Assembly: GCA_963708025.1 (NCBI GenBank)
Contig: CAVPSB010000010.1
Span: 128,001 to 192,000, forward strand
Reading direction: 5' to 3'
DNA length: 64,000 bases
Source: an uncultured Candidatus Rokubacteria bacterium
Lineage (GTDB): Bacteria > Methylomirabilota > Methylomirabilia > Rokubacteriales > DASRDR01
Part shown: positions 1 to 64,000 of the stretch, in pieces
How positions within the stretch are numbered: position 1 is the first letter of the stretch
Layout: the number at the start of each line of letters is the position of its first letter
Translations under genes and position numbers: made by a program
Notes under the pieces: model-generated
Told to the model about the DNA's origin: nothing
What the model saw: the letters and a program-made list of their open reading frames with translations, nothing else
Database searches by the model: none

Positions 1-231
1 CGCATCGAGGCGCTCCTCCACCGGCTCGGCGCGCTGCCCCTGGCCGAGCGCGCGCGGTTGCCCGGGCTCGAGCCGGGCCGGGCCGACCTGATCATCCCGG
101 GGATCGCGGTGACGCTCGGCGTCCTGGCCGGTCTGGATCTTCCGGAACTGCTCGTCTCCGACAGCGGGCTTCGCGAGGGGATCCTCCTCGACGCCGTCGG
201 CTGGGCGCCGCCCGACAGCGGCGCGCCTTGA
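1..231 (+). CDS. Ppx/GppA family phosphatase, C-terminal part (5' end outside the window)
   Basis: Frame 1 read by hand: ...LPGLEPGRADLIIPG...VSDSGLREGILL..., typical Ppx/GppA C-terminal motifs; TGA at 229-231. Confidence 0.85.
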   Translation, partial: RIEALLHRLGALPLAERARLPGLEPGRADLIIPGIAVTLGVLAGLDLPELLVSDSGLREGILLDAVGWAPPDSGAP

Positions 232-308
232 TTGCCGCCGCCCGCCGCCCTCTGCTAGACTGAGCGCATTCGTCGTCGCGCTGCCCGCAACCCCGACGGG
301 ACGAGGTC

Positions 309-1247
309 GTGCTCCGGAACCTGCTCCTCCATCTCTCCACGAAGCCGGCGATCGGCCGGACCCTCGACCGGTTCCCCGCGTCGCGCCGGGTCGTCCGGCG
401 GTTCGTGGCCGGGGAGCGGATCGAGGACGCGCTGCCCGTGCTGGCCCGCCTGAACGACGACAGGTTCGAGTCGGCGGTGACGTACCTCGGCGAGAACGTC
501 GCCACCACCAAGGCGGCCCGCGCCGCCGCCGACACGTACTGCACGCTCCTGGACGCCCTTCATCGTCTGAACCTGCGGACCACGCCGTCTCTCAAGCTGA
601 CGCACCTCGGGCTCGACCTGGGCGAGGAGGTGGCGTGGGAGAACGTGGAGCGCGTGCTGGACCGGGCGGGGCGCACTGTCATCTGGTTTGACATGGAAGG
701 TCGCGCCTACACCGATCGCACGCTGGCCTTCTACCGCCGTGCCCGCGCGCGCTGGCCGAACGTGGCGTGCGTGGTGCAGGCCTACCTCTACCGGACCGAG
801 GCGGACCTGAAGTCCCTCGTTGTTGGGGAAGGAGGCCCCGGGCACCCGCTGCGCGTCCGGCTCTGCAAGGGCGCCTACCAGGAGCCGCCGGCCATCGCCT
901 ATCCGGTGAAGGCCGACGTGGACCGGAACTACGCTCGTCTGGCCGGCCTGCTCCTCTCGCCGGCGGCCCAGCGCGCCGGCGTGTATCCGGCCTTCGCGAC
1001 CCACGACGAGCGGCTCATCCGGGTTCTGCTCGACAAGACCCGCGAGCTCGGCCTGCCACCGGACCGCTTCGAGTTCCAGATGCTCTACGGGATCCGGCCG
1101 GATCTTCACGCGATGCTGAAGGCGGCCGGGGTCCGCCTCCGCGTCCTGGTCCCGTTCGGCGAGGACTGGTACGGCTACTTCGTGCGACGGCTCGCCGAGC
1201 GGCCGGCCAACCTACTCTTCCTTGCTCGGAACCTCGGCCGCGGCTGA
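309..1247 (+). CDS. putB: Monofunctional proline dehydrogenase
   Basis: RRFVAGE, SLKLTHLGL, DME, QAYLYRT, RLCKGAY, ATHD, FQMLYGIR, YFVRRLAERPAN motifs. Confidence 0.92.
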   Translation: MLRNLLLHLSTKPAIGRTLDRFPASRRVVRRFVAGERIEDALPVLARLNDDRFESAVTYLGENVATTKAARAAADTYCTLLDALHRLNLRTTPSLKLTHLGLDLGEEVAWENVERVLDRAGRTVIWFDMEGRAYTDRTLAFYRRARARWPNVACVVQAYLYRTEADLKSLVVGEGGPGHPLRVRLCKGAYQEPPAIAYPVKADVDRNYARLAGLLLSPAAQRAGVYPAFATHDERLIRVLLDKTRELGLPPDRFEFQMLYGIRPDLHAMLKAAGVRLRVLVPFGEDWYGYFVRRLAERPANLLFLARNLGRG

Positions 1248-1341
1248 GAGCGTGTTGAAAGGAATGGGTCGTCCGACTCCCCCCTCCCCCCCCGGTGGGT
1301 GGGGGAGGGGGGCTGGGGGGGTGGGCGGGAGGTCCCGCCGA
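1248..1341 (+). repeat. Family B C-run/G-run palindromic element (diverged copy)
   Basis: cccctccccccccggtgggtgggggagggg...ggggggtggg closely matches the core of 19600-19707 and 60528-60677. Confidence 0.65.
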
Positions 1342-2601
1342 ATGGAGCTAACGCGCGAGGAGCAGACCTGGCTCGACGGGCGGGCCGGGGAGGCGACCCG
1401 GCTCGCCCTCGACCTCGTCGTCCGCATGGGCGACCTCTTCGGCGCGGAGCGACTGCTCCCGGTCAGCCAGGCGCACATCGACGCCTGCCTCTACACGAAC
1501 GACGCCGGGCTCGAGTTCGCCGAGCGGCTGGCCGCCCTCGGCGCCCGCGTGCGGGTGCCGACGACGCTCAACGTCACGGCCCGGGACATCCGGCGCTGGG
1601 AGGCCTTCCGGGTCCCGCCCGACTGGGCCGAGAAGAGCCGGCGACTGGAGGCCGCCTACCAGGCGCTCGGCTGCCTGCCGACCTGGACGTGCGCGCCCTA
1701 CGAGCAGGGGCTGGTGCCCCGCTTCGGCGAGCAGGTCGCGTGGGGCGAGTCCAATGCCGTCGCCTACGTCAACACGGTGATCGGGGCCCGGACGAACCGC
1801 TACGCGGACTTCCTCGACGTCGCGTGTGCGCTCACCGGACGGGCACCGGCCTTCGGGCTCCACCTGGACGGGCCGCGGCGCGGTCAGGTCCTGGTCGACC
1901 TCCGGGAACTGCCGGCCGCGCTCCGGGCCCACCCGAGCCTCTACCCGATCCTCGGCTACCACGTGGGCCCGTTGATCGGCGAGCAGATCCCCGTGCTCGA
2001 CGGCATTCCGCCGTCGGTGCGGGCCGTCGATCTCAAGGCCTTCTGCGCGGCGGCGGCCAGCTCCGGCGCCCTCGCCCTGGCGCACGTGGTGGGCGTGACG
2101 CCGGAGGCGCCCACCCGGGCCGCGGCCTTTCAGGGCCACGAGCCCGAGGAGACGCTGGCGGTCACGCGCGCCGACCTCCGCGCGACGCGAGCGCGGCTGG
2201 CGCCGGCGCCGGCCGACGGCGTCAACCTGGTGAAGCTCGGCTGCCCGCATCTCTCGCTGGCCGAGGCGGTGGAGATCGCCGAGCGCGTGGCCGGGCGCCG
2301 CGTGCGACCGGAGGTGGAGTTCTGGGTCTCGACGAACCGGGCGGTCGTCCACCACCTCACGGAGTCGGGGCACCTGGCGGCGCTCGAGGGCGCCGGCGTG
2401 CGGCTGCTCGCCGACACCTGTGCCATGACGACGCGGATCGACGGCTGGGGCTTCACCCACATGCTGACGAACTCGGGCAAGCAGGCCCACTACGCCGCGG
2501 CCACCGGTTTGGAGGTGACCGTGGCCTCGCTCGACGACTGCGTCGCCTATGCGCTCGGCGACGGGGCGGCCGAGGACGAGGAGGCGCGGTGGAGCGACTG
2601 A
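1342..2601 (+). CDS. Aconitase X catalytic (large) subunit, DUF521
   Basis: AHID, TTLN, WTCAPY, WGESNAV, GARTNR, GVTPEA, LGCPH, DTC motifs; start placed at ATG 1342 (MELTREE). Confidence 0.88.
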   Translation: MELTREEQTWLDGRAGEATRLALDLVVRMGDLFGAERLLPVSQAHIDACLYTNDAGLEFAERLAALGARVRVPTTLNVTARDIRRWEAFRVPPDWAEKSRRLEAAYQALGCLPTWTCAPYEQGLVPRFGEQVAWGESNAVAYVNTVIGARTNRYADFLDVACALTGRAPAFGLHLDGPRRGQVLVDLRELPAALRAHPSLYPILGYHVGPLIGEQIPVLDGIPPSVRAVDLKAFCAAAASSGALALAHVVGVTPEAPTRAAAFQGHEPEETLAVTRADLRATRARLAPAPADGVNLVKLGCPHLSLAEAVEIAERVAGRRVRPEVEFWVSTNRAVVHHLTESGHLAALEGAGVRLLADTCAMTTRIDGWGFTHMLTNSGKQAHYAAATGLEVTVASLDDCVAYALGDGAAEDEEARWSD

Positions 2602-3011
2602 AGGCCCGGCCGATCATTCCGGGGCGGGGCGAGGGCGCGGCGCTGGTCTCCGCCGAGGCGCTGTCGTTCTGGGGCGACGTGGACCCGTTGACGGGGCGCG
2701 TGACGAACCCGCGCCACTCCCTTCACGGGGAGCGGCTCGGGGGGCGGGTGCTCGTCTACCCGGCCGGCCGGGGCTCGTGCACGACGTCGAACATCCTCCT
2801 CGAGCTGATCCGCACGGGCCAGGCGCCGGCCGCCATCGTGACGCGATCGGTGGACCCGGTGCTGGCGGTCGGGCCGCTGGTCGGCGAGGCGCTGTACGGC
2901 CGGACCATCCCCATCGTCACGCTGGACGCCGAGGCGTTCGTGCGCATCCGGTCCGGAGACTGGCTGGTCGTGGACGCGGTCGCCGGCGAGATCACGCGGA
3001 GGGACGGATGA
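2589..3011 (+). CDS. Aconitase X swivel (small) subunit, DUF126
   Basis: GEGAALVS, LSFWGDVDP, GRVLVYP.GRGSCT; GTG start overlaps the large-subunit end. Confidence 0.88.
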   Translation: MERLKARPIIPGRGEGAALVSAEALSFWGDVDPLTGRVTNPRHSLHGERLGGRVLVYPAGRGSCTTSNILLELIRTGQAPAAIVTRSVDPVLAVGPLVGEALYGRTIPIVTLDAEAFVRIRSGDWLVVDAVAGEITRRDG

Positions 3012-3481
3012 GGTTCCCGCGCTGGCTCTCGCTGCTGAGCTCGGGCTGCTCCTGACGGCGTCTCCCTCGACCCCGCTCCTCGTCCCGCTGGGCGGAGGAG
3101 TCAGCTGCGGGATCTGGTGGATCGGATTCGGGGGCGGCGAGATCCCGTTCGACGACCGGGCCGACGAGCCTTCGAGGCCCTGACCGGGCGCGCGGCGAGC
3201 CGCACGCCCAGCTCCCGGACCAGCCGGGAAACGCGGGTGGTCCAAGCCCTATCTCCGTCTGACCCCGCAGCCGGGCCCGTAGGCGCCGGCAGGGAGGACG
3301 TGAGACCAGCGTGAGCTCGCACCCGGCCATGCGGCCACGGGGGCATGGCCGTCGCCGGTTTCCCCTGAGGCGCCAGGGCCGCCGGAGGGTCCCGGCGCGT
3401 CGAGGAGGGCGTCGTACCGGGCCGCGCCGGGCCGGGTGGGGCCCTGGTCCGCCCGACAGACACCACCCGGCCTGTCCCAAG

Positions 3482-3511
3482 TTGACAGTGCCCGGAGCGC
3501 TTGCGTATCAT
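3482..3511 (+). promoter_or_regulatory. Sigma70-type promoter of HNH-uvrB
   Basis: TTGACA (3482-3487), 18 bp, TATCAT (3506-3511). Confidence 0.65.
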
Positions 3512-3521
3512 TTTGGGCCAT

Positions 3522-4064
3522 ATGGACGAGGTTGCCGTATTGGTGCTCAATGGCGGCTTCGAGCCCCTCCACTTCACGAATGCCCGCCGCGCGATCACGC
3601 TCCTCTTGAGCGGGAAGGCCGAGAGCGTCGAGCCCTCCCCCCGGGTGGTCCGCTCGCCCTCGCGCGCCTTCCCGCTGCCGTCGGTGATCCGGCTGGCCAT
3701 CTACATCCGGAAGCCGTTCGTGGAGCGGGTGGCCTTCAACAAGAAGAACATCCTGCGCCGGGACCACTACACCTGCCAGTACTGCGGCCGGCGCGGGGAT
3801 CGGCTGACCGTGGACCACGTCGTGCCGCGCTCCAAGGGCGGCGACACCGCCTGGACAAACGTCGTGGCGGCCTGCCTCCGGTGCAACCTGGCCAAGGGCA
3901 ACCGGGCCCTGGACGAGGCGGGGATGACGCTCCTCCGGCCGCCGGCGCATCCCCAGTTCCTGTTCTCGATCCACCTGCTGCGCCACCCCCACGCGCCGCT
4001 CTTCTTCGACGCCTGGCGGAAATACCTGACCGCCGTGCCGACGGCCATCCCGTCGGGCGTCTGA
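3522..4064 (+). CDS. HNH endonuclease (McrA-like)
   Basis: [32 protein letters not shown]. Confidence 0.92.
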
Positions 4065-4095
4065 GTCGCCCCCTCCGGCAGCACGGGAGTTCCGG

Positions 4096-6084
4096 ATGCC
4101 CCCCTTCCGCCTGATCTCCGACTATTCGCCGACCGGCGACCAGCCGCGGGCCATCCGTGAGATGACGCGGTGGGTCACGGGCGGGCGGCCCGACGTCGTC
4201 CTCCTCGGCGTGACCGGCTCCGGCAAGACCTTCACGGTGGCCTCCGTCGTCGCCGAGGTCCAGCGGCCCACGCTGGTCATCTCGCCGAACAAGACGCTGG
4301 CCGCCCAGCTCTACGGCGAGTTCAAGGCCTTCTTCCCGGAGAACGCCGTCGAGTACTTCGTCTCCTACTACGACTACTACCAGCCCGAGGCCTACATCCC
4401 GCAGACCGACACCTACATCGAGAAGGACGCCCTCATCAACGACGAGATCGACCGGATGCGCCACTCGGCCACCAAGTCGCTCTTCGAGCGGCGAGACGTG
4501 GTGATCGTCGCCTCGGTCTCGTGCATCTACGGGCTGGGGTCGCCCGAGACCTACCACAGCATGCACCTGGCGCTCGCCGAGGGCGAGGAGCGGGAGCGGG
4601 ACGACATCCTGCGCCAGTTGGTGGCGCTCCAGTACGAGCGGAACGACTACGACTTCCACCGCGGGACGTTCCGGGTGCGGGGCGACGTCGTCGAGGTCTT
4701 CCCGGCCTCCGACGACTCGGTCGCGCTCCGGGTCGAGCTGTTCGGGGACACGGTGGAGGCGATCTACCAGATCGATCCCCTGAAGGGCCAGGCGCTGGGC
4801 CGGCCCGGCCAGGCCGCCATCTACCCGGCCAGCCACTACGTGACGCCGGCCGAGCAGCTCGAGCGGGCGGTCGAGTCGATCAAGGTCGAGCTGGGCGAGC
4901 GGCTCGCGTACTTCCGGGCGCAGGGAAAGCTGCTGGAGGCGCAGCGGCTGGAGCAGCGGACACTGTTCGACCTCGAGATGCTCCGCGAGATCGGCTACTG
5001 CCACGGCATCGAGAACTACTCCCGCCACCTGGCCGGGCGGCGGGCGGGGGAGACGCCGGCCACCCTGATGGACTACTTCCCCAAGGACACCCTGGTCGTG
5101 ATCGACGAGGGCCACGTGACGGTGCCGCAGCTCCGCGGCATGTATCACGGCGACCGATCGCGGAAGGAAACGCTGGTCGAGTACGGCTTCCGGCTGCCGT
5201 CGGCGTTCGACAACCGCCCGCTCACCTTCGAGGAGTTCACCCGGATAGCGAGTCAGGTCCTCTACGTCTCGGCCACCCCGGGGGAGTACGAGCTGGCCCG
5301 GAGCGACGGGGCGGTCGTCGAGCAGATCATCCGGCCCACCGGGCTCATGGACCCCGAGATCGCGGTGCGGCCGGCCGGCGAGCAGGTGGACGACCTGCTC
5401 CACGAGATCCGCCTGCGGGCCGAGCGCGAGGAGCGGGTCCTGGTGACGACCCTCACCAAGCGGATGGCCGAGGACCTGACCGAGTATTACTTACAAATGG
5501 GGCTCCGGGTCCGCTACCTCCACTCCGACATCGACACCCTGGAGCGGGTCGAGGTGATCCGGGACCTCCGGCTCGGCAAGTTCGACGCCCTCGTCGGGAT
5601 CAACCTCCTCCGGGAGGGGCTGGACCTGCCCGAGGTCTCGCTGGTCGCGATCCTCGACGCCGACAAGGAGGGCTACCTCCGCTCCGGCACCTCGCTCATC
5701 CAGACCTCCGGCCGGGCCGCCCGGAACGTCCGGGGTCAGGTCATCATGTACGCCGACAAGATGACCGACTCGATGCGCTTCGCCCTTTCCGAGACCGAGC
5801 GGCGGCGCCGGATCCAGCAGGCCTACAACGAGGAGCACGGGATCACCCCGGAGTCCATCCGGCGGTCGATCCGGGAGGTGCTCCGCTCAGTCGAGGAGCG
5901 CGACTACTTCACGGTCGAGGTCGCGAGGCCCGAGGACCGCTTCGAGTCGGCCGAGGAGCTGGAGGCCGCGATCAAGCGGCTGGAGATTGAGATGAAGGAC
6001 GCCGCCAAGCGGCTCGACTTCGAGCGGGCGGCCGAGCTGCGGGACCGCATCCGGACCCTTCGCAAGGTGGACCTGACGGTCTAG
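4096..6084 (+). CDS. uvrB: Excinuclease ABC subunit B
   Basis: [51 protein letters not shown]-terminal UVR domain. Confidence 0.98.
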
Positions 6085-6217
6085 CGGGCGGGGCCGATGA
6101 GCGTCGCATCGCGTCGTCCGTCCGACGGCCTTCGGCCTTTGGGCGCTGCTCGCTCCTCGGCCCCGCCCCCGAGAGCTTGACTCATCTACCATGACTTTGG
6201 CGCGTCACGGAACCTAG
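6085..6217 (+). repeat. Family A structured intergenic element, copy 1
   Basis: gggcggggccgatgagcg...cgctcctcggccccgccc outer stem; CTAG at 6081-6084 and 6214-6217. Confidence 0.9.
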
Positions 6218-6227
6218 GCCGGCGCGT

Positions 6228-6257
6228 TTGCCCCGCCGGCGCGCCGGGGCATAGAAT
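6228..6257 (+). promoter_or_regulatory. Promoter of uvrC, probably leaderless
   Basis: TTGCCC, 18 bp, TAGAAT ending 5 nt before GTG 6263; no Shine-Dalgarno. Confidence 0.55.
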
Positions 6258-6262
6258 CGGGC

Positions 6263-8143
6263 GTGGCCTCCGACGCGCTGACCGAGAAGCTCGAGCGCCT
6301 CCCCGACCGGTCCGGCGTCTACCTCTACAAGGACGCCAAGGGCCAGGTCATCTACGTAGGCAAGGCAGCATCGTTAAGGTCCAGGATTCGCTCGTATTTC
6401 CAGGCATCTCGAGCCCGCGACGCCAAGACCGACGCCCTGGTCGATCAGATCGCCGACCTCGAGTTCATCGTCACCGGCAACGAGCTGGAGGCGTTGATCC
6501 TCGAGTCGAACCTGGTCAAGCGCCACCGCCCGCGCTACAACATCATCCTCCGGGACGACAAGCACTACCCGTTCCTCAAGCTGACCACCAACGAGGAGTT
6601 CCCCCGACTGGTCGTCGCCCGGCGGATCGCCAAGGACGGCGCGACCTACTACGGGCCCTTCTACCCGGCGACCGCGCTCCGCGAGACGCTCCGGCTGGTG
6701 CGCCAGCTCCTGCCGCTGCGGACGTGCTCCATCAAGATCGACGGGACCGCCGAGCGGCCCTGCCTCCAGTACTACATCCACCGCTGCCACGCCCCGTGCA
6801 CGGGCTGGGAGACGCGGACGGGCTACGCCAAGACCGTCGAGGACGTCCAGGCGTTCCTGGAGGGCCGGGAGGACGACCTCGCCCGGCGGCTCACCCGGGA
6901 CATGGAGGCGGCGGCCGGCGAGGAGAAGTACGAGCGGGCGGCTATTCTACGAGACCAGATCCAGTCCCTCAACAAGGTCCGGGAGTCGCAGAAGATCATC
7001 TCGATCGAGCAGGAGGACCAGGATCTGATCGGGCTGGCCCGCCAGGGATCGGAGGCCTGCGTCCAGATCTTCTTCGTGCGCAAGGGCCGGCTCCTCGGCC
7101 GGGAGTCCTTCTTCTTCGACCGGCTGCTCGGCGCCTCCGACGGCGAGGTCCTGTCGGCGTTCGTCCGCCAGTTCTACGTGAAGAACGTCGCCCCGCCCCG
7201 GGAGATCCTGCTCTCTACCGACGTCCCCGAGGCGGAGCTGACCGCGGAGTGGCTCGGCCAGCGCCGCGGCGGGCGGGTGGAGCTGGCGGTGCCCCAGCGG
7301 GGCCGGAAGCGCGAGCTGGTGGCGATGGCGGAGGAGAACGCCGCCCTCGCGCTCCAGACGCACCTGCTCTCCCGGGACAGCCGGCGGCAGGTCGTCATGG
7401 AGGACCTCCAGCGGAGTCTCAACCTGCCCGGGCTGCCTCACCGGATCGAGGGGTTCGACATCTCGAACATCCAGGGTACGGAAGCGGTCGGCTCCATGGT
7501 GGTATGGGAGGCCGGCGGCATGAAGAAGGACGACTACAAGCGCTTCCGCATCCGGACCGTCCCCGGCGCCGACGACTACGCCATGATGGCCGAGGTGCTC
7601 CGCCGCCGGTACGGCAAGGCGCTGGAGGAAGGCGGCATGCTCCCTGACCTCGTGATGCTCGACGGGGGCCGCGGCCAGCTCAACGTGGGGCTGCGGGTGC
7701 TCGAGGAGCTGGGCCTGGATTTCGTGCCCATCGTGTCGCTGGCCAAGCGGGAGGAGGAGGTCTACCATCCGGAGAGCCTGCACCCGCTCGTGCTCGACCC
7801 GGCCTCGCCGGCGCTCCACACGCTCCAGAAGATCCGCGACGAGGCGCACCGGTTCGCCATCACCTACCACAAGAACCTCCGCCAGAAGCGGACGCTCACC
7901 TCGGTGCTGGACCAGATCCCCGGGATCGGGCCGACGCTCCGGACGAGCCTGCTCCGGCACCTCGGCTCGGCCCGCAAGGTGCGCGAGGCGTCGGTGGCCG
8001 AGCTGGCGGCGGTGCCGAAGATCACCCCGAAGCTCGCCCAGCGGATCCACGAGTTCTTTCACCCGAAGCTCGCCGAGACACCGGTCCAGGTCGAGGAGAC
8101 GACGGTGGGCCAGGAGCCGGCCACGTCGTCGTCCGAAACCTGA
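6263..8143 (+). CDS. uvrC: Excinuclease ABC subunit C
   Basis: GVYLYKD..G.VIYVGKA GIY-YIG domain, RIEGFDISN, DGGRGQL, RDEAHRFAI, HhH domain. Confidence 0.98.
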   Translation: MASDALTEKLERLPDRSGVYLYKDAKGQVIYVGKAASLRSRIRSYFQASRARDAKTDALVDQIADLEFIVTGNELEALILESNLVKRHRPRYNIILRDDKHYPFLKLTTNEEFPRLVVARRIAKDGATYYGPFYPATALRETLRLVRQLLPLRTCSIKIDGTAERPCLQYYIHRCHAPCTGWETRTGYAKTVEDVQAFLEGREDDLARRLTRDMEAAAGEEKYERAAILRDQIQSLNKVRESQKIISIEQEDQDLIGLARQGSEACVQIFFVRKGRLLGRESFFFDRLLGASDGEVLSAFVRQFYVKNVAPPREILLSTDVPEAELTAEWLGQRRGGRVELAVPQRGRKRELVAMAEENAALALQTHLLSRDSRRQVVMEDLQRSLNLPGLPHRIEGFDISNIQGTEAVGSMVVWEAGGMKKDDYKRFRIRTVPGADDYAMMAEVLRRRYGKALEEGGMLPDLVMLDGGRGQLNVGLRVLEELGLDFVPIVSLAKREEEVYHPESLHPLVLDPASPALHTLQKIRDEAHRFAITYHKNLRQKRTLTSVLDQIPGIGPTLRTSLLRHLGSARKVREASVAELAAVPKITPKLAQRIHEFFHPKLAETPVQVEETTVGQEPATSSSET

Positions 8144-8166
8144 CGCTCCGGAACGGCCCCCGAACC

Positions 8167-8195
8167 TTGCGTCGGGGCGCGATCTCTGCTAAAAA
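8167..8195 (+). promoter_or_regulatory. Promoter of leuS operon
   Basis: TTGCGT, 17 bp, TG-c-TAAAAT extended -10. Confidence 0.55.
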
Positions 8196-8230
8196 TCGAC
8201 GGGAATCCACCGAGGAGGTGCCCCCGGTCC

Positions 8231-10723
8231 GTGGGCCTGGAAGGACGCGACGCGTATCCGTTCGAGGAGATCGACGCCCGGTGGCAGCGCCGGTGGGAAG
8301 AGACCGGCCTGTTCCGGGTGCGGGAGGCGGCCGGCAAGCCCAAGTACTACTGCCTGGAGATGTTCCCGTACCCCTCCGGCCGCATCCACATGGGCCACGT
8401 CCGCAACTACGCCATCGGCGACGCGGTGAGCCGCTACAAGCGGATGCGCGGGTACAACGTGCTCTACCCGATGGGCTGGGACGCCTTCGGCCTCCCGGCC
8501 GAGAACGCCGCCATCGACCACGGCGTCCACCCGGCCGTCTGGACCCACGAGAACATCGAGGCCATGAAGGCTCAGATGAAGAAGCTCGGGATCTCGTACG
8601 ACTGGGAGCGCGAGGTCACCACCTGCGAGCCCGATTACTACCGCTGGGAGCAGCTCGTCTTCATCCGGATGTTCGAGCGGGGTCTGGCCTACCGGAAGGC
8701 GGCGACGGTGAACTGGTGCCCTTCCTGCCAGACGGTCCTGGCCAACGAGCAGGTCGAGGCGGGGCGCTGCTGGCGGTGCGATTCCGAGGTCAGCCCCCGG
8801 CAGATCGAGGGGTGGTACTTCAAGATCACCGCGTACGCCGAGGAGCTGCTCGAGTGGTGTGACCGCCTCGTCGGCTGGCCGGAGCGCGTCCTCACCATGC
8901 AGCGGAACTGGATCGGCCGGAGCGAGGGGGCCGAGTTCGACCTGCCGGTGGTCGGCTCCGACCTGCGCATCCGGGTCTTCACGACCCGCCCCGACACGTC
9001 CTTCGGGATGACCTATGCGGTCCTGGCACCGGAGCACCCCCTGGTGGACCGGCTCGTCACCGACGAGACGGAGCGGCGTGCCGTCGCCGCGTTCCGGGCG
9101 GAGGTGGCCCGGGAGAGCGAGATCGAGCGGCTGGCGGCGGATCGCCCGAAGCGCGGCTTCCGCCTGACGGCTCGGGCGGTGAACCCGTTCAGCGGCGCCG
9201 AGATCCCGCTGTTCCTGGCCGACTACGTCCTCATGGGCTACGGGACCGGGGCGATCATGGCGGTCCCCGGCGAAGATCAGCGGGACTGGGACTTCGCGAA
9301 GGCCCACGGCCTCCCGATCATCGAGACGGTGCGGCGCCCGGCCGGCTGGACCGGGGAGGCCTACACGGGCGACGGGGTGAAGATCAACTCGGGCTTCCTC
9401 GACGGCCTGCCCGTCGCCGAGGCCAAGCGGAAGGCGATCGACTGGCTGGTCCAGCAGGGGATCGGGGAGGCCAAGATCAACTACCGCCTCCGGGACTGGG
9501 GCATCAGCCGCCAGCGTTACTGGGGGGCGCCGATCCCCATCGTGTACTGTCCCACCTGCGGGACGGTCCCCGAGAAGCCGGAGAACCTCCCGATCGTCCT
9601 CCCGCAGAACGTCCAGATCACCGGCAAGGGCGGGTCCCCCCTGGCCGACGTCCCGTTGTTCGTGAACGCCCCGTGTCCGCGCTGCGGCGGGCCGGGTCGG
9701 CGCGAGACGGACACGATGGACACGTTCGTCGAGTCCTCGTGGTACTTCCTGCGGTACTGCTCGCCGAAGTTCACCGGGGGAATGGCCGACCCGGCGGCCG
9801 TTCACTACTGGATGCCGGTGGACCAGTACATCGGCGGCATCGAGCACGCGATCCTCCATCTGCTCTACGCGCGCTTCTACACCAAGGTGGTGCGCGATCT
9901 GGGCCTCTTCAAGGTGGACGAGCCCTTCCTGCGGCTCTTCACGCAGGGCATGGTCATCAAGGACGGCGCCAAGATGTCCAAGTCCAAGGGCAACGTGGTG
10001 AGCCCGGACGACTTCATCGCCAACTATGGGGCGGACACGGCGCGCGTCTTCGAGCTCTTCGCCGCACCCCCGGAAAAGGACCTGGAGTGGAGCGACCAGG
10101 GCGTGGAGGGCGCCTTCCGCTTCCTCAACCGCGTGTGGCGCTTCGTCCAGGCGCAGCGGGAGGCCCTCGGCCGGCCGGGCGACCGGCCGGCGGCCGGGCT
10201 GTCCGACGCCGGGCGCGCCTTCCGCCGGGTGATCCACGAGACGATCCAGCGGGTCACCACCGACATCGAGGAGTTCCACTTCAACACGGCGATCAGCGCC
10301 ATCCACGAGCTGGTGAACGCCATGCACGCGTTTGCCGGGGAGTCGCTCGACCGCATGAGTCAGGAAGAGCGGCGATACCTCCTCGGCGAGGCGGTGCAGA
10401 CCCTGCTCCTGCTGCTGGCGCCGTTCGCGCCCCACCTCGTGGAGGAGCTGTGGTCGCAGCTCGGTCACCCGGACAGCATCTTCCGGGAGTCGTGGCCAAC
10501 AGCCGACCCGGCTGCGCTCGAGAAGGAGGCGGTCCTCGTCGTCGTCCAGGTCGACGGCCGGGTCCGCTCGCGGCTGGCGGTGCCGCCCGGCACCGCCGAC
10601 GAGGCGCTGCGGGCCCGGGCGCTCGCCGACGCCAAGGTGCGCCCGTGGCTCGAGACGCGGGACGTCGAGCGGGTGGTCGTGGTCCCGGGGAGGCTGGTGA
10701 ACATCGTGACCAGAGCATCATGA
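8231..10723 (+). CDS. leuS: Leucine--tRNA ligase
   Basis: MFPYPSG.IHMGH, FTTRPDT, GTGAIMAVP, SRQRYWG, KMSKSKGN. Confidence 0.98.
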   Translation: MGLEGRDAYPFEEIDARWQRRWEETGLFRVREAAGKPKYYCLEMFPYPSGRIHMGHVRNYAIGDAVSRYKRMRGYNVLYPMGWDAFGLPAENAAIDHGVHPAVWTHENIEAMKAQMKKLGISYDWEREVTTCEPDYYRWEQLVFIRMFERGLAYRKAATVNWCPSCQTVLANEQVEAGRCWRCDSEVSPRQIEGWYFKITAYAEELLEWCDRLVGWPERVLTMQRNWIGRSEGAEFDLPVVGSDLRIRVFTTRPDTSFGMTYAVLAPEHPLVDRLVTDETERRAVAAFRAEVARESEIERLAADRPKRGFRLTARAVNPFSGAEIPLFLADYVLMGYGTGAIMAVPGEDQRDWDFAKAHGLPIIETVRRPAGWTGEAYTGDGVKINSGFLDGLPVAEAKRKAIDWLVQQGIGEAKINYRLRDWGISRQRYWGAPIPIVYCPTCGTVPEKPENLPIVLPQNVQITGKGGSPLADVPLFVNAPCPRCGGPGRRETDTMDTFVESSWYFLRYCSPKFTGGMADPAAVHYWMPVDQYIGGIEHAILHLLYARFYTKVVRDLGLFKVDEPFLRLFTQGMVIKDGAKMSKSKGNVVSPDDFIANYGADTARVFELFAAPPEKDLEWSDQGVEGAFRFLNRVWRFVQAQREALGRPGDRPAAGLSDAGRAFRRVIHETIQRVTTDIEEFHFNTAISAIHELVNAMHAFAGESLDRMSQEERRYLLGEAVQTLLLLLAPFAPHLVEELWSQLGHPDSIFRESWPTADPAALEKEAVLVVVQVDGRVRSRLAVPPGTADEALRARALADAKVRPWLETRDVERVVVVPGRLVNIVTRAS

Positions 10724-11232
10724 CGTACCGGAGCGGTCTCGCCGTCATCCTCGCCCTGGTGGTCGTGGCCGGCGGCTGCGGCTACTCGCTCCGGCCGAGT
10801 CTCCCGGGCAACATCAAGACGGTTCACATCCCGACCCTCCAGAACCGGACGCAGGAGCCTGGCATCGAGGACTTCGTCACCCAGGCCCTGACCACCGCCC
10901 TGGTGACGAGCGGCGTCGCCCGGATCGCCCAGAACGCCGAGCAGGCGGACGCGATCCTCGGCGGCGCCATCGTCGAGTACACGCTCACCGCGCTCGCCTT
11001 CGACCGGACGGCGAACGTCACCCAGTATCGCCTCCAGATCGGGCTGGCGCTGACGCTCAAGGACCGCCGCAGCGGCGACGTCGTCTGGAAGCAGGACCGG
11101 ATCGGCGACCGGGCCGACTTCCCGGTGGCAGGCCAGGTGAGCACGACCATCGCCCTCGAGCAGGACGCCGTGCGCCGCGCCGCCGTCAACATCAGCCGGG
11201 CCATCATCAGCCTGGCCTTCGAAGGGTTCTGA
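10720..11232 (+). CDS. lptE: LPS assembly lipoprotein LptE family
   Basis: Lipobox-like VAGGCGY followed by KTVHIP..NRT.EPGIE; conserved leuS-lptE-holA order. Confidence 0.82.
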   Translation: MTYRSGLAVILALVVVAGGCGYSLRPSLPGNIKTVHIPTLQNRTQEPGIEDFVTQALTTALVTSGVARIAQNAEQADAILGGAIVEYTLTALAFDRTANVTQYRLQIGLALTLKDRRSGDVVWKQDRIGDRADFPVAGQVSTTIALEQDAVRRAAVNISRAIISLAFEGF

Positions 11233-11238
11233 GACTGG

Positions 11239-11597
11239 GCGCCGTGCCGATAACCTTCGCGACCTTCATCTCGGCCGTGACGCGCTCGGCCTGCGTCGAT
11301 CGGACGGCCTTCGGCCTGGGGGCGTCCGTCCCGGCCTATGGTCGTCCTCGGTTTCGGTCGGGACGCGCTCGGCCTGCGTCGATCGGACGGCCTTCGGCCT
11401 GGGGGCGTCCGTCCCGACCTCTGGGGTCGTCGGCGGGCCTCCCAGAAGGGAGCGACGTCCCGAGGGCCGCAGGTCCGAGGCGTCGCGACCAGATGGCCAA
11501 TCGCGGTATACGCCTCGGCCCGCCTCTTCCCTGCGTCGTTTGGACGGCCTTCGGCCTGCGGGGGCTGCTCGGTTCTCGGCCCGGCGCGGAGTTCTAG
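11239..11597 (+). repeat. Family A element, copy 2 (longest; internal tandem module duplication)
   Basis: gcgccgtgccgataacc...ggttctcggcccggcgc outer stem; near-identical units at 11271-11346 and 11354-11431; ends in CTAG. Confidence 0.9.
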
Positions 11598-11598
11598 G

Positions 11599-12618
11599 CT
11601 GGAGGCTGCTGCTCTCCTCCGCGATCTCGCCGCCGGCCGGATCCCCCGCCTCCTCCTCATCCACGGAGCCGAGCCTCTCCTCGTTGACGAGCTGACCGGC
11701 GAGCTCGCCGCGGCCATCTTCGCCGACCCTGCCGCCGCCGCCTGGAACCGGGAAGTCCTCCACGCCGACACGGTGACGCCGGATGCCCTGGTGACGGCCG
11801 GCCTGGGACTCGCGCTCTTCGGCCAGCGCCGGCTGGTCCTGGTGCGCGGCCTCAACGAGGCGCCGGCGAAGGCGCTCGACCGGATTCGGGACGCGATCGA
11901 GGGCGCGCGGGCCCGGCCCGGCGGCTGGCCGGCGGAGGGCACGACGGTGGCGCTGTTGGCGGTCGGGACGGAGAGGAAGAGCCCAGCCCTCCGTGTGCTG
12001 CCGCCGGCGGATCAGCTGGAGGTGAAGGCCCCGCCGGGTCGGGGGGTGCCGGGCTGGCTGCGGGGCCGGGCGCGCGCGGCCGGCCTCGACCTGGCGCCGG
12101 CCGCGGCCGAGGCGCTCGTCGAGCTGGTGGGAGAGGACCTGAGCCGCCTGGCCGGCGAGTTGGAGAAAGCCGCCGTCTTCGTCGGCTCCGACGGGCGGGT
12201 CACCGTCGAGGTCGTGCGGGCGCTGGCCGGGGAGAGCCGGGTCCGGCGCTACTGGGAGCTGGCTCAGGCGCTGGAGGAGGCGGACCGCGCCAAGGCGCTC
12301 TCTGTGCTGGCCGAGTTACTGGACGCGGGCGAGGAGCCCACGGTGCTGCTCGGACAGATCGTCGGTCACCTGCGCGACGTCTGGCGGGTCAAGTCGGCGC
12401 TCGCCGAGGGCCGGGACCCGCGCGACAGCACCCCGCTGCGACGCGGCCGGCCCGCGTTCGCGCTGGAGCGGGTGATGGCGCGGGAAGAGGCGGTGGCCGG
12501 CGAGGACCTGGCGGCGGGCCTCCGGCGCTGCTTCGACGTCGAGGTCCGGCTGAAGTCGCGCGGCGGGCAGGCCGCGGCCCTGCTCACGGTCCTCGTCGCG
12601 GAGCTGGCCCGGGCCTGA
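11599..12618 (+). CDS. holA: DNA polymerase III delta subunit (start uncertain)
   Basis: LLLIHGAE, LFGQRRLVLV, LVELVGEDL..LAGELEK, D..LKS; position after lptE; only a CTG is available at the expected start. Confidence 0.82.
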   Translation: MEAAALLRDLAAGRIPRLLLIHGAEPLLVDELTGELAAAIFADPAAAAWNREVLHADTVTPDALVTAGLGLALFGQRRLVLVRGLNEAPAKALDRIRDAIEGARARPGGWPAEGTTVALLAVGTERKSPALRVLPPADQLEVKAPPGRGVPGWLRGRARAAGLDLAPAAAEALVELVGEDLSRLAGELEKAAVFVGSDGRVTVEVVRALAGESRVRRYWELAQALEEADRAKALSVLAELLDAGEEPTVLLGQIVGHLRDVWRVKSALAEGRDPRDSTPLRRGRPAFALERVMAREEAVAGEDLAAGLRRCFDVEVRLKSRGGQAAALLTVLVAELARA

Positions 12619-12633
12619 CGATCCTCTGGTCGC

Positions 12634-12915
12634 TCAGGAAGCGGCGGGAGCGGCGGCGAGGGCGTTGAGCTGGCGAGCCAGGCGGGACTTCTTGCGCGCC
12701 GCCGTGTTCTTGTGGACGACCCCCTTGGTGACGGCCTTGTCGAGCAGGCGGATCGCCCGGGCGAGGCTCGTCCGCGCTTCCTCGACAGTCGAGGCCGCGA
12801 TGGCGGCGCGGGTCCCCTTCACGGCGGTCCGGACGGTGGATCGGACCGCGGCGTTGCGGACGCGACGCTTCTCGCTCTGGCGCATTCGCTTGAGAGCCGA
12901 TCGGGTGTTAGCCAT
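12634..12915 (-). CDS. rpsT: 30S ribosomal protein S20
   Basis: MANTRSALKRMRQ, DKAVTKGVVHKNTAARKKSRL; GGAGG RBS. Confidence 0.98.
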   Translation of the reverse strand: MANTRSALKRMRQSEKRRVRNAAVRSTVRTAVKGTRAAIAASTVEEARTSLARAIRLLDKAVTKGVVHKNTAARKKSRLARQLNALAAAPAAS

Positions 12916-12965
12916 CGGATCACCTCCTCCTGATCAGATCGGTCGGTCGGTTGACGCAACCTCGG

Positions 12966-12994
12966 ACTCTATCGTGGGGGCGCCTGGGTGTCAA
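12966..12994 (-). promoter_or_regulatory. Promoter of rpsT
   Basis: Minus strand TTGACA, 17 bp, TAGAGT. Confidence 0.65.
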
Positions 12995-14604
12995 GCGACG
13001 CCGAGCGCCTGACCGAGGCGGTGACCGTCCCGCCGGGGACGGGCGCCCACGGCGGCGTCGTCCGGGCGGCCGCCGTGGTCGGCGCCGCCACCCTGGCCAG
13101 CCGGGTCCTCGGCTTCCTCCGCGATCTGGTGGTGGCCCAGGTCTTCGGGGCCGGTCCCGCCACCGACGCCTTCTTCGTGGCGTTCCGGCTGCCGAACCTC
13201 CTGCGCCGGCTGGTGGGCGAGGGCGCGCTCTCCTCCGCGTTCATCCCGGTCTTCACCGACTACCTCACCACGCGGCCGCGGGCCGAGCTGATCCGCATGT
13301 TCCGCGCGGTCTCCGGCGGCATGGTGGTGATCCTGGCTGGGCTGACCCTCGCCGGCGTCATCGGGGCGCCGCTCCTCGTGCGGGTGATGGCACCGGGATT
13401 CTTCGCCGACCCGACGAGGGGGCTCTTGACCGTCCAGCTGACGCGCCTGATGTTCCCGTATCTCTTCTTCGTGGGGCTGGGTGCCCTGGCCATGGGCATG
13501 CTGAACGCCCACCGGCACTTCGTCACGCCGGCCCTGGCGCCGGTCATGCTGAACCTGGCGATGATCGGCGCCGTCCTCGGCGTCGCGCCGCACCTGCGGG
13601 AGCCGGTGTTCGGGCTCGCGATCGGCGTCCTGGTGGGAGGGGTCGGCCAGCTCGTGATCCAGCTCCCGGCCCTCGCCCGGCGCGGGCTCCTGGTCGCGCC
13701 CACCCTCGATCGCCACCACCCCGCCGTCCGACGGATCGTTCGCCTGATGACGCCGGTCGCGCTCGGGCAGTCGGCCACCCAGCTCAACATCCTGGTTGAC
13801 ACCATCATCGCCTCGTTCCTGGTCGGGGGCAGCGTCTCCTACCTCTACTACGCGGACCGGCTCGTCGAGTTCCCGCTGGGCGTGTTCGGGATCGCCATCG
13901 CGACGGCCGTCCTGCCGACCTTGTCGGAGCAGGCCGCGACGGGAAACCCGGCGGCGCTGCGGGCCACGCAATCGTTCGCGCTGCGGCTGGCCGCCTTCAT
14001 CAGCCTGCCGGCCGCCGTCGGCCTCTTCGTCCTGCGGGAGCCGATGGTCCGGGTGCTCTACCAGCGCGGCGAGTTCGGACCGGTCGAGACCGCCCAGACG
14101 GCGTGGGCGCTCGGCTTCTACGCGCTCGGCCTGGTCGGCTTCGCCAGCGTGAAGATCGGCGCCCAGGCCTTTTACGCGGTTGGGGACACCCGCACCCCGG
14201 TCAAGGTCGCGGTGGGCGCGATGGCGCTCAACAGCGTGCTGGCGGTCTCACTGGCGTTCCCGCTCCGGCACGGCGGGCTCGCGCTCGCCACCGCCTGCTC
14301 GGCCACCGCGAACTCGCTGGCTCTCGCGTGGCTCCTGCGCCGCCGGCTCGGCGCCGCCGGCGCGGCGGCCGTCCCAGGCGCGCGGGCGGCATGGGCCCGG
14401 ATCGTCGGCGCCTCCGGTGCGCTGGCCGTCGCCCTCGAGGTGGCGGCGTGGCTCCGTCCCCCGCCGGTCGGCCGCGCGGCCGAAGTCCTGTGGCTCGCTG
14501 GCATGGTCGGGGGCGGGGCCCTCCTGTACGTGGCCACGCACGCCGCGCTCCGCTCCGACGAGGTCGCGTACGCGCGTCGCGCGCTGCGCCGTCGCCTCGG
14601 TTGA
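12988..14604 (+). CDS. murJ: Lipid II flippase MurJ (start may be GTG 13021)
   Basis: SRVLGFLRD, DAFFVAFRLPNLLRRLVGEGALSSAFIPVF, YYADRLVEFPLGVFG. Confidence 0.96.
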   Translation: MSSDAERLTEAVTVPPGTGAHGGVVRAAAVVGAATLASRVLGFLRDLVVAQVFGAGPATDAFFVAFRLPNLLRRLVGEGALSSAFIPVFTDYLTTRPRAELIRMFRAVSGGMVVILAGLTLAGVIGAPLLVRVMAPGFFADPTRGLLTVQLTRLMFPYLFFVGLGALAMGMLNAHRHFVTPALAPVMLNLAMIGAVLGVAPHLREPVFGLAIGVLVGGVGQLVIQLPALARRGLLVAPTLDRHHPAVRRIVRLMTPVALGQSATQLNILVDTIIASFLVGGSVSYLYYADRLVEFPLGVFGIAIATAVLPTLSEQAATGNPAALRATQSFALRLAAFISLPAAVGLFVLREPMVRVLYQRGEFGPVETAQTAWALGFYALGLVGFASVKIGAQAFYAVGDTRTPVKVAVGAMALNSVLAVSLAFPLRHGGLALATACSATANSLALAWLLRRRLGAAGAAAVPGARAAWARIVGASGALAVALEVAAWLRPPPVGRAAEVLWLAGMVGGGALLYVATHAALRSDEVAYARRALRRRLG

Positions 14605-14675
14605 TCACGCAGTGGCCGCCGGGTTGCTTGCCTTGAGCCGCGAGCGGTTGGTATACTGCGCGGGTAAGGGAACCC

Positions 14676-15125
14676 ATGCGGGCCCTGCTCCAGCGGGTGA
14701 TCGAAGCCTCGGTCGAGGCCGATGATCGGGTGATCGGCAGAATCGACCGGGGGGTGGTCACCCTGCTCGGGGTTGCGGACGGCGACGGACCGTCGGACAG
14801 CCGGTACCTCTCCGAGAAGATCCTCAACCTCCGCATCTTCGACGACGACCACGGCAAGCTGAACCACTCGCTGGTGACGACGGGCGGGGCCTGCCTGCTC
14901 GTCTCGCAGTTCACTCTGCTCGCGAACACGGGTCGCGGCCGCCGGCCAGACTTCCTGGGCGCCGCCCGGCACGAGGTCGCAGAGCCGCTGGTGCGCGACA
15001 TGGCGGTGCGACTGCGCGAGGGCGGGGTGCCGGTGGTGGAGGGCCGATTCGGGGCCCGGATGATCGTGCGCCTCGCGAACGACGGGCCGGTGACGATCTG
15101 GCTCGATTCGCGCGAGCGGGCATGA
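14676..15125 (+). CDS. dtd: D-aminoacyl-tRNA deacylase
   Basis: MRALLQRV, NLRIF, SQFTL, NDGPVT; TG-g-TATACT extended -10 at 14652-14657. Confidence 0.96.
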   Translation: MRALLQRVIEASVEADDRVIGRIDRGVVTLLGVADGDGPSDSRYLSEKILNLRIFDDDHGKLNHSLVTTGGACLLVSQFTLLANTGRGRRPDFLGAARHEVAEPLVRDMAVRLREGGVPVVEGRFGARMIVRLANDGPVTIWLDSRERA

Positions 15126-16024
15126 GGGGACATGCCCCGGCACCGGACCTCGTGGACGAGTTTCTCCAGAGTCTCCGGGTGGAGGACGGCGCCTCACCCC
15201 TGACCGTGAGCGCGTACCGGCGCGATCTCCGCCGGCTCGCCGCCTTCCTCGTCGCCCGCCACCGCGCCCTCGAGACGGCGGGTCCCGCCGACCTGGTGGC
15301 GCACCTGGGCGCGCTTCACGCCCGCGGGCTCGGGCCGCGCACCCGCGCCCGCCAGATCGCCGCCATCCGCGGCCTCTACCGCTTCGCCCGCGCCGCCGGC
15401 CGCATTGCCGACGATCCGGCCGCCCTGCTCGAGAGCCCGCGGCTGCCGCGCCGGCTCCCCCGCGCCCTCTCGCGGGCCGACGCCCAGGCGCTGGTCGAGG
15501 CCCCCGGGGGTGACGGTCCCCGCAGCCTGCGTGACCGCGCCATCCTGGAATTGCTGTACGGATCCGGGCTCCGGGCGTCCGAGATCGTCGGGCTGCGGCC
15601 CGGCGACCTCGACCTCCACGGGCAGTTCCTCGTCTGCCACGGCAAGGGCTCCCGCCAGCGGCTGGTGCCCGTCGGCGGCGAGGCGCGCAAGGCGCTGCGC
15701 GCGTATCTCGACCACGCGCGGCCGGTCCTCGTCCGCCGGCGGGAGCCCGACACGCTCTTCGTCAACCATCGGGGCCGGCCGCTGTCCCGGCAGGGGCTGT
15801 GGGGCCTCGTCCGCCGCTACGCCGGTCGCCTGGGGCTGCCCCGGGCGTTTCCGCACGCCCTGCGGCACTCCTTCGCGAGCCACCTGCTCGAGGGCGGCGC
15901 CGACCTGCGCTCCGTGCAGGCGCTGCTCGGCCACGCCGACATCGGGACGACCGAGGTATACACGCACCTGCCAACGGACGCGGTCCGGCGGATGTATCGC
16001 CGGTTTCACCCGAGGGCGGAGTAG
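15122..16024 (+). CDS. xerD: Tyrosine recombinase XerD
   Basis: RDRAILELLYGSGLRASE, HALRHSFASHLLEGGADLRSVQALLGHADIGTTEVYTH, C-terminal HPRA. Confidence 0.85.
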   Translation: MRGHAPAPDLVDEFLQSLRVEDGASPLTVSAYRRDLRRLAAFLVARHRALETAGPADLVAHLGALHARGLGPRTRARQIAAIRGLYRFARAAGRIADDPAALLESPRLPRRLPRALSRADAQALVEAPGGDGPRSLRDRAILELLYGSGLRASEIVGLRPGDLDLHGQFLVCHGKGSRQRLVPVGGEARKALRAYLDHARPVLVRRREPDTLFVNHRGRPLSRQGLWGLVRRYAGRLGLPRAFPHALRHSFASHLLEGGADLRSVQALLGHADIGTTEVYTHLPTDAVRRMYRRFHPRAE

Positions 16025-16252
16025 TGCCGTGCCGATAACCGTCGCATCCCGTCGTCCTCGGTCGTCGCCCATCCTCGGCGTATGCGGCATACGCCTGCGG
16101 TGGGCGACTCCCTGCGTCCTGGGGCTGCTCGGTTCTCGGCCCGCCTTGTGGCACTGTGACCCGAGCGATGCGGTCCGGCGGATGTATCGCCGGTTCCACC
16201 CACGGGCCGAGTGATGCGGATGTGCCGGCGGATCCACCCGAGGGCGACCTGA
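15977..16252 (+). repeat. Three copies of the xerD 3' end (15977-16024, 16167-16214, 16217-16252)
   Basis: Copies 1 and 2 both encode DAVRRMYRRFHPRAE*; copy 3 encodes RMCRRIHPRAT*. Confidence 0.92.
16023..16155 (+). repeat. Family A element, copy 3
   Basis: agtgcc...ggcact ends, gccgataaccg/cggttctcggc stem, gtcgtcctc...ggcgtatgcggcatacgcc...tgcgtcct core. Confidence 0.9.
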
Positions 16253-17988
16253 TGGTCGTGCGCCGCGCGACGTACCCCCAGGTGGAGCCGCGGGCGGGGG
16301 ACCTGATGACGCCGGCGGTGGCGGTGGCGCCGCGGAGGCTGACCCTGGCGGCGGCCGCCGTGCTCGCCCGCCGCCGCCGCGCGCGCTTCGTGGTCGCGCG
16401 GCTCGGATCCGGGTGGGGCGCGGTGACACGCCAGGTCCTCGAGCGCGCGCTGGCACTCGACCGGCGGCTCGGCCGGGCTCCGCTCGACCTGGTCCTCTGG
16501 GGCGCGCCCGTGGTTTCGGCCGCGACTCCCGAGGTGACGGTGCGCCGGGAGCTGGGACCGGCCACGCCGTTCGTGGTGGTATTCGGCGGCGGCGGGACGC
16601 CGCTGGGGGTAGTGTCGGGGGACATGGGGGCGCGACGGGCCCTCCCGCGCTCGGCGGTCGAGGCCCTGGGCCGGCTCGACCCGGGGACCCTCGAGCTCCT
16701 GCGAGCCGCCGGCCGGCTCGGGCCGGAGTCCGGCCAGCCGGTCGCCGCCGTCGGCGGGATCGTCCGCGACCTGCTGCTGGGACGCCTGACCGCGCCGCCC
16801 CGCGACCTCGACGTGGCCGTCGAGGGGGATGGGCGCCTCCTGGCCCGGCAGCTGGCCCGGGCCCTCGGCGGCCGAGTGCGGCAGCACGACGCCTTCCTGA
16901 CCGCGACGGTGACGCTCGCCGACGGGCGGAGGGTGGACGTCGTGACCGCGCGGCGGGAAGGGTACCGGCGACCGGGCGCGCTCCCCATCGTGGAGCCCGC
17001 CACGCTGGAGGAGGATTTGGGGCGCCGCGACTTCTCCATCAATGCCCTCGCGGTCCGCCTCGATGGCGACGCCTGGGGGCAGGTCCTGGATCCAGTGGGC
17101 GGGCTGGCGGACCTCGCGGCGCGGCGCCTCCGTGTGCTCCACCCGCTCTCGTTCGTGGAGGACCCGACCCGGATCTTCCGGGCGGCGCGCTTCGCGGCAC
17201 GACTCGGGTTCCGCCTGGAGACGGCGACCCGGCGGCTGCTGGTGGGGGCGGCGCCGCTCCCCGTGTACGAGGCGCTCTCCGGCGATCGGCTGATGGCCGA
17301 ACTGGACGCCATCCTCGACGAGCCGGCCCCGGCCGCCGTGCTGGCGGCGCTGAGCCGGCTGGGCGCCTTCCGGCTCGTCTTGCCCGGCTACCGGCGCTCG
17401 CCCGGGGCCGACACCGCCCTGGCCCGGGCGGCCGAGGCCGCGCGGGCCGCGCCATTGCCCCGCGACGTCGAAGCCGCGCTCGTCCTGCTCGCGCTGGGAG
17501 CCCACCTGCGGGGGGAGGCGGCCGAGGCCTGGGTCGCGCGCTGGGGCGTCCCCGCGCCGATGCGGGCGGCGATCGCCCGGGCTCGGGAGGAGGCGCCGGC
17601 GCTGGGGCGCCGGCTCGCCCGGGCCGCCGACGCGGGGGAGGCGTACGCGGTCCTGCGCGGCGTGCCGGTGCTGACCGCCGCGTGGGCCCATGCACGGGCC
17701 CGCGAGGCCCGCGGCCGCCGGCACGTCCTCGACTATCTCGGGGCGTGGCGCGCCCTGCCGTCGCTCCTGAACGGCGAGGACCTGAAGGCCCTCGGGCTGG
17801 CGCCTGGTCCGCTCTTCGGCCGGCTGCTGGCGGGTGTCCGGATGGCCCAGGTCACCGGGCGCGTGCGCACCCAGGCCGAGGCCGCGGCCTGGGTGCGGCG
17901 GACCCTGGTCGGGGCGAGCGGGGCGGGGACGGGCGGCGCGACTAACGGATCGAGTCCGGATCCGAAAGGAGGAGGCGTGTGGCGATGA
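16252..17988 (+). CDS. CCA-adding/poly(A) polymerase family nucleotidyltransferase with a degenerate CBS-like N-terminus
   Basis: [51 protein letters not shown] overlaps TGA of xerD-tail copy 3. Confidence 0.88.
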
Positions 17989-19598
17989 AGTACATCTTCG
18001 TGACCGGCGGCGTCGTGTCGTCGCTCGGCAAGGGACTGGCGGCGTCCTCGATCGGGTGCCTGCTGGAAGCCCGCGGCTTCCAGGTGACGCTCCTGAAGAT
18101 GGACCCCTACATCAACGTGGACGCCGGAACCATGAGCCCGTACCAGCACGGTGAGGTCTTCGTCACCGACGACGGCGGGGAAACCGACCTCGACCTCGGC
18201 CACTACGAGCGGTTCACGCGGGCCCGGATGACGCGGGACCACAATGTGACCACCGGGAAGGTCTACCACACGGTCATCACCCGGGAGCGGCGCGGCGACT
18301 ACCTGGGTCACACCGTCCAGGTGATCCCCCACATCACGGACGAGATCAAGGCGTCGATCCGCAAGGTGAGCCACGACGTCGACGTCGTCATCGTCGAGGT
18401 CGGCGGCACGGTGGGCGACATCGAGGGGCTGCCGTTCCTAGAAGCGGTGCGCCAGTTCAAGAAGGATGTCGGCAAGGAGAACGTGATCTACATCCACCTG
18501 ACGCTGGTCCCGTTCATCCAGGCCGCCTCCGAGCTGAAGACCAAGGCGACCCAGCACTCGGTGAAGGAGCTACGCGCGATCGGGATCCAGCCGGACATCG
18601 TGCTCTGCCGCACCGACCGCTTCCTGCCGCGGGGGATCAAGTCGAAGATCGCGCTCTTCTGCGACGTGGAGGAGGAGGCCGTCATCACGGCCAAGGACGT
18701 GGAGACGATCTACGAGGTCCCCCTCGTCTTCCACCAGGAGGGACTGGACGGCATCATCGTCAAGGCCCTGGGGCTGCCGTCCCGACCGATCGACCTCACC
18801 GCCTGGGAGGCCATGGTCGGCCGGATCAAGAATCCGGTGCGCACCGTCCGGATCGCGGTGGTCGGCAAGTACATCGAGCTCAAGGACTCGTACAAAAGCC
18901 TGGCCGAGGCGCTGACCCACGGCGGGATCGCCCACGAAGCGCGGGTGGACGTCCGGTGGACCGACGCCGAGCAGCTCCTGCAGGACGGGGCGGCGGCCCA
19001 CCTCGCCGACATCGACGGCGTGCTGGTGCCGGGCGGTTTCGGCGATCGCGGGATCGAGGGCAAGATCGAGGCCATCCGCTACGCCCGCGAGCACGGCATC
19101 CCGTTCCTCGGGATCTGCCTCGGGCTCCAGTGCGCCGTCGTGGAGTTCGCCCGGCGGGTGGCCGGGCTGGAAGCGGCCAATTCCGCCGAGTTCGATCGCG
19201 GCACGCCCTACCCGGTGATCGACCTCCTGCCGGAGCAGCGGGAGGTGGAGGACAAGGGTGGGACCATGCGGCTCGGGCTCTACCCGATCGCGATCGTCGA
19301 GGGCTCGCTGGCCCATCGCATCTACGGCACGCTCCAGATCGAGGAGCGCCACCGCCACCGCTACGAGGTCTCGAACGAGTACCGGCGGATCCTGGAAAAG
19401 AACGGCTTCCGGGTCTCGGGCATCTGGCCCGAGAAGCAGCTGGTGGAGATCGTGGAGCTGCCCGATCACCCCTGGTTCATCGCCAGCCAGTTCCACCCGG
19501 AGTTCCGCTCGCGGCCGTGGGCGCCTCATCCGCTGTTTGCCGGGTTCATCGGCGCCGCGGCCGCCCGCCGGGCAACGGCCAGCGGGCGGGGCCGATGA
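17979..19598 (+). CDS. pyrG: CTP synthase
   Basis: [44 protein letters not shown]; start GTG 17979 or ATG 17985. Confidence 0.98.
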
Positions 19599-19856
19599 GA
19601 CACCCTGTGTCAACCCTCTCGTTCCGCCGACCTCGTACCGCGTCGGGACTGTGGGGCGCCCCCCCTCCCCCCGGCGGGTGGGGAGGGGTCGGGGGTGGGG
19701 GTGGACCCCGATGAGCGTCGCCACGTTCATCTCGGTCGGGACGCGCTCGGCCTGCGTCGATCGGCCAGCCTTCGGCCTGGGGGCGCTGCTCGCTCCTCGG
19801 CCCCGCCCCCGAGAACGGGCTCGTCTATCGCCGATTCGGCGAATCAGGGACTCTAG
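19583..19856 (+). repeat. Family A element, copy 4, interrupted by a family B element
   Basis: cgggcggggccgatgag / cgtcgc...cgctcctcggccccgccc; ends in CTAG directly before the kdsA GTG. Confidence 0.9.
19600..19707 (+). mobile_element. Family B miniature element with 8-bp direct repeat CCGATGAG
   Basis: acaccctgtgtcaacc...gggtgggggtggacc flanked by ccgatgag at 19592-19599 and 19708-19715. Confidence 0.8.
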
Positions 19857-20687
19857 GTGACGGCGCCCGTCCAGATCGGCTCGATCCGGATCGGCGAGGG
19901 CGCCCCGCTGGCGCTGATCGCCGGCCCCTGCGCCATCGAGGACGAGGCCCACGCCCTTCGCACCGCCGAGCTCCTGGTCCGGGTCGCCGCCGAGGGCAAG
20001 GTCCCCTTCGTCTACAAATCGTCCTACGACAAGGCGAACCGCTCCGCCCTCGCCTCCTACCGGGGTCCGGGCCTTCGCGCGGGCCTGCGCATCCTCGCGC
20101 GGGTGCGGGAGGCCCTCGGCTGCCCGGTGCTCTCCGACGTCCACCTCCCCGACGAGGTGCCGGCCGCGGCGGAGATTCTCGACTGCCTCCAGGTCCCGGC
20201 GTTCCTGTGCCGGCAGACCGACCTGGTGGTCGCCTGCGGCCGGAGCGGTCGGCCCGTCAACGTGAAGAAGGGCCAGTTCATGGCCCCCTGGGACATGGGC
20301 AACGTCGTGGAGAAGCTCCGGGCCAGCGGGGCGACGGGGGTGACGCTGACCGAGCGGGGCGCGAGCTTCGGTTACAACAACCTGGTGGTGGACTTCCGGA
20401 GCCTGGCCATCATGCGGGGCTTCGGGACGCCCGTGGTCTTCGACGCGACCCACTCGGTGCAGCTCCCGGGCGGGGAGGGGACGCGCTCGGGCGGCGAGCG
20501 CCAGTACGTCGCGGCGCTCGCCCGGGCGGCGGTGGCCTTCGGCGTCGATGCCCTCTTCATGGAGGTCCACGAGGCGCCGGACCGCGCTCCCTCGGACGGC
20601 CCGACCATGCTTCCGCTGGCCGAGCTGCCCCGGCTGCTCGACGAGGTCCAGGCGCTCCGCGCGGTGTTGGCGAGGTCCGGACGATGA
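19857..20687 (+). CDS. kdsA: KDO 8-phosphate synthase
   Basis: IAGPCAIE, KSSYDKANRS, PAFLCRQTDL, NVKKGQF, ERGASFGYNNLVVD, FDATHSVQ. Confidence 0.97.
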   Translation: MTAPVQIGSIRIGEGAPLALIAGPCAIEDEAHALRTAELLVRVAAEGKVPFVYKSSYDKANRSALASYRGPGLRAGLRILARVREALGCPVLSDVHLPDEVPAAAEILDCLQVPAFLCRQTDLVVACGRSGRPVNVKKGQFMAPWDMGNVVEKLRASGATGVTLTERGASFGYNNLVVDFRSLAIMRGFGTPVVFDATHSVQLPGGEGTRSGGERQYVAALARAAVAFGVDALFMEVHEAPDRAPSDGPTMLPLAELPRLLDEVQALRAVLARSGR

Positions 20688-21649
20688 CGCCCGACGAGAT
20701 CCTCAAGACCGCTCGCCGCGTGCTCGAGGTGGAGGCGGAGGCCGTCCGGGCGCTGACCGAGCGGCTGGACGACCGGTTCACGCGGGCTGTGCAACTGCTC
20801 CTGGCCTGCCGGGGGCGCGTCGTCGTGACCGGGATCGGGAAATCGGGGCTCGTGGCCCGGAAGCTGGCGGCCACCCTCGCCGCCACCGGGACGCCGGCGC
20901 TCTTCCTTCACCCGGCCGAGGCGGTGCACGGCGACCTCGGCATGGTCGTCCGGGGCGACGTGGTGGTCGCGCTCTCGAACAGCGGGGAGACCGGCGAGCT
21001 CCTGGCCCTGCTTCCCTCCATCAAGCGCATCGGCGCCCCCCTGATCGTTCTCACCGGCAGCGTCGGCTCCCGGCTGGCCGGGCACGGGGACGTCGTGCTG
21101 GACGTCTCGGTCCAGGAGGAGGCGTGCCCGCTCAACCTCACCCCGACCGCGTTGACCACCGCGACGCTCGCACTCGGGGACGCGCTGGCGGTGGCGCTCC
21201 TGGCGCGCCGGGGAATCAGCCCGGAAGACGTGGCGCGGGTTCACCCGGGGGGCGCGCTGGGCCGGCGCCTGATCCAGGTCGAGGAGCTGATGCACCGCGG
21301 GGCGGCGGTGCCCCGCGTCCGGGAGGACGCCCCGCTGGGCGAGGCCCTGGGCGAGATGACCGCCAAGCGGCTCGGTTGCACGACCGTGGTGGACGGAGAC
21401 GGGCGGCTGGCGGGGATCATCACGGACGGCGACGTCCGCCGCGCGGTCGAGCGGGGAGGGGTGGTGCCGGCGACCGCCGGCGACCTGATGTCGCGCCGGC
21501 CGAAGACCGTGGGGCGGACCGAGCTGGCGGCGGCGGCTCTCGCGCTCATGGAGCGCCACGCCATCACGCAGCTCCTCGTCGTGGACGACGAAGGGCGGCC
21601 GGACGGGATCCTGCACCTCCACGATCTCCTGCGCGCGACCATCGCATGA
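20684..21649 (+). CDS. kdsD: Arabinose 5-phosphate isomerase (SIS plus 2 CBS)
   Basis: GIGKSG, HPAEAVHGDLG, SNSGET, EACPLNL.PT, HPGGALG. Confidence 0.93.
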   Translation: MTPDEILKTARRVLEVEAEAVRALTERLDDRFTRAVQLLLACRGRVVVTGIGKSGLVARKLAATLAATGTPALFLHPAEAVHGDLGMVVRGDVVVALSNSGETGELLALLPSIKRIGAPLIVLTGSVGSRLAGHGDVVLDVSVQEEACPLNLTPTALTTATLALGDALAVALLARRGISPEDVARVHPGGALGRRLIQVEELMHRGAAVPRVREDAPLGEALGEMTAKRLGCTTVVDGDGRLAGIITDGDVRRAVERGGVVPATAGDLMSRRPKTVGRTELAAAALALMERHAITQLLVVDDEGRPDGILHLHDLLRATIA

Positions 21650-22191
21650 GGGGCGGCCGCCGGAGGCGACCGCCCTCGCGGGCGCAGCTGCGGCGCATCC
21701 GCCTGCTCATCCTCGACGTTGACGGCGTGCTCACCGACGGCCGGCTCTACCTGGGACCGGACGAGGGAGAGTGGAAGAGCTTCCACGTCCACGATGGGCT
21801 CGCGCTCGTCCGCGCCGTGGCGGCGCGCTTCCCGGTGGCGATCGTCTCCTCGCGTAGCGCCCCGGCCGTGGCCCGGCGGTTCGCGGAGCTCGGGGTGGCC
21901 GAGGTCCACCAGGGCGTCGCCGACAAGCTGGCGCTCTACGAGGCGCTCTGCGCGCGGCACGATTGCCGCGACGCGGACGTCGCCTGCATGGGCGATGATC
22001 TGCCCGATCTCCCGCTCCTCCGGCGTGCCGGGCTCGCGCTGGCCCCGGCCGACGCCGTGCCCGAGGTCCGGCGGGCCGCCCACTGGGTCAGCCGGATGGG
22101 CGGGGGCCGGGGCGCCGTGCGCGAGGTGCTCGAGGCCTTGCTCCGGGCGCGCGATGCCTGGGAGACCGACCCGGCTATCCGGGCGCACTGA
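21646..22191 (+). CDS. kdsC: KDO 8-phosphate phosphatase (HAD)
   Basis: DVDGVLTDG, F.VHDG, MGDDLPD, GGRGAVRE. Confidence 0.93.
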   Translation: MRGGRRRRPPSRAQLRRIRLLILDVDGVLTDGRLYLGPDEGEWKSFHVHDGLALVRAVAARFPVAIVSSRSAPAVARRFAELGVAEVHQGVADKLALYEALCARHDCRDADVACMGDDLPDLPLLRRAGLALAPADAVPEVRRAAHWVSRMGGGRGAVREVLEALLRARDAWETDPAIRAH

Positions 22192-22276
22192 TTGAGATTC
22201 CACGGGGCTCCCGGGCCGGCCGCCCGGGGGCGGGCGGCTCCTGTCATGTGGGCGAAATCCCCCTACGGATTCTTCG

Positions 22277-22305
22277 TTTACACCCGGCACGCTTTATGCT
22301 AGCGT
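22277..22305 (+). promoter_or_regulatory. Sigma70 promoter with a nested sigma54-type -24/-12 motif
   Basis: TTTACA, 17 bp, TAGCGT (with TG extension); CGGCACG-CTTT-ATGCT gives GG-N10-GC at 22286-22299. Confidence 0.55.
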
Positions 22306-22341
22306 GCGGTCAGACTTGAGGTCGGCACCGAGCGAGCCTCC

Positions 22342-22929
22342 ATGCGGCGACTCTCGATCGTCTTCCTAGCGTGCTTCGTGGCCCTCCTGGTCGGGCTGGG
22401 GGGGATGATTGCGTGGAAAATCCGGGGCCGCTCGACCCCGGCGCCCCCACCGACCACGGCCCAGGACGCCGACTACCGGATCCGTGAGATCCACATCAAC
22501 GAGACCCTGGAGGGGAACCTGCGCTGGACCCTGGACGCGGATCAGGCCGAGGTCTTCGACAAGGAGCAGCGCACGGTCATGAAGAAGGTGGTCGTCCGCG
22601 TCTTCTCGAAGAACGCGGAGTGGACGGTCACGGCCGACGAGGGCGTGATGGGCAACGAGACGCGGGACGTGACGGTGACGGGCAACGTGGTGGTGACCTC
22701 GAACGACGGCCTCACCATCAAGACGCCCGAGCTGTTCTGGCGGAACAAGGACCGGAACCTCTACACGGAGCAAGCCGTCGAGATCAAGCGGACGGGCACG
22801 ACCATCACGGCACAAGGAATGGACGTCCGGATGCAGGACCAGGAGGCGGTGCTCCAGAAGAAGGTCCGGGTGGTCATCGAGAATCGCGCCAACGCCAACC
22901 TGGCGTTGTTCCCAAGGAGTGGCTCATGA
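22342..22929 (+). CDS. lptC: LPS export protein LptC
   Basis: N-terminal TM, W.L.A..A, GNVVVTS, TPELFW beta-jellyroll; gene order. Confidence 0.88.
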   Translation: MRRLSIVFLACFVALLVGLGGMIAWKIRGRSTPAPPPTTAQDADYRIREIHINETLEGNLRWTLDADQAEVFDKEQRTVMKKVVVRVFSKNAEWTVTADEGVMGNETRDVTVTGNVVVTSNDGLTIKTPELFWRNKDRNLYTEQAVEIKRTGTTITAQGMDVRMQDQEAVLQKKVRVVIENRANANLALFPRSGS

Positions 22930-23552
22930 GTCGCAGGAGTCTGGTGATCGTGGTGGTGGGGGTCGCGTTCGGTCTCACGGTCGGCGTCGGGGCCGGCGGA
23001 GCCCAGACCCGGACGCCGGCGCCCAAGCCCGGCGCCCCGGCGCCGAAGGCGTCGGGGGCGACCCCCGGGTCGAAGCCGGGTGCGCGGTCGAACTCGCCGA
23101 TCGTGATCGACGCCGACCGGATGGCCGCGTCGAAGAAGGACGGCATCGTCATCTTCGAGGGCAACGTGGTGGCCAAGCAGGACAACTCGGTTCAGACCGC
23201 CGACCGGATGGAGGTCTACCTGGACGACAAGGGCGAGCGCGTCCTGCGCATCGTGTCGACCGGGAACGTGAAGATCGTGACCGAGGACTGCCGGACCGGC
23301 ACCGCCAAGCGCGCGGAGTACTACGACGACGAGCAGCGACTCCTCTTGCTGGGTGACGCCAAGGTCTGGCAGGAGGAGAACGTGGTGACCGGGGAGGAGA
23401 TCGAGATCCTGCTCGCCGAGGACCGCAGCACGGTGAAGGGCGGTTCCCAGCGGGTCAAGTCGGTGTTCTATCCCAAGCGCGAGGAGGCCAAGCCGGACGC
23501 GGCCGCCCCGGCGGCCAAGAAGGAGGAGAAGAAGTCGGCCTCCTGCGGGTAA
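22926..23552 (+). CDS. lptA: LPS transport periplasmic protein LptA
   Basis: Signal peptide, PIVIDADRM, FEGNVVAKQ, LLGDAKVWQ..N.V.GE.I. Confidence 0.9.
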   Translation: MSRRSLVIVVVGVAFGLTVGVGAGGAQTRTPAPKPGAPAPKASGATPGSKPGARSNSPIVIDADRMAASKKDGIVIFEGNVVAKQDNSVQTADRMEVYLDDKGERVLRIVSTGNVKIVTEDCRTGTAKRAEYYDDEQRLLLLGDAKVWQEENVVTGEEIEILLAEDRSTVKGGSQRVKSVFYPKREEAKPDAAAPAAKKEEKKSASCG

Positions 23553-23593
23553 GGGCCGCGTCCGTCGCCCGTAGGGCGCGGACAACCGAATAG

Positions 23594-24313
23594 ATGGGCC
23601 TGGAGGCGCGGGGGCTCCAGAAGAGCTTCTGGCAGCGAAAGGTCGTTGACAACGTCAACCTGGTCATCAATCCGGGTGAGGTCGTCGGGTTGCTGGGCCC
23701 CAACGGCGCCGGCAAGACGACCACGTTCTACATGGTGGTGGGGCTCCTGCCCCCCGACCGGGGCCGGATCCTGCTGGACGGCGCCGACATCACGGCGCTC
23801 CCGATGTACCGCCGGTCCCGGCGGGGAATCGGGTATCTCCCGCAGGAGTCGTCGGTCTTCCGGAAGCTGACGGTGGAGGAGAACCTGTTGGCGATCCTCG
23901 AGACGCTGGACCTGACGGCCCGGGAGCGGGATGAGCGCCTCCACGCGCTGCTGCGCGAGCTCGCCCTGGACGGCCTGGCCAAGCAGCGGGCCTTCACCCT
24001 CTCCGGCGGCGAGCGCCGGCGGCTGGAGATCACGCGGGCGCTCATCAGCTCGCCGAGCTTCCTCCTGCTCGACGAGCCCTTCACCGGCATCGACCCGATT
24101 GCCATCGCGGACATCCAGGAGATCATCTCGCGGCTGAAACAGAAGGGCATCGGCGTCCTGATCACGGACCACAACGTCCGGGAGACCCTGCAGATCACCG
24201 ACCGGTCGTACATCCTCTACGACGGACAGATTCTGGTCGCCGGGACGTCGAAGGAGCTCGCGACCAACGAGCGGGCTCGAGAGATCTACCTCGGTGAGAA
24301 GTTCTCGCTCTGA
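23594..24313 (+). CDS. lptB: LPS export ABC ATPase
   Basis: [47 protein letters not shown]. Confidence 0.97.
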
Positions 24314-24361
24314 CATGTCGGGCTGCACACGCTCAGTGGTGGCCTGGTAGGAGATTCGACC

Positions 24362-25810
24362 ATGGCCATGGAAGCTCGTCTCACGCTCCGGCAGACCCAG
24401 CGGCTCGTGATGACGCCGATGCTGCAGCAGGCCATCCAGCTCCTGCAGCTCTCGACGATCGAGCTTCAGGAGCTGCTCCAGAAGGAGCTGACGGAGAACC
24501 CGATGCTCGAGGAGTCGCCGGTCGAGGAAGGGCCGGCGCCGGAGCCGGTGCCCGACGTCCCGGCGGCCGAGGCCCCACCCTCCGACGCCCCCGCCGCCAC
24601 CGAGACAACGCCGGAGGCTCCCGATCTGCCGTTCGACCTGACCGAGATCATGTTCGGCCCGCCCGACGAGCGGACCCTGGTCCAGCAGGAGCAGCACGAG
24701 GAGACGCGGTTCGAGAACTTCGTGGGCGGGACCACCTCGCTGGCCGATCACCTCTACGAGCAGCTCCGGCTTTCGGTGTCCGAGGGCGACGTGCGGCAGG
24801 CGGCCGACGAGATCATCGGCAACCTCGACGAGGAGGGGTATCTCCGGGCGACGCTCGCCGAGATGGCCGAGAAGACCCGACTCTCCGCCGCCGTCTTCGA
24901 GAAGGCGCTGGCCCTCGTCCAGACCTTCGATCCCCCGGGGGTGGCCGCCCGGGACCTACGGGAGTGCCTGCTCATTCAGCTCCGCGAGCAGACCGACCCC
25001 GACCCGCTGGCGATCGAGATCCTCGAGAGCCACTTCGAGGCCTTCCAGCGCTGCAAGTACGCGGAGATCGCCCGGGCGCTCAAGCGCGACCCGGACCGCG
25101 TCCAGGAGGCGGTGGAGGAGATCGCCAACCTCGAGCCCAAGCCGGGGCGCCGCTTCGCCCCCTCCGATACCCGGTACGTGGTGCCCGACGTCTACGTGTA
25201 CAAGACGGAGGACGGGTTCGCGATCGTCCTCAACGACGACGGCATCCCGCGCCTCCGCATCAACCCCTATTACCGGAGCATGCTGGGCCGGGACAAAGAC
25301 GATGGGGCCCGCCGGTACGTCGAGGACCGGCTCCGCTCGGCGATCTGGCTCATCAAGAGCGTCCACCAGCGACAGCGGACCCTGTATCGGGTGACGGACT
25401 CGATCGTGAAGTTCCAGAAGGAGTTCCTCGACCACGGGCTGCCCCAGCTCCGGCCGCTTTCGCTGCGGGACGTGGCCGAGGACATCGGGATGCACGAGTC
25501 CACGGTGAGCCGGGTCACGACGAACAAGTACGTCCAGACGCCCCAGGGCCTCTTCGAGCTCAAGTTCTTCTTCCACAGCGGGATCGCCACCGGCCGCGGC
25601 GAGATGGTGTCGTCGATCAGCGTCAAGAAGATGATCCAGGACCTGGTGGCCCAGGAGAATCTCCAGAAGCCGCTCTCGGACCAGGAGATCACGCGAAGCC
25701 TCAAGCAGAGCGGGCTCTCGATCGCCCGGCGCACCGTCGCGAAGTATCGCGAGGAGCTCGGCATCCTGCCGTCGCACCAGCGGAAGCTCGCCACCCGCAA
25801 GCGGGCCTAG
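24362..25810 (+). CDS. rpoN: RNA polymerase sigma-54 factor
   Basis: MTPMLQQAIQLLQL region I, HESTVSRVTTNKY, RpoN box ARRTVAKYRE. Confidence 0.98.
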   Translation: MAMEARLTLRQTQRLVMTPMLQQAIQLLQLSTIELQELLQKELTENPMLEESPVEEGPAPEPVPDVPAAEAPPSDAPAATETTPEAPDLPFDLTEIMFGPPDERTLVQQEQHEETRFENFVGGTTSLADHLYEQLRLSVSEGDVRQAADEIIGNLDEEGYLRATLAEMAEKTRLSAAVFEKALALVQTFDPPGVAARDLRECLLIQLREQTDPDPLAIEILESHFEAFQRCKYAEIARALKRDPDRVQEAVEEIANLEPKPGRRFAPSDTRYVVPDVYVYKTEDGFAIVLNDDGIPRLRINPYYRSMLGRDKDDGARRYVEDRLRSAIWLIKSVHQRQRTLYRVTDSIVKFQKEFLDHGLPQLRPLSLRDVAEDIGMHESTVSRVTTNKYVQTPQGLFELKFFFHSGIATGRGEMVSSISVKKMIQDLVAQENLQKPLSDQEITRSLKQSGLSIARRTVAKYREELGILPSHQRKLATRKRA

Positions 25811-25843
25811 CGCCGGTCAGCCGGGCCGGGCGGAGATGTCGGG

Positions 25844-26395
25844 ATGGAAACGCACATCAGCGGCCGCGGCGTTGACCTGTCCCCGGCGCTGCGACGCCGC
25901 GTCGAGACGAAGGTCGCCAAGGTGACCCGGTTCCTGACGAAGATCACCGAGGCGCGGGTGGTCCTGGAGCGGGAGCGCCACCGGCACCTGGCCGAGGTGA
26001 CCCTCCAGGCCAAGGGCGCAACACTTCACGCCGAGGGCGCCGCCGGCGACTTCTACGCCGCCCTCGACCTGGCGGTGGAGAACCTCGCCCGGCAAGCGCG
26101 GCGCCGGAAGGACCGCATCCGGGCCCGCAAGCCGCGCCCGTCGCGCCTGGCGCCGGCGACTCCCGGGTCGCTGGCGATCGTCGAGGCGGGGGCGGCCCCG
26201 GGCGAGGGGCCGGAGGCGCCGGAGGTGGTGATCCGGCGGCTCGCCGCCAAGCCGATGTCCGTCGACGAAGCGCTCGAGCAGATGCGGGGCCGCTCGGACG
26301 GCCTGCTCGTCTTCACCAACGCGCGGAGCCGCCTGGTCAACGTCCTCCACCGCCGGCCGGACGGATCGCTGGAACTGGTCCAGCCGGCCGGATAG
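25844..26395 (+). CDS. hpf: Ribosome hibernation promoting factor (long form)
   Basis: I.GR..DLSPAL, FYAALDLAV..L.RQ, KPMSVDEALEQM, VLHRRPDG. Confidence 0.9.
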   Translation: METHISGRGVDLSPALRRRVETKVAKVTRFLTKITEARVVLERERHRHLAEVTLQAKGATLHAEGAAGDFYAALDLAVENLARQARRRKDRIRARKPRPSRLAPATPGSLAIVEAGAAPGEGPEAPEVVIRRLAAKPMSVDEALEQMRGRSDGLLVFTNARSRLVNVLHRRPDGSLELVQPAG

Positions 26396-26419
26396 GGAAC
26401 CGCCGGGACCGAGCCGAGC

Positions 26420-27343
26420 GTGACGATACCCGCCGAGCAGCCCCGGAGCGACGCGTCCCGTGCGACGGAGCGGGAGGACTCGGATCGCCTGCGCCTCATC
26501 ATCATCACGGGGCTGTCGGGCGCCGGCAAGAGCTACACCATCAAGTGCTTCGAGGACCTGGGGTACTACTGCGTCGACAACCTGCCCACGACGCTGATCC
26601 CCACGTTCGCCGAGCTGTGCGCCCATTCGACCCGCGAGATCCGGCGCATCGCCCTCGGCGTCGACATCCGGGAGGGCGAGTACCTCAAGCCGGTGGCCGA
26701 GGTCCTCGGCCAGTTGCGCGCGCGCGGCTACGCGACCGAGGTGCTCTTCCTGGAGGCGTCGGAGGAGAGCCTGGTCCGCCGCTACCACGAGACGCGACGG
26801 CGGCACCCGGTCAGCCCGACCCTCCTGGAGGGCATCCGCGCCGAGCGCCAGCTGCTGGCGCAGCTCCGGGAACTGGCCGACCGCGTGATCGACACCTCCC
26901 ACATCACCGTCCATCAGCTCAAGCAGATGCTGGTCGAGCTGTACGGCGAGCGGGAGGCCCGGCTGGGCCTGAACGTCAACCTAGTCTCGTTCGGCTACAA
27001 GTTCGGGGTTCCCTACGACGCCGACCTCGTCTTCGACTGCCGGTTCCTGCCCAACCCCTTCTTCGTCGAGGCGCTGCAGGCCAAGGACGGACGGGCGGCC
27101 GAGGTGCGCCGATTCGTCTTCGACCAGGCCGAGAGCCGCGAGCTGCTCGCGCGCCTCCGGGACCTGCTGGCCTATCTCCTGCCGCGCTACCAGCGCGAGG
27201 GGAAGGCCCACCTGACCGTCGCCGTCGGCTGCACCGGGGGTCGCCACCGCTCGGTCGCGCTCGTCGAGGAGCTGCGTGAGTTCATCGAGGCCCAGGGGTT
27301 GCCGGCGAGCGTGTCTCATCGCGACGTCAACCGCGAAGCGTAG
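26420..27343 (+). CDS. rapZ: RNase adapter RapZ / YvcJ family P-loop protein
   Basis: ITGLSGAGKS, CVDNLP, RRY.ETRRRHP, SFGYKFG, GCTGGRHRSV, HRD. Confidence 0.95.
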   Translation: MTIPAEQPRSDASRATEREDSDRLRLIIITGLSGAGKSYTIKCFEDLGYYCVDNLPTTLIPTFAELCAHSTREIRRIALGVDIREGEYLKPVAEVLGQLRARGYATEVLFLEASEESLVRRYHETRRRHPVSPTLLEGIRAERQLLAQLRELADRVIDTSHITVHQLKQMLVELYGEREARLGLNVNLVSFGYKFGVPYDADLVFDCRFLPNPFFVEALQAKDGRAAEVRRFVFDQAESRELLARLRDLLAYLLPRYQREGKAHLTVAVGCTGGRHRSVALVEELREFIEAQGLPASVSHRDVNREA

Positions 27344-27462
27344 CGGGGCGAGAAGCGTCGCCCAGCGTCGTCCTCGGTCGTCGCCGATCCTCGGCGTACT
27401 CGGAGTACGCCTGTGGTCGGCGACTCCCTGCGTCCTAGCTGGGCTCGCTTCTCGGCCCGCTA
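27341..27462 (+). repeat. Family A element, copy 5
   Basis: tagcggggcgagaagcg/cgcttctcggcccgcta outer stem that includes the rapZ stop; conserved core. Confidence 0.9.
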
Positions 27463-27523
27463 TCGCGATCACTGGACGCAGGATCGAGTGCCCTGCGGCG
27501 GGGGGTCTGATAGGATCGAAGGG

Positions 27524-29614
27524 ATGAGCGTCACCTTCATCTTCGGCGTCCACAACCATCAGCCGCTCGGCAACTTCGATCATGTTCTTGAGGAGGCGGT
27601 CGAACGCGCGTATCGGCCGTTCCTCCAGACGCTCCACCGCTTCCCGGACGTCCGCGCGCTCGTCCATACCTCGGGCTTGCTGCTCGAGTGGTGGGAAGCC
27701 CACGCCCCCGACGTCCTCGACCTCCTGGCCGAGCTGGCCGGCCGGGGCCAGGTCGAGCCGCTGACCGGCGGCTTCACCGAGCCGATCCTGCCGCTCCTGC
27801 CCGACCACGACAAGGTCGGGCAGATCCGGGCGCTGACGGAGCGGGTGACAAAGCGCCTCGGCGTCCGGCCCCGGGGGATGTGGCTCGCCGAGCGGGTGTG
27901 GGAGCCGCACCTGGCCCGGCCGCTCGCCGAGGCCGGCGTCGAGTACATCCTGGTCGACGACCACCACTTCGCGATGGCCGGGCTCGACCCGGACCAGCTC
28001 TCGGGCTACTACCTCACCGAGGAGCAGGGCGCGACCGTCGCGGTGTTCCCCATCAACCAGCGGCTGCGATACCAGATCCCCTTCGGCTCCGTCGAGCAGG
28101 TCTTCGCCATCCTCCGCGAGCGCGCCGCCAGCGGCGGGGCGCTCACCATGGTCGACGACGGGGAGAAGTTCGGGATCTGGCCCCACACCTACCACAGCGT
28201 CTACGAGGAGGGGTGGCTCGAGGCCTTCTTCGCCGGCCTGCCCCGGCAGCCGGGCGTGGAGCTGGCGACGGCGGCCGAGTACCTCGACCGCCACCCGCCC
28301 ACCGGCCGCGTGTACCTCCCGACGACGAGCTACCGCGAGATGACCGAGTGGGCGCTCACCCCGGAGGCGGCCGCCGAGCTGGATCGCACGCGGCGAGCCG
28401 TCGAAGGCCTCGCCGGCCCGGCCGCCGCCCGGCTGCTGCGGGGTGGCTTCTGGCGGAACTTCCTGGTCCGCTACCCGGAGGTCAACGACACCTACCGCAA
28501 GATGCTCCGCGTGAGCAACCGCGTGGCGGCGGGCCTCGCCGTCCGGCCCACCGACCCCGGGCTGCTGGCCGCGCGGGACCTCCTCTGGCGGGGTCAGTGC
28601 AACGACGCCTACTGGCACGGCGTCTTCGGCGGGGTGTACCTGCCGCACCTCCGGCGGGCGGTCCGGGGGGCCCTGCTGGCCGCCGAGGCCCGGCTCGACG
28701 CGGCCGAGCCCGATGCCCCGCGCATCGTCCACGAGAGCGGCGACCTGGACGGCGACGGCGACGACGAGGTGGGGATCCGGTCCGAGCGGCTGAGCCTGCT
28801 GGTCCGGCCGGCCGCCGGCGGCACGGTCACCGAGCTGGCGTACCGACCCCTGGCCTTCGATCTCGCCGACGTGCTGACGCGGCGGCGGGAGATCTCGCAC
28901 CTTCGTATCGCCGAGGCCGAGGAGGCCAGCGGTGCCGGCGCCGTCATGCGCACCATCCACGACACGTGGACGGTCAAGGAGGTCGGGCTGGCCCGCCTGC
29001 TCGGCTACGACGCCCGACGGCGGTCCTGCCTGGAGGACTACCTCCTTGATCCGGACGGCCCGGTCGAGGTCGACCGGGCGTGGCTGGCGTTCCCGGCGCA
29101 CCGATGCGCGGCGCGGATCGAGACGACGGCGGACCGCGTGGCCGTCGCGCTCGCCGCCGATGGCCGGGCCGGCGAGACGCGCGTCGAGATGACGAAGGTC
29201 CTGGCGGTCCCGGCGGGCGCCGCCCGTCTCCAGGCCCGGTATCGGGTCCGGGCCGAGCGCCCCCTGGCGGCGCGGTTCGCGGTGCGGTGGAACCTCACCC
29301 TGAGCGGGCCGTCCGCCGATCGCTATCATCGCGGGGAGGGCGGCGAGATCCTCGCGCTGGAATCGGTGGGAGAGCAGGAGGGGTCGCGGATCGCGCTGGT
29401 TGACGAGTGGCTGGGGCTGACGGCGACGCTGACCTGGAGCCCACGGGCGCGGATCTTCTGGGCGCCGGTCTACACGGTCTCGCTGTCCGAGGCGGGGCTC
29501 GAACGCGTGTGGCAGGGGGTCGAGCTGACCGTCGTGTGGCCGGTCGACCTCGGCCCCCGGCCGTGGAGCGCCGAGATGGCGCTGGGCGTCTCCCACCGGG
29601 AGGGCGGGGCGTGA
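27524..29614 (+). CDS. GH57 alpha-amylase/4-alpha-glucanotransferase
   Basis: HNHQP, GMWLAERVWEP (nucleophile), DDGEKFG.WP (acid/base), SY.EM.EW, QCNDAYWHGVFGG.YLPHLR. Confidence 0.93.
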   Translation: MSVTFIFGVHNHQPLGNFDHVLEEAVERAYRPFLQTLHRFPDVRALVHTSGLLLEWWEAHAPDVLDLLAELAGRGQVEPLTGGFTEPILPLLPDHDKVGQIRALTERVTKRLGVRPRGMWLAERVWEPHLARPLAEAGVEYILVDDHHFAMAGLDPDQLSGYYLTEEQGATVAVFPINQRLRYQIPFGSVEQVFAILRERAASGGALTMVDDGEKFGIWPHTYHSVYEEGWLEAFFAGLPRQPGVELATAAEYLDRHPPTGRVYLPTTSYREMTEWALTPEAAAELDRTRRAVEGLAGPAAARLLRGGFWRNFLVRYPEVNDTYRKMLRVSNRVAAGLAVRPTDPGLLAARDLLWRGQCNDAYWHGVFGGVYLPHLRRAVRGALLAAEARLDAAEPDAPRIVHESGDLDGDGDDEVGIRSERLSLLVRPAAGGTVTELAYRPLAFDLADVLTRRREISHLRIAEAEEASGAGAVMRTIHDTWTVKEVGLARLLGYDARRRSCLEDYLLDPDGPVEVDRAWLAFPAHRCAARIETTADRVAVALAADGRAGETRVEMTKVLAVPAGAARLQARYRVRAERPLAARFAVRWNLTLSGPSADRYHRGEGGEILALESVGEQEGSRIALVDEWLGLTATLTWSPRARIFWAPVYTVSLSEAGLERVWQGVELTVVWPVDLGPRPWSAEMALGVSHREGGA

Positions 29615-29991
29615 AGGTCCGTCCGGAGGACCTGCCGGTCCGCATCGACAAGCCCTGGGGACACGAGATCTGGTACGCCTGGACCGACCGGTACGTCGGC
29701 AAGATCCTCCACGTCAAGCGCGGCGGGAAGTTGTCGCTCCAGTACCACCAGCGGAAGGACGAGACGAGCTACGTGCTGCGGGGCCGCTTGCTGCTCACCA
29801 AGGGGCCGAGCGTGGACCGGCTGACCGTGACCGAGGTCGGCGAGGGGCACACTTGGCGGAACCGCCCCGGCGAGGTCCACACGATCGAGGGGCTGGAGGA
29901 CGCCGACATCCTGGAAGTCTCCACGCCGGAGCTCGACGACGTGGTGCGACTCCGGGACCTGTACGGCCGCGAAGGAACCAGCAACCCCTGA
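29611..29991 (+). CDS. Cupin, mannose-6-phosphate isomerase type II-like
   Basis: KPWG.E, LSLQYH..KDET, H.IE, EVSTPELDDVVRL.D.YGR. Confidence 0.85.
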   Translation: MKVRPEDLPVRIDKPWGHEIWYAWTDRYVGKILHVKRGGKLSLQYHQRKDETSYVLRGRLLLTKGPSVDRLTVTEVGEGHTWRNRPGEVHTIEGLEDADILEVSTPELDDVVRLRDLYGREGTSNP

Positions 29992-30225
29992 CGGGCGGGG
30001 CCGATGAGCGTCGCAACGTCGATCTCGGTCGGGACGCGCTCGGCCTGCGGCCTCGCGTCCGTCCCGACCTATGGTCGTCCTCGGTCGTCGCCCATCCTCG
30101 GCGTATGCGGCAGTACGCCTGCGGTCGGCGACTCCCTGCGTCTGTCGGACGGGCTTCGGCCTGTGGGCGCTGCTCGCTCCTCGGCCCCGCCCGAGAGCTT
30201 CGCTTCCGTGCCACGACTCTAACGG
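29992..30225 (+). repeat. Family A element, copy 6
   Basis: Starts at the base after TGA; outer stem plus all three internal modules; tail gagagctt...ccacgactct resembles copy 1. Confidence 0.9.
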
Positions 30226-30247
30226 TGTCGTCGGGGGTTCGTTCACC

Positions 30248-30277
30248 TTGAGCGGATGCGGAGGTGCGTGTTACACT
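30248..30277 (+). promoter_or_regulatory. Promoter of metK-ahcY
   Basis: TTGAGC, 18 bp, TG-t-TACACT. Confidence 0.55.
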
Positions 30278-30338
30278 ACGCGGGTTTGGCACGGGCGCGG
30301 GCGGACCGCTCCCGAGAACCTCGGCTGAGGAGGCGGAG

Positions 30339-31490
30339 ATGGCGCACGACGAGTACCTGTTCACCTCGGAGTCGGTCACCGAGGGCCACCCCGACAAGAT
30401 CGCGGACCAGATCTCCGACGCGGTGCTGGACGCGGTCCTGGAACAGGACCCGATGGGCCGGGTGGCCTGCGAGTCCCTCCTGACGACCGGCCTCGTCGTC
30501 GTGGCGGGGGAGATCACGACGTCCTGCTACGTGGACATCCCCCGGATCGCGCGCGAGACGATCAAGAGCGTCGGATACACCCGCGCCAAGTTCGGCTTCG
30601 ACTACGAGACCTGCGGCGTCATCGTGTCGATCGACGAGCAGTCCTCGGACATCGCGATGGGGGTGGACAAGCTCGGCGCCGGCGACCAGGGGCTCATGTT
30701 CGGCTACGCCTGCACCGAGACCCCCGAGCTGATGCCGGCGCCCATCTCGCTAGCCCACGCGCTCGTCCGGCGCCTGTCCGAGGTCCGCCGGGCGGGAACG
30801 CTGCCGTACCTCCGTCCCGACGGGAAGTCCCAGGTCAGCATCCGGTACGTCGATGGCAAGCCGGTGCGCGTGGAGACGGTCGTCATCTCCACCCAGCACA
30901 GCCCGGAGGTCACGCTCGAGCAGCTCCGCGCCGACGTCGTGCAGCACGTGGTCGCCCCGACCATTCCGCCGGCCATGCTCGACCCGAAGCGGATCACCTA
31001 CCACATCAACCCCACCGGCCGCTTCGTCATCGGCGGGCCGCAGGGAGACACCGGGCTCACCGGCCGGAAGATCATCGTGGACACCTACGGCGGCTCGTGC
31101 CCGCACGGCGGCGGCGCCTTCTCCGGGAAGGACCCGACGAAGGTAGACCGGTCGGCCTCGTACATGGCGCGGCACGTGGCGAAGAACATCGTGGCGGCCG
31201 GCCTGGCCGAGCGCTGCATGGTCCAGGTCGCCTACGCCATCGGGGTGGCGGACCCGGTGTCGATCATGGTCGAGACCTTCGGAACCGGGAAGGTGCCGAC
31301 GGCCAAGCTCGAACAGATGATCCGGCGCCACTTCGACTTCACCCCGGCCGGCATCATCAAGTACCTCGAGCTCCGGCGGCCCATCTTCCGGAAGACCGCG
31401 GCCTTCGGTCACTTCGGGCGGAGCGAGCCCGAGTTCAGCTGGGAGCGCGTGGATCGCGTCAAGGATCTGCGCGAAGACGCCGGCATCTAG
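30339..31490 (+). CDS. metK: S-adenosylmethionine synthetase
   Basis: [28 protein letters not shown]. Confidence 0.98.
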
Positions 31491-32774
<1,284 letters not shown>

Positions 32775-32779
32775 GCGTT

Positions 32780-32850
32780 TCGGGGGGGTCTGGGAAGACC
32801 CCCCCGATGCCCCCTCGGTCGTGGCGGCGCCGAAGCCGCCGCTCGGCCAC
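32780..32850 (+). repeat. Family C double-hairpin element
   Basis: tcgggggggtctgggaagacccccccgatgccccctcgg...gcggc..cgaagccgcc; also at 39698-39765 (-) and 55553-55620 (+). Confidence 0.88.
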
Positions 32851-32951
32851 TCTTCATGGCTCACCTCGCACTGGACGCGACACGGCATCCTCCGGCGGGC
32901 ACGTAGGTCGCAGGAGGGCACGGCCCCTCTCCGCAGCCCCCCGCCGCGTGC

Positions 32952-34238
32952 GTGAGGCGTCGCCGCCACGCGCCGGGCGTCGAGCTCGAGCGCGAGGCCG
33001 GGAGGCCGGCGGCCGTGCGAGCTGAGCCCGGGGCCGCCCGGCGACTCCTCCCGCGGGGGCGGCTGGCCGCGATCGGCCTCGTCGTCGCGGTGCTCGGCGG
33101 AGGCTATGCAGGGGTGGCCCGCCTGGGTCCGCTCCCGGCGCCCCCGGACTGGCCGCCGGCGTCCGATCTGGCCGAGTACACGGCCGTCCTCCACGTCCAC
33201 TCGCGGTACTCGCACGACGGCCGCGGCACCGTCGAGGAGATCGCCGCGGCCGCGGCCCGGGCCGGGGCCCGCGTCGTCTTCCTGACCGACCACAACACGC
33301 TGGCGCCCCTCAAGGACGGCAAGGAGTCCTGGTACGGGCCGACCCTGATCCTGGTCGGGACCGAGGTCACCACCAACGCCGGCTATCTGCTGCTGCTGGA
33401 TCCCGACCCGAACGCACCGGTGGAGCAGCGGGGTGCGGACTTCGCCACGGTCTTCGCGCGCTACCGCCAAGCCGAGTCGATCGTGCTGCTGGCCCACCCC
33501 GATCATCCACGGCTCGGGTGGCGCCAGGAGAGCCTGCCGCCGGTCGACGGCATCGAGGTCGTCGACGTCTTCGACCAGGTCGTGGCGGCGCCCGTGCAGC
33601 GCCAGATGCTGGGCCTCTTGGCCTATCCGGCCAACCCGGTCATGGCGATCCTGTCGGTCGTCCACTGGCCGCGCCGGGTGCTGGAGAGCTGGGACCGCCT
33701 GGCCCGGGAGCGGCCGACCATCGGCGTCCTGGGGCTCGATGCCCACGGCGGGATCGAGCTGACCGAGGAGACCGGGGTGCGCTTCCCGTCGCACGAGACC
33801 GCGTTCCGGCTGGGCCAGCTCCACTTCGTGACCCCGGAGGCGCTGGGGCACGACGAGGCGGACCGGATCCGTGTCTATCGCTCGCTGCGGGCCGGCCGGT
33901 TCTACAATGCCTTCGACGGGCTGGCCCCGGCCGCCGGCTTCCGGTTCGAGGCGCGGCGGGGAAGCCCCCCGGAAGTCGCGCTGATGGGCGACACGCTGCG
34001 GTCCGGAGAGGGCTGGACCTTCGAGGTACGGGTCCCGCCGGTGGGGGAGACGGCGGTCCGGCTGCTCCGCGACGGCGTGGTGGTGCACGAGGCCCCGGGG
34101 CCCGGACCGATCCGGATCCCGGCCGACGCGGCCGGGGTGTACCGTGTGGAGGTGGACATCGGCGTGAATCTCTTCCCGATCACGACGGCCCGGCGCATGC
34201 CGTGGATCTTCTCGAACCCCATCTACGTGCGTCCGTGA
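32952..34238 (+). CDS. PHP-domain metallophosphoesterase with N-terminal TM anchor (start uncertain)
   Basis: HVHSRYSHDG, LTDHN, GTE, AHP, DAH metal-binding motifs; C-terminal WIFSNPIYV. Confidence 0.8.
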   Translation: MRRRRHAPGVELEREAGRPAAVRAEPGAARRLLPRGRLAAIGLVVAVLGGGYAGVARLGPLPAPPDWPPASDLAEYTAVLHVHSRYSHDGRGTVEEIAAAAARAGARVVFLTDHNTLAPLKDGKESWYGPTLILVGTEVTTNAGYLLLLDPDPNAPVEQRGADFATVFARYRQAESIVLLAHPDHPRLGWRQESLPPVDGIEVVDVFDQVVAAPVQRQMLGLLAYPANPVMAILSVVHWPRRVLESWDRLARERPTIGVLGLDAHGGIELTEETGVRFPSHETAFRLGQLHFVTPEALGHDEADRIRVYRSLRAGRFYNAFDGLAPAAGFRFEARRGSPPEVALMGDTLRSGEGWTFEVRVPPVGETAVRLLRDGVVVHEAPGPGPIRIPADAAGVYRVEVDIGVNLFPITTARRMPWIFSNPIYVRP

Positions 34239-35789
34239 CGACCACGCTCGGGTCGCCCGTCGCCGGACTCGACCGGCCGGCCGAGGGGGCGGAGGCGACG
34301 CGCTGGCTCTGGTTCTTCCTGGCCGCCGTGACCGCGCTGCGCGTGGCGTACCTGGCCTCCGGGCGTCTCGACCTTTCGCCGGACGAGGCCCACTACTGGG
34401 AATGGTCGCGCCGGCTCGACCTCGCCTACTACTCGAAGGGTCCGCTCGTCGCCTACGTGATCCGCGCCCTCACCGCCGTCCTCGGAACCTCGGCGCTGGC
34501 CATCCGGCTGGGCGCCGTGCTCCTCAGCCTGGCGGGCTCGCTCGCCATCTACCGGCTGGGACGTCTCGCGTTCGGCGACCCGCGGGCGGGGCTGCTGGCG
34601 GTGGTCGGGCTCCAGCTCACCCCGCTCTTCTGGGCTGGCAGCCTGCTGATGACCATCGATCCGCCGTTCCTCGTGCTGTGGCTGCTGGCGCTGATCGGCC
34701 TCTACCGGGCGCTGGTCGGCGGGGGTCCGGGGGCCTGGGTGTGGGCGGGGGTCGCCGTCGGCGCCGGCCTCCTGGCGAAGTACACGATGCTCTTCGTCCT
34801 GCCCGGTCTCGCGCTGTACCTCTGGCGGGCCCCCGAGGCCCGCACCTGGCTCTCCCGGGCGGCGCCGTACCGGGGGGCGATCGTCGCGGCGGCGCTCGTC
34901 CTGCCGGTGGTGGTCTGGAACGCGGGCCGCGGCTGGGTCTCGGCCCGTCACGTGGCGAGCCAGGGGCGCGGCGGCGGGCTCACCTGGATCGAGCCGCTCG
35001 AGTTCGTCGGCGGCCAGCTCGGGGTCCTCACCCCGCTCGTGGCCGGGATCCTGATCTGGGCGCTCTGGTACGGCATCCGCGAGGGGCTCGTCCGCGGGCG
35101 GGAGCCGTACCGGTTCCTCACGGCGTTCGCGGCACCCATCCTCGGCTTCTATCTGCTGCTCTCGCTCCAGGGGAAGGTCCAGGCCAACTGGCCCGCCGCC
35201 GCCTATCCGCCGCTGGCCCTGGTGGCGGCCGGGGCATTGCTCGAGCGGGCCGCGCCGGGTGACGCCCGCCGGCGGCGCCGCCAGCGCCGGCTCCTGGGCG
35301 CCGCCGCCGCCCTGGCCCTGACCGTGAGCCTGCTCGGCCACGCGGTCGACGTCCTCGGGGTCCCGCCGCGCCTCGACCCCACGACGCGCCTCCACGGCTG
35401 GCGAGCAACTCGGCGCCGCCGTGTCGGCGACCTGGCGCGCGATGCCGGCGCCGGAGCGCACCTTCCTCGTCTCCGACCGGTACCAGATCACCAGCGAGCT
35501 GGCCTTCTATGGGCCGCCCGCGCCGCCCGCGTATAATGTCAACCTGGGCCGGCGGCTGAACCAGTACGACTTCTGGGAGGGGCCCGATTCCCGTCGCGGC
35601 TGGGACGCCATCTACGTGCAGGAAGGGCTCGGCGCGCTGGACGAGCGGGTGGGTCGGGCCTTCGAGCGGACCGACGGGCCGGTCGTGGTCGAGGTGCGGC
35701 GCGGCGGCCGGCCGGTGCGGACGTTCGCCCTGTACCGTGGCTACGGGTTCCGGGGCTTCGCGGTACCCGACGGCGCACCCAGCTTCTAG
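34235..35789 (+). pseudogene. ArnT/PMT-like GT-C glycosyltransferase with a frameshift near 35402 (pseudogene or sequence error)
   Basis: PDEAHYWEWS..LD..YYSKGP, LAKYT, ANWPA; after LHGW one extra base, then EQLGAAV...YQITSELAFY...NQYDFW continues in another frame. Confidence 0.78.
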
Positions 35790-36017
35790 CGGGCGGGGCC
35801 GATGAGCGTCGCATCGCGTCGTCCTCCATCTCGGCCGGGACGCGCTCGGCCTGCGGCCTCGCGTCCGTCCCGACCTCTGGGGTCGTCGCCGATCCTCGGC
35901 GTACTCGGAGTACGCCTCCGGTCGGCGACTCCCTGCGTCCTAGCGCTGCTCGCTCCTCGGCCCCGCCCCCAGGGACGGGACTCGTCTGCCATGACTTTGG
36001 CGCTCCAGGGAAGCTAG
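35790..36017 (+). repeat. Family A element, copy 7
   Basis: CTAG at 35786-35789 and 36014-36017; outer stem as in copy 1; tail ccatgactttggcg shared with copy 1. Confidence 0.9.
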
Positions 36018-36026
36018 ATCAACGAG

Positions 36027-36818
36027 GTGAGCGGTCCGTCCCCGGTGCCGTCGCCGCCGTTGCTGTCGGTCGTGATCCCGGCCTACGACGAGGAGCCCAA
36101 CGTCGAGGCGTGCTACCGTGAGCTCGTCGACGTTCTGGCCCCCCTCGGGCAGCCGTTCGAGGTGATCTTCGTGGACGACGGCTCGACCGACGGGACGTTC
36201 GCCCTCCTGGCGCGGCTGGCCGAGGCGGACGGGCGCATCCGCGCCCTTCGGCTCCGGAAGAACGCGGGGCAGACGGCGGCGCTGGCGGCCGGCTTCCGGG
36301 CGGCCCGAGGCGACGTCGTGGTCACCCTGGACGCCGACCTCCAGAACGACCCGCGGGACATCCCCACGCTGCTCGGGGCGCTCCCGGGCTGCGACGCGGT
36401 CTGGGGGTGGCGCGTGAGCCGGCAGGACCCGTGGACCAAGCGGGTGGCGTCGCGGACGGCGAACGCCGTGCGGCAACACTTCACCCGGGACGGCGTGCAC
36501 GACACCGGCTGCCCGCTGAAGGTCTTCCGCCGGGCGGCGCTCGATCGCCTCACCCTCTACCGGGGCATGCACCGGTTCCTGGCCGCGCTGCTCCAGATGG
36601 AGGGCTTCCGGGTGCGCGAGGTCCCCGTGCGCCACCGGCCGCGCCACGCGGGTCACTCGAAGTACGGCAACTGGGGCCGGATGTGGGCCGGGCTGGCCGA
36701 CCTGTGGGCCGTCCGGTGGATGGCCCGGCGGCGCCTCGACTACGAGATCGCCGAAGAGGCCACGCAGGAGCGACCCCCAGCTGGGACACCCCCCCCGGTT
36801 GGAGAACGCCCACGATGA
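36027..36818 (+). CDS. GT2 polyprenol-phosphate glycosyltransferase (ArnC/DPM-like)
   Basis: SVVIPAYDE, VDDGSTD, N.GQTAAL.AG, DADLQNDP.DIP, DTGC.LK, HRPR.AG.SKY. Confidence 0.9.
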   Translation: MSGPSPVPSPPLLSVVIPAYDEEPNVEACYRELVDVLAPLGQPFEVIFVDDGSTDGTFALLARLAEADGRIRALRLRKNAGQTAALAAGFRAARGDVVVTLDADLQNDPRDIPTLLGALPGCDAVWGWRVSRQDPWTKRVASRTANAVRQHFTRDGVHDTGCPLKVFRRAALDRLTLYRGMHRFLAALLQMEGFRVREVPVRHRPRHAGHSKYGNWGRMWAGLADLWAVRWMARRRLDYEIAEEATQERPPAGTPPPVGERPR

Positions 36819-39562
36819 GGAGCTTCCGCGGCCTGCTGGTGGTCGTCCTCCTGATCGCCCTCTTCGCCGGGCTGGAGGCGGTGCCGTTCTTCACGGACTG
36901 GCTCTGGTTCGAGGAAGTCGGCTACAGCGCGGTGTTCCTGCGCGTGGTCGCGTTGCGCGGGGCGCTCTTCCTCGTCGTCGGGCTGGCCACCCTCCTCTTC
37001 GTCGGCGCCAACCTGCGCGCCGCCGCCTATGCCCGCCCCCCGGACGTCTTCTGGGAGCTGGAGGAGCCCCTGGGCCTGCCCAGCCGCCTGATCCTGGAGC
37101 CGCTCTTGCGACGCGCGCTGATCCCGTTCACGGTCGCGGTGGCCCTGCTGTTCGGGCTGACCGCGAGCGCCGAGTGGCAGGCCCTCCTCGTCTACCAGCA
37201 CGCCCAGTCCTTCGGGGGGGCCCCCGACCCGATCTTCCAGCGCGACATCGGCTTCTACGTCTTCACCCTCCCGCTGTGGCAGCGGGCCCTAGAGTGGGTC
37301 TTCCTGCTGATCGGGTTCACGTTTGGCGGGACCGCGCTGATCTACTTCCTCGGCCGCGTGCTGGTGCTGACCGCCCGCGGCCCGGTCATCACCGCGCGGG
37401 CCCGGGCCCACCTCCTCGGCCTGCTCGCTCTCCTGCTCTTCGCCAAGTCGCTCGATTTCTACCTCGACCGGTTCGAGCTGCTCTACTCGCAGCGGGGCGC
37501 CGTCCTCGGGGCGATGTACACGGACGTCCATGCCACGCTCCCCGCGCTGTCGGGGCTCTCGATCCTGGCCGCGCTGGTCGGGGTGGCCGCCCTGCTGCAG
37601 ATCTTGCGGCGCGGGGCCCGGCCGGTTCTGGCCGGGGTCGTGGTCCTGGCCGCCGGATGGCTGGTGGGGCTCTGGGCGTATCCCGCGTTCGTGCAGCGGA
37701 TCCGGGTGGCCCCGAACGCGCTGGTCGCCGAGAGCCCGTTCATCGGCCACCACATCCGCCTCACACGGCGGGCGTTCGCGCTGGACCGCATCGAGGAGCG
37801 CGACTTCCCGGCCCGGGAGTCCCTCGAGCCGGCGGATCTCGCCCGCAACGCGACGACGCTCAAGAACGTCCGGCTGTGGGACCGCGAGCCGCTTTTGCGC
37901 ACGTTCGGCCAGCTCCAGGAGATCCGGACCTACTACCGCTTCGTGGACGTGGACAACGACCGGTACCGGATCGGGGACGAGTACCGGCAGGTGATGCTGT
38001 CGGCGCGCGAGCTCTCCTACCAGAACCTGCCGCGGGACGCCCAGGGCCGGGACGCCGACCGGCAGTGGATCAACGAGCACCTCCAGTACACCCACGGCTA
38101 CGGGGTGGTCCTGGGGCCGGTCAACCGGATCACGACCGAAGGGCTCCCCGAGCTGTTCATCCGCGACATCCCGCCGGTGTCGAACATCCAACTCCGGATC
38201 ACTCGGCCGGAGATCTACTTCGGCGAGACGGGCAACGAGTACGTCTTCGTCGGCACCCGCTCGCGCGAGATCGACTACCCCTCCGGCGACGAGAACGTGT
38301 ACACGACGTACGAGGGGCGGGGCGGGGTGCCGGTCGGGAGCTTCGGCCGGCGGCTGCTGCTGGCCCTCCGGTTCGGGTCCTACCGCATCCTGCTGAGCGA
38401 CGAGATCACCGCGCAGAGCCGGGCGATGTACTACCGGCAGATCGGCGAGCGCGTACGGCGGATCGCGCCCTTTCTCCAGTTCGACGCGGACCCCTACCTG
38501 GTCATCCGCCAGGACGGCACCCTGGCGTGGATGATCGACGCCTACACCGTCACCACGCGCTTCCCCTACGCCGAGCGCGCCCCGGGCTTCGGCAACTACG
38601 TGCGGAACTCCGTCAAGGCCGTCGTCGACGCGTACCACGGCACCGTGCGCTTCTACCAGGCCGACACCCAGGACCCACTCGTCCGCGCCTACGGGGAGGC
38701 CTTCCCGGGGCTCTTCCGGCCGCTGGCCGAGATGCCAGCCGACCTGCGGGCCCACGTCCGGTACCCGACCGGCCTCTTCGCCGCCCAGGCTCGGATGTAC
38801 GCGACCTACCACATGCAGGATCCCCGCGTCTTCTACAACAAGGAGGACCTGTGGTCGATCCCCCGGCGGACGGACGGCGGCCGGGAGCAGGACCTCGATC
38901 CCTACTTCACCATCATGCGGCTGCCGGGCGAGGCGCGGGAGGAGTTCGTCCTCCTGATGCTCTACACGCCACTGCGGCGGGACAACATGATCGCCTGGCT
39001 GGCCGCCCGCTCCGACGGTGACCACTACGGGCGGCTCAGCGCGTTCCTGTTCCCGAAGCAGCGCCTGGTCTACGGGCCCCGGCAGATCGCCGCCCGGATC
39101 GACCAGGACCCGGTGATCGCGCAGCAGCTCTCGCTCTGGAACCAGCGCGGCTCGACCGTCATCCGGGGGAGCCTCCTCGCCATCCCCATCGAGGAGTCGC
39201 TCATCTACGTGGAGCCGATGTACCTGGCCGCCGAGAAGGGCTCGATCCCGGAGCTGAAGCGGGTGTTCGTCGCGTACGGCAACCAGATCGCGATGGAGGA
39301 GACCCTCGAGGCCTCGCTCCAGGCCATCTTCGGGCGCCGGCCGGCGCCGGGGCCGGTCTCGGTCCCCGAGGGGTCGCCGCGCCCGCCGGGCGGGGAGGGC
39401 GTGGGGGCGCTGGTCGGCCGGGCGTGGGAGGCCTGGAATCGCGCCCAGGACTCGCTGCGGCGCGGCGACTGGTCGGCGTACGGTGAGGCCCAGAAGCGGC
39501 TGGAGGAAGCGCTGCGCGCGCTGCGGGAGCGCGCCGGCCCACCTGCCTCCGCTCGCCAGTAG
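36815..39562 (+). CDS. UPF0182 family membrane protein
   Basis: TDWLWF.EVGY, DPIF..DIGFYVF.LP, NVRLWD, HL.YTHGYG, NYVRNSVK, H.RYP. Confidence 0.93.
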   Translation: MRSFRGLLVVVLLIALFAGLEAVPFFTDWLWFEEVGYSAVFLRVVALRGALFLVVGLATLLFVGANLRAAAYARPPDVFWELEEPLGLPSRLILEPLLRRALIPFTVAVALLFGLTASAEWQALLVYQHAQSFGGAPDPIFQRDIGFYVFTLPLWQRALEWVFLLIGFTFGGTALIYFLGRVLVLTARGPVITARARAHLLGLLALLLFAKSLDFYLDRFELLYSQRGAVLGAMYTDVHATLPALSGLSILAALVGVAALLQILRRGARPVLAGVVVLAAGWLVGLWAYPAFVQRIRVAPNALVAESPFIGHHIRLTRRAFALDRIEERDFPARESLEPADLARNATTLKNVRLWDREPLLRTFGQLQEIRTYYRFVDVDNDRYRIGDEYRQVMLSARELSYQNLPRDAQGRDADRQWINEHLQYTHGYGVVLGPVNRITTEGLPELFIRDIPPVSNIQLRITRPEIYFGETGNEYVFVGTRSREIDYPSGDENVYTTYEGRGGVPVGSFGRRLLLALRFGSYRILLSDEITAQSRAMYYRQIGERVRRIAPFLQFDADPYLVIRQDGTLAWMIDAYTVTTRFPYAERAPGFGNYVRNSVKAVVDAYHGTVRFYQADTQDPLVRAYGEAFPGLFRPLAEMPADLRAHVRYPTGLFAAQARMYATYHMQDPRVFYNKEDLWSIPRRTDGGREQDLDPYFTIMRLPGEAREEFVLLMLYTPLRRDNMIAWLAARSDGDHYGRLSAFLFPKQRLVYGPRQIAARIDQDPVIAQQLSLWNQRGSTVIRGSLLAIPIEESLIYVEPMYLAAEKGSIPELKRVFVAYGNQIAMEETLEASLQAIFGRRPAPGPVSVPEGSPRPPGGEGVGALVGRAWEAWNRAQDSLRRGDWSAYGEAQKRLEEALRALRERAGPPASARQ

Positions 39563-39697
39563 GCGCCTCGAGAGCCTTCTCAGACCCCGCGATGTTCTCA
39601 GGGGCCGAGTGAACCAATGTCGGCGGCTCTGACTTCTCGCCACCCGTCGGCTTCTCGCAACCCTTTGACGCCGGCCACTCGGTCGTGGCGTTCCGCT

Positions 39698-39765
39698 CCG
39701 AGCCGCGGCTTCGCCGCGGCCTCCGAGGGGGGGCATCGGGGGGTCTTCCGAGACCCCCCCGATAA
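39698..39765 (-). repeat. Family C element, reverse orientation, behind the lptFG stop
   Basis: Reverse complement reads tcgggggggtctcggaagaccccccgatgccccccctcgg..gccgcggcgaagccgcggc. Confidence 0.88.
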
Positions 39766-39769
39766 GCTC

Positions 39770-42118
39770 TCAGGTCCGGGCGCGGAGGTACAGGAAGAGC
39801 CCGAGCGACGCGAACAGGAAGTTGGCCGACCACGCCGCCACGATCGGGGGCAGCACGTCCGTCCGAGCCAGCGCCACCGCCGCCGAGTGGACGACGAAGT
39901 AGGCGAGCCCCAGCGCCAGACAGAGGGCGATGCCGATGATCCGGCCCCCGCGGGGCGACTGCAGGGCGAACGGGATCCCGACCAGCACCATGATCAGGTG
40001 CGCGAACGGATAGGACATCTTCGCGTAGAGGTCCACCAGGTACTTGCCGACCTTGTGGCCCCCCTCCTGCAGCCGGCTGATATACTCCCGTAGCTCGATG
40101 TAGTTCATCACGTCCGGCGCCTTCGGGACCTGGGCGAAGTCGGCGAAGCGCTCGGGGAGCCGCAGGGGCTGCTCCCGGTACCCCTGGACCCGGTCGGGCT
40201 GGCCGCGCTCGAACTCGCGGAGGACGCCGTCCCGTAGCTCCCAGGTCTGGTCCGACTCCCGCCAGCGCATGACACGGGAATCCCACCGGCGGTGGATGCC
40301 GAAGTCCCGATCCAGCTCGAGGACCGACGTCCCACTCATCTCCTGGTTGGCCGGGTCGAGCAGTTCGATGTGGTAGATGCGGCTCTCGCTGGCCCCGCCC
40401 TCCTTGCCGCGGTACCAGATCTGGCTCCGCTTCTGGAGGTGCGGGAGGGTGCGTCGTTTGATCTTGCTCTCGTCGACCTCGGTGCCCTTCTGGTTCAGCA
40501 CCGGCAACAGGATCTCCTGGAAGGACAGGGCGGCCACCGTCACGATGGCCGCCAGGCCGAACACCGGCAGGCTCACCCGGTAGAGACTGATCCCGCAAGC
40601 CTTCAGGGCGGTCAGCTCGTTGCTTCGGGAGAGGTTGAGGAACAGGAGGATCGTGCTCATGAGCACCACGATGTGGAGCCCCTGGTAGACGAACGGCGGC
40701 GTGCGATAGATGAAGTGCTCGATGATGTACCACACTGGGGGCTTTTGCCGGATGTACCGGTCGAGGGTGGTCATGAGGTCGCCGACGATCACCACCACCG
40801 TGGCTAGCGCAAGGCCGTAGACGAAGAAGGTCAGGAACTCGCGGGAGAGATAGCGGTCCACGATGTGGAGGGCGTTGCTCCGGGCGACCCGACGCAGCCG
40901 TCGGCGCAGGCGGCGGCCGCTCGCGCGGTGTGCCGGTCGCTGGAAGCGGAGCCGGCGCACGGCGCGGGCGGCGGCGGCGAACATCTGCTGCCGGGCGGCG
41001 ACGAAGGGCAGCGGCCGCTCCTTGACGTTGGCCCACAGAAGATACAGGCCGAGGGCCCCGACCACCACGTTGGGCGTCCACATCGCGGCCCACGCCGGGA
41101 TCCGGCGGGCGTCGCCGAGCGTCTCGCCCACCGTCAGGAAGATGTAGTAGAAGAGGACGACCGGGAGCAGCACCACGAAGGCGGCCCAGCGGCCGCCGCG
41201 GTGGGCGCGGATGCCGAGCGGCACGCCCACGATGGCGAAGACGAGACAGGCCGACGGGATGGCGTACTTCTTGTGGATCTCGACCAGGTACGGGGCGGAG
41301 TTGGCGCCGACGGCGCCGGCCCGGGCGGCGTTCTCGTGGAGCTCGGTCAGCGACATCTCCCGGTCGCCCTTGGGGGCGTCGCCCGACTTGACCAGCGGGT
41401 TCTCCAGCGTCAGCGTGAGGTCGTAGAGCCGGAACATCACCTGCCGGTATTTCTGCAGGGTGCGGGGACCGGTCTCGTGGACGGTGCCGTTGACGAGGCG
41501 GAGCGTCACCCGCCGGTTGACCTCGTCGGACAGGAGGCGGCCTTCCTTGGCGGTGATCAGCCGGATCCCGTCGGGGTTGCGCTCGTCGGCCACGAAGACG
41601 TTCCGGAGACCGATCTGATCGGGCGCCATCTCCTCGATGTAGATGACGAAGTTCCCGAAGGTGTCGTTGAAGATGCGCTCCTTGAGGCCGACCGAGGCCT
41701 GGGTGCGGAGGATGTCGAAGACGAGGGATTTGAACGCGTAGTTGGCGCGGGGGACCGCCTCGATCATGAGCCAGCCGGTCAGGACGCCGGTGGCGGCGGC
41801 GAAGACCAGGACCGGGCGGAGCAGGCGGAGCGGGCTCACTCCCGACGCCTTGAGGGCCACGATCTCCATGTCGGCCGACAGGCGTCCGAACGCCACCAGG
41901 ATGGCCAGCAGGAAGCCGATCGGGATGGTGAGGACGAGGAAGGCCGGCAGGATGTAGGCGAGCAGCAGGGCCACCAGGTACACCGGCACGCCCTTGTTGA
42001 TGATGAGGTCGGTGAGGTCGAAGATCTTGTCGAGGAGCAGCAGGAAGGTGAAGACGAAGATTCCGAGGACGAACGGGAACAGAAGCTCCTTCCACACGTA
42101 GCGGTCGATGATCTTCAC
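39770..42118 (-). CDS. Fused LptF-LptG LPS export permease
   Basis: Two YjgP/YjgQ repeats: IIDRY...GRLSADMEIVALKASGVS and IVDRYL...LSRSNELTALKACGIS. Confidence 0.9.
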   Translation of the reverse strand: MKIIDRYVWKELLFPFVLGIFVFTFLLLLDKIFDLTDLIINKGVPVYLVALLLAYILPAFLVLTIPIGFLLAILVAFGRLSADMEIVALKASGVSPLRLLRPVLVFAAATGVLTGWLMIEAVPRANYAFKSLVFDILRTQASVGLKERIFNDTFGNFVIYIEEMAPDQIGLRNVFVADERNPDGIRLITAKEGRLLSDEVNRRVTLRLVNGTVHETGPRTLQKYRQVMFRLYDLTLTLENPLVKSGDAPKGDREMSLTELHENAARAGAVGANSAPYLVEIHKKYAIPSACLVFAIVGVPLGIRAHRGGRWAAFVVLLPVVLFYYIFLTVGETLGDARRIPAWAAMWTPNVVVGALGLYLLWANVKERPLPFVAARQQMFAAAARAVRRLRFQRPAHRASGRRLRRRLRRVARSNALHIVDRYLSREFLTFFVYGLALATVVVIVGDLMTTLDRYIRQKPPVWYIIEHFIYRTPPFVYQGLHIVVLMSTILLFLNLSRSNELTALKACGISLYRVSLPVFGLAAIVTVAALSFQEILLPVLNQKGTEVDESKIKRRTLPHLQKRSQIWYRGKEGGASESRIYHIELLDPANQEMSGTSVLELDRDFGIHRRWDSRVMRWRESDQTWELRDGVLREFERGQPDRVQGYREQPLRLPERFADFAQVPKAPDVMNYIELREYISRLQEGGHKVGKYLVDLYAKMSYPFAHLIMVLVGIPFALQSPRGGRIIGIALCLALGLAYFVVHSAAVALARTDVLPPIVAAWSANFLFASLGLFLYLRART

Positions 42119-42219
42119 GCGGCGTCCTCGGTGGTCATTCTAGCAGGCGCCGCGTGCCGATCGGCCACCGGATCGCCCCCCGGCACCCGCGTCCGGAGCG
42201 GAATGCTACAATGACCCCC

Positions 42220-44910
42220 ATGTCGGATGCGTCCACCCCCGACCGCTCCGAGCCGGGCAGCGCCGCCCCGGCGGTCGCGCTGCCCGACCGCTACGACCCG
42301 CGCCAGGCCGAGGAGCGCTGGTACCGGGTCTGGGAGGAGCGGGGCTACTTCCGGGCCGACCCCTTCTCGAAGGCGAAGCCCTACTGCATCGTCATCCCGC
42401 CCCCCAACGTCACCGGCTCGCTCCACGTTGGCCACGCCCTGGACATCACGCTCCAGGACATCCTGATCCGCTGGAAGCGGATGGACGGCTTCAACACCCT
42501 CTGGCAGCCGGGAACGGACCACGCCGGGATCGCCACCCAGGTGGTGGTCGAGCGGCAGCTGGTGGCCGAGGGGACCACCCGGGAGGCGCTCGGACGCGAG
42601 GCCTTCGTCAAGCGGGTCTGGCAGTGGAAGGAGCAGTCCGGCGGCACCATCGTCCGACAGCTCAAGCGGCTCGGCGCCTCGTGCGACTGGGAGCGGGAGC
42701 GCTTCACGATGGACCCGGGCCTCTCGGCGGCGGTCCGCGAGGTCTTCGTGCGGCTGTGGGAGGACGGGCTGATCTACCGGGGCGACTACATCGTCAACTG
42801 GTGCCCCCGGTGCCGGACGGTCCTCTCCAACGAGGAGGTCGAGCACGAGGAGCGGGACGCCGAGCTCTACTACATCAAGTACGGCCCCCTCACCCTGGCC
42901 ACGGTGCGGCCCGAGACCAAGCTCGGCGACACCGCCCTGGCCGTGCACCCGAAGGATCGGCGCTACGCCCGGTACGTGGGACAGACCCTGACCATCCCCT
43001 CGGTCGAGGGCACGATCGAGATGAAGGTCGTGGCCGACGCGGCGGTGGACCCGAAGTTCGGCACCGGGGTGATCAAGGTGACGCCGGGCCACGACCCCGT
43101 TGACTTCGAGATCGGCCGCCGCCACGGGCTCGAGGTGCGGCAGGTGATCGACGTCGACGCCCGGATGAACGAGCGGGCGGGGAAGTACCGCGGGCTCGAT
43201 CGCTTCGAGGCCCGGCGGACGATCGTCGAGGACATGCGGGGGCTCGGCCTGATCGAGAAGGTGGAGCCGTACCGGCACCGGGTCGGCGTCTGCTACCGCT
43301 GTAAGACCGTGGTGGAGCCGCTCGTCTCCAAGCAGTGGTACGTCCGCACGAAGCCCCTGGCCGAGCCCGCGATCGCCGCCGTGCGCCAGGGCCGGACGCG
43401 GATCGTCCCCCGGCAGTGGACCAAGACGTATCACGCCTGGATGGGGAACATCCGCGACTGGTGCATCTCGCGCCAGCTCTGGTGGGGGCACCGGCTCCCG
43501 GTCTGGTACTGCGACGCCGACGGGAGCGTGCACGTCTCCCGCGAGGACCCCACCGAGTGTCCGCAGTGCCACGGCCCGCTCCGCCAGGACGAGGACGTCC
43601 TCGACACCTGGTTCTCGTCGGCCCTGTGGCCGTTCTCCACGCTCGGCTGGCCCCGCGAGACGCCGGAGCTGAAGACGTTCTATCCGACCTCGTGCCTGGT
43701 GACCGGCTTCGACATCCTCTTCTTCTGGGTGGCCCGCATGATGATGATGGGCCTCCGCTTCATGGGGGAGGTCCCGTTCCGCGACGTGTACATCCACGCC
43801 CTGGTGCGGGACATCGAAGGCCAGAAGATGTCGAAGTCCCGGGGGAACGTGGTCGATCCGCTGGAAGTCATGGAGCAGTACGGGACCGACGCCCTGCGCT
43901 TCACGCTGGCCGCGCTCGCCGCCCAGGGCCGGGACATCCGCCTGTCCGGCGAGCGGGTCGAGGGCTACCGGAACTTCGCCAACAAGATCTGGAATGCCGC
44001 TCGGTTCGTCCTCGCCAACCTCGGCGACTACCGGCCGCGCGCCCGCAAGGCCGCGCCGACGCTGGCCGACCGGTGGATCCTGAGCCGGCTGGCGCGGACG
44101 ATCTCCGACGTGCAGCGGGCCCTGAAGGCCTATCGATTCAACGAGGCGGCCGGCGCGCTCTACCAGTTCCTCTGGCACGACTACTGCGACTGGTACCTCG
44201 AGTGGTCCAAGCTGACGCTCTATCGCGGTGACGACCCCGCCGCCCGGGCTCGGACCCAGGCGACCCTCCTGGAGGTGCTGGAGATTACCCTCCGGCTCCT
44301 GCACCCCTTCATGCCCTTCATCACCGAGGAGATCTGGCAGAAGCTGCCGAAGGGGCGGGGGGCGCCCGACAGCATCATGGCCGCCCGCTTCCCGCGGCGG
44401 CGACGGATGGACCCGACCGCCGAGGCGGAGTTCGGCCCGATCATCGACGCGGTCACGAAGATCCGGAACATCCGCAGCGAGATGCAGATCCCACCCGCGC
44501 GGCCGCTGACCGCGCTGATCCGGCCGCGGACGGCGGCGCTGGAGGGTATCTTACAAAACTGCCTGGCGTCCATCGCCGCGCTCGCCCGGGCCGACCTGCG
44601 GGTGGACCGGGAGATCGTCCGCCCCACGAAATCGGCCATCGCCGTGAGCGAGGCGGGGGAGGTCTACGTTCCGCTCGAGGGCGTGATCGATGTCGGGGCC
44701 GAGCGTCGGCGGCTCGAGCGGGAGCTGGGCCGCGCCGAGGAGGAGCTGGGCCGGCTGGACGGCAAGCTCGGGCGCGCCGAGTTCCGCGAGCGGGCGCCGG
44801 CCGAGGTCGTGGCGCGGGAGGAGGCGCGGCGGGCCGAGCACGCGGCCCTGGCCGCCAGGCTCCGGGAGGCCCTGGGGCGGCTCGATGCGCTGGGCGAGTC
44901 TGGCGCCTGA
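42220..44910 (+). CDS. valS: Valine--tRNA ligase
   Basis: PPPNVTGSLHVGHA, GTDHAGIATQ, DWCISRQLWWGH, KMSKS, C-terminal coiled coil; TG-c-TACAAT at 42207-42212 favours a leaderless ATG 42220. Confidence 0.98.
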   Translation: MSDASTPDRSEPGSAAPAVALPDRYDPRQAEERWYRVWEERGYFRADPFSKAKPYCIVIPPPNVTGSLHVGHALDITLQDILIRWKRMDGFNTLWQPGTDHAGIATQVVVERQLVAEGTTREALGREAFVKRVWQWKEQSGGTIVRQLKRLGASCDWERERFTMDPGLSAAVREVFVRLWEDGLIYRGDYIVNWCPRCRTVLSNEEVEHEERDAELYYIKYGPLTLATVRPETKLGDTALAVHPKDRRYARYVGQTLTIPSVEGTIEMKVVADAAVDPKFGTGVIKVTPGHDPVDFEIGRRHGLEVRQVIDVDARMNERAGKYRGLDRFEARRTIVEDMRGLGLIEKVEPYRHRVGVCYRCKTVVEPLVSKQWYVRTKPLAEPAIAAVRQGRTRIVPRQWTKTYHAWMGNIRDWCISRQLWWGHRLPVWYCDADGSVHVSREDPTECPQCHGPLRQDEDVLDTWFSSALWPFSTLGWPRETPELKTFYPTSCLVTGFDILFFWVARMMMMGLRFMGEVPFRDVYIHALVRDIEGQKMSKSRGNVVDPLEVMEQYGTDALRFTLAALAAQGRDIRLSGERVEGYRNFANKIWNAARFVLANLGDYRPRARKAAPTLADRWILSRLARTISDVQRALKAYRFNEAAGALYQFLWHDYCDWYLEWSKLTLYRGDDPAARARTQATLLEVLEITLRLLHPFMPFITEEIWQKLPKGRGAPDSIMAARFPRRRRMDPTAEAEFGPIIDAVTKIRNIRSEMQIPPARPLTALIRPRTAALEGILQNCLASIAALARADLRVDREIVRPTKSAIAVSEAGEVYVPLEGVIDVGAERRRLERELGRAEEELGRLDGKLGRAEFRERAPAEVVAREEARRAEHAALAARLREALGRLDALGESGA

Positions 44911-45550
44911 CCTCGCCCCCGATCCCGAGCTGACGGCGGCCTTCGCCGGCTGCCTCCCCGGGGGGCGGCTGGCCGGGCCGCTCCTCGCCTTCGCCGCCGT
45001 CGACTCGACGCAGACCATCGGCCGCCGCCTCGCCGCCGAGGGCGCGCCGGAGGGGACGGTGATCGTCGCCGACGCCCAGCGGGCCGGGCGCGGGCAGCGG
45101 GGGCGGACCTGGACGGCGCCCCCCGGCGCCGGCCTGCTCGTCTCCTGTCTGCTGCGGCCGCCGCTCCCTCCGTCCCGCTGGCCCACGCTGACGCTGGTGG
45201 GGGCCGCCGCCGTGGTCGACGCGGTCCGCGACCTGACGGGCATCCCGGCCCGGCTCAAGTGGCCGAACGACGTCCTCGTGGAGGAGCGGAAGCTGGCCGG
45301 GGTGCTGGCCGAGAGCGTCGTGAGCCCGGCCCCTTTCATCGTGATGGGCCTCGGGGTCAACGTGGGGCAGCGGGCCGAGGCTTGGCCCCCGGAGCTCCGG
45401 GGCCGCGCCGTCTCCCTGGCCGAGCTCGGGCACCCGGTCCCTCGCGCCAATCTCCTGGCCGCCCTGCTGGCGCGGATCGAGACGCGGTACGAAGCCTACC
45501 TGGCGGGCGCCCCGGGCGATCGGCTCGCGGGGACACCCGGTCGCCGCTGA
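44885..45550 (+). CDS. birA: Biotin--protein ligase (catalytic domain only)
   Basis: VDSTQ, Q.AGRGQRGR.W, LKWPNDV, KLAGVL.E, GLGVNV. Confidence 0.9.
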   Translation: MRWASLAPDLAPDPELTAAFAGCLPGGRLAGPLLAFAAVDSTQTIGRRLAAEGAPEGTVIVADAQRAGRGQRGRTWTAPPGAGLLVSCLLRPPLPPSRWPTLTLVGAAAVVDAVRDLTGIPARLKWPNDVLVEERKLAGVLAESVVSPAPFIVMGLGVNVGQRAEAWPPELRGRAVSLAELGHPVPRANLLAALLARIETRYEAYLAGAPGDRLAGTPGRR

Positions 45551-46356
45551 TGCTCCTGGTGATCGACGTCGGCAACACCAACACCAAGCTCGGCGTCTAC
45601 GCGGGGCCGCGCCTGGTGGCCTCCTCGCGCCTCACCACGCGGCGGGAGCAGACGGCGGACGAGTACGGCGTCTATACCCAGACGCTCCTGCGGGACCGCG
45701 GGATCGATCCGGGCGACATCACCGGCGTCGCGCTCTCCTCCACGGTGCCCCGGGTGCAGGGGACCCTGGAGGAGATGGCGCTCCGGTACTTCCGGGTGAC
45801 CGCGCTGGTGGTCGAGCCGGGCGTGAACGTCCCTGTCCCGATCCTCGTCGACTACCCGCGCGAGGTGGGACCGGATCGGGTGGTGAAGGTGGTGGCGGCC
45901 GTCGAGCTGTACCGCCCGCCGCTCATCATCATCGACTTCGGCACCGCCACCGTCTTCGACTGCGTCTCCGCGCGCGGCGAGTTCATCGGGGGCGCGATCG
46001 CCCCGGGCATCGCGATCGCCAGCGAGGCGCTGACGTCGAGGGCGGCCCGGCTGTTCGGGGTCGAGCTGACGCGGCCGAAGGAGGCGATCGGCCGGAACAC
46101 CGTGACGAACATCCAGTCGGGCATCATCTACGGCTACGCGGGGCTCGTCGATGGCCTGGTCGACCGGATGCGGGTGGAGATGGGCGGAACCGTCACCGTG
46201 GTGGCGACCGGCGGGCTCGTCGGGCTGATCCAGCCGGTGGCCGCCTCGATCCAGATCGTGAACCCGCACCTCACCCTCGAGGGCCTGCGGCTCGTCTACG
46301 AGCGGGCCGCCCCGGCGAGCGGATCGCCGCCAGCGAGCGGGCCCCGCCCAGCTTGA
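45550..46356 (+). CDS. coaX: Type III pantothenate kinase
   Basis: IDVGNTN, EVG.DR, DFGTAT, GGAIAPG, VATGG, LTLEGL. Confidence 0.95.
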   Translation: MLLVIDVGNTNTKLGVYAGPRLVASSRLTTRREQTADEYGVYTQTLLRDRGIDPGDITGVALSSTVPRVQGTLEEMALRYFRVTALVVEPGVNVPVPILVDYPREVGPDRVVKVVAAVELYRPPLIIIDFGTATVFDCVSARGEFIGGAIAPGIAIASEALTSRAARLFGVELTRPKEAIGRNTVTNIQSGIIYGYAGLVDGLVDRMRVEMGGTVTVVATGGLVGLIQPVAASIQIVNPHLTLEGLRLVYERAAPASGSPPASGPRPA

Positions 46357-46382
46357 CACCGCGTGGGGGCGGCACCTATAAT
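46353..46382 (+). promoter_or_regulatory. Consensus sigma70 promoter of guaB-guaA
   Basis: TTGACA (46353-46358), 18 bp, TATAAT (46377-46382). Confidence 0.8.
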
Positions 46383-46536
46383 CTCCCAACATCTTGGGGG
46401 GTCGGGGCGGGGTGATCCCAACCGGTAGCGGAGCAGGCCGGAGCGTGGTGGGCCGAGGACGGAGCCGCCCTGGGACTCGGGTGGGACGACGGGATGCGAC
46501 GGCCATCGGCCCGGCGGCCTGAGGAGGACTGAGGGC

Positions 46537-47697
46537 ATGGGGATGTGGATCGGTCGCGGCCGCAAAGCCCGGATCGCGTACGGGTTCGACGACATCGCCC
46601 TCGTCCCGGGGACCGTCACGGTCAACCCGAGCGAGGTTGACGTGTCCTGGGAACTGAGCGGCCGGCGGATCGAGCTGCCGATCATCGCGGCGGCGATGGA
46701 CGGGGTGGGGGATCCGCGCTTCGCGGTCGAGATGGGCCGGCTAGGCGGGCTGGCCGTGCTGAACCTCGAAGGCATCCAGACCCGGTACGAGAACCCCGAG
46801 GAGGTCGTCGAGCGGATCGTCTCCTCCAGCCAGGAGGAGGCCACGCGCATCATCCAGTCGATCTACGGGGAGCCGATCAAGGAAGAGCTGGTCCACCGCC
46901 GCGTGAGCGAGATCAAGAAAGGCGGCGGCGCCGTCGTCGTCTCCGTGATTCCCCAGCGTGCGATGCGGTTCGCCAAGCTCGCCGAGGAGGCGGGGGCCGA
47001 TTTCTTCATCGTCCAGTCCACGGTCGCCACCGCCCGGCACCTCGCCACCGAGTACGAGCCGCTGGATTTCCGGAAGCTCAAGCGCGAGCTGACGGTGCCG
47101 CTCATCGTCGGCAACTGCGTCACCTACGAGGCGACGCTCGAGTTGATGCAGACCGGCGTGGATGCCCTGCTGATCGGGGTCGGTCCCGGGGCGGCCTGCA
47201 CGACCCGGGAGGTGCTGGGGCTGGGCGTGCCCCAGGTGACCGCGACCGCCGACTCGGCGGCGGCCCGTGACTTTTACTGGAAGCAGTCCGGCCGCTACGT
47301 CCCGATCATCACCGATGGCGGCATGACCACCGGCGGCGACATCTGCAAGGCCCTGGCGGCCGGCGCCGATGCCGTGATGATCGGCTCGGCGTTCGCCCGG
47401 GCGCTGGAGGCGCCGGGGCGCGGCTATCACTGGGGCATGGCCACGCCGCACTCCAACCTGCCGCGGGGGACCCGGATCCGGGTGGGCGTGGTGGGGCCGC
47501 TCGAGCAGATCCTGTTCGGGCCGGCCTTCACCGACGACGGCACCATGAACCTGATCGGGGCGCTCCGGACCTGCATGGGGTCGGTCGGGGCGCGCACGAT
47601 CCGGGAGTTCCAGCTCACCGAGCTGATCCTCGCCCCCACGATCAAGACCGAGGGCAAGGTGTTCCAGAAGGCGCAGCGCATCGGCATGGGCAAATAG
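46537..47697 (+). CDS. IMP dehydrogenase family protein, GuaB3 type (no CBS pair)
   Basis: [53 protein letters not shown]. Confidence 0.88.
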
Positions 47698-47745
47698 GAG
47701 GCGCGGCGGGCTCCGCGGCCGGGCCCATCGAAATGGAGATCCGGG

Positions 47746-49284
47746 ATGGATAAGGTCGCGGTCGTCGACTACGGGTCCCAGTACACCCAGCTCATCGCGC
47801 GCCGGATCCGCGAGGCGCACGTCTACTCCGAGATCTTCCCCCCCACCGTCCCTCTCGAGCGGCTCCGCCAGTACCAGGCGGTCGTGCTCTCCGGCGGACC
47901 GGCCAGCGTCTACGACGACGGCGCGCCGCTCCCGCCCCCCGCGCTGTTCGAGGCCGGCCTCCCCGTCCTCGGCATCTGCTACGGCATGCAGGCCATGGCC
48001 CGCGTGCTGGGGGGCGTCGTCGAGCCCACCCCCCATCGCGAGTACGGGCGGGCCGAGGTCCGGCTCGAAGCGCCCGACCCCCTGTTCGAGGGCGTCGCGC
48101 CGGACGCGGCGGGGGGCCTCACCGTCTGGATGAGCCACGGCGACACGGTGCTGGCGGCGCCACCGGGATTCACGCGGCTCGCCAGCACGGCGAACAGCCC
48201 GGTGGCCGCGATGGCGCACCCCCGGCGCCGGCTGCTCGCGGTCCAGTTCCATCCCGAGGTGGCGCACACGCCGCAGGGCCCCCGCATCCTCCGGAACTTC
48301 CTCTTCCGGGTCGCCGGGCTCACCCCGGGCTGGAGCATGGCTTCCTTCGTGGACGAGGCGGTGGCCCAGATCCGGCGCCAGGTCGGGGACGAGCGTGTGC
48401 TCTGCGCGCTGTCCGGTGGCGTCGACTCCGCGGTGGCGGCCGCGCTCGTGCACCGGGCGGTGGGCGATCGGCTCACCTGCGTCTTCGTGGACAACGGGCT
48501 CCTGCGCAAGGGCGAGGGGGAGTCGGTCCGCCGTACCTTCCGCGAGCACTTCCGGATGAACCTGGTCTACGTGGACGCCGCCGGCCGCTTTCTCGAGCGG
48601 CTCCACGGCGTCACCGACCCCGAGCAGAAGCGCAAGCTGATCGGGGCCGAGTTCATCGCCGTCTTCCAGGGCGAAGCCCGGCGCCTCGGCACCGTTCCGT
48701 TCCTGGTCCAGGGCACCCTCTATCCCGACGTGATCGAGTCCGTCTCCTTCCGGGGGCCGTCGGCGACGATCAAGACCCACCACAACGTCGGCGGCCTGCC
48801 CGCGGACCTCGGCTTCACGCTGGTGGAGCCGTTGCGGGAGCTGTTCAAGGACGAGGTCCGGGAGGTCGGGAGCCTCCTCGGCCTGCCGCGGGAGGTCGTG
48901 TGGCGCCAGCCGTTCCCGGGGCCGGGGCTAGCGGTCCGGATCCTCGGCGAGGTGACGGAAGATCGGCTGGCCCTCGTCCGCGACGCCGACGCCATCGTTC
49001 AGGAGGAGATCGACGCGGCCGGGCTGGGGCGCGAGCTGTGGCAGGCCTTCGCCGTGCTGCTCCCGGTGCGGACCGTCGGCGTCATGGGCGACTTCCGCAC
49101 GTATGCCCAGGTCATCGCGCTCCGGGCGGTGGTGAGCCAGGACGCGATGACGGCCGACTGGGCCCGGCTGCCCTACGAACTGCTGGCGGCGATCTCCACC
49201 CGGATCATCAACGAGGTCAAGGGGGTCAATCGGGTCGTCTACGACGTCTCGTCGAAGCCGCCCAGCACGATCGAGTGGGAGTAG
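47746..49284 (+). CDS. guaA: GMP synthase
   Basis: [48 protein letters not shown]. Confidence 0.98.
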
Positions 49285-49311
49285 GGGGTCCGTTCGGAGG
49301 GAGGACGGCTG

Positions 49312-50284
49312 ATGAGTAAGCTCGTCTTCGCGGCGGTCGTGCTCGTGGTCGGGCTCGGGCTGTACGGCGCGCTCCGGCGCCAGGCTGACCGGCTGCCGGC
49401 CGGCCTCCGCTCGCTCGGTCCGGGGCTGGTCCTGGTGCTCGCGATCGGGATCCCGGCCGCCATCCTGGCCTTCTCAGTGTTACGAATCATCCCGGCCGGC
49501 CAGGTCGGCGTGAAGGTCCTGTTCGGCCAGGTCGAAACCGTCCCCCTCCGGGAGGGGCTCAACCTGCTGTGGAACCCCCTCTACGACATCGTCACCATGG
49601 ACACCCGGGTCGGCCGCCACACGGCGAAGTACGACGCCGCCTCGAAGGACCTCCAGGCGGTTCACGTGGAGATGGTGCTCAACTACCGCCTCATTCCCGA
49701 GCGGGCGCCCGAGGTCTATCGCGGCATCGGGCTCGGTTACTCGTCGGTCATCATCGACCCGGCGGCCCAGGAGGTGCTGAAGGCCAACACGGCCATCCAT
49801 AACGCCGCCGAGATCCTGCTCAAGCGGCCGGCGATCAAGGCCGACATCCAGCGGGACCTGACGGTCTGGCTCGCCAAGTACGGCATCGAGTTGAAGGAGG
49901 CCGCCCTCGCCAACATCCGATTCGACCCCAATTACGAGAAGCGCGATCGAGGCCAAGCAGATCGAGGAGCAGAAGGCCGAGCAGAAGCGCTACGAGCTGA
50001 TCCAGGCCCAGCGCCAGGCCGAGATCGTGGCGGCCGAGGCCAAGGGCAAGGGGGACGCCGCGCGCGAGGAGGCCCGGGGCGTGGCCGAGGCCCTCCGGCT
50101 CAAGGGCGAGGCGGAGGCCACCTACAACGCGAAGGTCTCCTCGTCGCTGACCCCGGTCCTCATCCAGCAGCAGTACCTCGCGCGCTGGGACGGCCGGCTC
50201 CCGCAGTATAGCCTCGGCGGCAACGTCGTCCCGTTCCTCTCGATACCGGGGGGACCGGGCGAGCCGCGTCGCCCGGGCTCGTGA
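49312..50284 (+). pseudogene. SPFH/prohibitin family protein with a frameshift near 49942 (pseudogene or sequence error)
   Basis: IIPAGQVGV..LFG.V, AASKDLQ.V; removing one C after YEK restores AIEAKQIEEQKAEQ...WDGRLPQ. Confidence 0.82.
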
Positions 50285-50407
50285 CGGTCCGGCGCGGCCG
50301 CGACGGCGCCGGGTCCGGACCACGGACCGCCTCGCGCCGCCACCTGGGGCGGAGCGCCTCGGTCACGACGCCGGCGAGGGAATGACGGGCGGGGAAGGAG
50401 GCGGCAC

Positions 50408-50917
50408 ATGGAAGGCCTCGGACGGTGGTTCGTCGGCATCGCGTTTCTTTGGGTGGCGATCATCCTGCTGTGGGGACTGGCGGTGGGCGTCGATCAGCCC
50501 TACGCCTGGTTCAAGTGGGCCAAGGATTCCAGCGGCTACGGCTGGATGAACCCGGTCTGGCTGGGCCTGGCCCTCTTCGTGGTGCCGATGGGCATGCTGG
50601 TGTTCCTGCGCGACATCATGGGGGATCCGGGGCCCTCCTGGGTCAAGTGGGCGGCGCCCGGGACCTTCCTGGCGGTCTACGCGTTCTTCCTCCTCAACGT
50701 CCTCCCGGACCAGGGCGGCTCGTCTCTTTACTTCGGGATCGAGTCGACGATCAACCCGGCGGTCGCGACGCCGACGGCGGGGCTGGGCACCGTCAGCACG
50801 ACGAGCTGGCTGGCGCGGGTGGGGCTCACCATCGCCGTCCTCGGCGGGGTGCCGGCAGTCATCGGCGCCGTTGTCGGGATGATGGGGGGCTCCAAATCTG
50901 GGGCCCGCCGCCGTTGA
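50408..50917 (+). CDS. Hypothetical membrane protein (about 4 TM segments)
   Basis: AAGGAGG RBS, host-like codon usage, four hydrophobic stretches. Confidence 0.75.
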   Translation: MEGLGRWFVGIAFLWVAIILLWGLAVGVDQPYAWFKWAKDSSGYGWMNPVWLGLALFVVPMGMLVFLRDIMGDPGPSWVKWAAPGTFLAVYAFFLLNVLPDQGGSSLYFGIESTINPAVATPTAGLGTVSTTSWLARVGLTIAVLGGVPAVIGAVVGMMGGSKSGARRR

Positions 50918-50918
50918 C

Positions 50919-51044
50919 CGTCGCGGGGCGACACCCGTCGCCGCGGGTCGTCCTCGGGCCGGGCCGGTCCTCGGCGTATGCGGCATACGCCTCCGGCCGG
51001 CCCGGCCCTGCGTCCTACCGCGGCTCGGGTCTCGCCCCGCGACG
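50919..51044 (+). repeat. Family A element, copy 8 (most diverged stems, same fold)
   Basis: cgtcgcggggcgacacccg/cgggtctcgccccgcgacg outer stem with the invariant gtcgtcctc / tgcgtccta loop. Confidence 0.9.
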
Positions 51045-51136
51045 AGCGACTCGAGCCCCGACGCGCGACAGGGTAGACAGACGGACGCTTGGCACGGGCG
51101 TGTGGCCCTTGGAGCAGGTCAGAGGGGAGTAAGTCG

Positions 51137-54100
51137 GTGAGCGAGGGGAAGGCGCCGCGCGCGGACTTCGTCCATCTCCACGTGCACTCGGAGTACAGCC
51201 TGCTCGATGGGGCAGCCCATCTCAAGCGCCTCGTCGAGCGGGCGGCCCAGCTCGGCTTCCCGGCCCTCGCGCTGACGGACCACGGGAACCTCTTCGGGGC
51301 CATGGACTTCTACCAGCTCGCCCACGCCGCCGGTGTCAAGCCCATCCTCGGCGCCGAGCTCTACGTGGCGCCGGGGAGCCGGACGGACCGGGCGCCCCTC
51401 GACGGGCAGTACGAGGGCGCCAACCACGTGACGGTGCTGGTCCGGAACCTCGCCGGCTACCGGAACCTGATCAAGCTGGTCTCGAAGGGGTACCTGGAGG
51501 GCTTCTACTACAAGCCGCGGGTCGACAAGCCGCTCCTGGCCGAGCACGCCGACGGGCTCCTCGTCCTCTCCGGGTGTCTCAACTCCGAGATCTCGCGACT
51601 TCTGCTGGCCGGGGACCGGCGGAAGGCCCGGGACATCGCAGGCTGGTACCGCGAGGTCTTCGGGCGCGACCACTACTTCATGGAAGTGCAGGCCCACGGG
51701 CTGCCGGACCAGATCCGGGTGACGGAGGGCACGCTCGGGATCGCCGAGACCCTCGGCGTCGGCCTGGTCGGGACGAACGACTCGCACTACCTGGAGGCCG
51801 CCGACGCCCGCGCCCACGAGGTCCTGCTGTGCCTCCAGACCGGGGCCAAGCTCTCCGACCCGACCCGGTGGCGTTTCTCCACCGAGGAGTTCTACCTGAA
51901 GTCGGCCGAGGAGATGCGGAAGGTCTTCGCCGAGCTGCCCGAGGCCTACGCGAACACGCTCGCCGTCGCCGAGCAGTGCGACCTCAAGCTCGCGTTCGGG
52001 CAGTTCCACCTGCCGCGATACGAGGTGCCCGCCGGGCACACCCTGGACAGCTACCTGCGGGAGCTGGCGGAGGTCGGGCTCCGCCAGCGCTACCCGGAGG
52101 CAGCGCCTGATGTGCGCGAGCGGCTCGAGTACGAGTTGCGGGTCATCCGGGAGATGCAGTTCTCGGGCTACTTCCTGGTCGTGTGGGACTTCATCAAGTA
52201 CGCGAAGGACCGGGGGATCGCCGTGGGCCCCGGCCGGGGCTCGGCGGCGGCGTCGCTGGTGGCGTACTGCCTGGGGATCACGACGGTCGACCCGCTGCGC
52301 TACGGCCTGGTATTCGAGCGGTTCCTGAACCCCGGCCGCAAGTCGATGCCCGACATGGACATCGACTTCGCGGACGACCGCCGGGACGAGGTGATCCGCT
52401 ACGTCGAGCAGAAATACGGGCGCGACCGGGTCGCCCAGATCATCACCTTCAACGTGCTCAAGGCCAAGGCGGTGATCCGGGACGTGGGGCGGGTCCTCGG
52501 GATGCCGTTCGGCGACGTCGACCGGATCGCCAAGCTGGTGCCGGAGACCCTGAACATCACCCTCGACGAGGCCCTCCGGCAGTCGCCACCGCTGGCCGAG
52601 ACGGTCAAGACCCGGCCCGAGGTCGGGGAGCTGTGGCAGATCGCCAAGCGGCTGGAGGGGCTCTCGCGCCACGCCGGCAAGCACGCTGCCGGCGTGGTGA
52701 TCTCGGACGAGCCGCTGATCGAGCACGTCCCGCTCTACCGGGACCCGAAGGGCGAGGAGATCATCACCCAGTACCCGATGGGTCCGATCGAGAAGCTCGG
52801 GCTCCTGAAGATGGACTTTCTCGGGCTCCGCACCCTGACCGTGCTCGCCAACACGGTCCAGCTCGTCGCGGAGAGCCGGGGCCTGCACCTGGATCTCGAG
52901 CGGCTGCCCTTCGACGACGCCCGGACCTACCAGCTCCTCTCCGAGGCCCGGACCTTCGGGGTGTTCCAGCTCGAATCGGCCGGGATGCGGGACGCGCTCC
53001 GCCAGCTCCGGCCGGAGCGCCTCGAGGACGTCATCGCCATGGTCGCCCTCTACCGGCCGGGGCCCATGCAGATGATTCCCGACTTCACGGCGCGCCGCCA
53101 CGGTCGCGTCAAGCCCACCTATGAGCACCCGGTGATGGAAAAGCACCTGCAGGAGACCTACGGGATCATGGTCTACCAGGAGCAGGTGCTCCGGATCGCG
53201 TCGGACATGGCCGGCTTCTCGATGAGCGAGGCCGACGACCTGCGCAAGGCCATGGGCAAGAAGATCGCCGCGCTCATGGGCGAGCAGCGCGCGAAGTTCC
53301 TGGCCGGAGCCAAGACCCGTGGCGTCAAGGAGAAGGTGGCCCAGCGCGTGTTCGAGTTGATGGAGAAGTTCGCGGGCTACGGCTTCAACAAGGCCCACGC
53401 CTCGGCCTACGGGATCGTCGCCTACCAGACCGCGTACCTGAAGGCCAACTACCCGGTGGAGTTCATGGCCGCCCTCCTGACCTCCGAGATGGCCAACACC
53501 GACAAGGTGGTGGTGCACATCGAGGAGTGCCGGGCGATGGGCCTCGAGGTCCGGCCGCCCGACGTCAACGTCTCGGGCCTCCGCTTCGGGGTGACCGGCG
53601 GCACCATCCGCTTCGGGCTCGGCGCCATCAAGAACGTGGGGGAGAAGGCGATCGAGTCCATCGTGACTTCCCGTGAGCGGGAGGGGTCCTTCAGCTCGCT
53701 GGCCGACTTCTGCCGCCGGGTTGACCTCCAGCTCGTGAACCGCCGGGTCGTGGAGAGCCTCGTCAAGGCCGGCGCCTTCGACTCGCTGGGATTGGCTCGC
53801 GCCCAGCTCATCGCGGGGCTCGACGGCGCGCTCGAGGAGGGCCAGCGGAGCCAGCGGGAGCGCGAGCAGGGGCAGGCGTCGATCTTCGACCTGCTGGGGG
53901 GAGACGGCGCGGCGCCGCCGGTGGCGACGGCGCCGGCCGAGCCGCCGGTGCCGGAGTGGGACCTGGACACGCTCCTCCTGAACGAGAAGGAAGTCCTCGG
54001 CTTCTACCTCTCCGGCCATCCGCTGAAAGGCATCTGGGCCCAGGCCCAGCGGCTCGGCGCCATCGGCATCGCGGACCTGGCCAGCCGGGAGGACGGCGCC

Positions 54101-54588
54101 CGCGTCCTCCTGTGCGGCCTGGTCGCCGCCGTGCGAGAGATCAACACCAAGAACGGCGACCGCATGGCCTTCGCGACCCTGGAGGACATGGACGGCGCCG
54201 TCGAGCTCACCGTCTTTCCCGAGACCTTCCGGCAGAGCGGCACCCACCTCAAGAGCGGGGTACCGCTCCTGGTGCGGGGCAAGGTCGAGGGGAGCGTGAC
54301 CGCCCGGAAGCTCCTGGCCGAGGACATCCGGCCGCTGGGGGAGGCTGACAGCGCGGCGCCGCTCCCGTCGAGCTGCCGCATCCGGGTCGGCGGGCCGGCC
54401 GCCAGCGAGGCGCTCCGGAGTCTGCGGGCCCTCTGCGCCGCGCATGCCGGCCCCGTCCCCCTGTTCGTCCACGTCGAGGTCGACGGCGCCGAGGTCGTGG
54501 TCCGCTCGCGGGCCGTCACCGTCCGTCCCTCGGCCGCATTCGTGGCGGCGGTGGAGGGTCTCCTCGGGAGCCGGACCGTCCGGCTGGA

Positions 54589-54592
<4 letters not shown>
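51137..54592 (+). CDS. dnaE: DNA polymerase III alpha subunit
   Basis: FVHLHVHSEYSLLDG PHP domain, GPGRGSAA, MPDMDIDF, LKMDFLGL, YGFNKAH. Confidence 0.98.
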
Positions 54593-55548
<956 letters not shown>

Positions 55549-55552
55549 AAGA

Positions 55553-55620
55553 CTTCCGGGGGGTCTCGGAAGACCTCCCCGACGCCCCCCTCGGTTGCGG
55601 CGGCGAAGCCGCCGCACGGA
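55553..55620 (+). repeat. Family C element behind the accA stop
   Basis: ccggggggtctcggaagacctccccgacgcccccctcggttgcggcggcgaagccgccgc. Confidence 0.88.
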
Positions 55621-55692
55621 CGCTCTGCACGGATCACCCCGCACTGACCGCGAGGCGCCGTTGCTCCAAACGGCCTGCCGCGGGCGGGCTCG

Positions 55693-56748
55693 TCAGGATC
55701 GGGCGGAGGGGCGGCCGTCCGGTCCGGCCGCGGCCAGCAGCGCCGTCGCCGTCTCCTCGTCGGTCACCAGCACGTTCGCGAACCGGCCGCGCATCGCGCC
55801 GAGGATGGCCTCCCGCTTGTCCGGCCCGCCGGCCACGGCGATCACCAGCTTCCCGTATTCGGCCGACAGCTCGCGAAGGCGGCCCGGGGGGACCCCGAGC
55901 ACCCGCTGGGTCAGCGGCCGGAGCGCCGCCCGGTTGACGAGGACGCCCTGCCGGTCGTAGGGGTGATAGTTGATCTCGCCGACCACGCCCAGGGCCCGCA
56001 GCCGCCGCACGCTGACCCCGTGGAAGGCGGCCAGCGAGCAGAAGCCGGCGGTGGCCTCGCCGATGAGGCCGATGCCGACCAGGGCGATGTCCACGTCGTT
56101 GGCCCCCTCGTAGATCCGCCGGACCTCCCCCTTCCGGAGGAGGCGCCGCCGCTCGCGCTGGATCTCGGCCAGGGAGCCCAGGACCTGCACGGGCAGGGCG
56201 TAGGCCCGGACGTGGGGGCGATACTTGGCGGCCATCATGCCGACCAGCGTGTTGGGGAAGAGATCGACGAGTTGGAGCGTGCTCTCGGCCGAGAGGGGGT
56301 AGAGCGTGAGGTCGCGGAACCGTCGCTCGCGGAGCGCGCGGATCAGGCAGTAGAGGGTGTAGCCGCACGAGAGGCCGACCCGAACGCCGTCGGCGGCCAC
56401 CTTCTCGAAGTAGCGGGCGGCCGCCACTCCCAGGTCCTCCTTCAGGTCCCGGGTCTCGCCGGTGGGGATCACCACGGCGTCCCGGAGCTGGAAGCGCTCG
56501 ACCAGCGCCGCTTCCAGGCGCGGGCGCTTGGGCAGCTCGATCTCGACGCGGACCACCCCCTCGGCGAAGGCCCGCTTGAGGAGCCGCGAGACCTTGGACG
56601 AGGACATGCCCAGCTCGCGCGCGATCTCGTTCTGGTGGCGCTGAGCCCGGTAGTAGAGCTGGACGCAGCGGACCATCTGTCGGAGCTCGTCCTGTCCGGC
56701 GCCCTCGCGTCCCGGCATCGCCGCCTCCCGGGTGTTCCCCTGGCTCAT
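55693..56748 (-). CDS. SorC/DeoR (LsrR/CggR-like) sugar-phosphate-binding transcriptional regulator
   Basis: LYY....QNEIARELGMS..KVSRLL HTH, GLSCG.TL, DIALVGIG, IAVAGG..K..AILGA, LVTDE.TA. Confidence 0.92.
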   Translation of the reverse strand: MSQGNTREAAMPGREGAGQDELRQMVRCVQLYYRAQRHQNEIARELGMSSSKVSRLLKRAFAEGVVRVEIELPKRPRLEAALVERFQLRDAVVIPTGETRDLKEDLGVAAARYFEKVAADGVRVGLSCGYTLYCLIRALRERRFRDLTLYPLSAESTLQLVDLFPNTLVGMMAAKYRPHVRAYALPVQVLGSLAEIQRERRRLLRKGEVRRIYEGANDVDIALVGIGLIGEATAGFCSLAAFHGVSVRRLRALGVVGEINYHPYDRQGVLVNRAALRPLTQRVLGVPPGRLRELSAEYGKLVIAVAGGPDKREAILGAMRGRFANVLVTDEETATALLAAAGPDGRPSARS

Positions 56749-56809
56749 GCAAGAAATTGCACGGCCCGCCGTTTTTGGCTTGACACGTCAGATTCTAGCA
56801 GGCTAGGGT
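56748..56809. promoter_or_regulatory. Overlapping divergent promoters and candidate operator
   Basis: + strand TTGACA (56780-56785), 18 bp, TAGGGT; - strand TG-c-TAGAAT (56797-56792); palindrome TGCAA-gaaa-TTGCA at 56748-56761. Confidence 0.6.
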
Positions 56810-56890
56810 AAAACCATCACGATTTTCGTCCGGCGCCGGCGGGCCCAGATGCGCGGGCCGCCCCACCCCTTGCCAAGGAGGCTGACTGCA

Positions 56891-58372
56891 ATGGCGCAGA
56901 AACGGTACGGGTCCGGCGGGAGCGGGCGGCGCATTGCGCTCGTCGAGTACCACCAGTCGCGCGAGAACCTGAGCGAGTTCCCCCCCACCACCGCCGAGAA
57001 GATTCCCGTCACCAACACCCCGAACATCTTCTCCTACAAGTCCCACGTCTTCGCCCGGAAGCCCGAGCTGATCCAGCGCTTCGTCAAGGCCACCAAGGCC
57101 GACGTCGGCGGCGTCGGCGGCCACGTCGTCGCCGCGGAAGAGGTCAAGGGGGTGGTCGCCAAGTTCGTGCTCGAGAACAACGGCTACCACGGCGAGCCCA
57201 TCTTCACCTCGCTCATGGTGACCCACACCGGAGACGACGTCGCGGTTACCGGGATCATGTCCGAGCTGGTCCCGATGGAGGTCGTGGACGAGCTGTTGTG
57301 GGACGCGCTGTCGGAGGGCGCGACCAAGGCGTCCGAGCTCGGCCTCTACGGCCCGGGGCAGGACCTCATCGCGGACGCATTCACCGGTAACCTGCGCGGA
57401 ACCGGGCCGGCCAGCATCGTGCTGCCCCTGCCGGTGCGGCCGGAGAACCCGTCCCAGACGGTCGTGGCGTCCTTCGCCGACAAGACCGAGCCGATGGCGT
57501 ACAACTACTACGCCACCGGCGCCTATTTGTTGCCCCGCTTCAACACCGGGCTGGTGATCGCGTCATCGAAGATGAAGCGTGGCTACGTGTTCGAGATCGT
57601 GGACCTCGACACCAAGGCCCAGGCCATCGAGGCCGGCGCCCATCCCAAAGACCAGCGCGCCCTGGACGGTAAGATGGAGGAGCTGTCCAAGGGGCTGCAG
57701 GAGAAGGTGATCACGCTGCGGGCTCCCGAGGATCTCTACGACATCGAGGGCCTCACGCGCTCCTCCCGGTTCGTGGTGGCGCGCATCTGGACCCGGGACG
57801 ACGGCGACGAGAAGGGTCAGCTCGGGTACGTCGTCTCGGCGGAGCGGCTCCACAACATCAAGAGCAAGAAGGGGTTCACTTACGGCGGCAAGGACGACCC
57901 GGTGCTCCTGGCCTTCGCCCAGGGCGACTGGCCAGCGCCCGGCGAGCTGACCTCGCCGTGGGCGGCCTGCCCGATGGTGGCCGGGGACTGCCGGGGGAGC
58001 CACAACCTCCACATCCTGCCGGTCCCGATCAACTGGCAGACCTCCTACTGGTCGGGCCCCATCGTCTCCTGTCTCACCCTGTCGGTGAACCTGAACGCCG
58101 GGCGGATCGGGGCGATCTCCGACCAGTTCGCCCTCGGGACCCCCTGGGACGGGATCCGCCAGAAGGCCGGCGAGCTCGCCGTGCAGTTCCGCTCGGCCCA
58201 CGGCATCAAGCAGCCGGCCACGCTCCACGAGGACGAACTGGAGTACCAGGAGGGCTGGAAGGAGCGGCGCGGCCGGCTGGAGAGCCAGTTCGAGCTGAAG
58301 CCGCCACTGGTCTGGAACGGCAACGGCAAGAAGGGACGCGAACGCGCGACCCGACCGGCGGTGCGGACCTGA
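56891..58372 (+). CDS. Fructose-1,6-bisphosphate aldolase/phosphatase (class V FBPase) family, extended and divergent
   Basis: KADVGGVGGH, GDD, GLYG.GQDL..DAF.GN.RG.GP, ADKTEP, FNTGL, ERL, YGGKDDP, RGSH, PATL...ELEY; AAGGAGG RBS. Confidence 0.87.
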   Translation: MAQKRYGSGGSGRRIALVEYHQSRENLSEFPPTTAEKIPVTNTPNIFSYKSHVFARKPELIQRFVKATKADVGGVGGHVVAAEEVKGVVAKFVLENNGYHGEPIFTSLMVTHTGDDVAVTGIMSELVPMEVVDELLWDALSEGATKASELGLYGPGQDLIADAFTGNLRGTGPASIVLPLPVRPENPSQTVVASFADKTEPMAYNYYATGAYLLPRFNTGLVIASSKMKRGYVFEIVDLDTKAQAIEAGAHPKDQRALDGKMEELSKGLQEKVITLRAPEDLYDIEGLTRSSRFVVARIWTRDDGDEKGQLGYVVSAERLHNIKSKKGFTYGGKDDPVLLAFAQGDWPAPGELTSPWAACPMVAGDCRGSHNLHILPVPINWQTSYWSGPIVSCLTLSVNLNAGRIGAISDQFALGTPWDGIRQKAGELAVQFRSAHGIKQPATLHEDELEYQEGWKERRGRLESQFELKPPLVWNGNGKKGRERATRPAVRT

Positions 58373-58399
58373 CCCGTCGAGCACCCCGCGGGGGCGACC

Positions 58400-58434
58400 G
58401 ATTCCCCTGGCGCCGGGGGCGGGCCAGGGGAATC
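58400..58434 (+). terminator. Hairpin after the FBP aldolase/phosphatase gene
   Basis: gattcccctggc / gccaggggaatc 12-bp perfect stem; no U-tract. Confidence 0.45.
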
Positions 58435-58466
58435 ACCCGTTCCCCGACCGTTGTCGGGCCGTTCGA

Positions 58467-58496
58467 TTGACAACGCTGGGGGCCGGATGGTAGTGT
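58467..58496 (+). promoter_or_regulatory. Sigma70-type promoter
   Basis: TTGACA, 18 bp, TG-g-TAGTGT. Confidence 0.6.
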
Positions 58497-58623
58497 GAGG
58501 GCGTTACGCGAAACCGCTCGAATCCTATGCCAAATTCCGTACAGACGTGCGCGAGCACCGGGGATCCCGAATGGCGAGGGACATCGGCGCGCGGAGAGAG
58601 GTCACCGGGCCTAGGAGGGGACG

Positions 58624-59112
58624 ATGTGGGTTGAGATGAAGGTGCGCGGACTCGCCCTCGACCCGGTGTCGAACATGCCGATCATCATCCTGCGGGACGA
58701 GGAGGAGAAGCGCTCGCTCCCCATCTGGGTCGGCATCTTCGAGGCCAACGCCATCGCCCTCGAGCTCGAGAAGATCACCACGCCCCGCCCGATGACCCAC
58801 GACCTCATCAAGAACATCGTCGAGTCCGTGGACGCGAAGGTCGAAAAGATCGTCGTCAACGACCTGCGCGACAACACGTTCTTCGCCCTCATCCATCTCC
58901 GCCTCGGCGAGGAGGAGATTACGGTGGACTCCCGCCCGTCCGACGCCATCGCGCTGGCGCTGCGCGTCGGGGCGCCCATCTTCGTGGATGACGACGTCGT
59001 GCGGCGCGCCAAGAGCGTCGAAGTGGCGCCCAAGGAGTCGGACGACCAGGAGAAGCTCAAGGAGTGGCTCGAGAACCTCAAGCCGGAGGATTTCGGCAAG
59101 TACAAGATGTAG
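58624..59112 (+). CDS. Bifunctional nuclease family protein (DUF151)
   Basis: [38 protein letters not shown]. Confidence 0.94.
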
Positions 59113-59132
59113 CCGGCGCCGGCACTCGCCCC

Positions 59133-60278
59133 GTGCGCGTCGGCCTCTTCACCAACAACTACCTCCCCATGCTCGGGGGCGTCGCCCGGGCCGTCGAGAC
59201 CATGCGGGCGACCCTCGAGGCTCTCGGCCACCAGGTCGTCGTCATCGCGCCCCGCATGGCGGGCGCCGTCGCCACGCCCGGGGTCCTCCGGGTGCCGGCG
59301 GTGCCGGCGCCGACCTACCCCGACTTCGCGCTGCCGCTCCCGCTGTCGCCCGGCTGGGTCCGGCGGATCGCGGCGCTCGAGCTCGACGTCTTCCACGCCC
59401 AGCACCCCTTCCTGCTCGGCGGCGCCGCGCGCCGGCTGGCCCGGCGGCTCGGCCGGCCGCTCGTCTTCACCTACCACACGCTCTACGACAAGTACGCCCA
59501 CTACGTGCCGCTGCCCCGCCCGCTCGTGGCCCGGCAAGCGGTGCGCTGGAGCACGCGCTTCGCGAACCAGGCCGACCTCGTCATCGCCCCGTCCGCCGGG
59601 CTGGCGGAGCGGCTCCGGACGCAGGGCGTGCGGCGGCCGACGGTCGTGCTGCCCACCGGCGTGGACCTGGCCCGCTTCCGCCCCGGCGACGCGGCCTCGG
59701 CCCGCGCCGCCCTCGGCCTGCCGGCGGGCCCGCTGGCGCTGTACGTGGGCCGCCTGGATCGGGAGAAGAACCTGGGCTTTCTCCTCCAGGCCTTCGAGCG
59801 GATAGCGACCCGGCACCCCGGGATCGAGCTGGTGCTGGTCGGTCGCGGCACCCAGGAGGCGGCGCTTCGTCGCCAGGTCCGCCACCAGGCGGCCGGGCCC
59901 CGGGTTCGCTTCGCCGGGGGCATCGGCCTCGACGCGGTCGTCCGCTACTACCAGGCCGCCGACCTCTTCCTGTTCGCCTCGACCACGGAGACGCAGGGGC
60001 TGGCCGTCCTGGAGGCGATGGCCGTGGGGTTGCCGGTCGTCGCGGTGCGCGCCTCCGGCGTGGAGGAAGCGGTCGTGGATGGCGTGAGCGGGCTCCTCGT
60101 GCCCGAGGAGCCGGAGGCCTTCGCGGCCGCGGCCCTCGAGGTGTTAGGCGACGCCGGCCTCGCCGCCAAGCTCCGGTCGGGCGCCCGCGAGGCATCGCGG
60201 CTGGTCGCCGCGGCCCCGCTGGGCCGGCGGCTGGTGGCTCTCTACCGGGCGCTCGGCCCGGCGGCGAGACCGGCGTGA
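59133..60278 (+). CDS. GT4 glycosyltransferase (diacylglycerol glucosyltransferase-like)
   Basis: GLFTNNYLP..GGVA, HPFLLG, TYHT.Y..YAHY, VGRL..EKN, FAS.TETQGL.VLEAMA. Confidence 0.9.
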   Translation: MRVGLFTNNYLPMLGGVARAVETMRATLEALGHQVVVIAPRMAGAVATPGVLRVPAVPAPTYPDFALPLPLSPGWVRRIAALELDVFHAQHPFLLGGAARRLARRLGRPLVFTYHTLYDKYAHYVPLPRPLVARQAVRWSTRFANQADLVIAPSAGLAERLRTQGVRRPTVVLPTGVDLARFRPGDAASARAALGLPAGPLALYVGRLDREKNLGFLLQAFERIATRHPGIELVLVGRGTQEAALRRQVRHQAAGPRVRFAGGIGLDAVVRYYQAADLFLFASTTETQGLAVLEAMAVGLPVVAVRASGVEEAVVDGVSGLLVPEEPEAFAAAALEVLGDAGLAAKLRSGAREASRLVAAAPLGRRLVALYRALGPAARPA

Positions 60279-60526
60279 CTGCCGGATCCCGGGCGATCCG
60301 CGTGACGTTCCAGGACGACTGGGGGATGCCCGGGCACCGCGGCCTCCTCGACCTGGATCCGCGGGTGCGCACGCTCTGCCGGGTGCTCGTCTCCTATCCC
60401 GAGGTGCGCCACATCCTGCCCGATCGCGTGAGCGTGGACGCGGTGGCCTCGACCGAGACCCTGGACAGCATGTCGCGATTTCTCAGCCGGCAGCGCTGGC
60501 TGGTCCGCGAGGTGGCCGTCGAGTGA
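60275..60526 (+). CDS. Small hypothetical protein (83 aa)
   Basis: GTGA overlap with the upstream stop; host-like codon usage. Confidence 0.65.
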   Translation: MTAGSRAIRVTFQDDWGMPGHRGLLDLDPRVRTLCRVLVSYPEVRHILPDRVSVDAVASTETLDSMSRFLSRQRWLVREVAVE

Positions 60527-60527
60527 G

Positions 60528-60677
60528 ACACCCTGGGTCAACCTTCGGGTTGCTCTGGGCAGGCGCCGCCCATGAATCGCCCAGCGCCCCCCCTCCCCCC
60601 GGCCAAAGGCCGGAGGCCGTCCACTGGTGGGGAGGGGTCGCCAAAGGCCGAAGGCCGTCAATGGGTGGGGGTGGACC
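60528..60677 (+). mobile_element. Family B miniature element with 8-bp direct repeat CGAGTGAG
   Basis: acaccctgggtcaacc...gggtgggggtggacc flanked by cgagtgag at 60520-60527 and 60678-60685. Confidence 0.8.
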
Positions 60678-60680
60678 CGA

Positions 60681-61031
60681 GTGAGCCACGGCGAGAGCCT
60701 CGAGCGAACCGAGCAGGAGATTCGCCAGGCGAAGGCCGAGGCGCTGGGCCGGGCCGGCGAGCGGCTGGACGCGGTGCTCGCGCGCCTGGCCGCCTGGGAT
60801 CGGGACCTCGAGCGACTCTCGGCCGAGGCCGGCCTGGACCCCGGCCGGCAGGGGCAGGTCGCCCGGGAGACCGCGGCGCGCGACGGCCTGCGCGACGAGG
60901 CCGTGCGGCTCCGCCACACGCTCGTGATCCAGCGGGAGGCCATCGGGATCCGTCGGCACGGCCCGGTCGAGGAGCGCTATCCGATCCCACCGCGTCGGGC
61001 ATCAGGACGACAATCTACTGCAGGGAGTTAG
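60681..61031 (+). CDS. Small hypothetical helical protein
   Basis: E.EI..AKAEALGRAGERL...LVIQREAIGIR.H..VEE.YPIP; host-like codon usage. Confidence 0.65.
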   Translation: MSHGESLERTEQEIRQAKAEALGRAGERLDAVLARLAAWDRDLERLSAEAGLDPGRQGQVARETAARDGLRDEAVRLRHTLVIQREAIGIRRHGPVEERYPIPPRRASGRQSTAGS

Positions 61032-61124
61032 GATGGCTTGGCTGAGATCGGGCTCGAGATGCGATCCGGTCCGCCATCGGCGCGCCGCGTCCCGGACGCG
61101 CGTGGGGCCCCGCCGAGGGGGGCC

Positions 61125-62444
61125 ATGATCTGGGACCCCGCCGCCGAGTGTCTAGTCGGGCCGGAGCTGGAGCGGCTCCAGGTCGAGCGCTTGCGGGCCA
61201 CCGTCCGGTGGTGCGCCGAGCGCGTGCCGTTCTACCGGGCGGCGCTCGACGCGGCCGGGGTCGCCGCCGAGACGATCCGGCAGGTCGCGGACCTCGTGCG
61301 GCTGCCGTTCACCGTCAAGGCCGACCTCCGCGACCACTACCCCTTCGGGCTCTTCGCGGTCTCGCGCGAAGAGGTGCGGCGGATCCACGCCTCTTCGGGG
61401 ACCCGGGGCAAGCCGACGGTCGTCGGCTACACGCGGCGCGACCTGGAGACGTGGAGCGCCTGCATGGCCCGGGGGCTGGTGTCGGCAGGGGCGCGGCCGG
61501 GCGACCTCCTGCACCTCGCGTTCGGCTACGGGCTCTTCACCGGTGGGCTCGGGTTCCACGGGGGCGCCGAGCGGCTGGGGCTGACCGTGGTGCCGGCCTC
61601 CTCCGGGAACACCCTGCGCCAGGTCCTGCTCCTCCAGGACTTCCGACCCCAGGGTCTGGCCTGCACCCCGTCGTTCGCCCTGCACCTGGCGGAGGCGCTG
61701 CGCGAAGCCGGCGCGGACGGCCGGGAGCTCGGGCTCCGGTACGGCATCTTCGGCGCCGAGCCGTGGAGCGAGGGGATGCGACGCGAGATCGAGGCGGCCT
61801 TCGGGCTCCGGGCCGTCAACGTCTACGGGCTCTCGGAGGTTATCGGCCCCGGGGTCGCGGCCGAGTGCGAGGCCCGGGCAGGCCTCCACGTCAACGAGGA
61901 CCACTTCCTGGTGGAGGTCGTCGACCCGGCCACCGGGACGCCGCTCGAGCCCGGCCGGGAAGGGGAGCTCGTCTTCACCAGCCTCACCAAGGAGGCGCTG
62001 CCGATCCTTCGCTATCGAACGGGGGATCTCTCGGCGCTCACCCGGGAGCCCTGCGGCTGCGGCCGCACGCTGGCGCGGATGGCCCGGATCAAGGGGCGGA
62101 CGGACGACATGCTCGTGATCCGCGGGGTCAACGTCTACCCCTCCCAGATCGAGGCCGTCCTGCTGGCCTTGCCGGAGCTCGCACCCCACTACCAGCTCGT
62201 CGTCGACCGCGCGGGGGCGCTCCCGCGACTGGAGGTGCAGGTCGAGGTGGCCGAGGGGCTGGCTCGCCAGTGGGGCGACGTCCGCCCGGAGCGGCCCGAG
62301 GTGGCGCGGCTGCGCGCTCTGGTGGCCGAGCGCCTGCGGGCCAGCCTGGCGATCGCAACCGAGGTAATGGTGATGGCGCCGAAGACGGTGACGCGCAGCG
62401 AGGGCAAGGCGGTGCGGGTCGTCGAGAAGAGGAGGCCGGAATGA
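61125..62444 (+). CDS. paaK: Phenylacetate--CoA ligase
   Basis: LPFT.K.DLRD.YPFG, HASSGTRGKP, YGLFTGGLG.H, YGLSEVIGPG, GRTDDML.IRGVNV.PSQIE. Confidence 0.92.
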   Translation: MIWDPAAECLVGPELERLQVERLRATVRWCAERVPFYRAALDAAGVAAETIRQVADLVRLPFTVKADLRDHYPFGLFAVSREEVRRIHASSGTRGKPTVVGYTRRDLETWSACMARGLVSAGARPGDLLHLAFGYGLFTGGLGFHGGAERLGLTVVPASSGNTLRQVLLLQDFRPQGLACTPSFALHLAEALREAGADGRELGLRYGIFGAEPWSEGMRREIEAAFGLRAVNVYGLSEVIGPGVAAECEARAGLHVNEDHFLVEVVDPATGTPLEPGREGELVFTSLTKEALPILRYRTGDLSALTREPCGCGRTLARMARIKGRTDDMLVIRGVNVYPSQIEAVLLALPELAPHYQLVVDRAGALPRLEVQVEVAEGLARQWGDVRPERPEVARLRALVAERLRASLAIATEVMVMAPKTVTRSEGKAVRVVEKRRPE

Positions 62445-63277
62445 GCACGGACGAGCGCGAGAGGCAGGCGCGCCTGCTGGCGCAGATCGCGGCCGGCGAG
62501 AAGATCCAGGGCCCGGAGGAGATGACGCCGGCCTACCGGGACAACCTGGTCCACCTCATGACGATGCAGGCCGACTCCGAGCTGGCCGGGGCCTACGGCT
62601 ACGTGCCGTGGATCATGAAGGCGCCCACGGTCGAGGAGAAGCTGGTGGTGGCCCAGATCGTCAAGGACGAGACCCGCCACGCCAAGGTCATGTACGACCT
62701 CCTCCAGGAGCTCGGCTTCGACGTCGAGGGCCACGTGCGCCCCCACGACCAGGCCTTCGCCCGCCGCCTGGATGACCCCGAAGCAGACATCGGGACGGCG
62801 CGGATCGGGACCGACAAGCGGGTCAACATATTCTATTATCCGATCGACACCTGGGCGGACTTCGTGATGTTCAACTTCTGCATGGACCGGGGCGCCGGGC
62901 ACCAGCTCGAGGACACCCGGCGCTGCTCGTACGGCCCGTGGGCCCGCGCCATCGAGGGCATCTTCAAGGAAGAGAAGATGCACATCCGCCACGGCGAGCT
63001 GTGGGTCAAGCGCCTGGCCGACGACCCGGCCACGCGGGAGGAGGCCGAGCGGACCTTCCACAAGTGGTACGTCCGGACCATGAACATCTTCGGGCGACCC
63101 GGCAGCTCAAAGAACCGGCTGTACCGGGAGCTCGGCCTCAAGGTCCGCGACAACGACGAGGTGCGGCGGGCCTTCGCCGAGGAGGTCCGGGGCCTCGTCG
63201 AGCCGCTCGGCTGGCGGGTGCCGGACTGGAAGCCGAACTGGGAGACCTTGCCCGAGGAGGCCCAGATCCCGGGCTGA
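62441..63277 (+). CDS. PaaA/BoxB-like ferritin-fold diiron (aryl-CoA epoxidase family) protein
   Basis: DSE, KAP...EK, DETRH, MD, SYGPWAR, KEEKMH diiron pattern; follows paaK. Confidence 0.78.
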   Translation: MSTDERERQARLLAQIAAGEKIQGPEEMTPAYRDNLVHLMTMQADSELAGAYGYVPWIMKAPTVEEKLVVAQIVKDETRHAKVMYDLLQELGFDVEGHVRPHDQAFARRLDDPEADIGTARIGTDKRVNIFYYPIDTWADFVMFNFCMDRGAGHQLEDTRRCSYGPWARAIEGIFKEEKMHIRHGELWVKRLADDPATREEAERTFHKWYVRTMNIFGRPGSSKNRLYRELGLKVRDNDEVRRAFAEEVRGLVEPLGWRVPDWKPNWETLPEEAQIPG

Positions 63278-63335
63278 CCGGGACCTGCGGGAGCCATTCC
63301 CGGCGATTCAGGCTGGGTGGAGCCGGGCGGTCGCA

Positions 63336-63363
63336 ATGTCCGATAAGAGGGCTTCTGTCAAGT
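63336..63363 (+). other. dif-like Xer recombination site
   Basis: ATGTCCGATAA-GAGGGC-TTCTGTCAAGT, an 11-6-11 layout between convergent genes; one change (TTCTG for TTATG) in the XerD arm. Confidence 0.55.
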
Positions 63364-63421
63364 TGCGCATCCGAGCGTGGCCGGGCGTGCGGGCTGGCTG
63401 GATGCGAAGGAGGCTCGCCGC

Positions 63422-64000
63422 CTAGGCGGCGGCAGCGCCCAGGATGGCGAGGCGGGCTCGCGCCTCCTCGGCCCGAACCGAGTCCGGGGCCTCCTTGAGG
63501 AGGCGGCGGTAGCTCTCGATGGCGGCGTCGGGCTGCTTGAGCGTCTCCTGGACCCGGGCCACGGCGAGGAGCGATTCGCCGAACAGGAAATCCTTGGGCC
63601 CGCGCCCCTTCAGAACCCCCTGGTACGCCTCGAGCGCCCGGGCGGGCTCGTTCTTTGCCTCCCAGACGTAGCCCGCTCCCAGCCGGCCCAGGGCCCCGAT
63701 GCTCCCGCCGTCCCGGCGCCCCGCCTCGCCGAAGGCCGCCAGCGCCGCGTCGTGGGCGCCTCGTCGATACTCGAGGTTGCCCAGCAAGTACCAGGCCTGC
63801 GCCGCCGGAGCCGAACGCGGGTGGTCCTTGAGGAACGCCGTGAGCGTCTTGGCGATCTCGGCCAGGCGGGCGTCGTCGCCGCCGGCCATCGCCTGCTGGT
63901 AGCTGGCCGTGAGCACGGCGAAGCCCCGGCGCGCGGAGGCCTCACGCTGCTGGAGCACGGTCCACACCGCCACCCCGAGAAAGAGGGCGACGAGCAGGCC
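63422..64000 (-). CDS. Membrane-anchored TPR protein, YfgM-like (5' end outside the window)
   Basis: Hydrophobic segment at the window edge followed by TPR-like helices (AWYLLG, A..AY, A..SY..LL). Confidence 0.7.
   Translation of the reverse strand, partial: GLLVALFLGVAVWTVLQQREASARRGFAVLTASYQQAMAGGDDARLAEIAKTLTAFLKDHPRSAPAAQAWYLLGNLEYRRGAHDAALAAFGEAGRRDGGSIGALGRLGAGYVWEAKNEPARALEAYQGVLKGRGPKDFLFGESLLAVARVQETLKQPDAAIESYRRLLKEAPDSVRAEEARARLAILGAAAA

Follow-up and report, generated by a model that had tools for sequence, protein, structure and literature searches.

BOX elements of Streptococcus pneumoniae are built as boxA-boxB(n)-boxC, where the outer modules pair and the number of inner modules varies; they are intergenic and co-transcribed, have no transposase of their own and, to our knowledge, show neither stop-codon anchoring nor a core that is common to several phyla. 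The Correia/NEMIS, ERIC and RUP sequences are foldback MITEs, i.e. non-autonomous, insertion-polymorphic elements of about 100-200 bp that are transcribed into hairpin RNAs, and elements of this kind have a defined target duplication (e.g. TA) as well as a partner IS whose ends match theirs. The attC sites of integrons are structure-conserved hairpins that lie directly behind an ORF in a specific orientation and contain conserved unpaired bases, while mycobacterial interspersed repetitive units (MIRU) consist of direct repeats in tandem, contain small coupling ORFs and fill operon gaps such that they abut the flanking stop and start codons. REP, BIME and REPIN sequences are described, in the excerpted text of Di Nocera et al. 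(2013, PMC3733652), as high-copy extragenic palindromes that are probably co-transcribed, most of them downstream of genes in gaps of the unidirectional or convergent type. The same text reports that GTAG-tagged REPs, which form mosaic units, can supply the TAG stop codon of a flanking ORF from the tag at one end, a property that is therefore already known for TAG-tagged palindromic repeats. Of the 4,072 REPs predicted in E. coli, 446 are reported to lie within 15 nt of a stop codon (PMC12306157, excerpted text), and an earlier study cited there is reported to have found ribosome stalling and lowered translation for REPs within this distance.

The repeat family analyzed here was found in a 64,000-nucleotide stretch of the genome of an uncultured Candidatus Rokubacteria bacterium (hereafter the window). 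Like REPs, it is high-copy, extragenic and hairpin-forming, shows mosaic combinations of units and can end an ORF with a TAG at one end; however, its unit is a long irregular hairpin of 83-670 nt with an invariant loop, as compared to REP units of 20-40 nt, its core is common to several phyla, and 164 of 187 copies are positioned within 4 nt of a stop codon. It resembles BOX elements in its pairing outer arms and variable inner modules, although sequence and host are unrelated, and it resembles foldback MITEs in its inverted arms and in its insertion polymorphism between relatives, but no partner IS was found among arm pairs 0.7-8 kb apart. With MIRU it shares an intercistronic position in contact with stop and start codons, whereas its units are hairpins and a reading as small ORFs is not clearly supported. 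Literature searches on REPs, stop-codon hairpins, Rokubacteria repeats and motif strings, which covered texts other than supplementary files, revealed no description of the family among the papers listed. No Rfam 15 family matches the window at gathering thresholds, and when four copies were searched at E-values up to 1 the sole match was a chance miRNA (17.6 bits), in keeping with the first-pass annotation, which had not recognized a named family. The repeat appears to be an undescribed family.

Eight copies are present in the window, all on the + strand and each 0-6 nt behind, or overlapping, a stop codon; a blastn search with the eight elements against the genome places exactly eight loci there. 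This agrees with the first-pass annotation, which had reported eight stop-anchored elements in the orientation of the upstream gene and had quoted stem variants that are all present in the sequence. The uvrB copy (6082-6217; 53.3 bits, E 6.9e-11) follows the TAG stop at 6082-6084 and consists of arms around one UUCG-hairpin module, termed D (6085-6172), and a 45-nt tail with a terminal CTAG (6214-6217). Three copies have a simple form of 124 nt, in which the arms enclose a C hairpin: the copy behind the xerD-type recombinase gene (16022-16146; 137.2 bits), where the TAG occupies 16022-16024 and the element begins at 16025; the rapZ copy (27341-27462; 140.9 bits), whose TAG stop (27341-27343) base-pairs with CTA at the opposite, right end; and the copy behind ORF 50408-50917 (50915-51044; 109.3 bits), where a TGA (50915-50917) precedes a stem that starts at 50920 and compensatory changes are found in the outer, second and third stems. 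The other five have different inner modules. In the composite lptE copy (11230-11597), a TGA (11230-11232) and a 6-nt spacer precede the outer stem, which starts at 11239, the modules are ordered B-D-B-D-E-D, and a short tail ends in CTAG. The pyrG copy (19583-19856) contains the TGA stop (19596-19598) within its left arm, where an unrelated 109-nt repeat is inserted (19600-19708) between direct CGATGAG sequences; its 3' part comprises B/D modules, the right arm and a tail with a CTAG end that is directly followed by a GTG at 19857. The cupin copy (29989-30231; TGA at 29989-29991, element from 29992) is a composite of B, C and D modules with a degenerate tail, and the copy behind ORF 35421-35789 (35787-36017; TAG at 35787-35789, element from 35790) has B and C modules and a tail whose CTAG is located 10 nt ahead of a GTG at 36027. 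A ninth copy on the - strand (46450-46515; covariance model match at 46450-46512, E 4e-5) is degenerate, reverse-oriented and without stop anchoring, and lies in the 5' leader of a gene starting at 46537. Covariance-model E-values in the window reach 1e-32, and the window copies are far beyond chance expectation. As for the upstream genes, Pfam confirms UvrB, LptE, a Phage_integrase protein of the XerC/D type, CTP synthase and RapZ, while the cupin match is weak. The gene before 35790 had been called ArnT-like, an assignment that calls for caution: the stop belongs to ORF 35421-35789, which has no Pfam match and is in a different frame from the PMT_2 (ArnT-like) ORF ending at 35536; ORF 50408-50917 also has no Pfam match.

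Each copy is one long irregular hairpin, whose two arms contain a fixed T·C mismatch and are nearly reverse complements of each other. They close a pyrimidine-rich internal loop whose sequence is invariant (GTCGTCCTCGG in the 5' half, CCCTGCGTCCT in the 3' half). Within the loop are 0 to about 20 small inner hairpin modules in a fixed order; the combinations include C alone (62 copies), BDC (22), DCD (22) and BDCD (21), and the 21-nt D module occurs up to 18 times in tandem. One subfamily adds a 3' tail with a CTAG end, and the pattern TAG...CTAG is confined to it (47 of 190 right arms by a strict pattern). The stem seldom reaches through the stop codon, as at least two stop letters lie inside it in only 16 of 170 copies. 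Truncated copies (46 orphan left arms and 18 orphan right arms) and nested copies are also present. Two coding interpretations were considered and set aside. A small bridging ORF that starts at an ATG in the left arm ends at the tail TAG in 22 of 48 copies, whereas the alternative open frame does so in 11 of 48, which is unconvincing. A recoding or readthrough signal (SECIS/PYLIS-like) was dropped because the flanking TAGs of the uvrB copy are 133 nt apart, and therefore out of frame, and because the length steps are not all multiples of three; in the copy behind ORF 35421-35789 the flanking TAGs are 228 nt apart and in frame.

The eight window copies, from which the element had first been recognized, belong to a modular, genome-wide family, two properties missed at that stage. 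In the 8.17-Mb genome (71% GC), blastn identifies about 407 family loci totalling 53 kb, or about 0.65% of the genome, dispersed over 35 contigs without arrays. The covariance model yields at least 150 matches, 218 copies are complete (68-671 nt), and 13 of 61 simple copies have a neighbour that is at least 99% identical. When 217 copies were related to their surroundings, 187 were found behind a coding region on the same strand and 11 behind one on the opposite strand, with 19 ambiguous. The stop codon ends -4 to +4 nt from the stem in 164 of the 187, and another 11 use an in-arm TGA at +15. Within the main subfamily, a stop codon occupies one and the same position in 97 of 183 left arms; it is TAG in 88 of them, and 87 of the 97 terminate an ORF that is 100 codons or longer (GC3 of the upstream region 0.915). 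Immediately before the TAG, 75 of the 183 copies have C and 59 have G. A TAG stop is used by 123 of the 187 copies, whereas it ends 1629 of 5274 genes genome-wide, such that roughly 1 in 13 TAG-terminated called genes (123 of 1629) carries the element. Among TAGs outside coding spans, stops of called genes make up only about 10% (1629 vs 15344). At the other end, among 33 tail-bearing copies with a downstream gene on the same strand, 18 have the first possible start -1 to +12 nt from the CTAG.

The fold itself is under selection or maintained, as supported by compensatory changes above the level of controls. In an alignment of 43 copies and 38 base pairs, which was compared with 500 shuffles and with slid pairings, two-sided change occurs in 19 of the 38 pairs, and 97.7% of the cells are paired, as compared to 83.2% in shuffles and 32-45% in slid controls. 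The covariation score is 0.342 versus 0.097 in shuffled data, and none of the 500 shuffles matches the observed values. A second, cross-phylum alignment of 26 rows from other MAGs shows two-sided change in 31 of 38 pairs and 90.2% pairing versus 67.0%, values that lean towards structure since the rows were fitted to the model. The claim that the unpaired parts are nearly invariant holds in both alignments, in which the internal loop does not vary. RNA fold z-scores of the window copies range from -3.7 to -8.4. Both strands fold about equally well, with the antisense strand as good or better in folding energy, and G·T and A·C mismatches (29 vs 48) reveal no strand bias; neither the wobble counts nor the two-strand folding separates an RNA role from a DNA role.

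The family is present in 77 of 121 genomes of the phylum Methylomirabilota and in 35 of 41 relatives, as well as in MAGs of Actinomycetota, Acidobacteriota and Gemmatimonadota. Of 35 pattern-hit loci scored by the model, seven had no match at E 0.001 and were counted as unproven (Pikeienuella, Polyangium, Stellaceae, one Acidobacteriales, two Gemmatimonadota and one uncultured). A scan of a viral contig collection found no stretches, and a blastn search of a plasmid collection produced no match. In low-copy genomes of other phyla, the element's neighbours are unrelated housekeeping genes, with no cognate gene among them. Outside the phylum the elements are also less strictly tied to stop codons, with 3 of 20 copies anchored in four genomes.

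Presence/absence polymorphism is observed at orthologous sites. The uvrB site is filled in G000, holds another subtype in G005 and is empty in three close and five more distant relatives; the lptE site is empty in G002 and G006, where the spacer measures 5-6 nt; the xerD site is empty in G003 and contains a reversed copy in G001, G002 and G005; and the rapZ site is unoccupied in G001 and G002. G003 also lacks the copy behind ORF 50408-50917, and the site of the ninth copy (46356/46537) is empty in all five relatives compared. In two single-copy genomes of one genus, the element is located behind different genes. Conversely, two Solirubrobacterales MAGs are both occupied at one orthologous site, and a further site is occupied in at least two genomes of genus g45; sites common to different species could mean retained function. 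No clear target-site duplication is seen: the lptE site has CTGG on both sides, the uvrB copy of G005 has none, and TAG...CTAG is limited to the tail-bearing subfamily. In four soil-metagenome runs, contigs break at the elements and offer no clean empty-site joint; at the cupin site, two joints skip 344-354 nt, with short sides and unknown letters between them, and summed contig depth over the elements is many-fold above that of the flanks. Identical occupancy in all relatives, which the first-pass annotation had named as speaking against mobility, was not observed. The differences in occupancy, subtype and orientation, together with the near-identical, truncated and nested copies, fit a family that is probably mobile.

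Taken as a whole, these observations are best read, with somewhat more confidence than doubt, as describing a new, non-autonomous and proliferating family of modular foldback DNA repeats of the REP/BIME/BOX kind. The element would insert directly behind a stop codon, with transposition as the presumed copying process, and the main subfamily would either start with TAG or duplicate a TAG upon insertion. Lying mostly in the orientation of the upstream gene, it is presumably co-transcribed with that gene, and it may persist because its position leaves both this gene and the following one intact; in some copies, the AAGGA of the tail falls where the ribosome-binding site of the next gene would be expected. 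Pairing would be kept because a trans-acting machinery recognizes the folded single strand. Any effect of the element at the RNA level is something we can only infer.

A clearly less probable alternative is that the element is primarily a host-useful RNA device at the end of cistrons, whose copy number reflects selection rather than selfish spread. Such a device could have one or several effects: it could tune the upstream protein via the terminating ribosome, shield the 3' end of the mRNA, control the access of Rho to the C-rich right arm, or set up initiation of the next gene through the AAGGA of the tail. Since the arms are nearly reverse complements, terminal sequence cannot explain the orientation bias of 187 to 11, which leaves a strand-specific mechanism or selection at the RNA level and favours this account. 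The tight spacing to the stop codon, the internal loop that is invariant across four phyla, the starts close to the tail CTAG and the orthologous sites kept between species point in the same direction, as do the E. coli REPs near stop codons that are reported to lower translation (PMC12306157, excerpted text). However, the mismatches and folding energies lack strand asymmetry, anchoring is weaker outside the phylum, occupancy varies strongly at housekeeping operon junctions, orphan arms occur and the bridging ORF is not clearly conserved.

Rather improbable, in our estimation, is a broader possibility in which a fold-module with an invariant loop, present in at least four phyla, has in one of them been set at stop codons in sense orientation and almost to the nucleotide, either by expression-guided insertion or as a functional device. 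Insertion might occur, for example, into single-stranded DNA exposed behind a terminating ribosome, which would explain position and orientation without a long target sequence. As a device, the module would be read by a conserved protein and might act on termination, on the 3' end of the mRNA or on coupling with the gene that follows.

The foldback repeat reading implies a mobilizer encoded elsewhere; no candidate was found, and no HUH/RAYT or IS110 gene flanked by copies was identified. No match to Y1/RAYT (PF01797) was found in G000, which is 99.67% complete, or in G001, G002, G003, G005 and G006, and G000 has no match to TnpB (PF07282). Seven IS110-type matches (one under the Pfam cut-off) and three weak Y2-type matches do not adjoin elements, with 1 of the 10 within 3 kb, and no left/right arm pair 0.7-8 kb apart encloses a gene as a full-length parent IS would. 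These data bear on a strict REP/REPIN origin, in which GTAG-tagged palindrome doublets are moved as single-stranded hairpins by RAYT, a Y1 HUH transposase. The (N)TAG tag directly ahead of the stem, the high-copy extragenic hairpins downstream of genes and the reported supply of TAG stops by GTAG REPs (PMC3733652, excerpted text) agree with it, yet PF01797 was found in none of six element-rich genomes, while genus g5, which is poor in elements, has it in 9 of 15 genomes, where the Y1 genes are not flanked by the element. Moreover, in G010 the Y1 gene is bounded by inverted ends of its own that are unrelated to the element, with only 20.5 bits for the model nearby, the units are too long and the base before the TAG is not fixed as G, making this origin very unlikely. 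Least probable of all are attC-like recombination sites, i.e. covarying hairpins behind ORFs whose folded strands are recognized by a tyrosine recombinase, for although the position directly behind the stop in the gene's orientation, the covarying stems around conserved unpaired bases and a fixed mismatch, and the length-variable central part are reminiscent of them, the upstream genes belong to the housekeeping core and retain their synteny, unlike cassettes, the arms show no GTTRRRY/RYYYAAC-type core (judged by eye against this consensus), and the copies are scattered without arrays.

As a foldback repeat family that combines an invariant loop, covarying stems and stop placement with the absence of RAYT, these elements provide a test case for the spread of palindromic repeats without a known transposase, and they could show whether stop-codon hairpins act on translation outside E. 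coli. Soil bacteria of the Rokubacteria type are uncultured; the family splits MAG assemblies, and its covariance model could be converted into an annotation family. Displacement of the 3' end of the upstream gene was considered as an insertion signature and rejected, being clear in one of 217 copies, with two others limited to 14-nt matches. The clear case is behind the xerD-type element, where the 3' end of the recombinase gene itself recurs as two partial copies on the + strand at 16167-16255 (repeat family D11, 86% and 65%).

The stop-codon-anchored hairpin repeat constitutes a genuine, high-copy family whose structure is under constraint and which is mobile over evolutionary time; we class it as being of the REP/BIME/BOX kind. 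All eight elements that the first-pass annotation had described in the window (positions 128001-192000 of contig C10) were located where it placed them, on the + strand, and these are the only loci of the family that blastn recovers there; to its count of eight must be added a ninth copy, degenerate and reversed, at 46450-46512 on the - strand. The stop codons at the eight copies, all on the + strand, are TAG for uvrB (6082-6084), xerD (16022-16024), rapZ (27341-27343) and the ORF ending at 35789 (35787-35789), and TGA for lptE (11230-11232), the cupin gene (29989-29991), ORF 50408-50917 (50915-50917) and pyrG (19596-19598), where the stop lies within the left arm of the element. Pfam bears out the upstream gene names for UvrB, LptE, an XerC/D-type recombinase, CTP synthase and RapZ, the cupin match being weak. 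The ArnT-like label for the gene before the element at 35790 calls for caution: in the stretch 33518-35789, the PMT_2 glycosyltransferase ORF already stops at 35536, and the 122-codon ORF that runs to 35789 is in another frame and lacks any Pfam match. The latter ORF overlaps the PMT_2 ORF and could be either a separate small gene or a frameshifted C-terminus.

The ninth copy sits in the 5' leader of the gene at 46537. This leader (46357-46536; orthologous loci L234-L240) is conserved in all five relatives; its features are boxes of the TTGACA and TATAAT-like type, the conserved sequence CCCAACATCTTG and, as ribosome-binding site, GAGGAGG. The reversed repeat inside it occurs in the source genome (G000) alone. 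In the element behind pyrG, the left arm contains an unrelated repeat of ~109 nt (19600-19708), which is bounded by direct CGATGAG copies (19593-19599 and 19709-19715) and has a long C-run/G-run hairpin. With about ten further genomic copies in similar flanks (GATGAG / AATGA), it resembles a small element that prefers targets of its own. A separate pair of 60-nt repeats (32821-32880 and 55594-55653, 82% identical) is likewise unrelated to the hairpin family.

Across the draft of G000, a genome of the Rokubacteria lineage in Methylomirabilota (8.17 Mb in 49 contigs, 71.2% GC, 99.67% completeness, 8.18% contamination), blastn delineates 407 merged loci covering 53,029 bp in all. Complete copies number 218 and measure 68-671 nt (median 152.5), and 46 left and 18 right arms occur as orphans. 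Simple copies, which consist of the arms and a C hairpin, are distinct in 58 of 61 cases, and the identity of each of the 61 to its nearest neighbour is at least 99% in 13, 95-99% in 23 and below 95% in 25. Family copies are mosaics. Their arms pair over ~17-20 bp, and 200 of 217 copies show a T·C mismatch there; inward of the arms come another helix and an internal loop whose sides, GTCGTCCTCGG and CCCTGCGTCCT, do not vary across 43 aligned copies. Inside this loop, modules stand in fixed order: a B hairpin, a D hairpin of 21 nt that has a TTCG loop, a C hairpin that corresponds to the third stem and apex recognized earlier, and a less common E module. The architectures among 217 copies include C (62), BDC (22), DCD (22), BDCD (21), DC (18), CD (13) and D (9), and in the most extreme D expansion a single 597-nt copy (contig C15, + strand, from 314219) carries 18 tandem 21-nt TTCG-loop modules. 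Many main-subfamily copies continue beyond the right arm into a tail of ~55 nt that terminates in CTAG; a strict pattern finds this tail behind 47 of 190 right arms. The covariance model scores 140.9 bits on the forward strand versus 39.7 on the reverse, showing that the element is asymmetric despite its near-palindromic arms.

Covariation was assessed in an alignment of 43 copies, three from the window and 40 from the rest of G000. RNAalifold predicts 38 pairs, 19 of them with changes on both sides, and the compensatory changes noted in the first pass are upheld. Pairing holds in 97.7% of cells, versus 83.2% after shuffling, and covariation scores 0.342 versus 0.097, none of 500 shuffles scoring as high; slid controls give 32-45% pairing. 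At least seven different versions of the variable stem occur, every one of them paired, which goes beyond a pair of inherited subfamilies. No change occurs in the helices within the loop, and covariation therefore neither supports nor refutes their pairing. A cross-genome alignment of 26 rows, fitted to the model, contains both-side changes in 31 of 38 pairs and is 90.2% paired versus 67.0% in shuffles, with the internal loop again constant. Folding of individual copies yields z-scores of -3.7 to -8.4, antisense strands do equally well or better, and mismatches exhibit no strand bias (29 G·T versus 48 A·C). The earlier proposal of selection on a single-stranded fold stands insofar as the fold is constrained, be it as RNA or as DNA; the strand tests do not tell the two apart.

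When coding frames were assigned by GC3 periodicity, the upstream coding region proved to be on the same strand for 187 of 217 copies, on the opposite strand for 11 and unclear for 19. Among the 187, the stop codon ends between -4 and +4 nt from the first modelled stem base in 164, is a TGA at +15 within the arm, as in pyrG, in 11, and lies elsewhere in 12. One fixed position in the main subfamily holds a stop in 97 of 183 left arms (88 TAG, 5 TGA, 4 TAA), and 87 of these 97 terminate an in-frame ORF 100 or more codons long; upstream, GC at the three codon positions is 0.69/0.50/0.915. TAG is over-represented, with 123 TAG, 57 TGA and 7 TAA at the 187 elements as against 1629, 3372 and 273 genome-wide. 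If any TAG outside genes served as a target, only ~10% of elements would be expected at stop codons (1629 versus 15344 other TAGs), and if the element brought its own stop to a random 3' end, the TAG frame would be used about as often as the +15 TGA frame, and the observed numbers are 164 and 11. Both discrepancies argue for stop targeting or strong selection for stop position.

Gene order is kept across five genera of the same family, and comparison of orthologous loci revealed empty sites at uvrB, lptE, xerD, rapZ and others. The uvrB-uvrC junction carries the element in G000 and a shorter copy of another subtype in the related genome G005; it lacks one in G001, G003 and G006, which retain the TAG stop, and in five genomes of genus g5, where the stop is TGA. 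At lptE, the intergenic gap is just 5-6 nt in G002 and G006, G001 has a 29-nt remnant flanked by two TAGs, and the junction measures 180 nt in G005 and 370 nt in G000. The xerD junction is 8 nt long in G003 and holds a reversed copy in G001, G002 and G005; in G000 the copy is forward and has behind it a duplicated, displaced 3' end of the gene. The rapZ site has TGA and no element in G001 and G002, and TAG with the element in G000. A truncated copy occupies the cupin site in G002, the site behind ORF 50408-50917 is empty in G003, and the ninth copy is missing from all five relatives. Elements are thus gained and lost on a genus timescale, tight operon junctions included. The 3' end of the xerD-type gene (15977-16027) recurs twice behind its element, at 16167-16217 and 16205-16255, with 86% and 65% identity; GAGTGA closes the displaced copy, as in relatives, and GAGTAG followed by the element closes the working copy. 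Such a displaced 3' end is clear in just this one of 217 elements.

No copy flanks an HUH/RAYT or IS110 gene in G000, an association for which the first pass had advised looking. Searches for Y1/RAYT genes found none in G000 or five other element-rich genomes, and TnpB was not found in G000. The transposase matches in G000 (seven IS110-type, one of them under the Pfam cut-off, and three weak Y2-type) are not near elements, no gene in G000 is enclosed between element arms 0.7-8 kb apart, and viral contigs and plasmids yielded no family match. A Y1/RAYT gene is present in 9 of 15 element-poor g5 genomes, with ends unrelated to the element. In one of these, G010, the Y1 gene has its own 18-nt inverted repeat at ~1390-1420 and 2385-2405 of the extracted locus L161 (G010:C8:3163002-3166331), and this unit is RAYT-like and unrelated to the hairpin family.

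The model matches 35 of 41 relatives of the order, copies being counted up to 83 per genome. Within the phylum as a whole, matches at E<=1e-5 occur in 77 of 121 genomes (75 of 119 without the unpublished G074 and G085). Five genomes have a single copy, which in every case comes straight after a long ORF's TAG; at least two g45 genomes have it behind one and the same gene, and the two g44 genomes behind different ones. The pattern of the two loop sides occurs in at least 68 stretches of a species-genome collection, of which 35 were scored with the model, giving 28 full-length matches and none in seven. Stretches from Rokubacteria/Methylomirabilota score 98-125 bits, and those from Acidobacteria, Terriglobales, Gemmatimonadales, Solirubrobacterales, Gaiella and other Thermoleophilia 33-70 bits. 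These other-phylum genomes contain 1-13 matches apiece, on large contigs. Anchoring outside the phylum is partial, being seen in 15 of 27 titled loci (one borderline) but in no more than 3 of another 20 copies, and many of these 20 lie within longer palindromes.

The family matches nothing in Rfam 15, the first pass did not recognize it as a named one, and we found no description of it in the literature searched. According to Di Nocera et al. 2013 (PMC3733652), GTAG- and CGTC-tagged REP super-families span >80 species and lie mostly downstream of genes; the GTAG termini "often provide" a TAG stop codon, and a dedicated transposase is lacking for the CGTC REPs. The RepRanger paper (PMC12306157) reports ribosome stalling as the presumed effect of REPs that lie no more than 15 nt from a stop, and it places 446 of 4,072 predicted E. 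coli REPs at that distance. On these accounts, contact with stop codons is not new in kind. The copying mechanism and any RNA function are inferred. What is novel here is the lack of a RAYT and the conservation of a core between phyla, together with the size and modular grammar of the element and the degree of its anchoring and co-orientation.

Follow-up and report, generated by a model that had tools for sequence, protein, structure and literature searches.

In an uncultured soil Rokubacteria-like bacterium, two relic copies of the xerD 3′ end lie behind the gene, at the point of stop/start overlap with the next gene, cca, and the locus thus holds three generations of this end. With a probability of about one half, the tail now in use is a recombination mosaic of two natural alleles, exchanged within an identical core of 26 nt. 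Here 'tail' denotes the 3′ end of xerD, and 'the window' the whole 64,000-nt stretch of DNA that was analyzed, whose coordinates are used throughout. The genome assembly is 8.17 Mb long and 99.67% complete, with 8.18% contamination.

Table 1. Features of the xerD-cca junction in window coordinates
Feature	Position	Strand	Basis
xerD-type tyrosine recombinase gene, 300 aa; copy 1 is its 3′ end	15122..16024	+	ORF, Pfam
Copy 1, xerD tail in use, DAVRRMYRRFHPRAE, stop TAG	15977..16024	+	sequence, repeat comparison, script
26-nt core, same as 16170-16195, proposed exchange site	15980..16005	+	two genome copies only
190-nt block absent from close relatives, register ambiguous by 26-27 nt	15980..16169	+	X1 and X2 contigs, joint 15979>16170
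Right part of copy 1 (T of TTT, then CAC CCG AGG GCG GAG TAG), foreign-looking	16006..16024	+	relative comparison
Family A hairpin repeat, ~120 nt, one of 238 copies	16026..16144	+	blastn, nhmmer
22-nt filler, no second copy in genome	16145..16166	+	mismatch search, fold prediction
Copy 2, displaced tail, stop TGA, orthologue of the working tail of close relatives	16167..16214	+	X1 and X2 contigs
12-codon mini-ORF, MRMCRRIHPRAT and stop, from TGATG after copy 2 to TGATG at cca, holding copy 3	16214..16252	+	sequence
Copy 3, RMCRRIHPRAT and stop	16217..16252	+	sequence, script
GAGGG, Shine-Dalgarno-like, inside copy 3, 7 nt 5′ of the cca ATG	16240..16244	+	read from sequence; putative function
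CCA-adding / poly(A) polymerase family gene with N-terminal extension	16252..17988	+	ORF; Pfam PolyA_pol, E 2.9e-22

Three copies of the xerD tail

The xerD-type product matches Phage_integrase (E 3.4e-43) and the N-terminal SAM-like domain Phage_int_SAM_1 (E 5.4e-18) in Pfam, and the gene order xerD, cca is kept in 27 of 29 related loci. The original prediction placed three copies of the xerD 3′ end at this junction, and sequence, repeat-family and script comparisons agree on them. Copies 1 and 2 are equal at 41 of 48 nt and have the same translation. Their seven differences, at codon positions 3, 3, 3, 1, 3, 2 and 3, are synonymous only, just as had been read from the sequence (GAC/GAT, TTT/TTC, CCG/CCA, AGG/CGG, GCG/GCC, and TAG/TGA with two letters). 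Seven random substitutions keep both peptide and stop at a rate of 1.5e-5 in 200,000 trials (1e-5 if GC-weighted). The differences cluster, one lying in the first 29 nt and six in the last 19.

Copy 3 equals the last 36 nt of copy 1 at 26 positions. In 16.3 million positions on both strands of the genome, five match the copy 1 end as well as copy 3 does, and three of these are the copies themselves. Copy 3 is a true decayed tail copy. Copies 1 and 3 have 12 identical nt in common, CACCCGAGGGCG. The TGA of copy 3 (16250-16252) overlaps the ATG of cca (16252-16254) as TGATG, and the end of copy 2 together with copy 3 makes two 38-nt tandem units, 16179-16216 and 16217-16254, both ending in TGATG. 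The earlier view of copy 3 as the oldest relic stands, as it still has TGATG and the ribosome-binding-like GAGGG for cca. The mini-ORF that holds it may serve as a relay for translational coupling of cca.

The core is reported by the aligner as 27 letters that could belong to either side of the 190-nt joint. Its right-hand neighbor in copy 1 has no further copy in the genome at up to 3 mismatches, and neither do the filler, copy 3 and the junction of tail 1 with the hairpin at up to 3-5 mismatches. In the genome contig collection, neither the exact filler nor a degenerate tail-TAG-hairpin pattern had a match.

The filler lies outside the hairpin family sequence, and 8 of its 22 nt lengthen the basal stem of the xerD hairpin copy, as TGGCACTG pairs with TAGTGCCG, which spans the xerD stop codon. 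By eye, the last 7 nt of the filler plus GATGCGG look like the copy 2/copy 3 junction CCGAGTGATGCGG, a likeness that is not statistically secure. An origin of the filler as a tail-end relic was considered and dropped; about 12 of 22 nt are equal with one gap, and the 7-mer ACCCGAG is in common, which is not significant given the alignment freedom.

Earlier stages preserved in relatives

Alignment of relatives' xerD-cca junctions, proposed earlier as a check, yields a series from a coupled single tail, through a tail with copy 3, to this genome. The collection has 21 genomes of the same taxonomic family, none of the same genus, and contigs from four read runs were compared (no run contained more than 0.30 of the sampled words).

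At stage 0 (L032 and L033), a single tail ends in a TGA that overlaps the cca ATG, reading ...TGATGG directly. At stage 1 (L031, L034, and contigs of X1 and X2 with ~96% identity to the window), one tail is followed by copy 3. In L031 and L034, the 38-nt unit equals copy 3 at 26 of 38 positions by our own count, and a 12-codon ORF has the same length and place as the mini-ORF, with GGAGG in L031 where GAGGG lies. Stage 2, a 190-nt block inside the tail, is found in this genome only among the relatives compared. The block consists of the recoded last seven codons, TAG, the ~120-nt hairpin repeat and 22 unique nt, and resident copy 2 follows.

The empty site is seen in two contigs, one from X1 and one from X2 (runs of two different studies), both of which skip the 190 nt (X1 record 6, with 20 other letters in 528; X2 record 17, with 14 in 409). 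In both, the xerD body runs straight into a copy-2-type tail that departs from copy 2 only by 16202 A>G and 16205 G>A. Because a single tail followed by copy 3 is the arrangement in L031, L034, X1 and X2, copy 2 corresponds to the working tail of close relatives. From TTT to TAG (21 nt), copy 1 has six differences from the tail of these ~96%-identical relatives; the right part of copy 2 has 2 in 21, and the flanks differ by 3-4%.

These comparisons bear on three earlier claims. Coding selection on both tails is supported, but probably it acted in different lineages, as the copy-2-type tail is the sole working tail in X1 and X2. The proposal that the xerD tail changed twice agrees with two nested events in the relative series, but the first step is equally well a plain 38-nt tandem duplication. 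That the newest tail arrived together with the hairpin is supported, and with six differences in its last 21 nt this tail has diverged too far for a fresh local copy; our preferred reading also allows a later arrival of the hairpin.

A possible donor type is seen in X19 record 13, 86% identical, whose differences at 15973, 15976, 15979 (C>T, giving GAT), 15985 and 15991 are silent, with none listed in 15992-16022. Therefore this allele would carry both GAT and TTT..AGG. It matches for exactly 31 nt, and two further differences lie within the core. We take 31 nt to be the word length of such contigs, so that the match could be a graph artefact. X19 record 14 has 41 letters left unaligned.

The hairpin repeat family

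The family A element recognized between copies 1 and 2 is indeed a dispersed repeat (275 blastn and 238 nhmmer matches in the assembly), but its consensus ends near 16144, and 16145-16166 is not part of the family. The xerD hairpin copy is 98.3% identical over 118 nt to C16:38042-38159, and its predicted fold has -68.8 kcal/mol (z -3.25). Across 57 distinct copies, 21 of 38 predicted pairs have compensatory changes. The ends, GGGCGGGGCCGA... and ...TCGGCCCCGCCC, are complementary terminal inverted repeats co-varying between subfamilies. Many copies have (G/C)TAG directly before the palindrome, with CGTC inside it, and others have TGA or nothing there.

The family is polar: of 136 near-full copies, 95 have a frame of 150 codons or more that terminates within -7..0 nt of the element. 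Where a gene end is near, the stop is TAG in about half of the copies. A tail duplication lies beside one of the 136 near-full copies, that of xerD; thus the family is not a general tail-carrying element, and a genome-wide look for displaced tails at hairpins, suggested with the original prediction, returned the xerD copy only. The idea of the hairpin as an integrative element with a replacement tail is thereby not borne out, as we also found no general target duplication, the 142-nt cargo lacks an integrase, and the genome lacks a Y1 transposase. A search for the latter (PF01797) found 0 in this genome at its 99.67% completeness, and the control search was positive in 6 of 14 known genomes.

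No target-site duplication of fixed length was detected, as the longest word common to the 36-nt left and 51-nt right flanks was no better than in random pairings. Isolated flank duplications measure 3, 11 or 48 nt; at TGATG junctions, small ones accompany the hairpin at C16:38162 (TGA) and C32:275677 (11 nt). The sole stronger flank-duplication match, C14:376372, was set aside, as it consists of two adjacent paralogous response-regulator genes and not of a tail. An Rfam gathering scan of the whole window gave 0 matches, and a promoter and terminator consensus scan of 15800-16400 gave none.

Filled and empty sites can be compared elsewhere in the genome. At C32:217076 versus C5, the hairpin lies within an 11-nt TGA..ATG spacer, and the tail is unchanged. 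At C33:18266 versus C4, TGA has become TAG, with 3 silent changes in the last 5 codons; the 6 mismatches in the last 18 nt, set against a background of 7.3%, are only suggestive. In three other genera (L003, L005 and L006), a hairpin of the same family sits in the xerD-cca junction in opposite orientation, with a duplication of only 3-4 nt.

Gene ends duplicated around inserted DNA occur at other junctions of the genome (C12:260612, C12:62204 and C2:181145), and tandem tail duplications are present at other loci. At C12:260612, a tail, TGATG and hairpin are stacked twice with mostly silent differences, and no usable orthologue was found in relatives. In the literature searched, we found no description of the hairpin family or of spare-tail mini-cassettes, which does not imply absence from print.

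Origin of the present tail

At stage 1, the tail end plus TGATG is repeated as a 38-nt unit, xerD retaining the upstream copy. The downstream one, copy 3, persists within a mini-ORF of 12 codons that is decaying but in which the ribosome-binding motif and the TGATG of cca are preserved. In the proposed course of stage 2, copy 1 would consist of the resident GAC and core, continued by a foreign right part, and in copy 2 the resident right part would follow GAT and the core. A single reciprocal exchange inside the 26-nt core would yield both mosaics, the partner being tail-bearing DNA of a diverged relative, circular or 'ends-in'. Alternatively, two crossovers importing a ready-made filled allele could give the same product. 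The silent-only differences would be the ordinary differences of two alleles, each functional in its own lineage. An insertion at overlapping stop and start codons presumably survives only if it leaves a complete xerD end and a cca start, and this constraint would explain the pile-up of duplicated tails here. The hairpin repeat would be a passenger or a later arrival rather than the agent.

For a mosaic count the lack of an internal source for the copy 1 right part or the filler, and the polar placement of hairpins behind stops. Against it counts the near-identity of the hairpin to the C16 copy, which is more easily reconciled with local transposition than with an import alongside a diverged tail. 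Also on that side, the donor was found neither in the genome nor in the genome contig collection, local conversion via the CACCCGAGGGCG of copy 3 could account for 3 of the 7 differences, and we know of no source for a 190-nt circle or 'ends-in' fragment.

The tail could instead have been duplicated in place, with separate insertion of a hairpin behind the new stop codon, a less probable course that we consider tentatively. Slippage between the near-identical 7-mers GACGCGG (tail start) and GATGCGG (TGATG plus CGG), or a staggered break, would make the duplicate. A small number of independent events would account for the silent pattern, with TAG coming from the element head, CCG AGG GCG from copy 3 by short conversion and GAT from the copy junction, plus a chance silent change or two. 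The earlier step here is a simple 38-nt tandem repeat, tandem tails and small duplications at TGATG hairpins exist elsewhere in the genome, and the family sits behind stop codons with a 98.3%-identical member on C16. The filler/copy 2 border CCGAG(C)GATGCGG resembles the copy 2/copy 3 border CCGAG(T)GATGCGG, and the 12 nt common to copies 1 and 3 offer a tract for conversion; yet such conversion needs exchange in only 72% similar sequence. Moreover, the block is absent in relatives 3-4% diverged, yet the tails differ by 14.6%, and the last 21 nt of copy 1 hold three silent sense changes and a stop change where we estimate that ~0.4-1 would be expected. Decay was not uniform, as the filler has no likeness to any tail, whereas copy 2 next to it is coding-perfect. 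If the block were old and had been lost in relatives, copy 2 should have decayed, and the chance of an all-silent outcome is 1.5e-5 (script) to about 4e-3 (own estimate).

It seems improbable that the block is a self-mobile, gene-less 190-nt mini-cassette (spare tail, stop, hairpin and short spacer) that homes to the xerD 3′ end through its own tail, the attachment site, and depends for movement on host recombination or on a recombinase acting in trans. The direct repeats, identical in the core and diverged in the arms, together with a precise empty site in relatives, are consistent with it, the reciprocal GAC/GAT and TTT/TTC pattern suits circle integration, and the doubly stacked C12:260612 would be a second locus. 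The same-family hairpins in the xerD-cca junction of the three other genera also recall it, but they are oppositely oriented and have only the 3-4-nt duplication. Against it also stand the 135 of 136 near-full hairpin copies without a duplicated tail, the lack of any recombinase in or beside the block except xerD and of a Y1 transposase in the genome, and the failure to find the 190-nt unit elsewhere in the genome or in the genome contig collection. We regard it as very improbable that the tandem is false, made by joining the xerD tails of two co-assembled strains through the repeated hairpin. The 8.18% contamination, the near-duplicate contigs C33 and C4 (about 93-95%) and a 238-copy repeat could favor such an error. 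No contig from the four runs covers 16145-16169 or spans the filled site, and the arrangement is known from the assembly alone. Yet the tail 1-hairpin and filler-copy 2 junctions are unique and should have been present in the reads whichever kind of assembler, graph or long-read, was used; therefore copy 2 behind a hairpin would exist even if the path through the repeat is wrong. The outer stem of the hairpin is private, TAGTGCC pairing with GGCACTG on its two sides, which argues that one molecule carries both flanks.

Implications

As a recombination mosaic, the xerD tail would be direct sequence evidence that diverged lineages of soil Rokubacteria-like bacteria, all uncultured, exchange very short patches of DNA; to our knowledge, recombination in this group has no experimental record. 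Differences that are silent only, and so resemble selection on non-coding DNA, would be explained without a new function. Three stages, all observed in natural genomes, make the locus a small fossil record that can be dated. They indicate that a housekeeping gene with a stop/start overlap can accept insertions, its end being duplicated or replaced and the old end left as a downstream leader.

Whether a hairpin with a synonymously recoded gene end is a real class of gene-less mobile DNA is doubtful; the spare tail would be a homing arm between related genomes, such units would pile up at overlapping stop/start junctions, and the xerD block and C12:260612 would be two members in one genome. If the hairpin-plus-spare-tail pattern were general, it would be a new minimal kind of mobile unit. 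The xerD unit did not recur in this genome, in the genome contig collection or in 40 other genomes, including all 20 others of the taxonomic family; metagenome contigs were scanned once, with a protein query.

Comparison with known systems

Some integrative elements insert at the 3′ end of a gene and carry a replacement end in attP. The xerD block resembles them in its 48-nt direct repeats with an identical core and diverged arms, in a gene completed by incoming sequence and in the precise empty site, whereas it has no integrase, its 142-nt cargo is gene-less, and its repeat family usually inserts without tail duplication. In homology-facilitated illegitimate recombination, reportedly described by de Vries and Wackernagel, a short identity anchors foreign DNA. 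An identity anchor, another joint at the microhomology GAYGCGG and a small foreign-looking insertion are likewise found here, but a linear fragment with a single anchor does not produce the duplication and reciprocal mosaic, which call for a circle, an ends-in fragment or a template switch. Tandem duplication through replication slippage is matched by the end of copy 2 and copy 3, head-to-tail 38-nt units ending in TGATG. The newer step differs, as a 142-nt insert separates its copies, which have diverged too far, and too exclusively by silent changes, to be a fresh duplication.

The hairpin family recalls the REP/REPIN/BIME repeats as characterized in PMC3733652, being high in copy number, GC-rich, and placed shortly behind an upstream ORF where neighboring genes are co-directional or convergent; REP-type repeats are reported there at less than 20 bp from the gene end. 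G-U pairs, suggesting action as transcribed RNA, and the xTAG head of many copies are further likenesses to REP (PMC3733652). Compared with that account, the unit is about 120 nt rather than 20-40, and the genome has no RAYT / Y1 transposase gene (PMC3733652). Like MITEs, the family has terminal inverted repeats, but a fixed-length target-site duplication is absent.

The displacement arrays of rhs, cdiA and T6SS effector genes, as outlined in PMC5361080, have ends that are different toxins with immunity genes under diversifying selection. In contrast, copies 1 and 2 of xerD encode the same 15 residues of a housekeeping recombinase, with no gene between them; the cargo is a 120-nt hairpin repeat, and a benefit of exchange is not evident. 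Even so, these arrays consist like xerD of a full gene followed by stacked headless former 3′ ends, new ends coming by recombination with the homologous upstream part as anchor and old ends being pushed downstream (PMC5361080).

Three versions of the xerD end

In the source assembly (8.17 Mb in 49 contigs, 71% G+C), three versions of the xerD 3′ end precede cca, and they are referred to as copies 1, 2, and 3 from upstream to downstream. Copies 1 and 2 are identical at 41 of 48 nt, and all seven differences are silent; in simulation, the peptide and stop survive seven random substitutions at a rate of 1.5e-5. The differences are clustered: six lie within the final 19 nt and one within the 29 nt before them. 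Copy 3 is identical to the last 36 nt of copy 1 at 26 positions, and only five in 16.3 million genome positions match as well, three of which are the copies themselves. The original prediction of three xerD ends, two of which differ only silently, is confirmed as an observation.

Features of the xerD–cca junction and further family A hairpins in the window
Feature	Position	Content
xerD	15122-16024	Phage_integrase and SAM-like domains
Copy 1	15977-16024	peptide DAVRRMYRRFHPRAE*
Copy 2	16167-16214	peptide DAVRRMYRRFHPRAE*
Copy 3	16217-16252	RMCRRIHPRAT*
cca (next gene)	16252-17988	PolyA_pol / CCA-adding family protein
Further family A copies	27349-27460, 30074-30142, 35868-35963, 50929-51040	C10 coordinates minus 128000

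The end of copy 2 and copy 3 form 38-nt units (16179–16216 and 16217–16254) arranged head to tail, both ending with TGATG. The TGA of copy 3 overlaps the cca ATG, and copy 3 has GAGGG 7 nt before this ATG. A mini-ORF at 16214–16252 would connect the former xerD stop with cca. Incidentally, an ATG at 16168, in frame with cca, results from the C>T substitution behind the GAT codon of copy 2. This frame is open through copies 2 and 3 (16156–16254), and the longest cca ORF would begin 28 codons upstream, at GTG 16156 or ATG 16168. Because the GAGGG motif belongs to the ATG at 16252, cca translation probably does not begin at these upstream starts.

The hairpin between copies 1 and 2

The 142 nt separating the first two copies contain a dispersed repeat, the family A hairpin, with 275 blastn and 238 profile matches in the assembly; further genera of the family and order also have copies. 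It is a long hairpin of 38 predicted pairs; across 57 distinct copies, 21 of these pairs show compensatory double changes. Its outer stems co-vary across subfamilies (GCCGATGAGCG/CGCTCCTCGGC, GCCGATAACC/GGTTCTCGGC, GCCGATACCC/GGGTCTCGGC), and conserved U-G pairs make it strand-specific. The copy at xerD has a predicted fold of −68.8 kcal/mol (z −3.25) and, over 118 nt, shares 98.3% identity with a copy on contig C16. The family consensus stops near 16144, and the 22-nt filler that follows is unique in the genome. In the predicted fold, TGGCACTG in the filler pairs with TAGTGCCG, and therefore the xerD stop codon lies in the stem base of this hairpin copy.

The family is polar behind stop codons. 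In 118 of 136 near-full copies, a frame of ≥150 codons ends within 60 nt of the hairpin 5′ edge; in 95, it ends at −7 to 0 nt. Stops of those 118 frames are TAG in 68, TGA in 44, and TAA in 6, and genome-wide stops are 37% TAG and 58.5% TGA in a crude set of 6927 gene ends. No fixed target duplication was found around family A copies. When the 250-nt left flank was aligned to the right flank for the 136 copies, scores exceeded the null 99th percentile of 30 in only two, 67 at xerD and 89 at C14:376372. The latter was rejected as a duplicated tail, as it consists of two neighbouring paralogous genes. Family A does not carry tails.

The xerD–cca spacer holds a family A member in the opposite orientation in three other genera (L005 in G002, L006 in G001, and L003 in G005), and therefore this junction has been struck repeatedly. 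The repeat flanking these hairpins is only TGA or GTGA (L005 and L006; L003 was judged by eye).

Other hairpin copies also lie at TGATG gene overlaps with small flanking duplications, 11 nt (ACGCGTGATGC) at C32:275677 and 3 nt (TGA) at C16:38042–38162 (L190), both neighbouring genes being intact in each case. In one subfamily, the hairpin is succeeded by another conserved module of ~50 nt (..GAGAACTTGACTCATCTGCCATGACTTTGGCGCTTCAAGGAATCTAG) with CTAG at its end and a TTGACT motif inside, as at C19:185076, C13:447739, C17:35140, and others; with TAG on the left, the composite looks (C)TAG-bounded. Near-duplicate contigs (C33:17400–19000 and C4:41700–43250, ~93% identical; C32:216962 and C5:4924–5511, ~83%) allow sites with and without the hairpin repeat to be paired. 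A second, related strain or species seems to be the source of such contigs, in keeping with the 8.18% contamination.

Junctions of relatives

The order of xerD then cca is kept in 27 of 29 related loci. Among the genomes compared, none is of the same genus, and four metagenome contigs are closer than these genomes. The unpublished genome G038 underlies none of the conclusions. Alignment of these junctions, which had been proposed along with the original prediction, gives a series. In L033 and L032 (85 and 83% amino-acid identity), xerD ends with ...HPRAE/D* and TGATGG runs directly into cca. In L031 and L034 (89–90%), the tail with TGATG is followed by a 38-nt unit and then cca. This unit is identical to copy 3 at 26 of 38 positions as counted by hand, with a 12-codon ORF and a GGAGG motif kept, and therefore copy 3 is an old relic common to those lineages.

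In genus g5 (L008, L011, and others), xerD–cca spacers of 55–58 nt weakly resemble the gene's own tail, at 22/36 in L008 (0 of 500 shuffles as good) and 20/36 in L011 (8 of 500). One possibility is that a tail was displaced here much earlier, with a 37-nt period.

Empty site and possible donor in public runs

Logan contigs of four public runs were aligned to 15600–16600, no public run containing more than 0.30 of the sampled words. An empty site, with a single tail and no block, is present in one contig each of X1 (551 nt) and X2 (409 nt), runs from different studies. Both jump from 15979 to 16170, skipping 190 letters, with 27 letters fitting both sides. Mismatches to the window number 20 in 528 aligned letters for X1 and 14 in 409 for X2. 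Their tail reads core-TTC CAC CCG CGA GCC GAG TGA TG, followed by copy 3 unchanged. From the right part of this tail, copy 2 differs at 2 of 21 nt and copy 1 at 6 of 21. At the first tail codon, the aligner puts the third base on the GAC side, the base itself being ambiguous in the alignment tables; every other relative shown in full has GAC or is GAT-free there. Because no contig of the four runs covers 16145–16169, the filled arrangement is without independent support.

A 122-nt record of run X19 (record 13), 86% identical to the window, differs silently at 15973, 15976, 15979 (C>T, which yields GAT), 15985, and 15991, and no difference is listed at 15992–16022. Judged from its sequence, it may represent a natural allele that combines GAT with TTT CAC CCG AGG, that is, one of the donor type. 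Its clean stretch is exactly 31 nt, which we take to be the word size of contigs of this type, and two further changes lie in the core.

Displaced tails elsewhere in the genome

Tails of 10,870 crude gene ends were sought up to 3 kb downstream at a threshold of at least 34/48 identity. The scan was passed by 86 gene ends and by none in a reversed-query null: 49 paralogues or long duplications, 7 repeats, and 30 ‘headless’ cases, several from spurious frames. Only xerD combines an identical peptide with at least five differences. Clear headless cases elsewhere are the following.

At C12:260612 (L189, C12:259300–261700), the last ~22 codons of a hydantoinase-B-like gene recur behind it with TGATG and a C/G-run hairpin, the arrangement being stacked twice. 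The tail (C12:260565–260612) and its copy 111 nt downstream are identical at 41 of 48 nt, fully so in the left part; five of seven differences are silent, and the other two make one L>V change. The layout is that of the xerD locus, but the hairpin is different. At C12:62204 (C12:62170–62445), ~95 nt of tail and downstream DNA occur a second time 164 nt further on; this stretch comprises the last 10 codons of a gene, TGATG, and a G-run hairpin. At C2:181145 (C2:181050–181860), a 656-nt insert, which presumably encodes a HicA/HicB-like pair, lies between direct repeats of ~100 nt. The repeats take in the end of an ABC ATPase gene together with the stretch where it overlaps the following gene (ATGCTTGA).

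Discussion

The resident tail, in use until recently, is copy 2. The last seven codons of copy 1 reach roughly the divergence of another genus, although DNA on either side of the block is only 3–4% diverged. The two tails are a reciprocal mosaic, copy 1 being GAC, core, and TTT...TAG, and copy 2 being GAT, core, and TTC...TGA. One reciprocal exchange in the 26-nt core with tail-bearing DNA of a diverged relative would yield exactly this product; so would a ready-made filled allele imported by two crossovers in the cores. On this reading, the silent-only differences would be ordinary allelic differences. With the xerD stop and the next start overlapping in TGATG, an insertion would be tolerated only if it left a full xerD end and kept the cca start.

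A local duplication with separate hairpin insertion would be workable if the element supplied TAG, short conversion from copy 3 supplied CCG AGG GCG, and a GAYGCGG microhomology junction supplied GAT. The fact that the hairpin is nearly identical to a local copy agrees with this, but the tails diverge by 14.6% against 3–4% for the flanks, and copy 2 is perfect while the filler is unrecognisable; we give it roughly one chance in four. The original prediction held that the tail had been replaced twice, at least once together with the structured element. The analysis supports a history in two steps and a foreign source for the newest tail, but not an integrative hairpin element as the agent, since 135 of 136 hairpin copies are without tails. 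The same count, together with the lack of recurrence, makes a self-mobile spare-tail cassette improbable despite its att-like anatomy, and misassembly is less probable still. We favor allelic recombination, at about even odds.

Both ingredients are familiar in kind, namely gene ends that recombination has displaced and REP-like repeats placed after stop codons. REP-type repeats are known from close to the 3′ ends of upstream ORFs (PMC3733652). Family A shares this 3′-end position with them, but differs in that the source assembly has no Y1 transposase (RAYT) gene.
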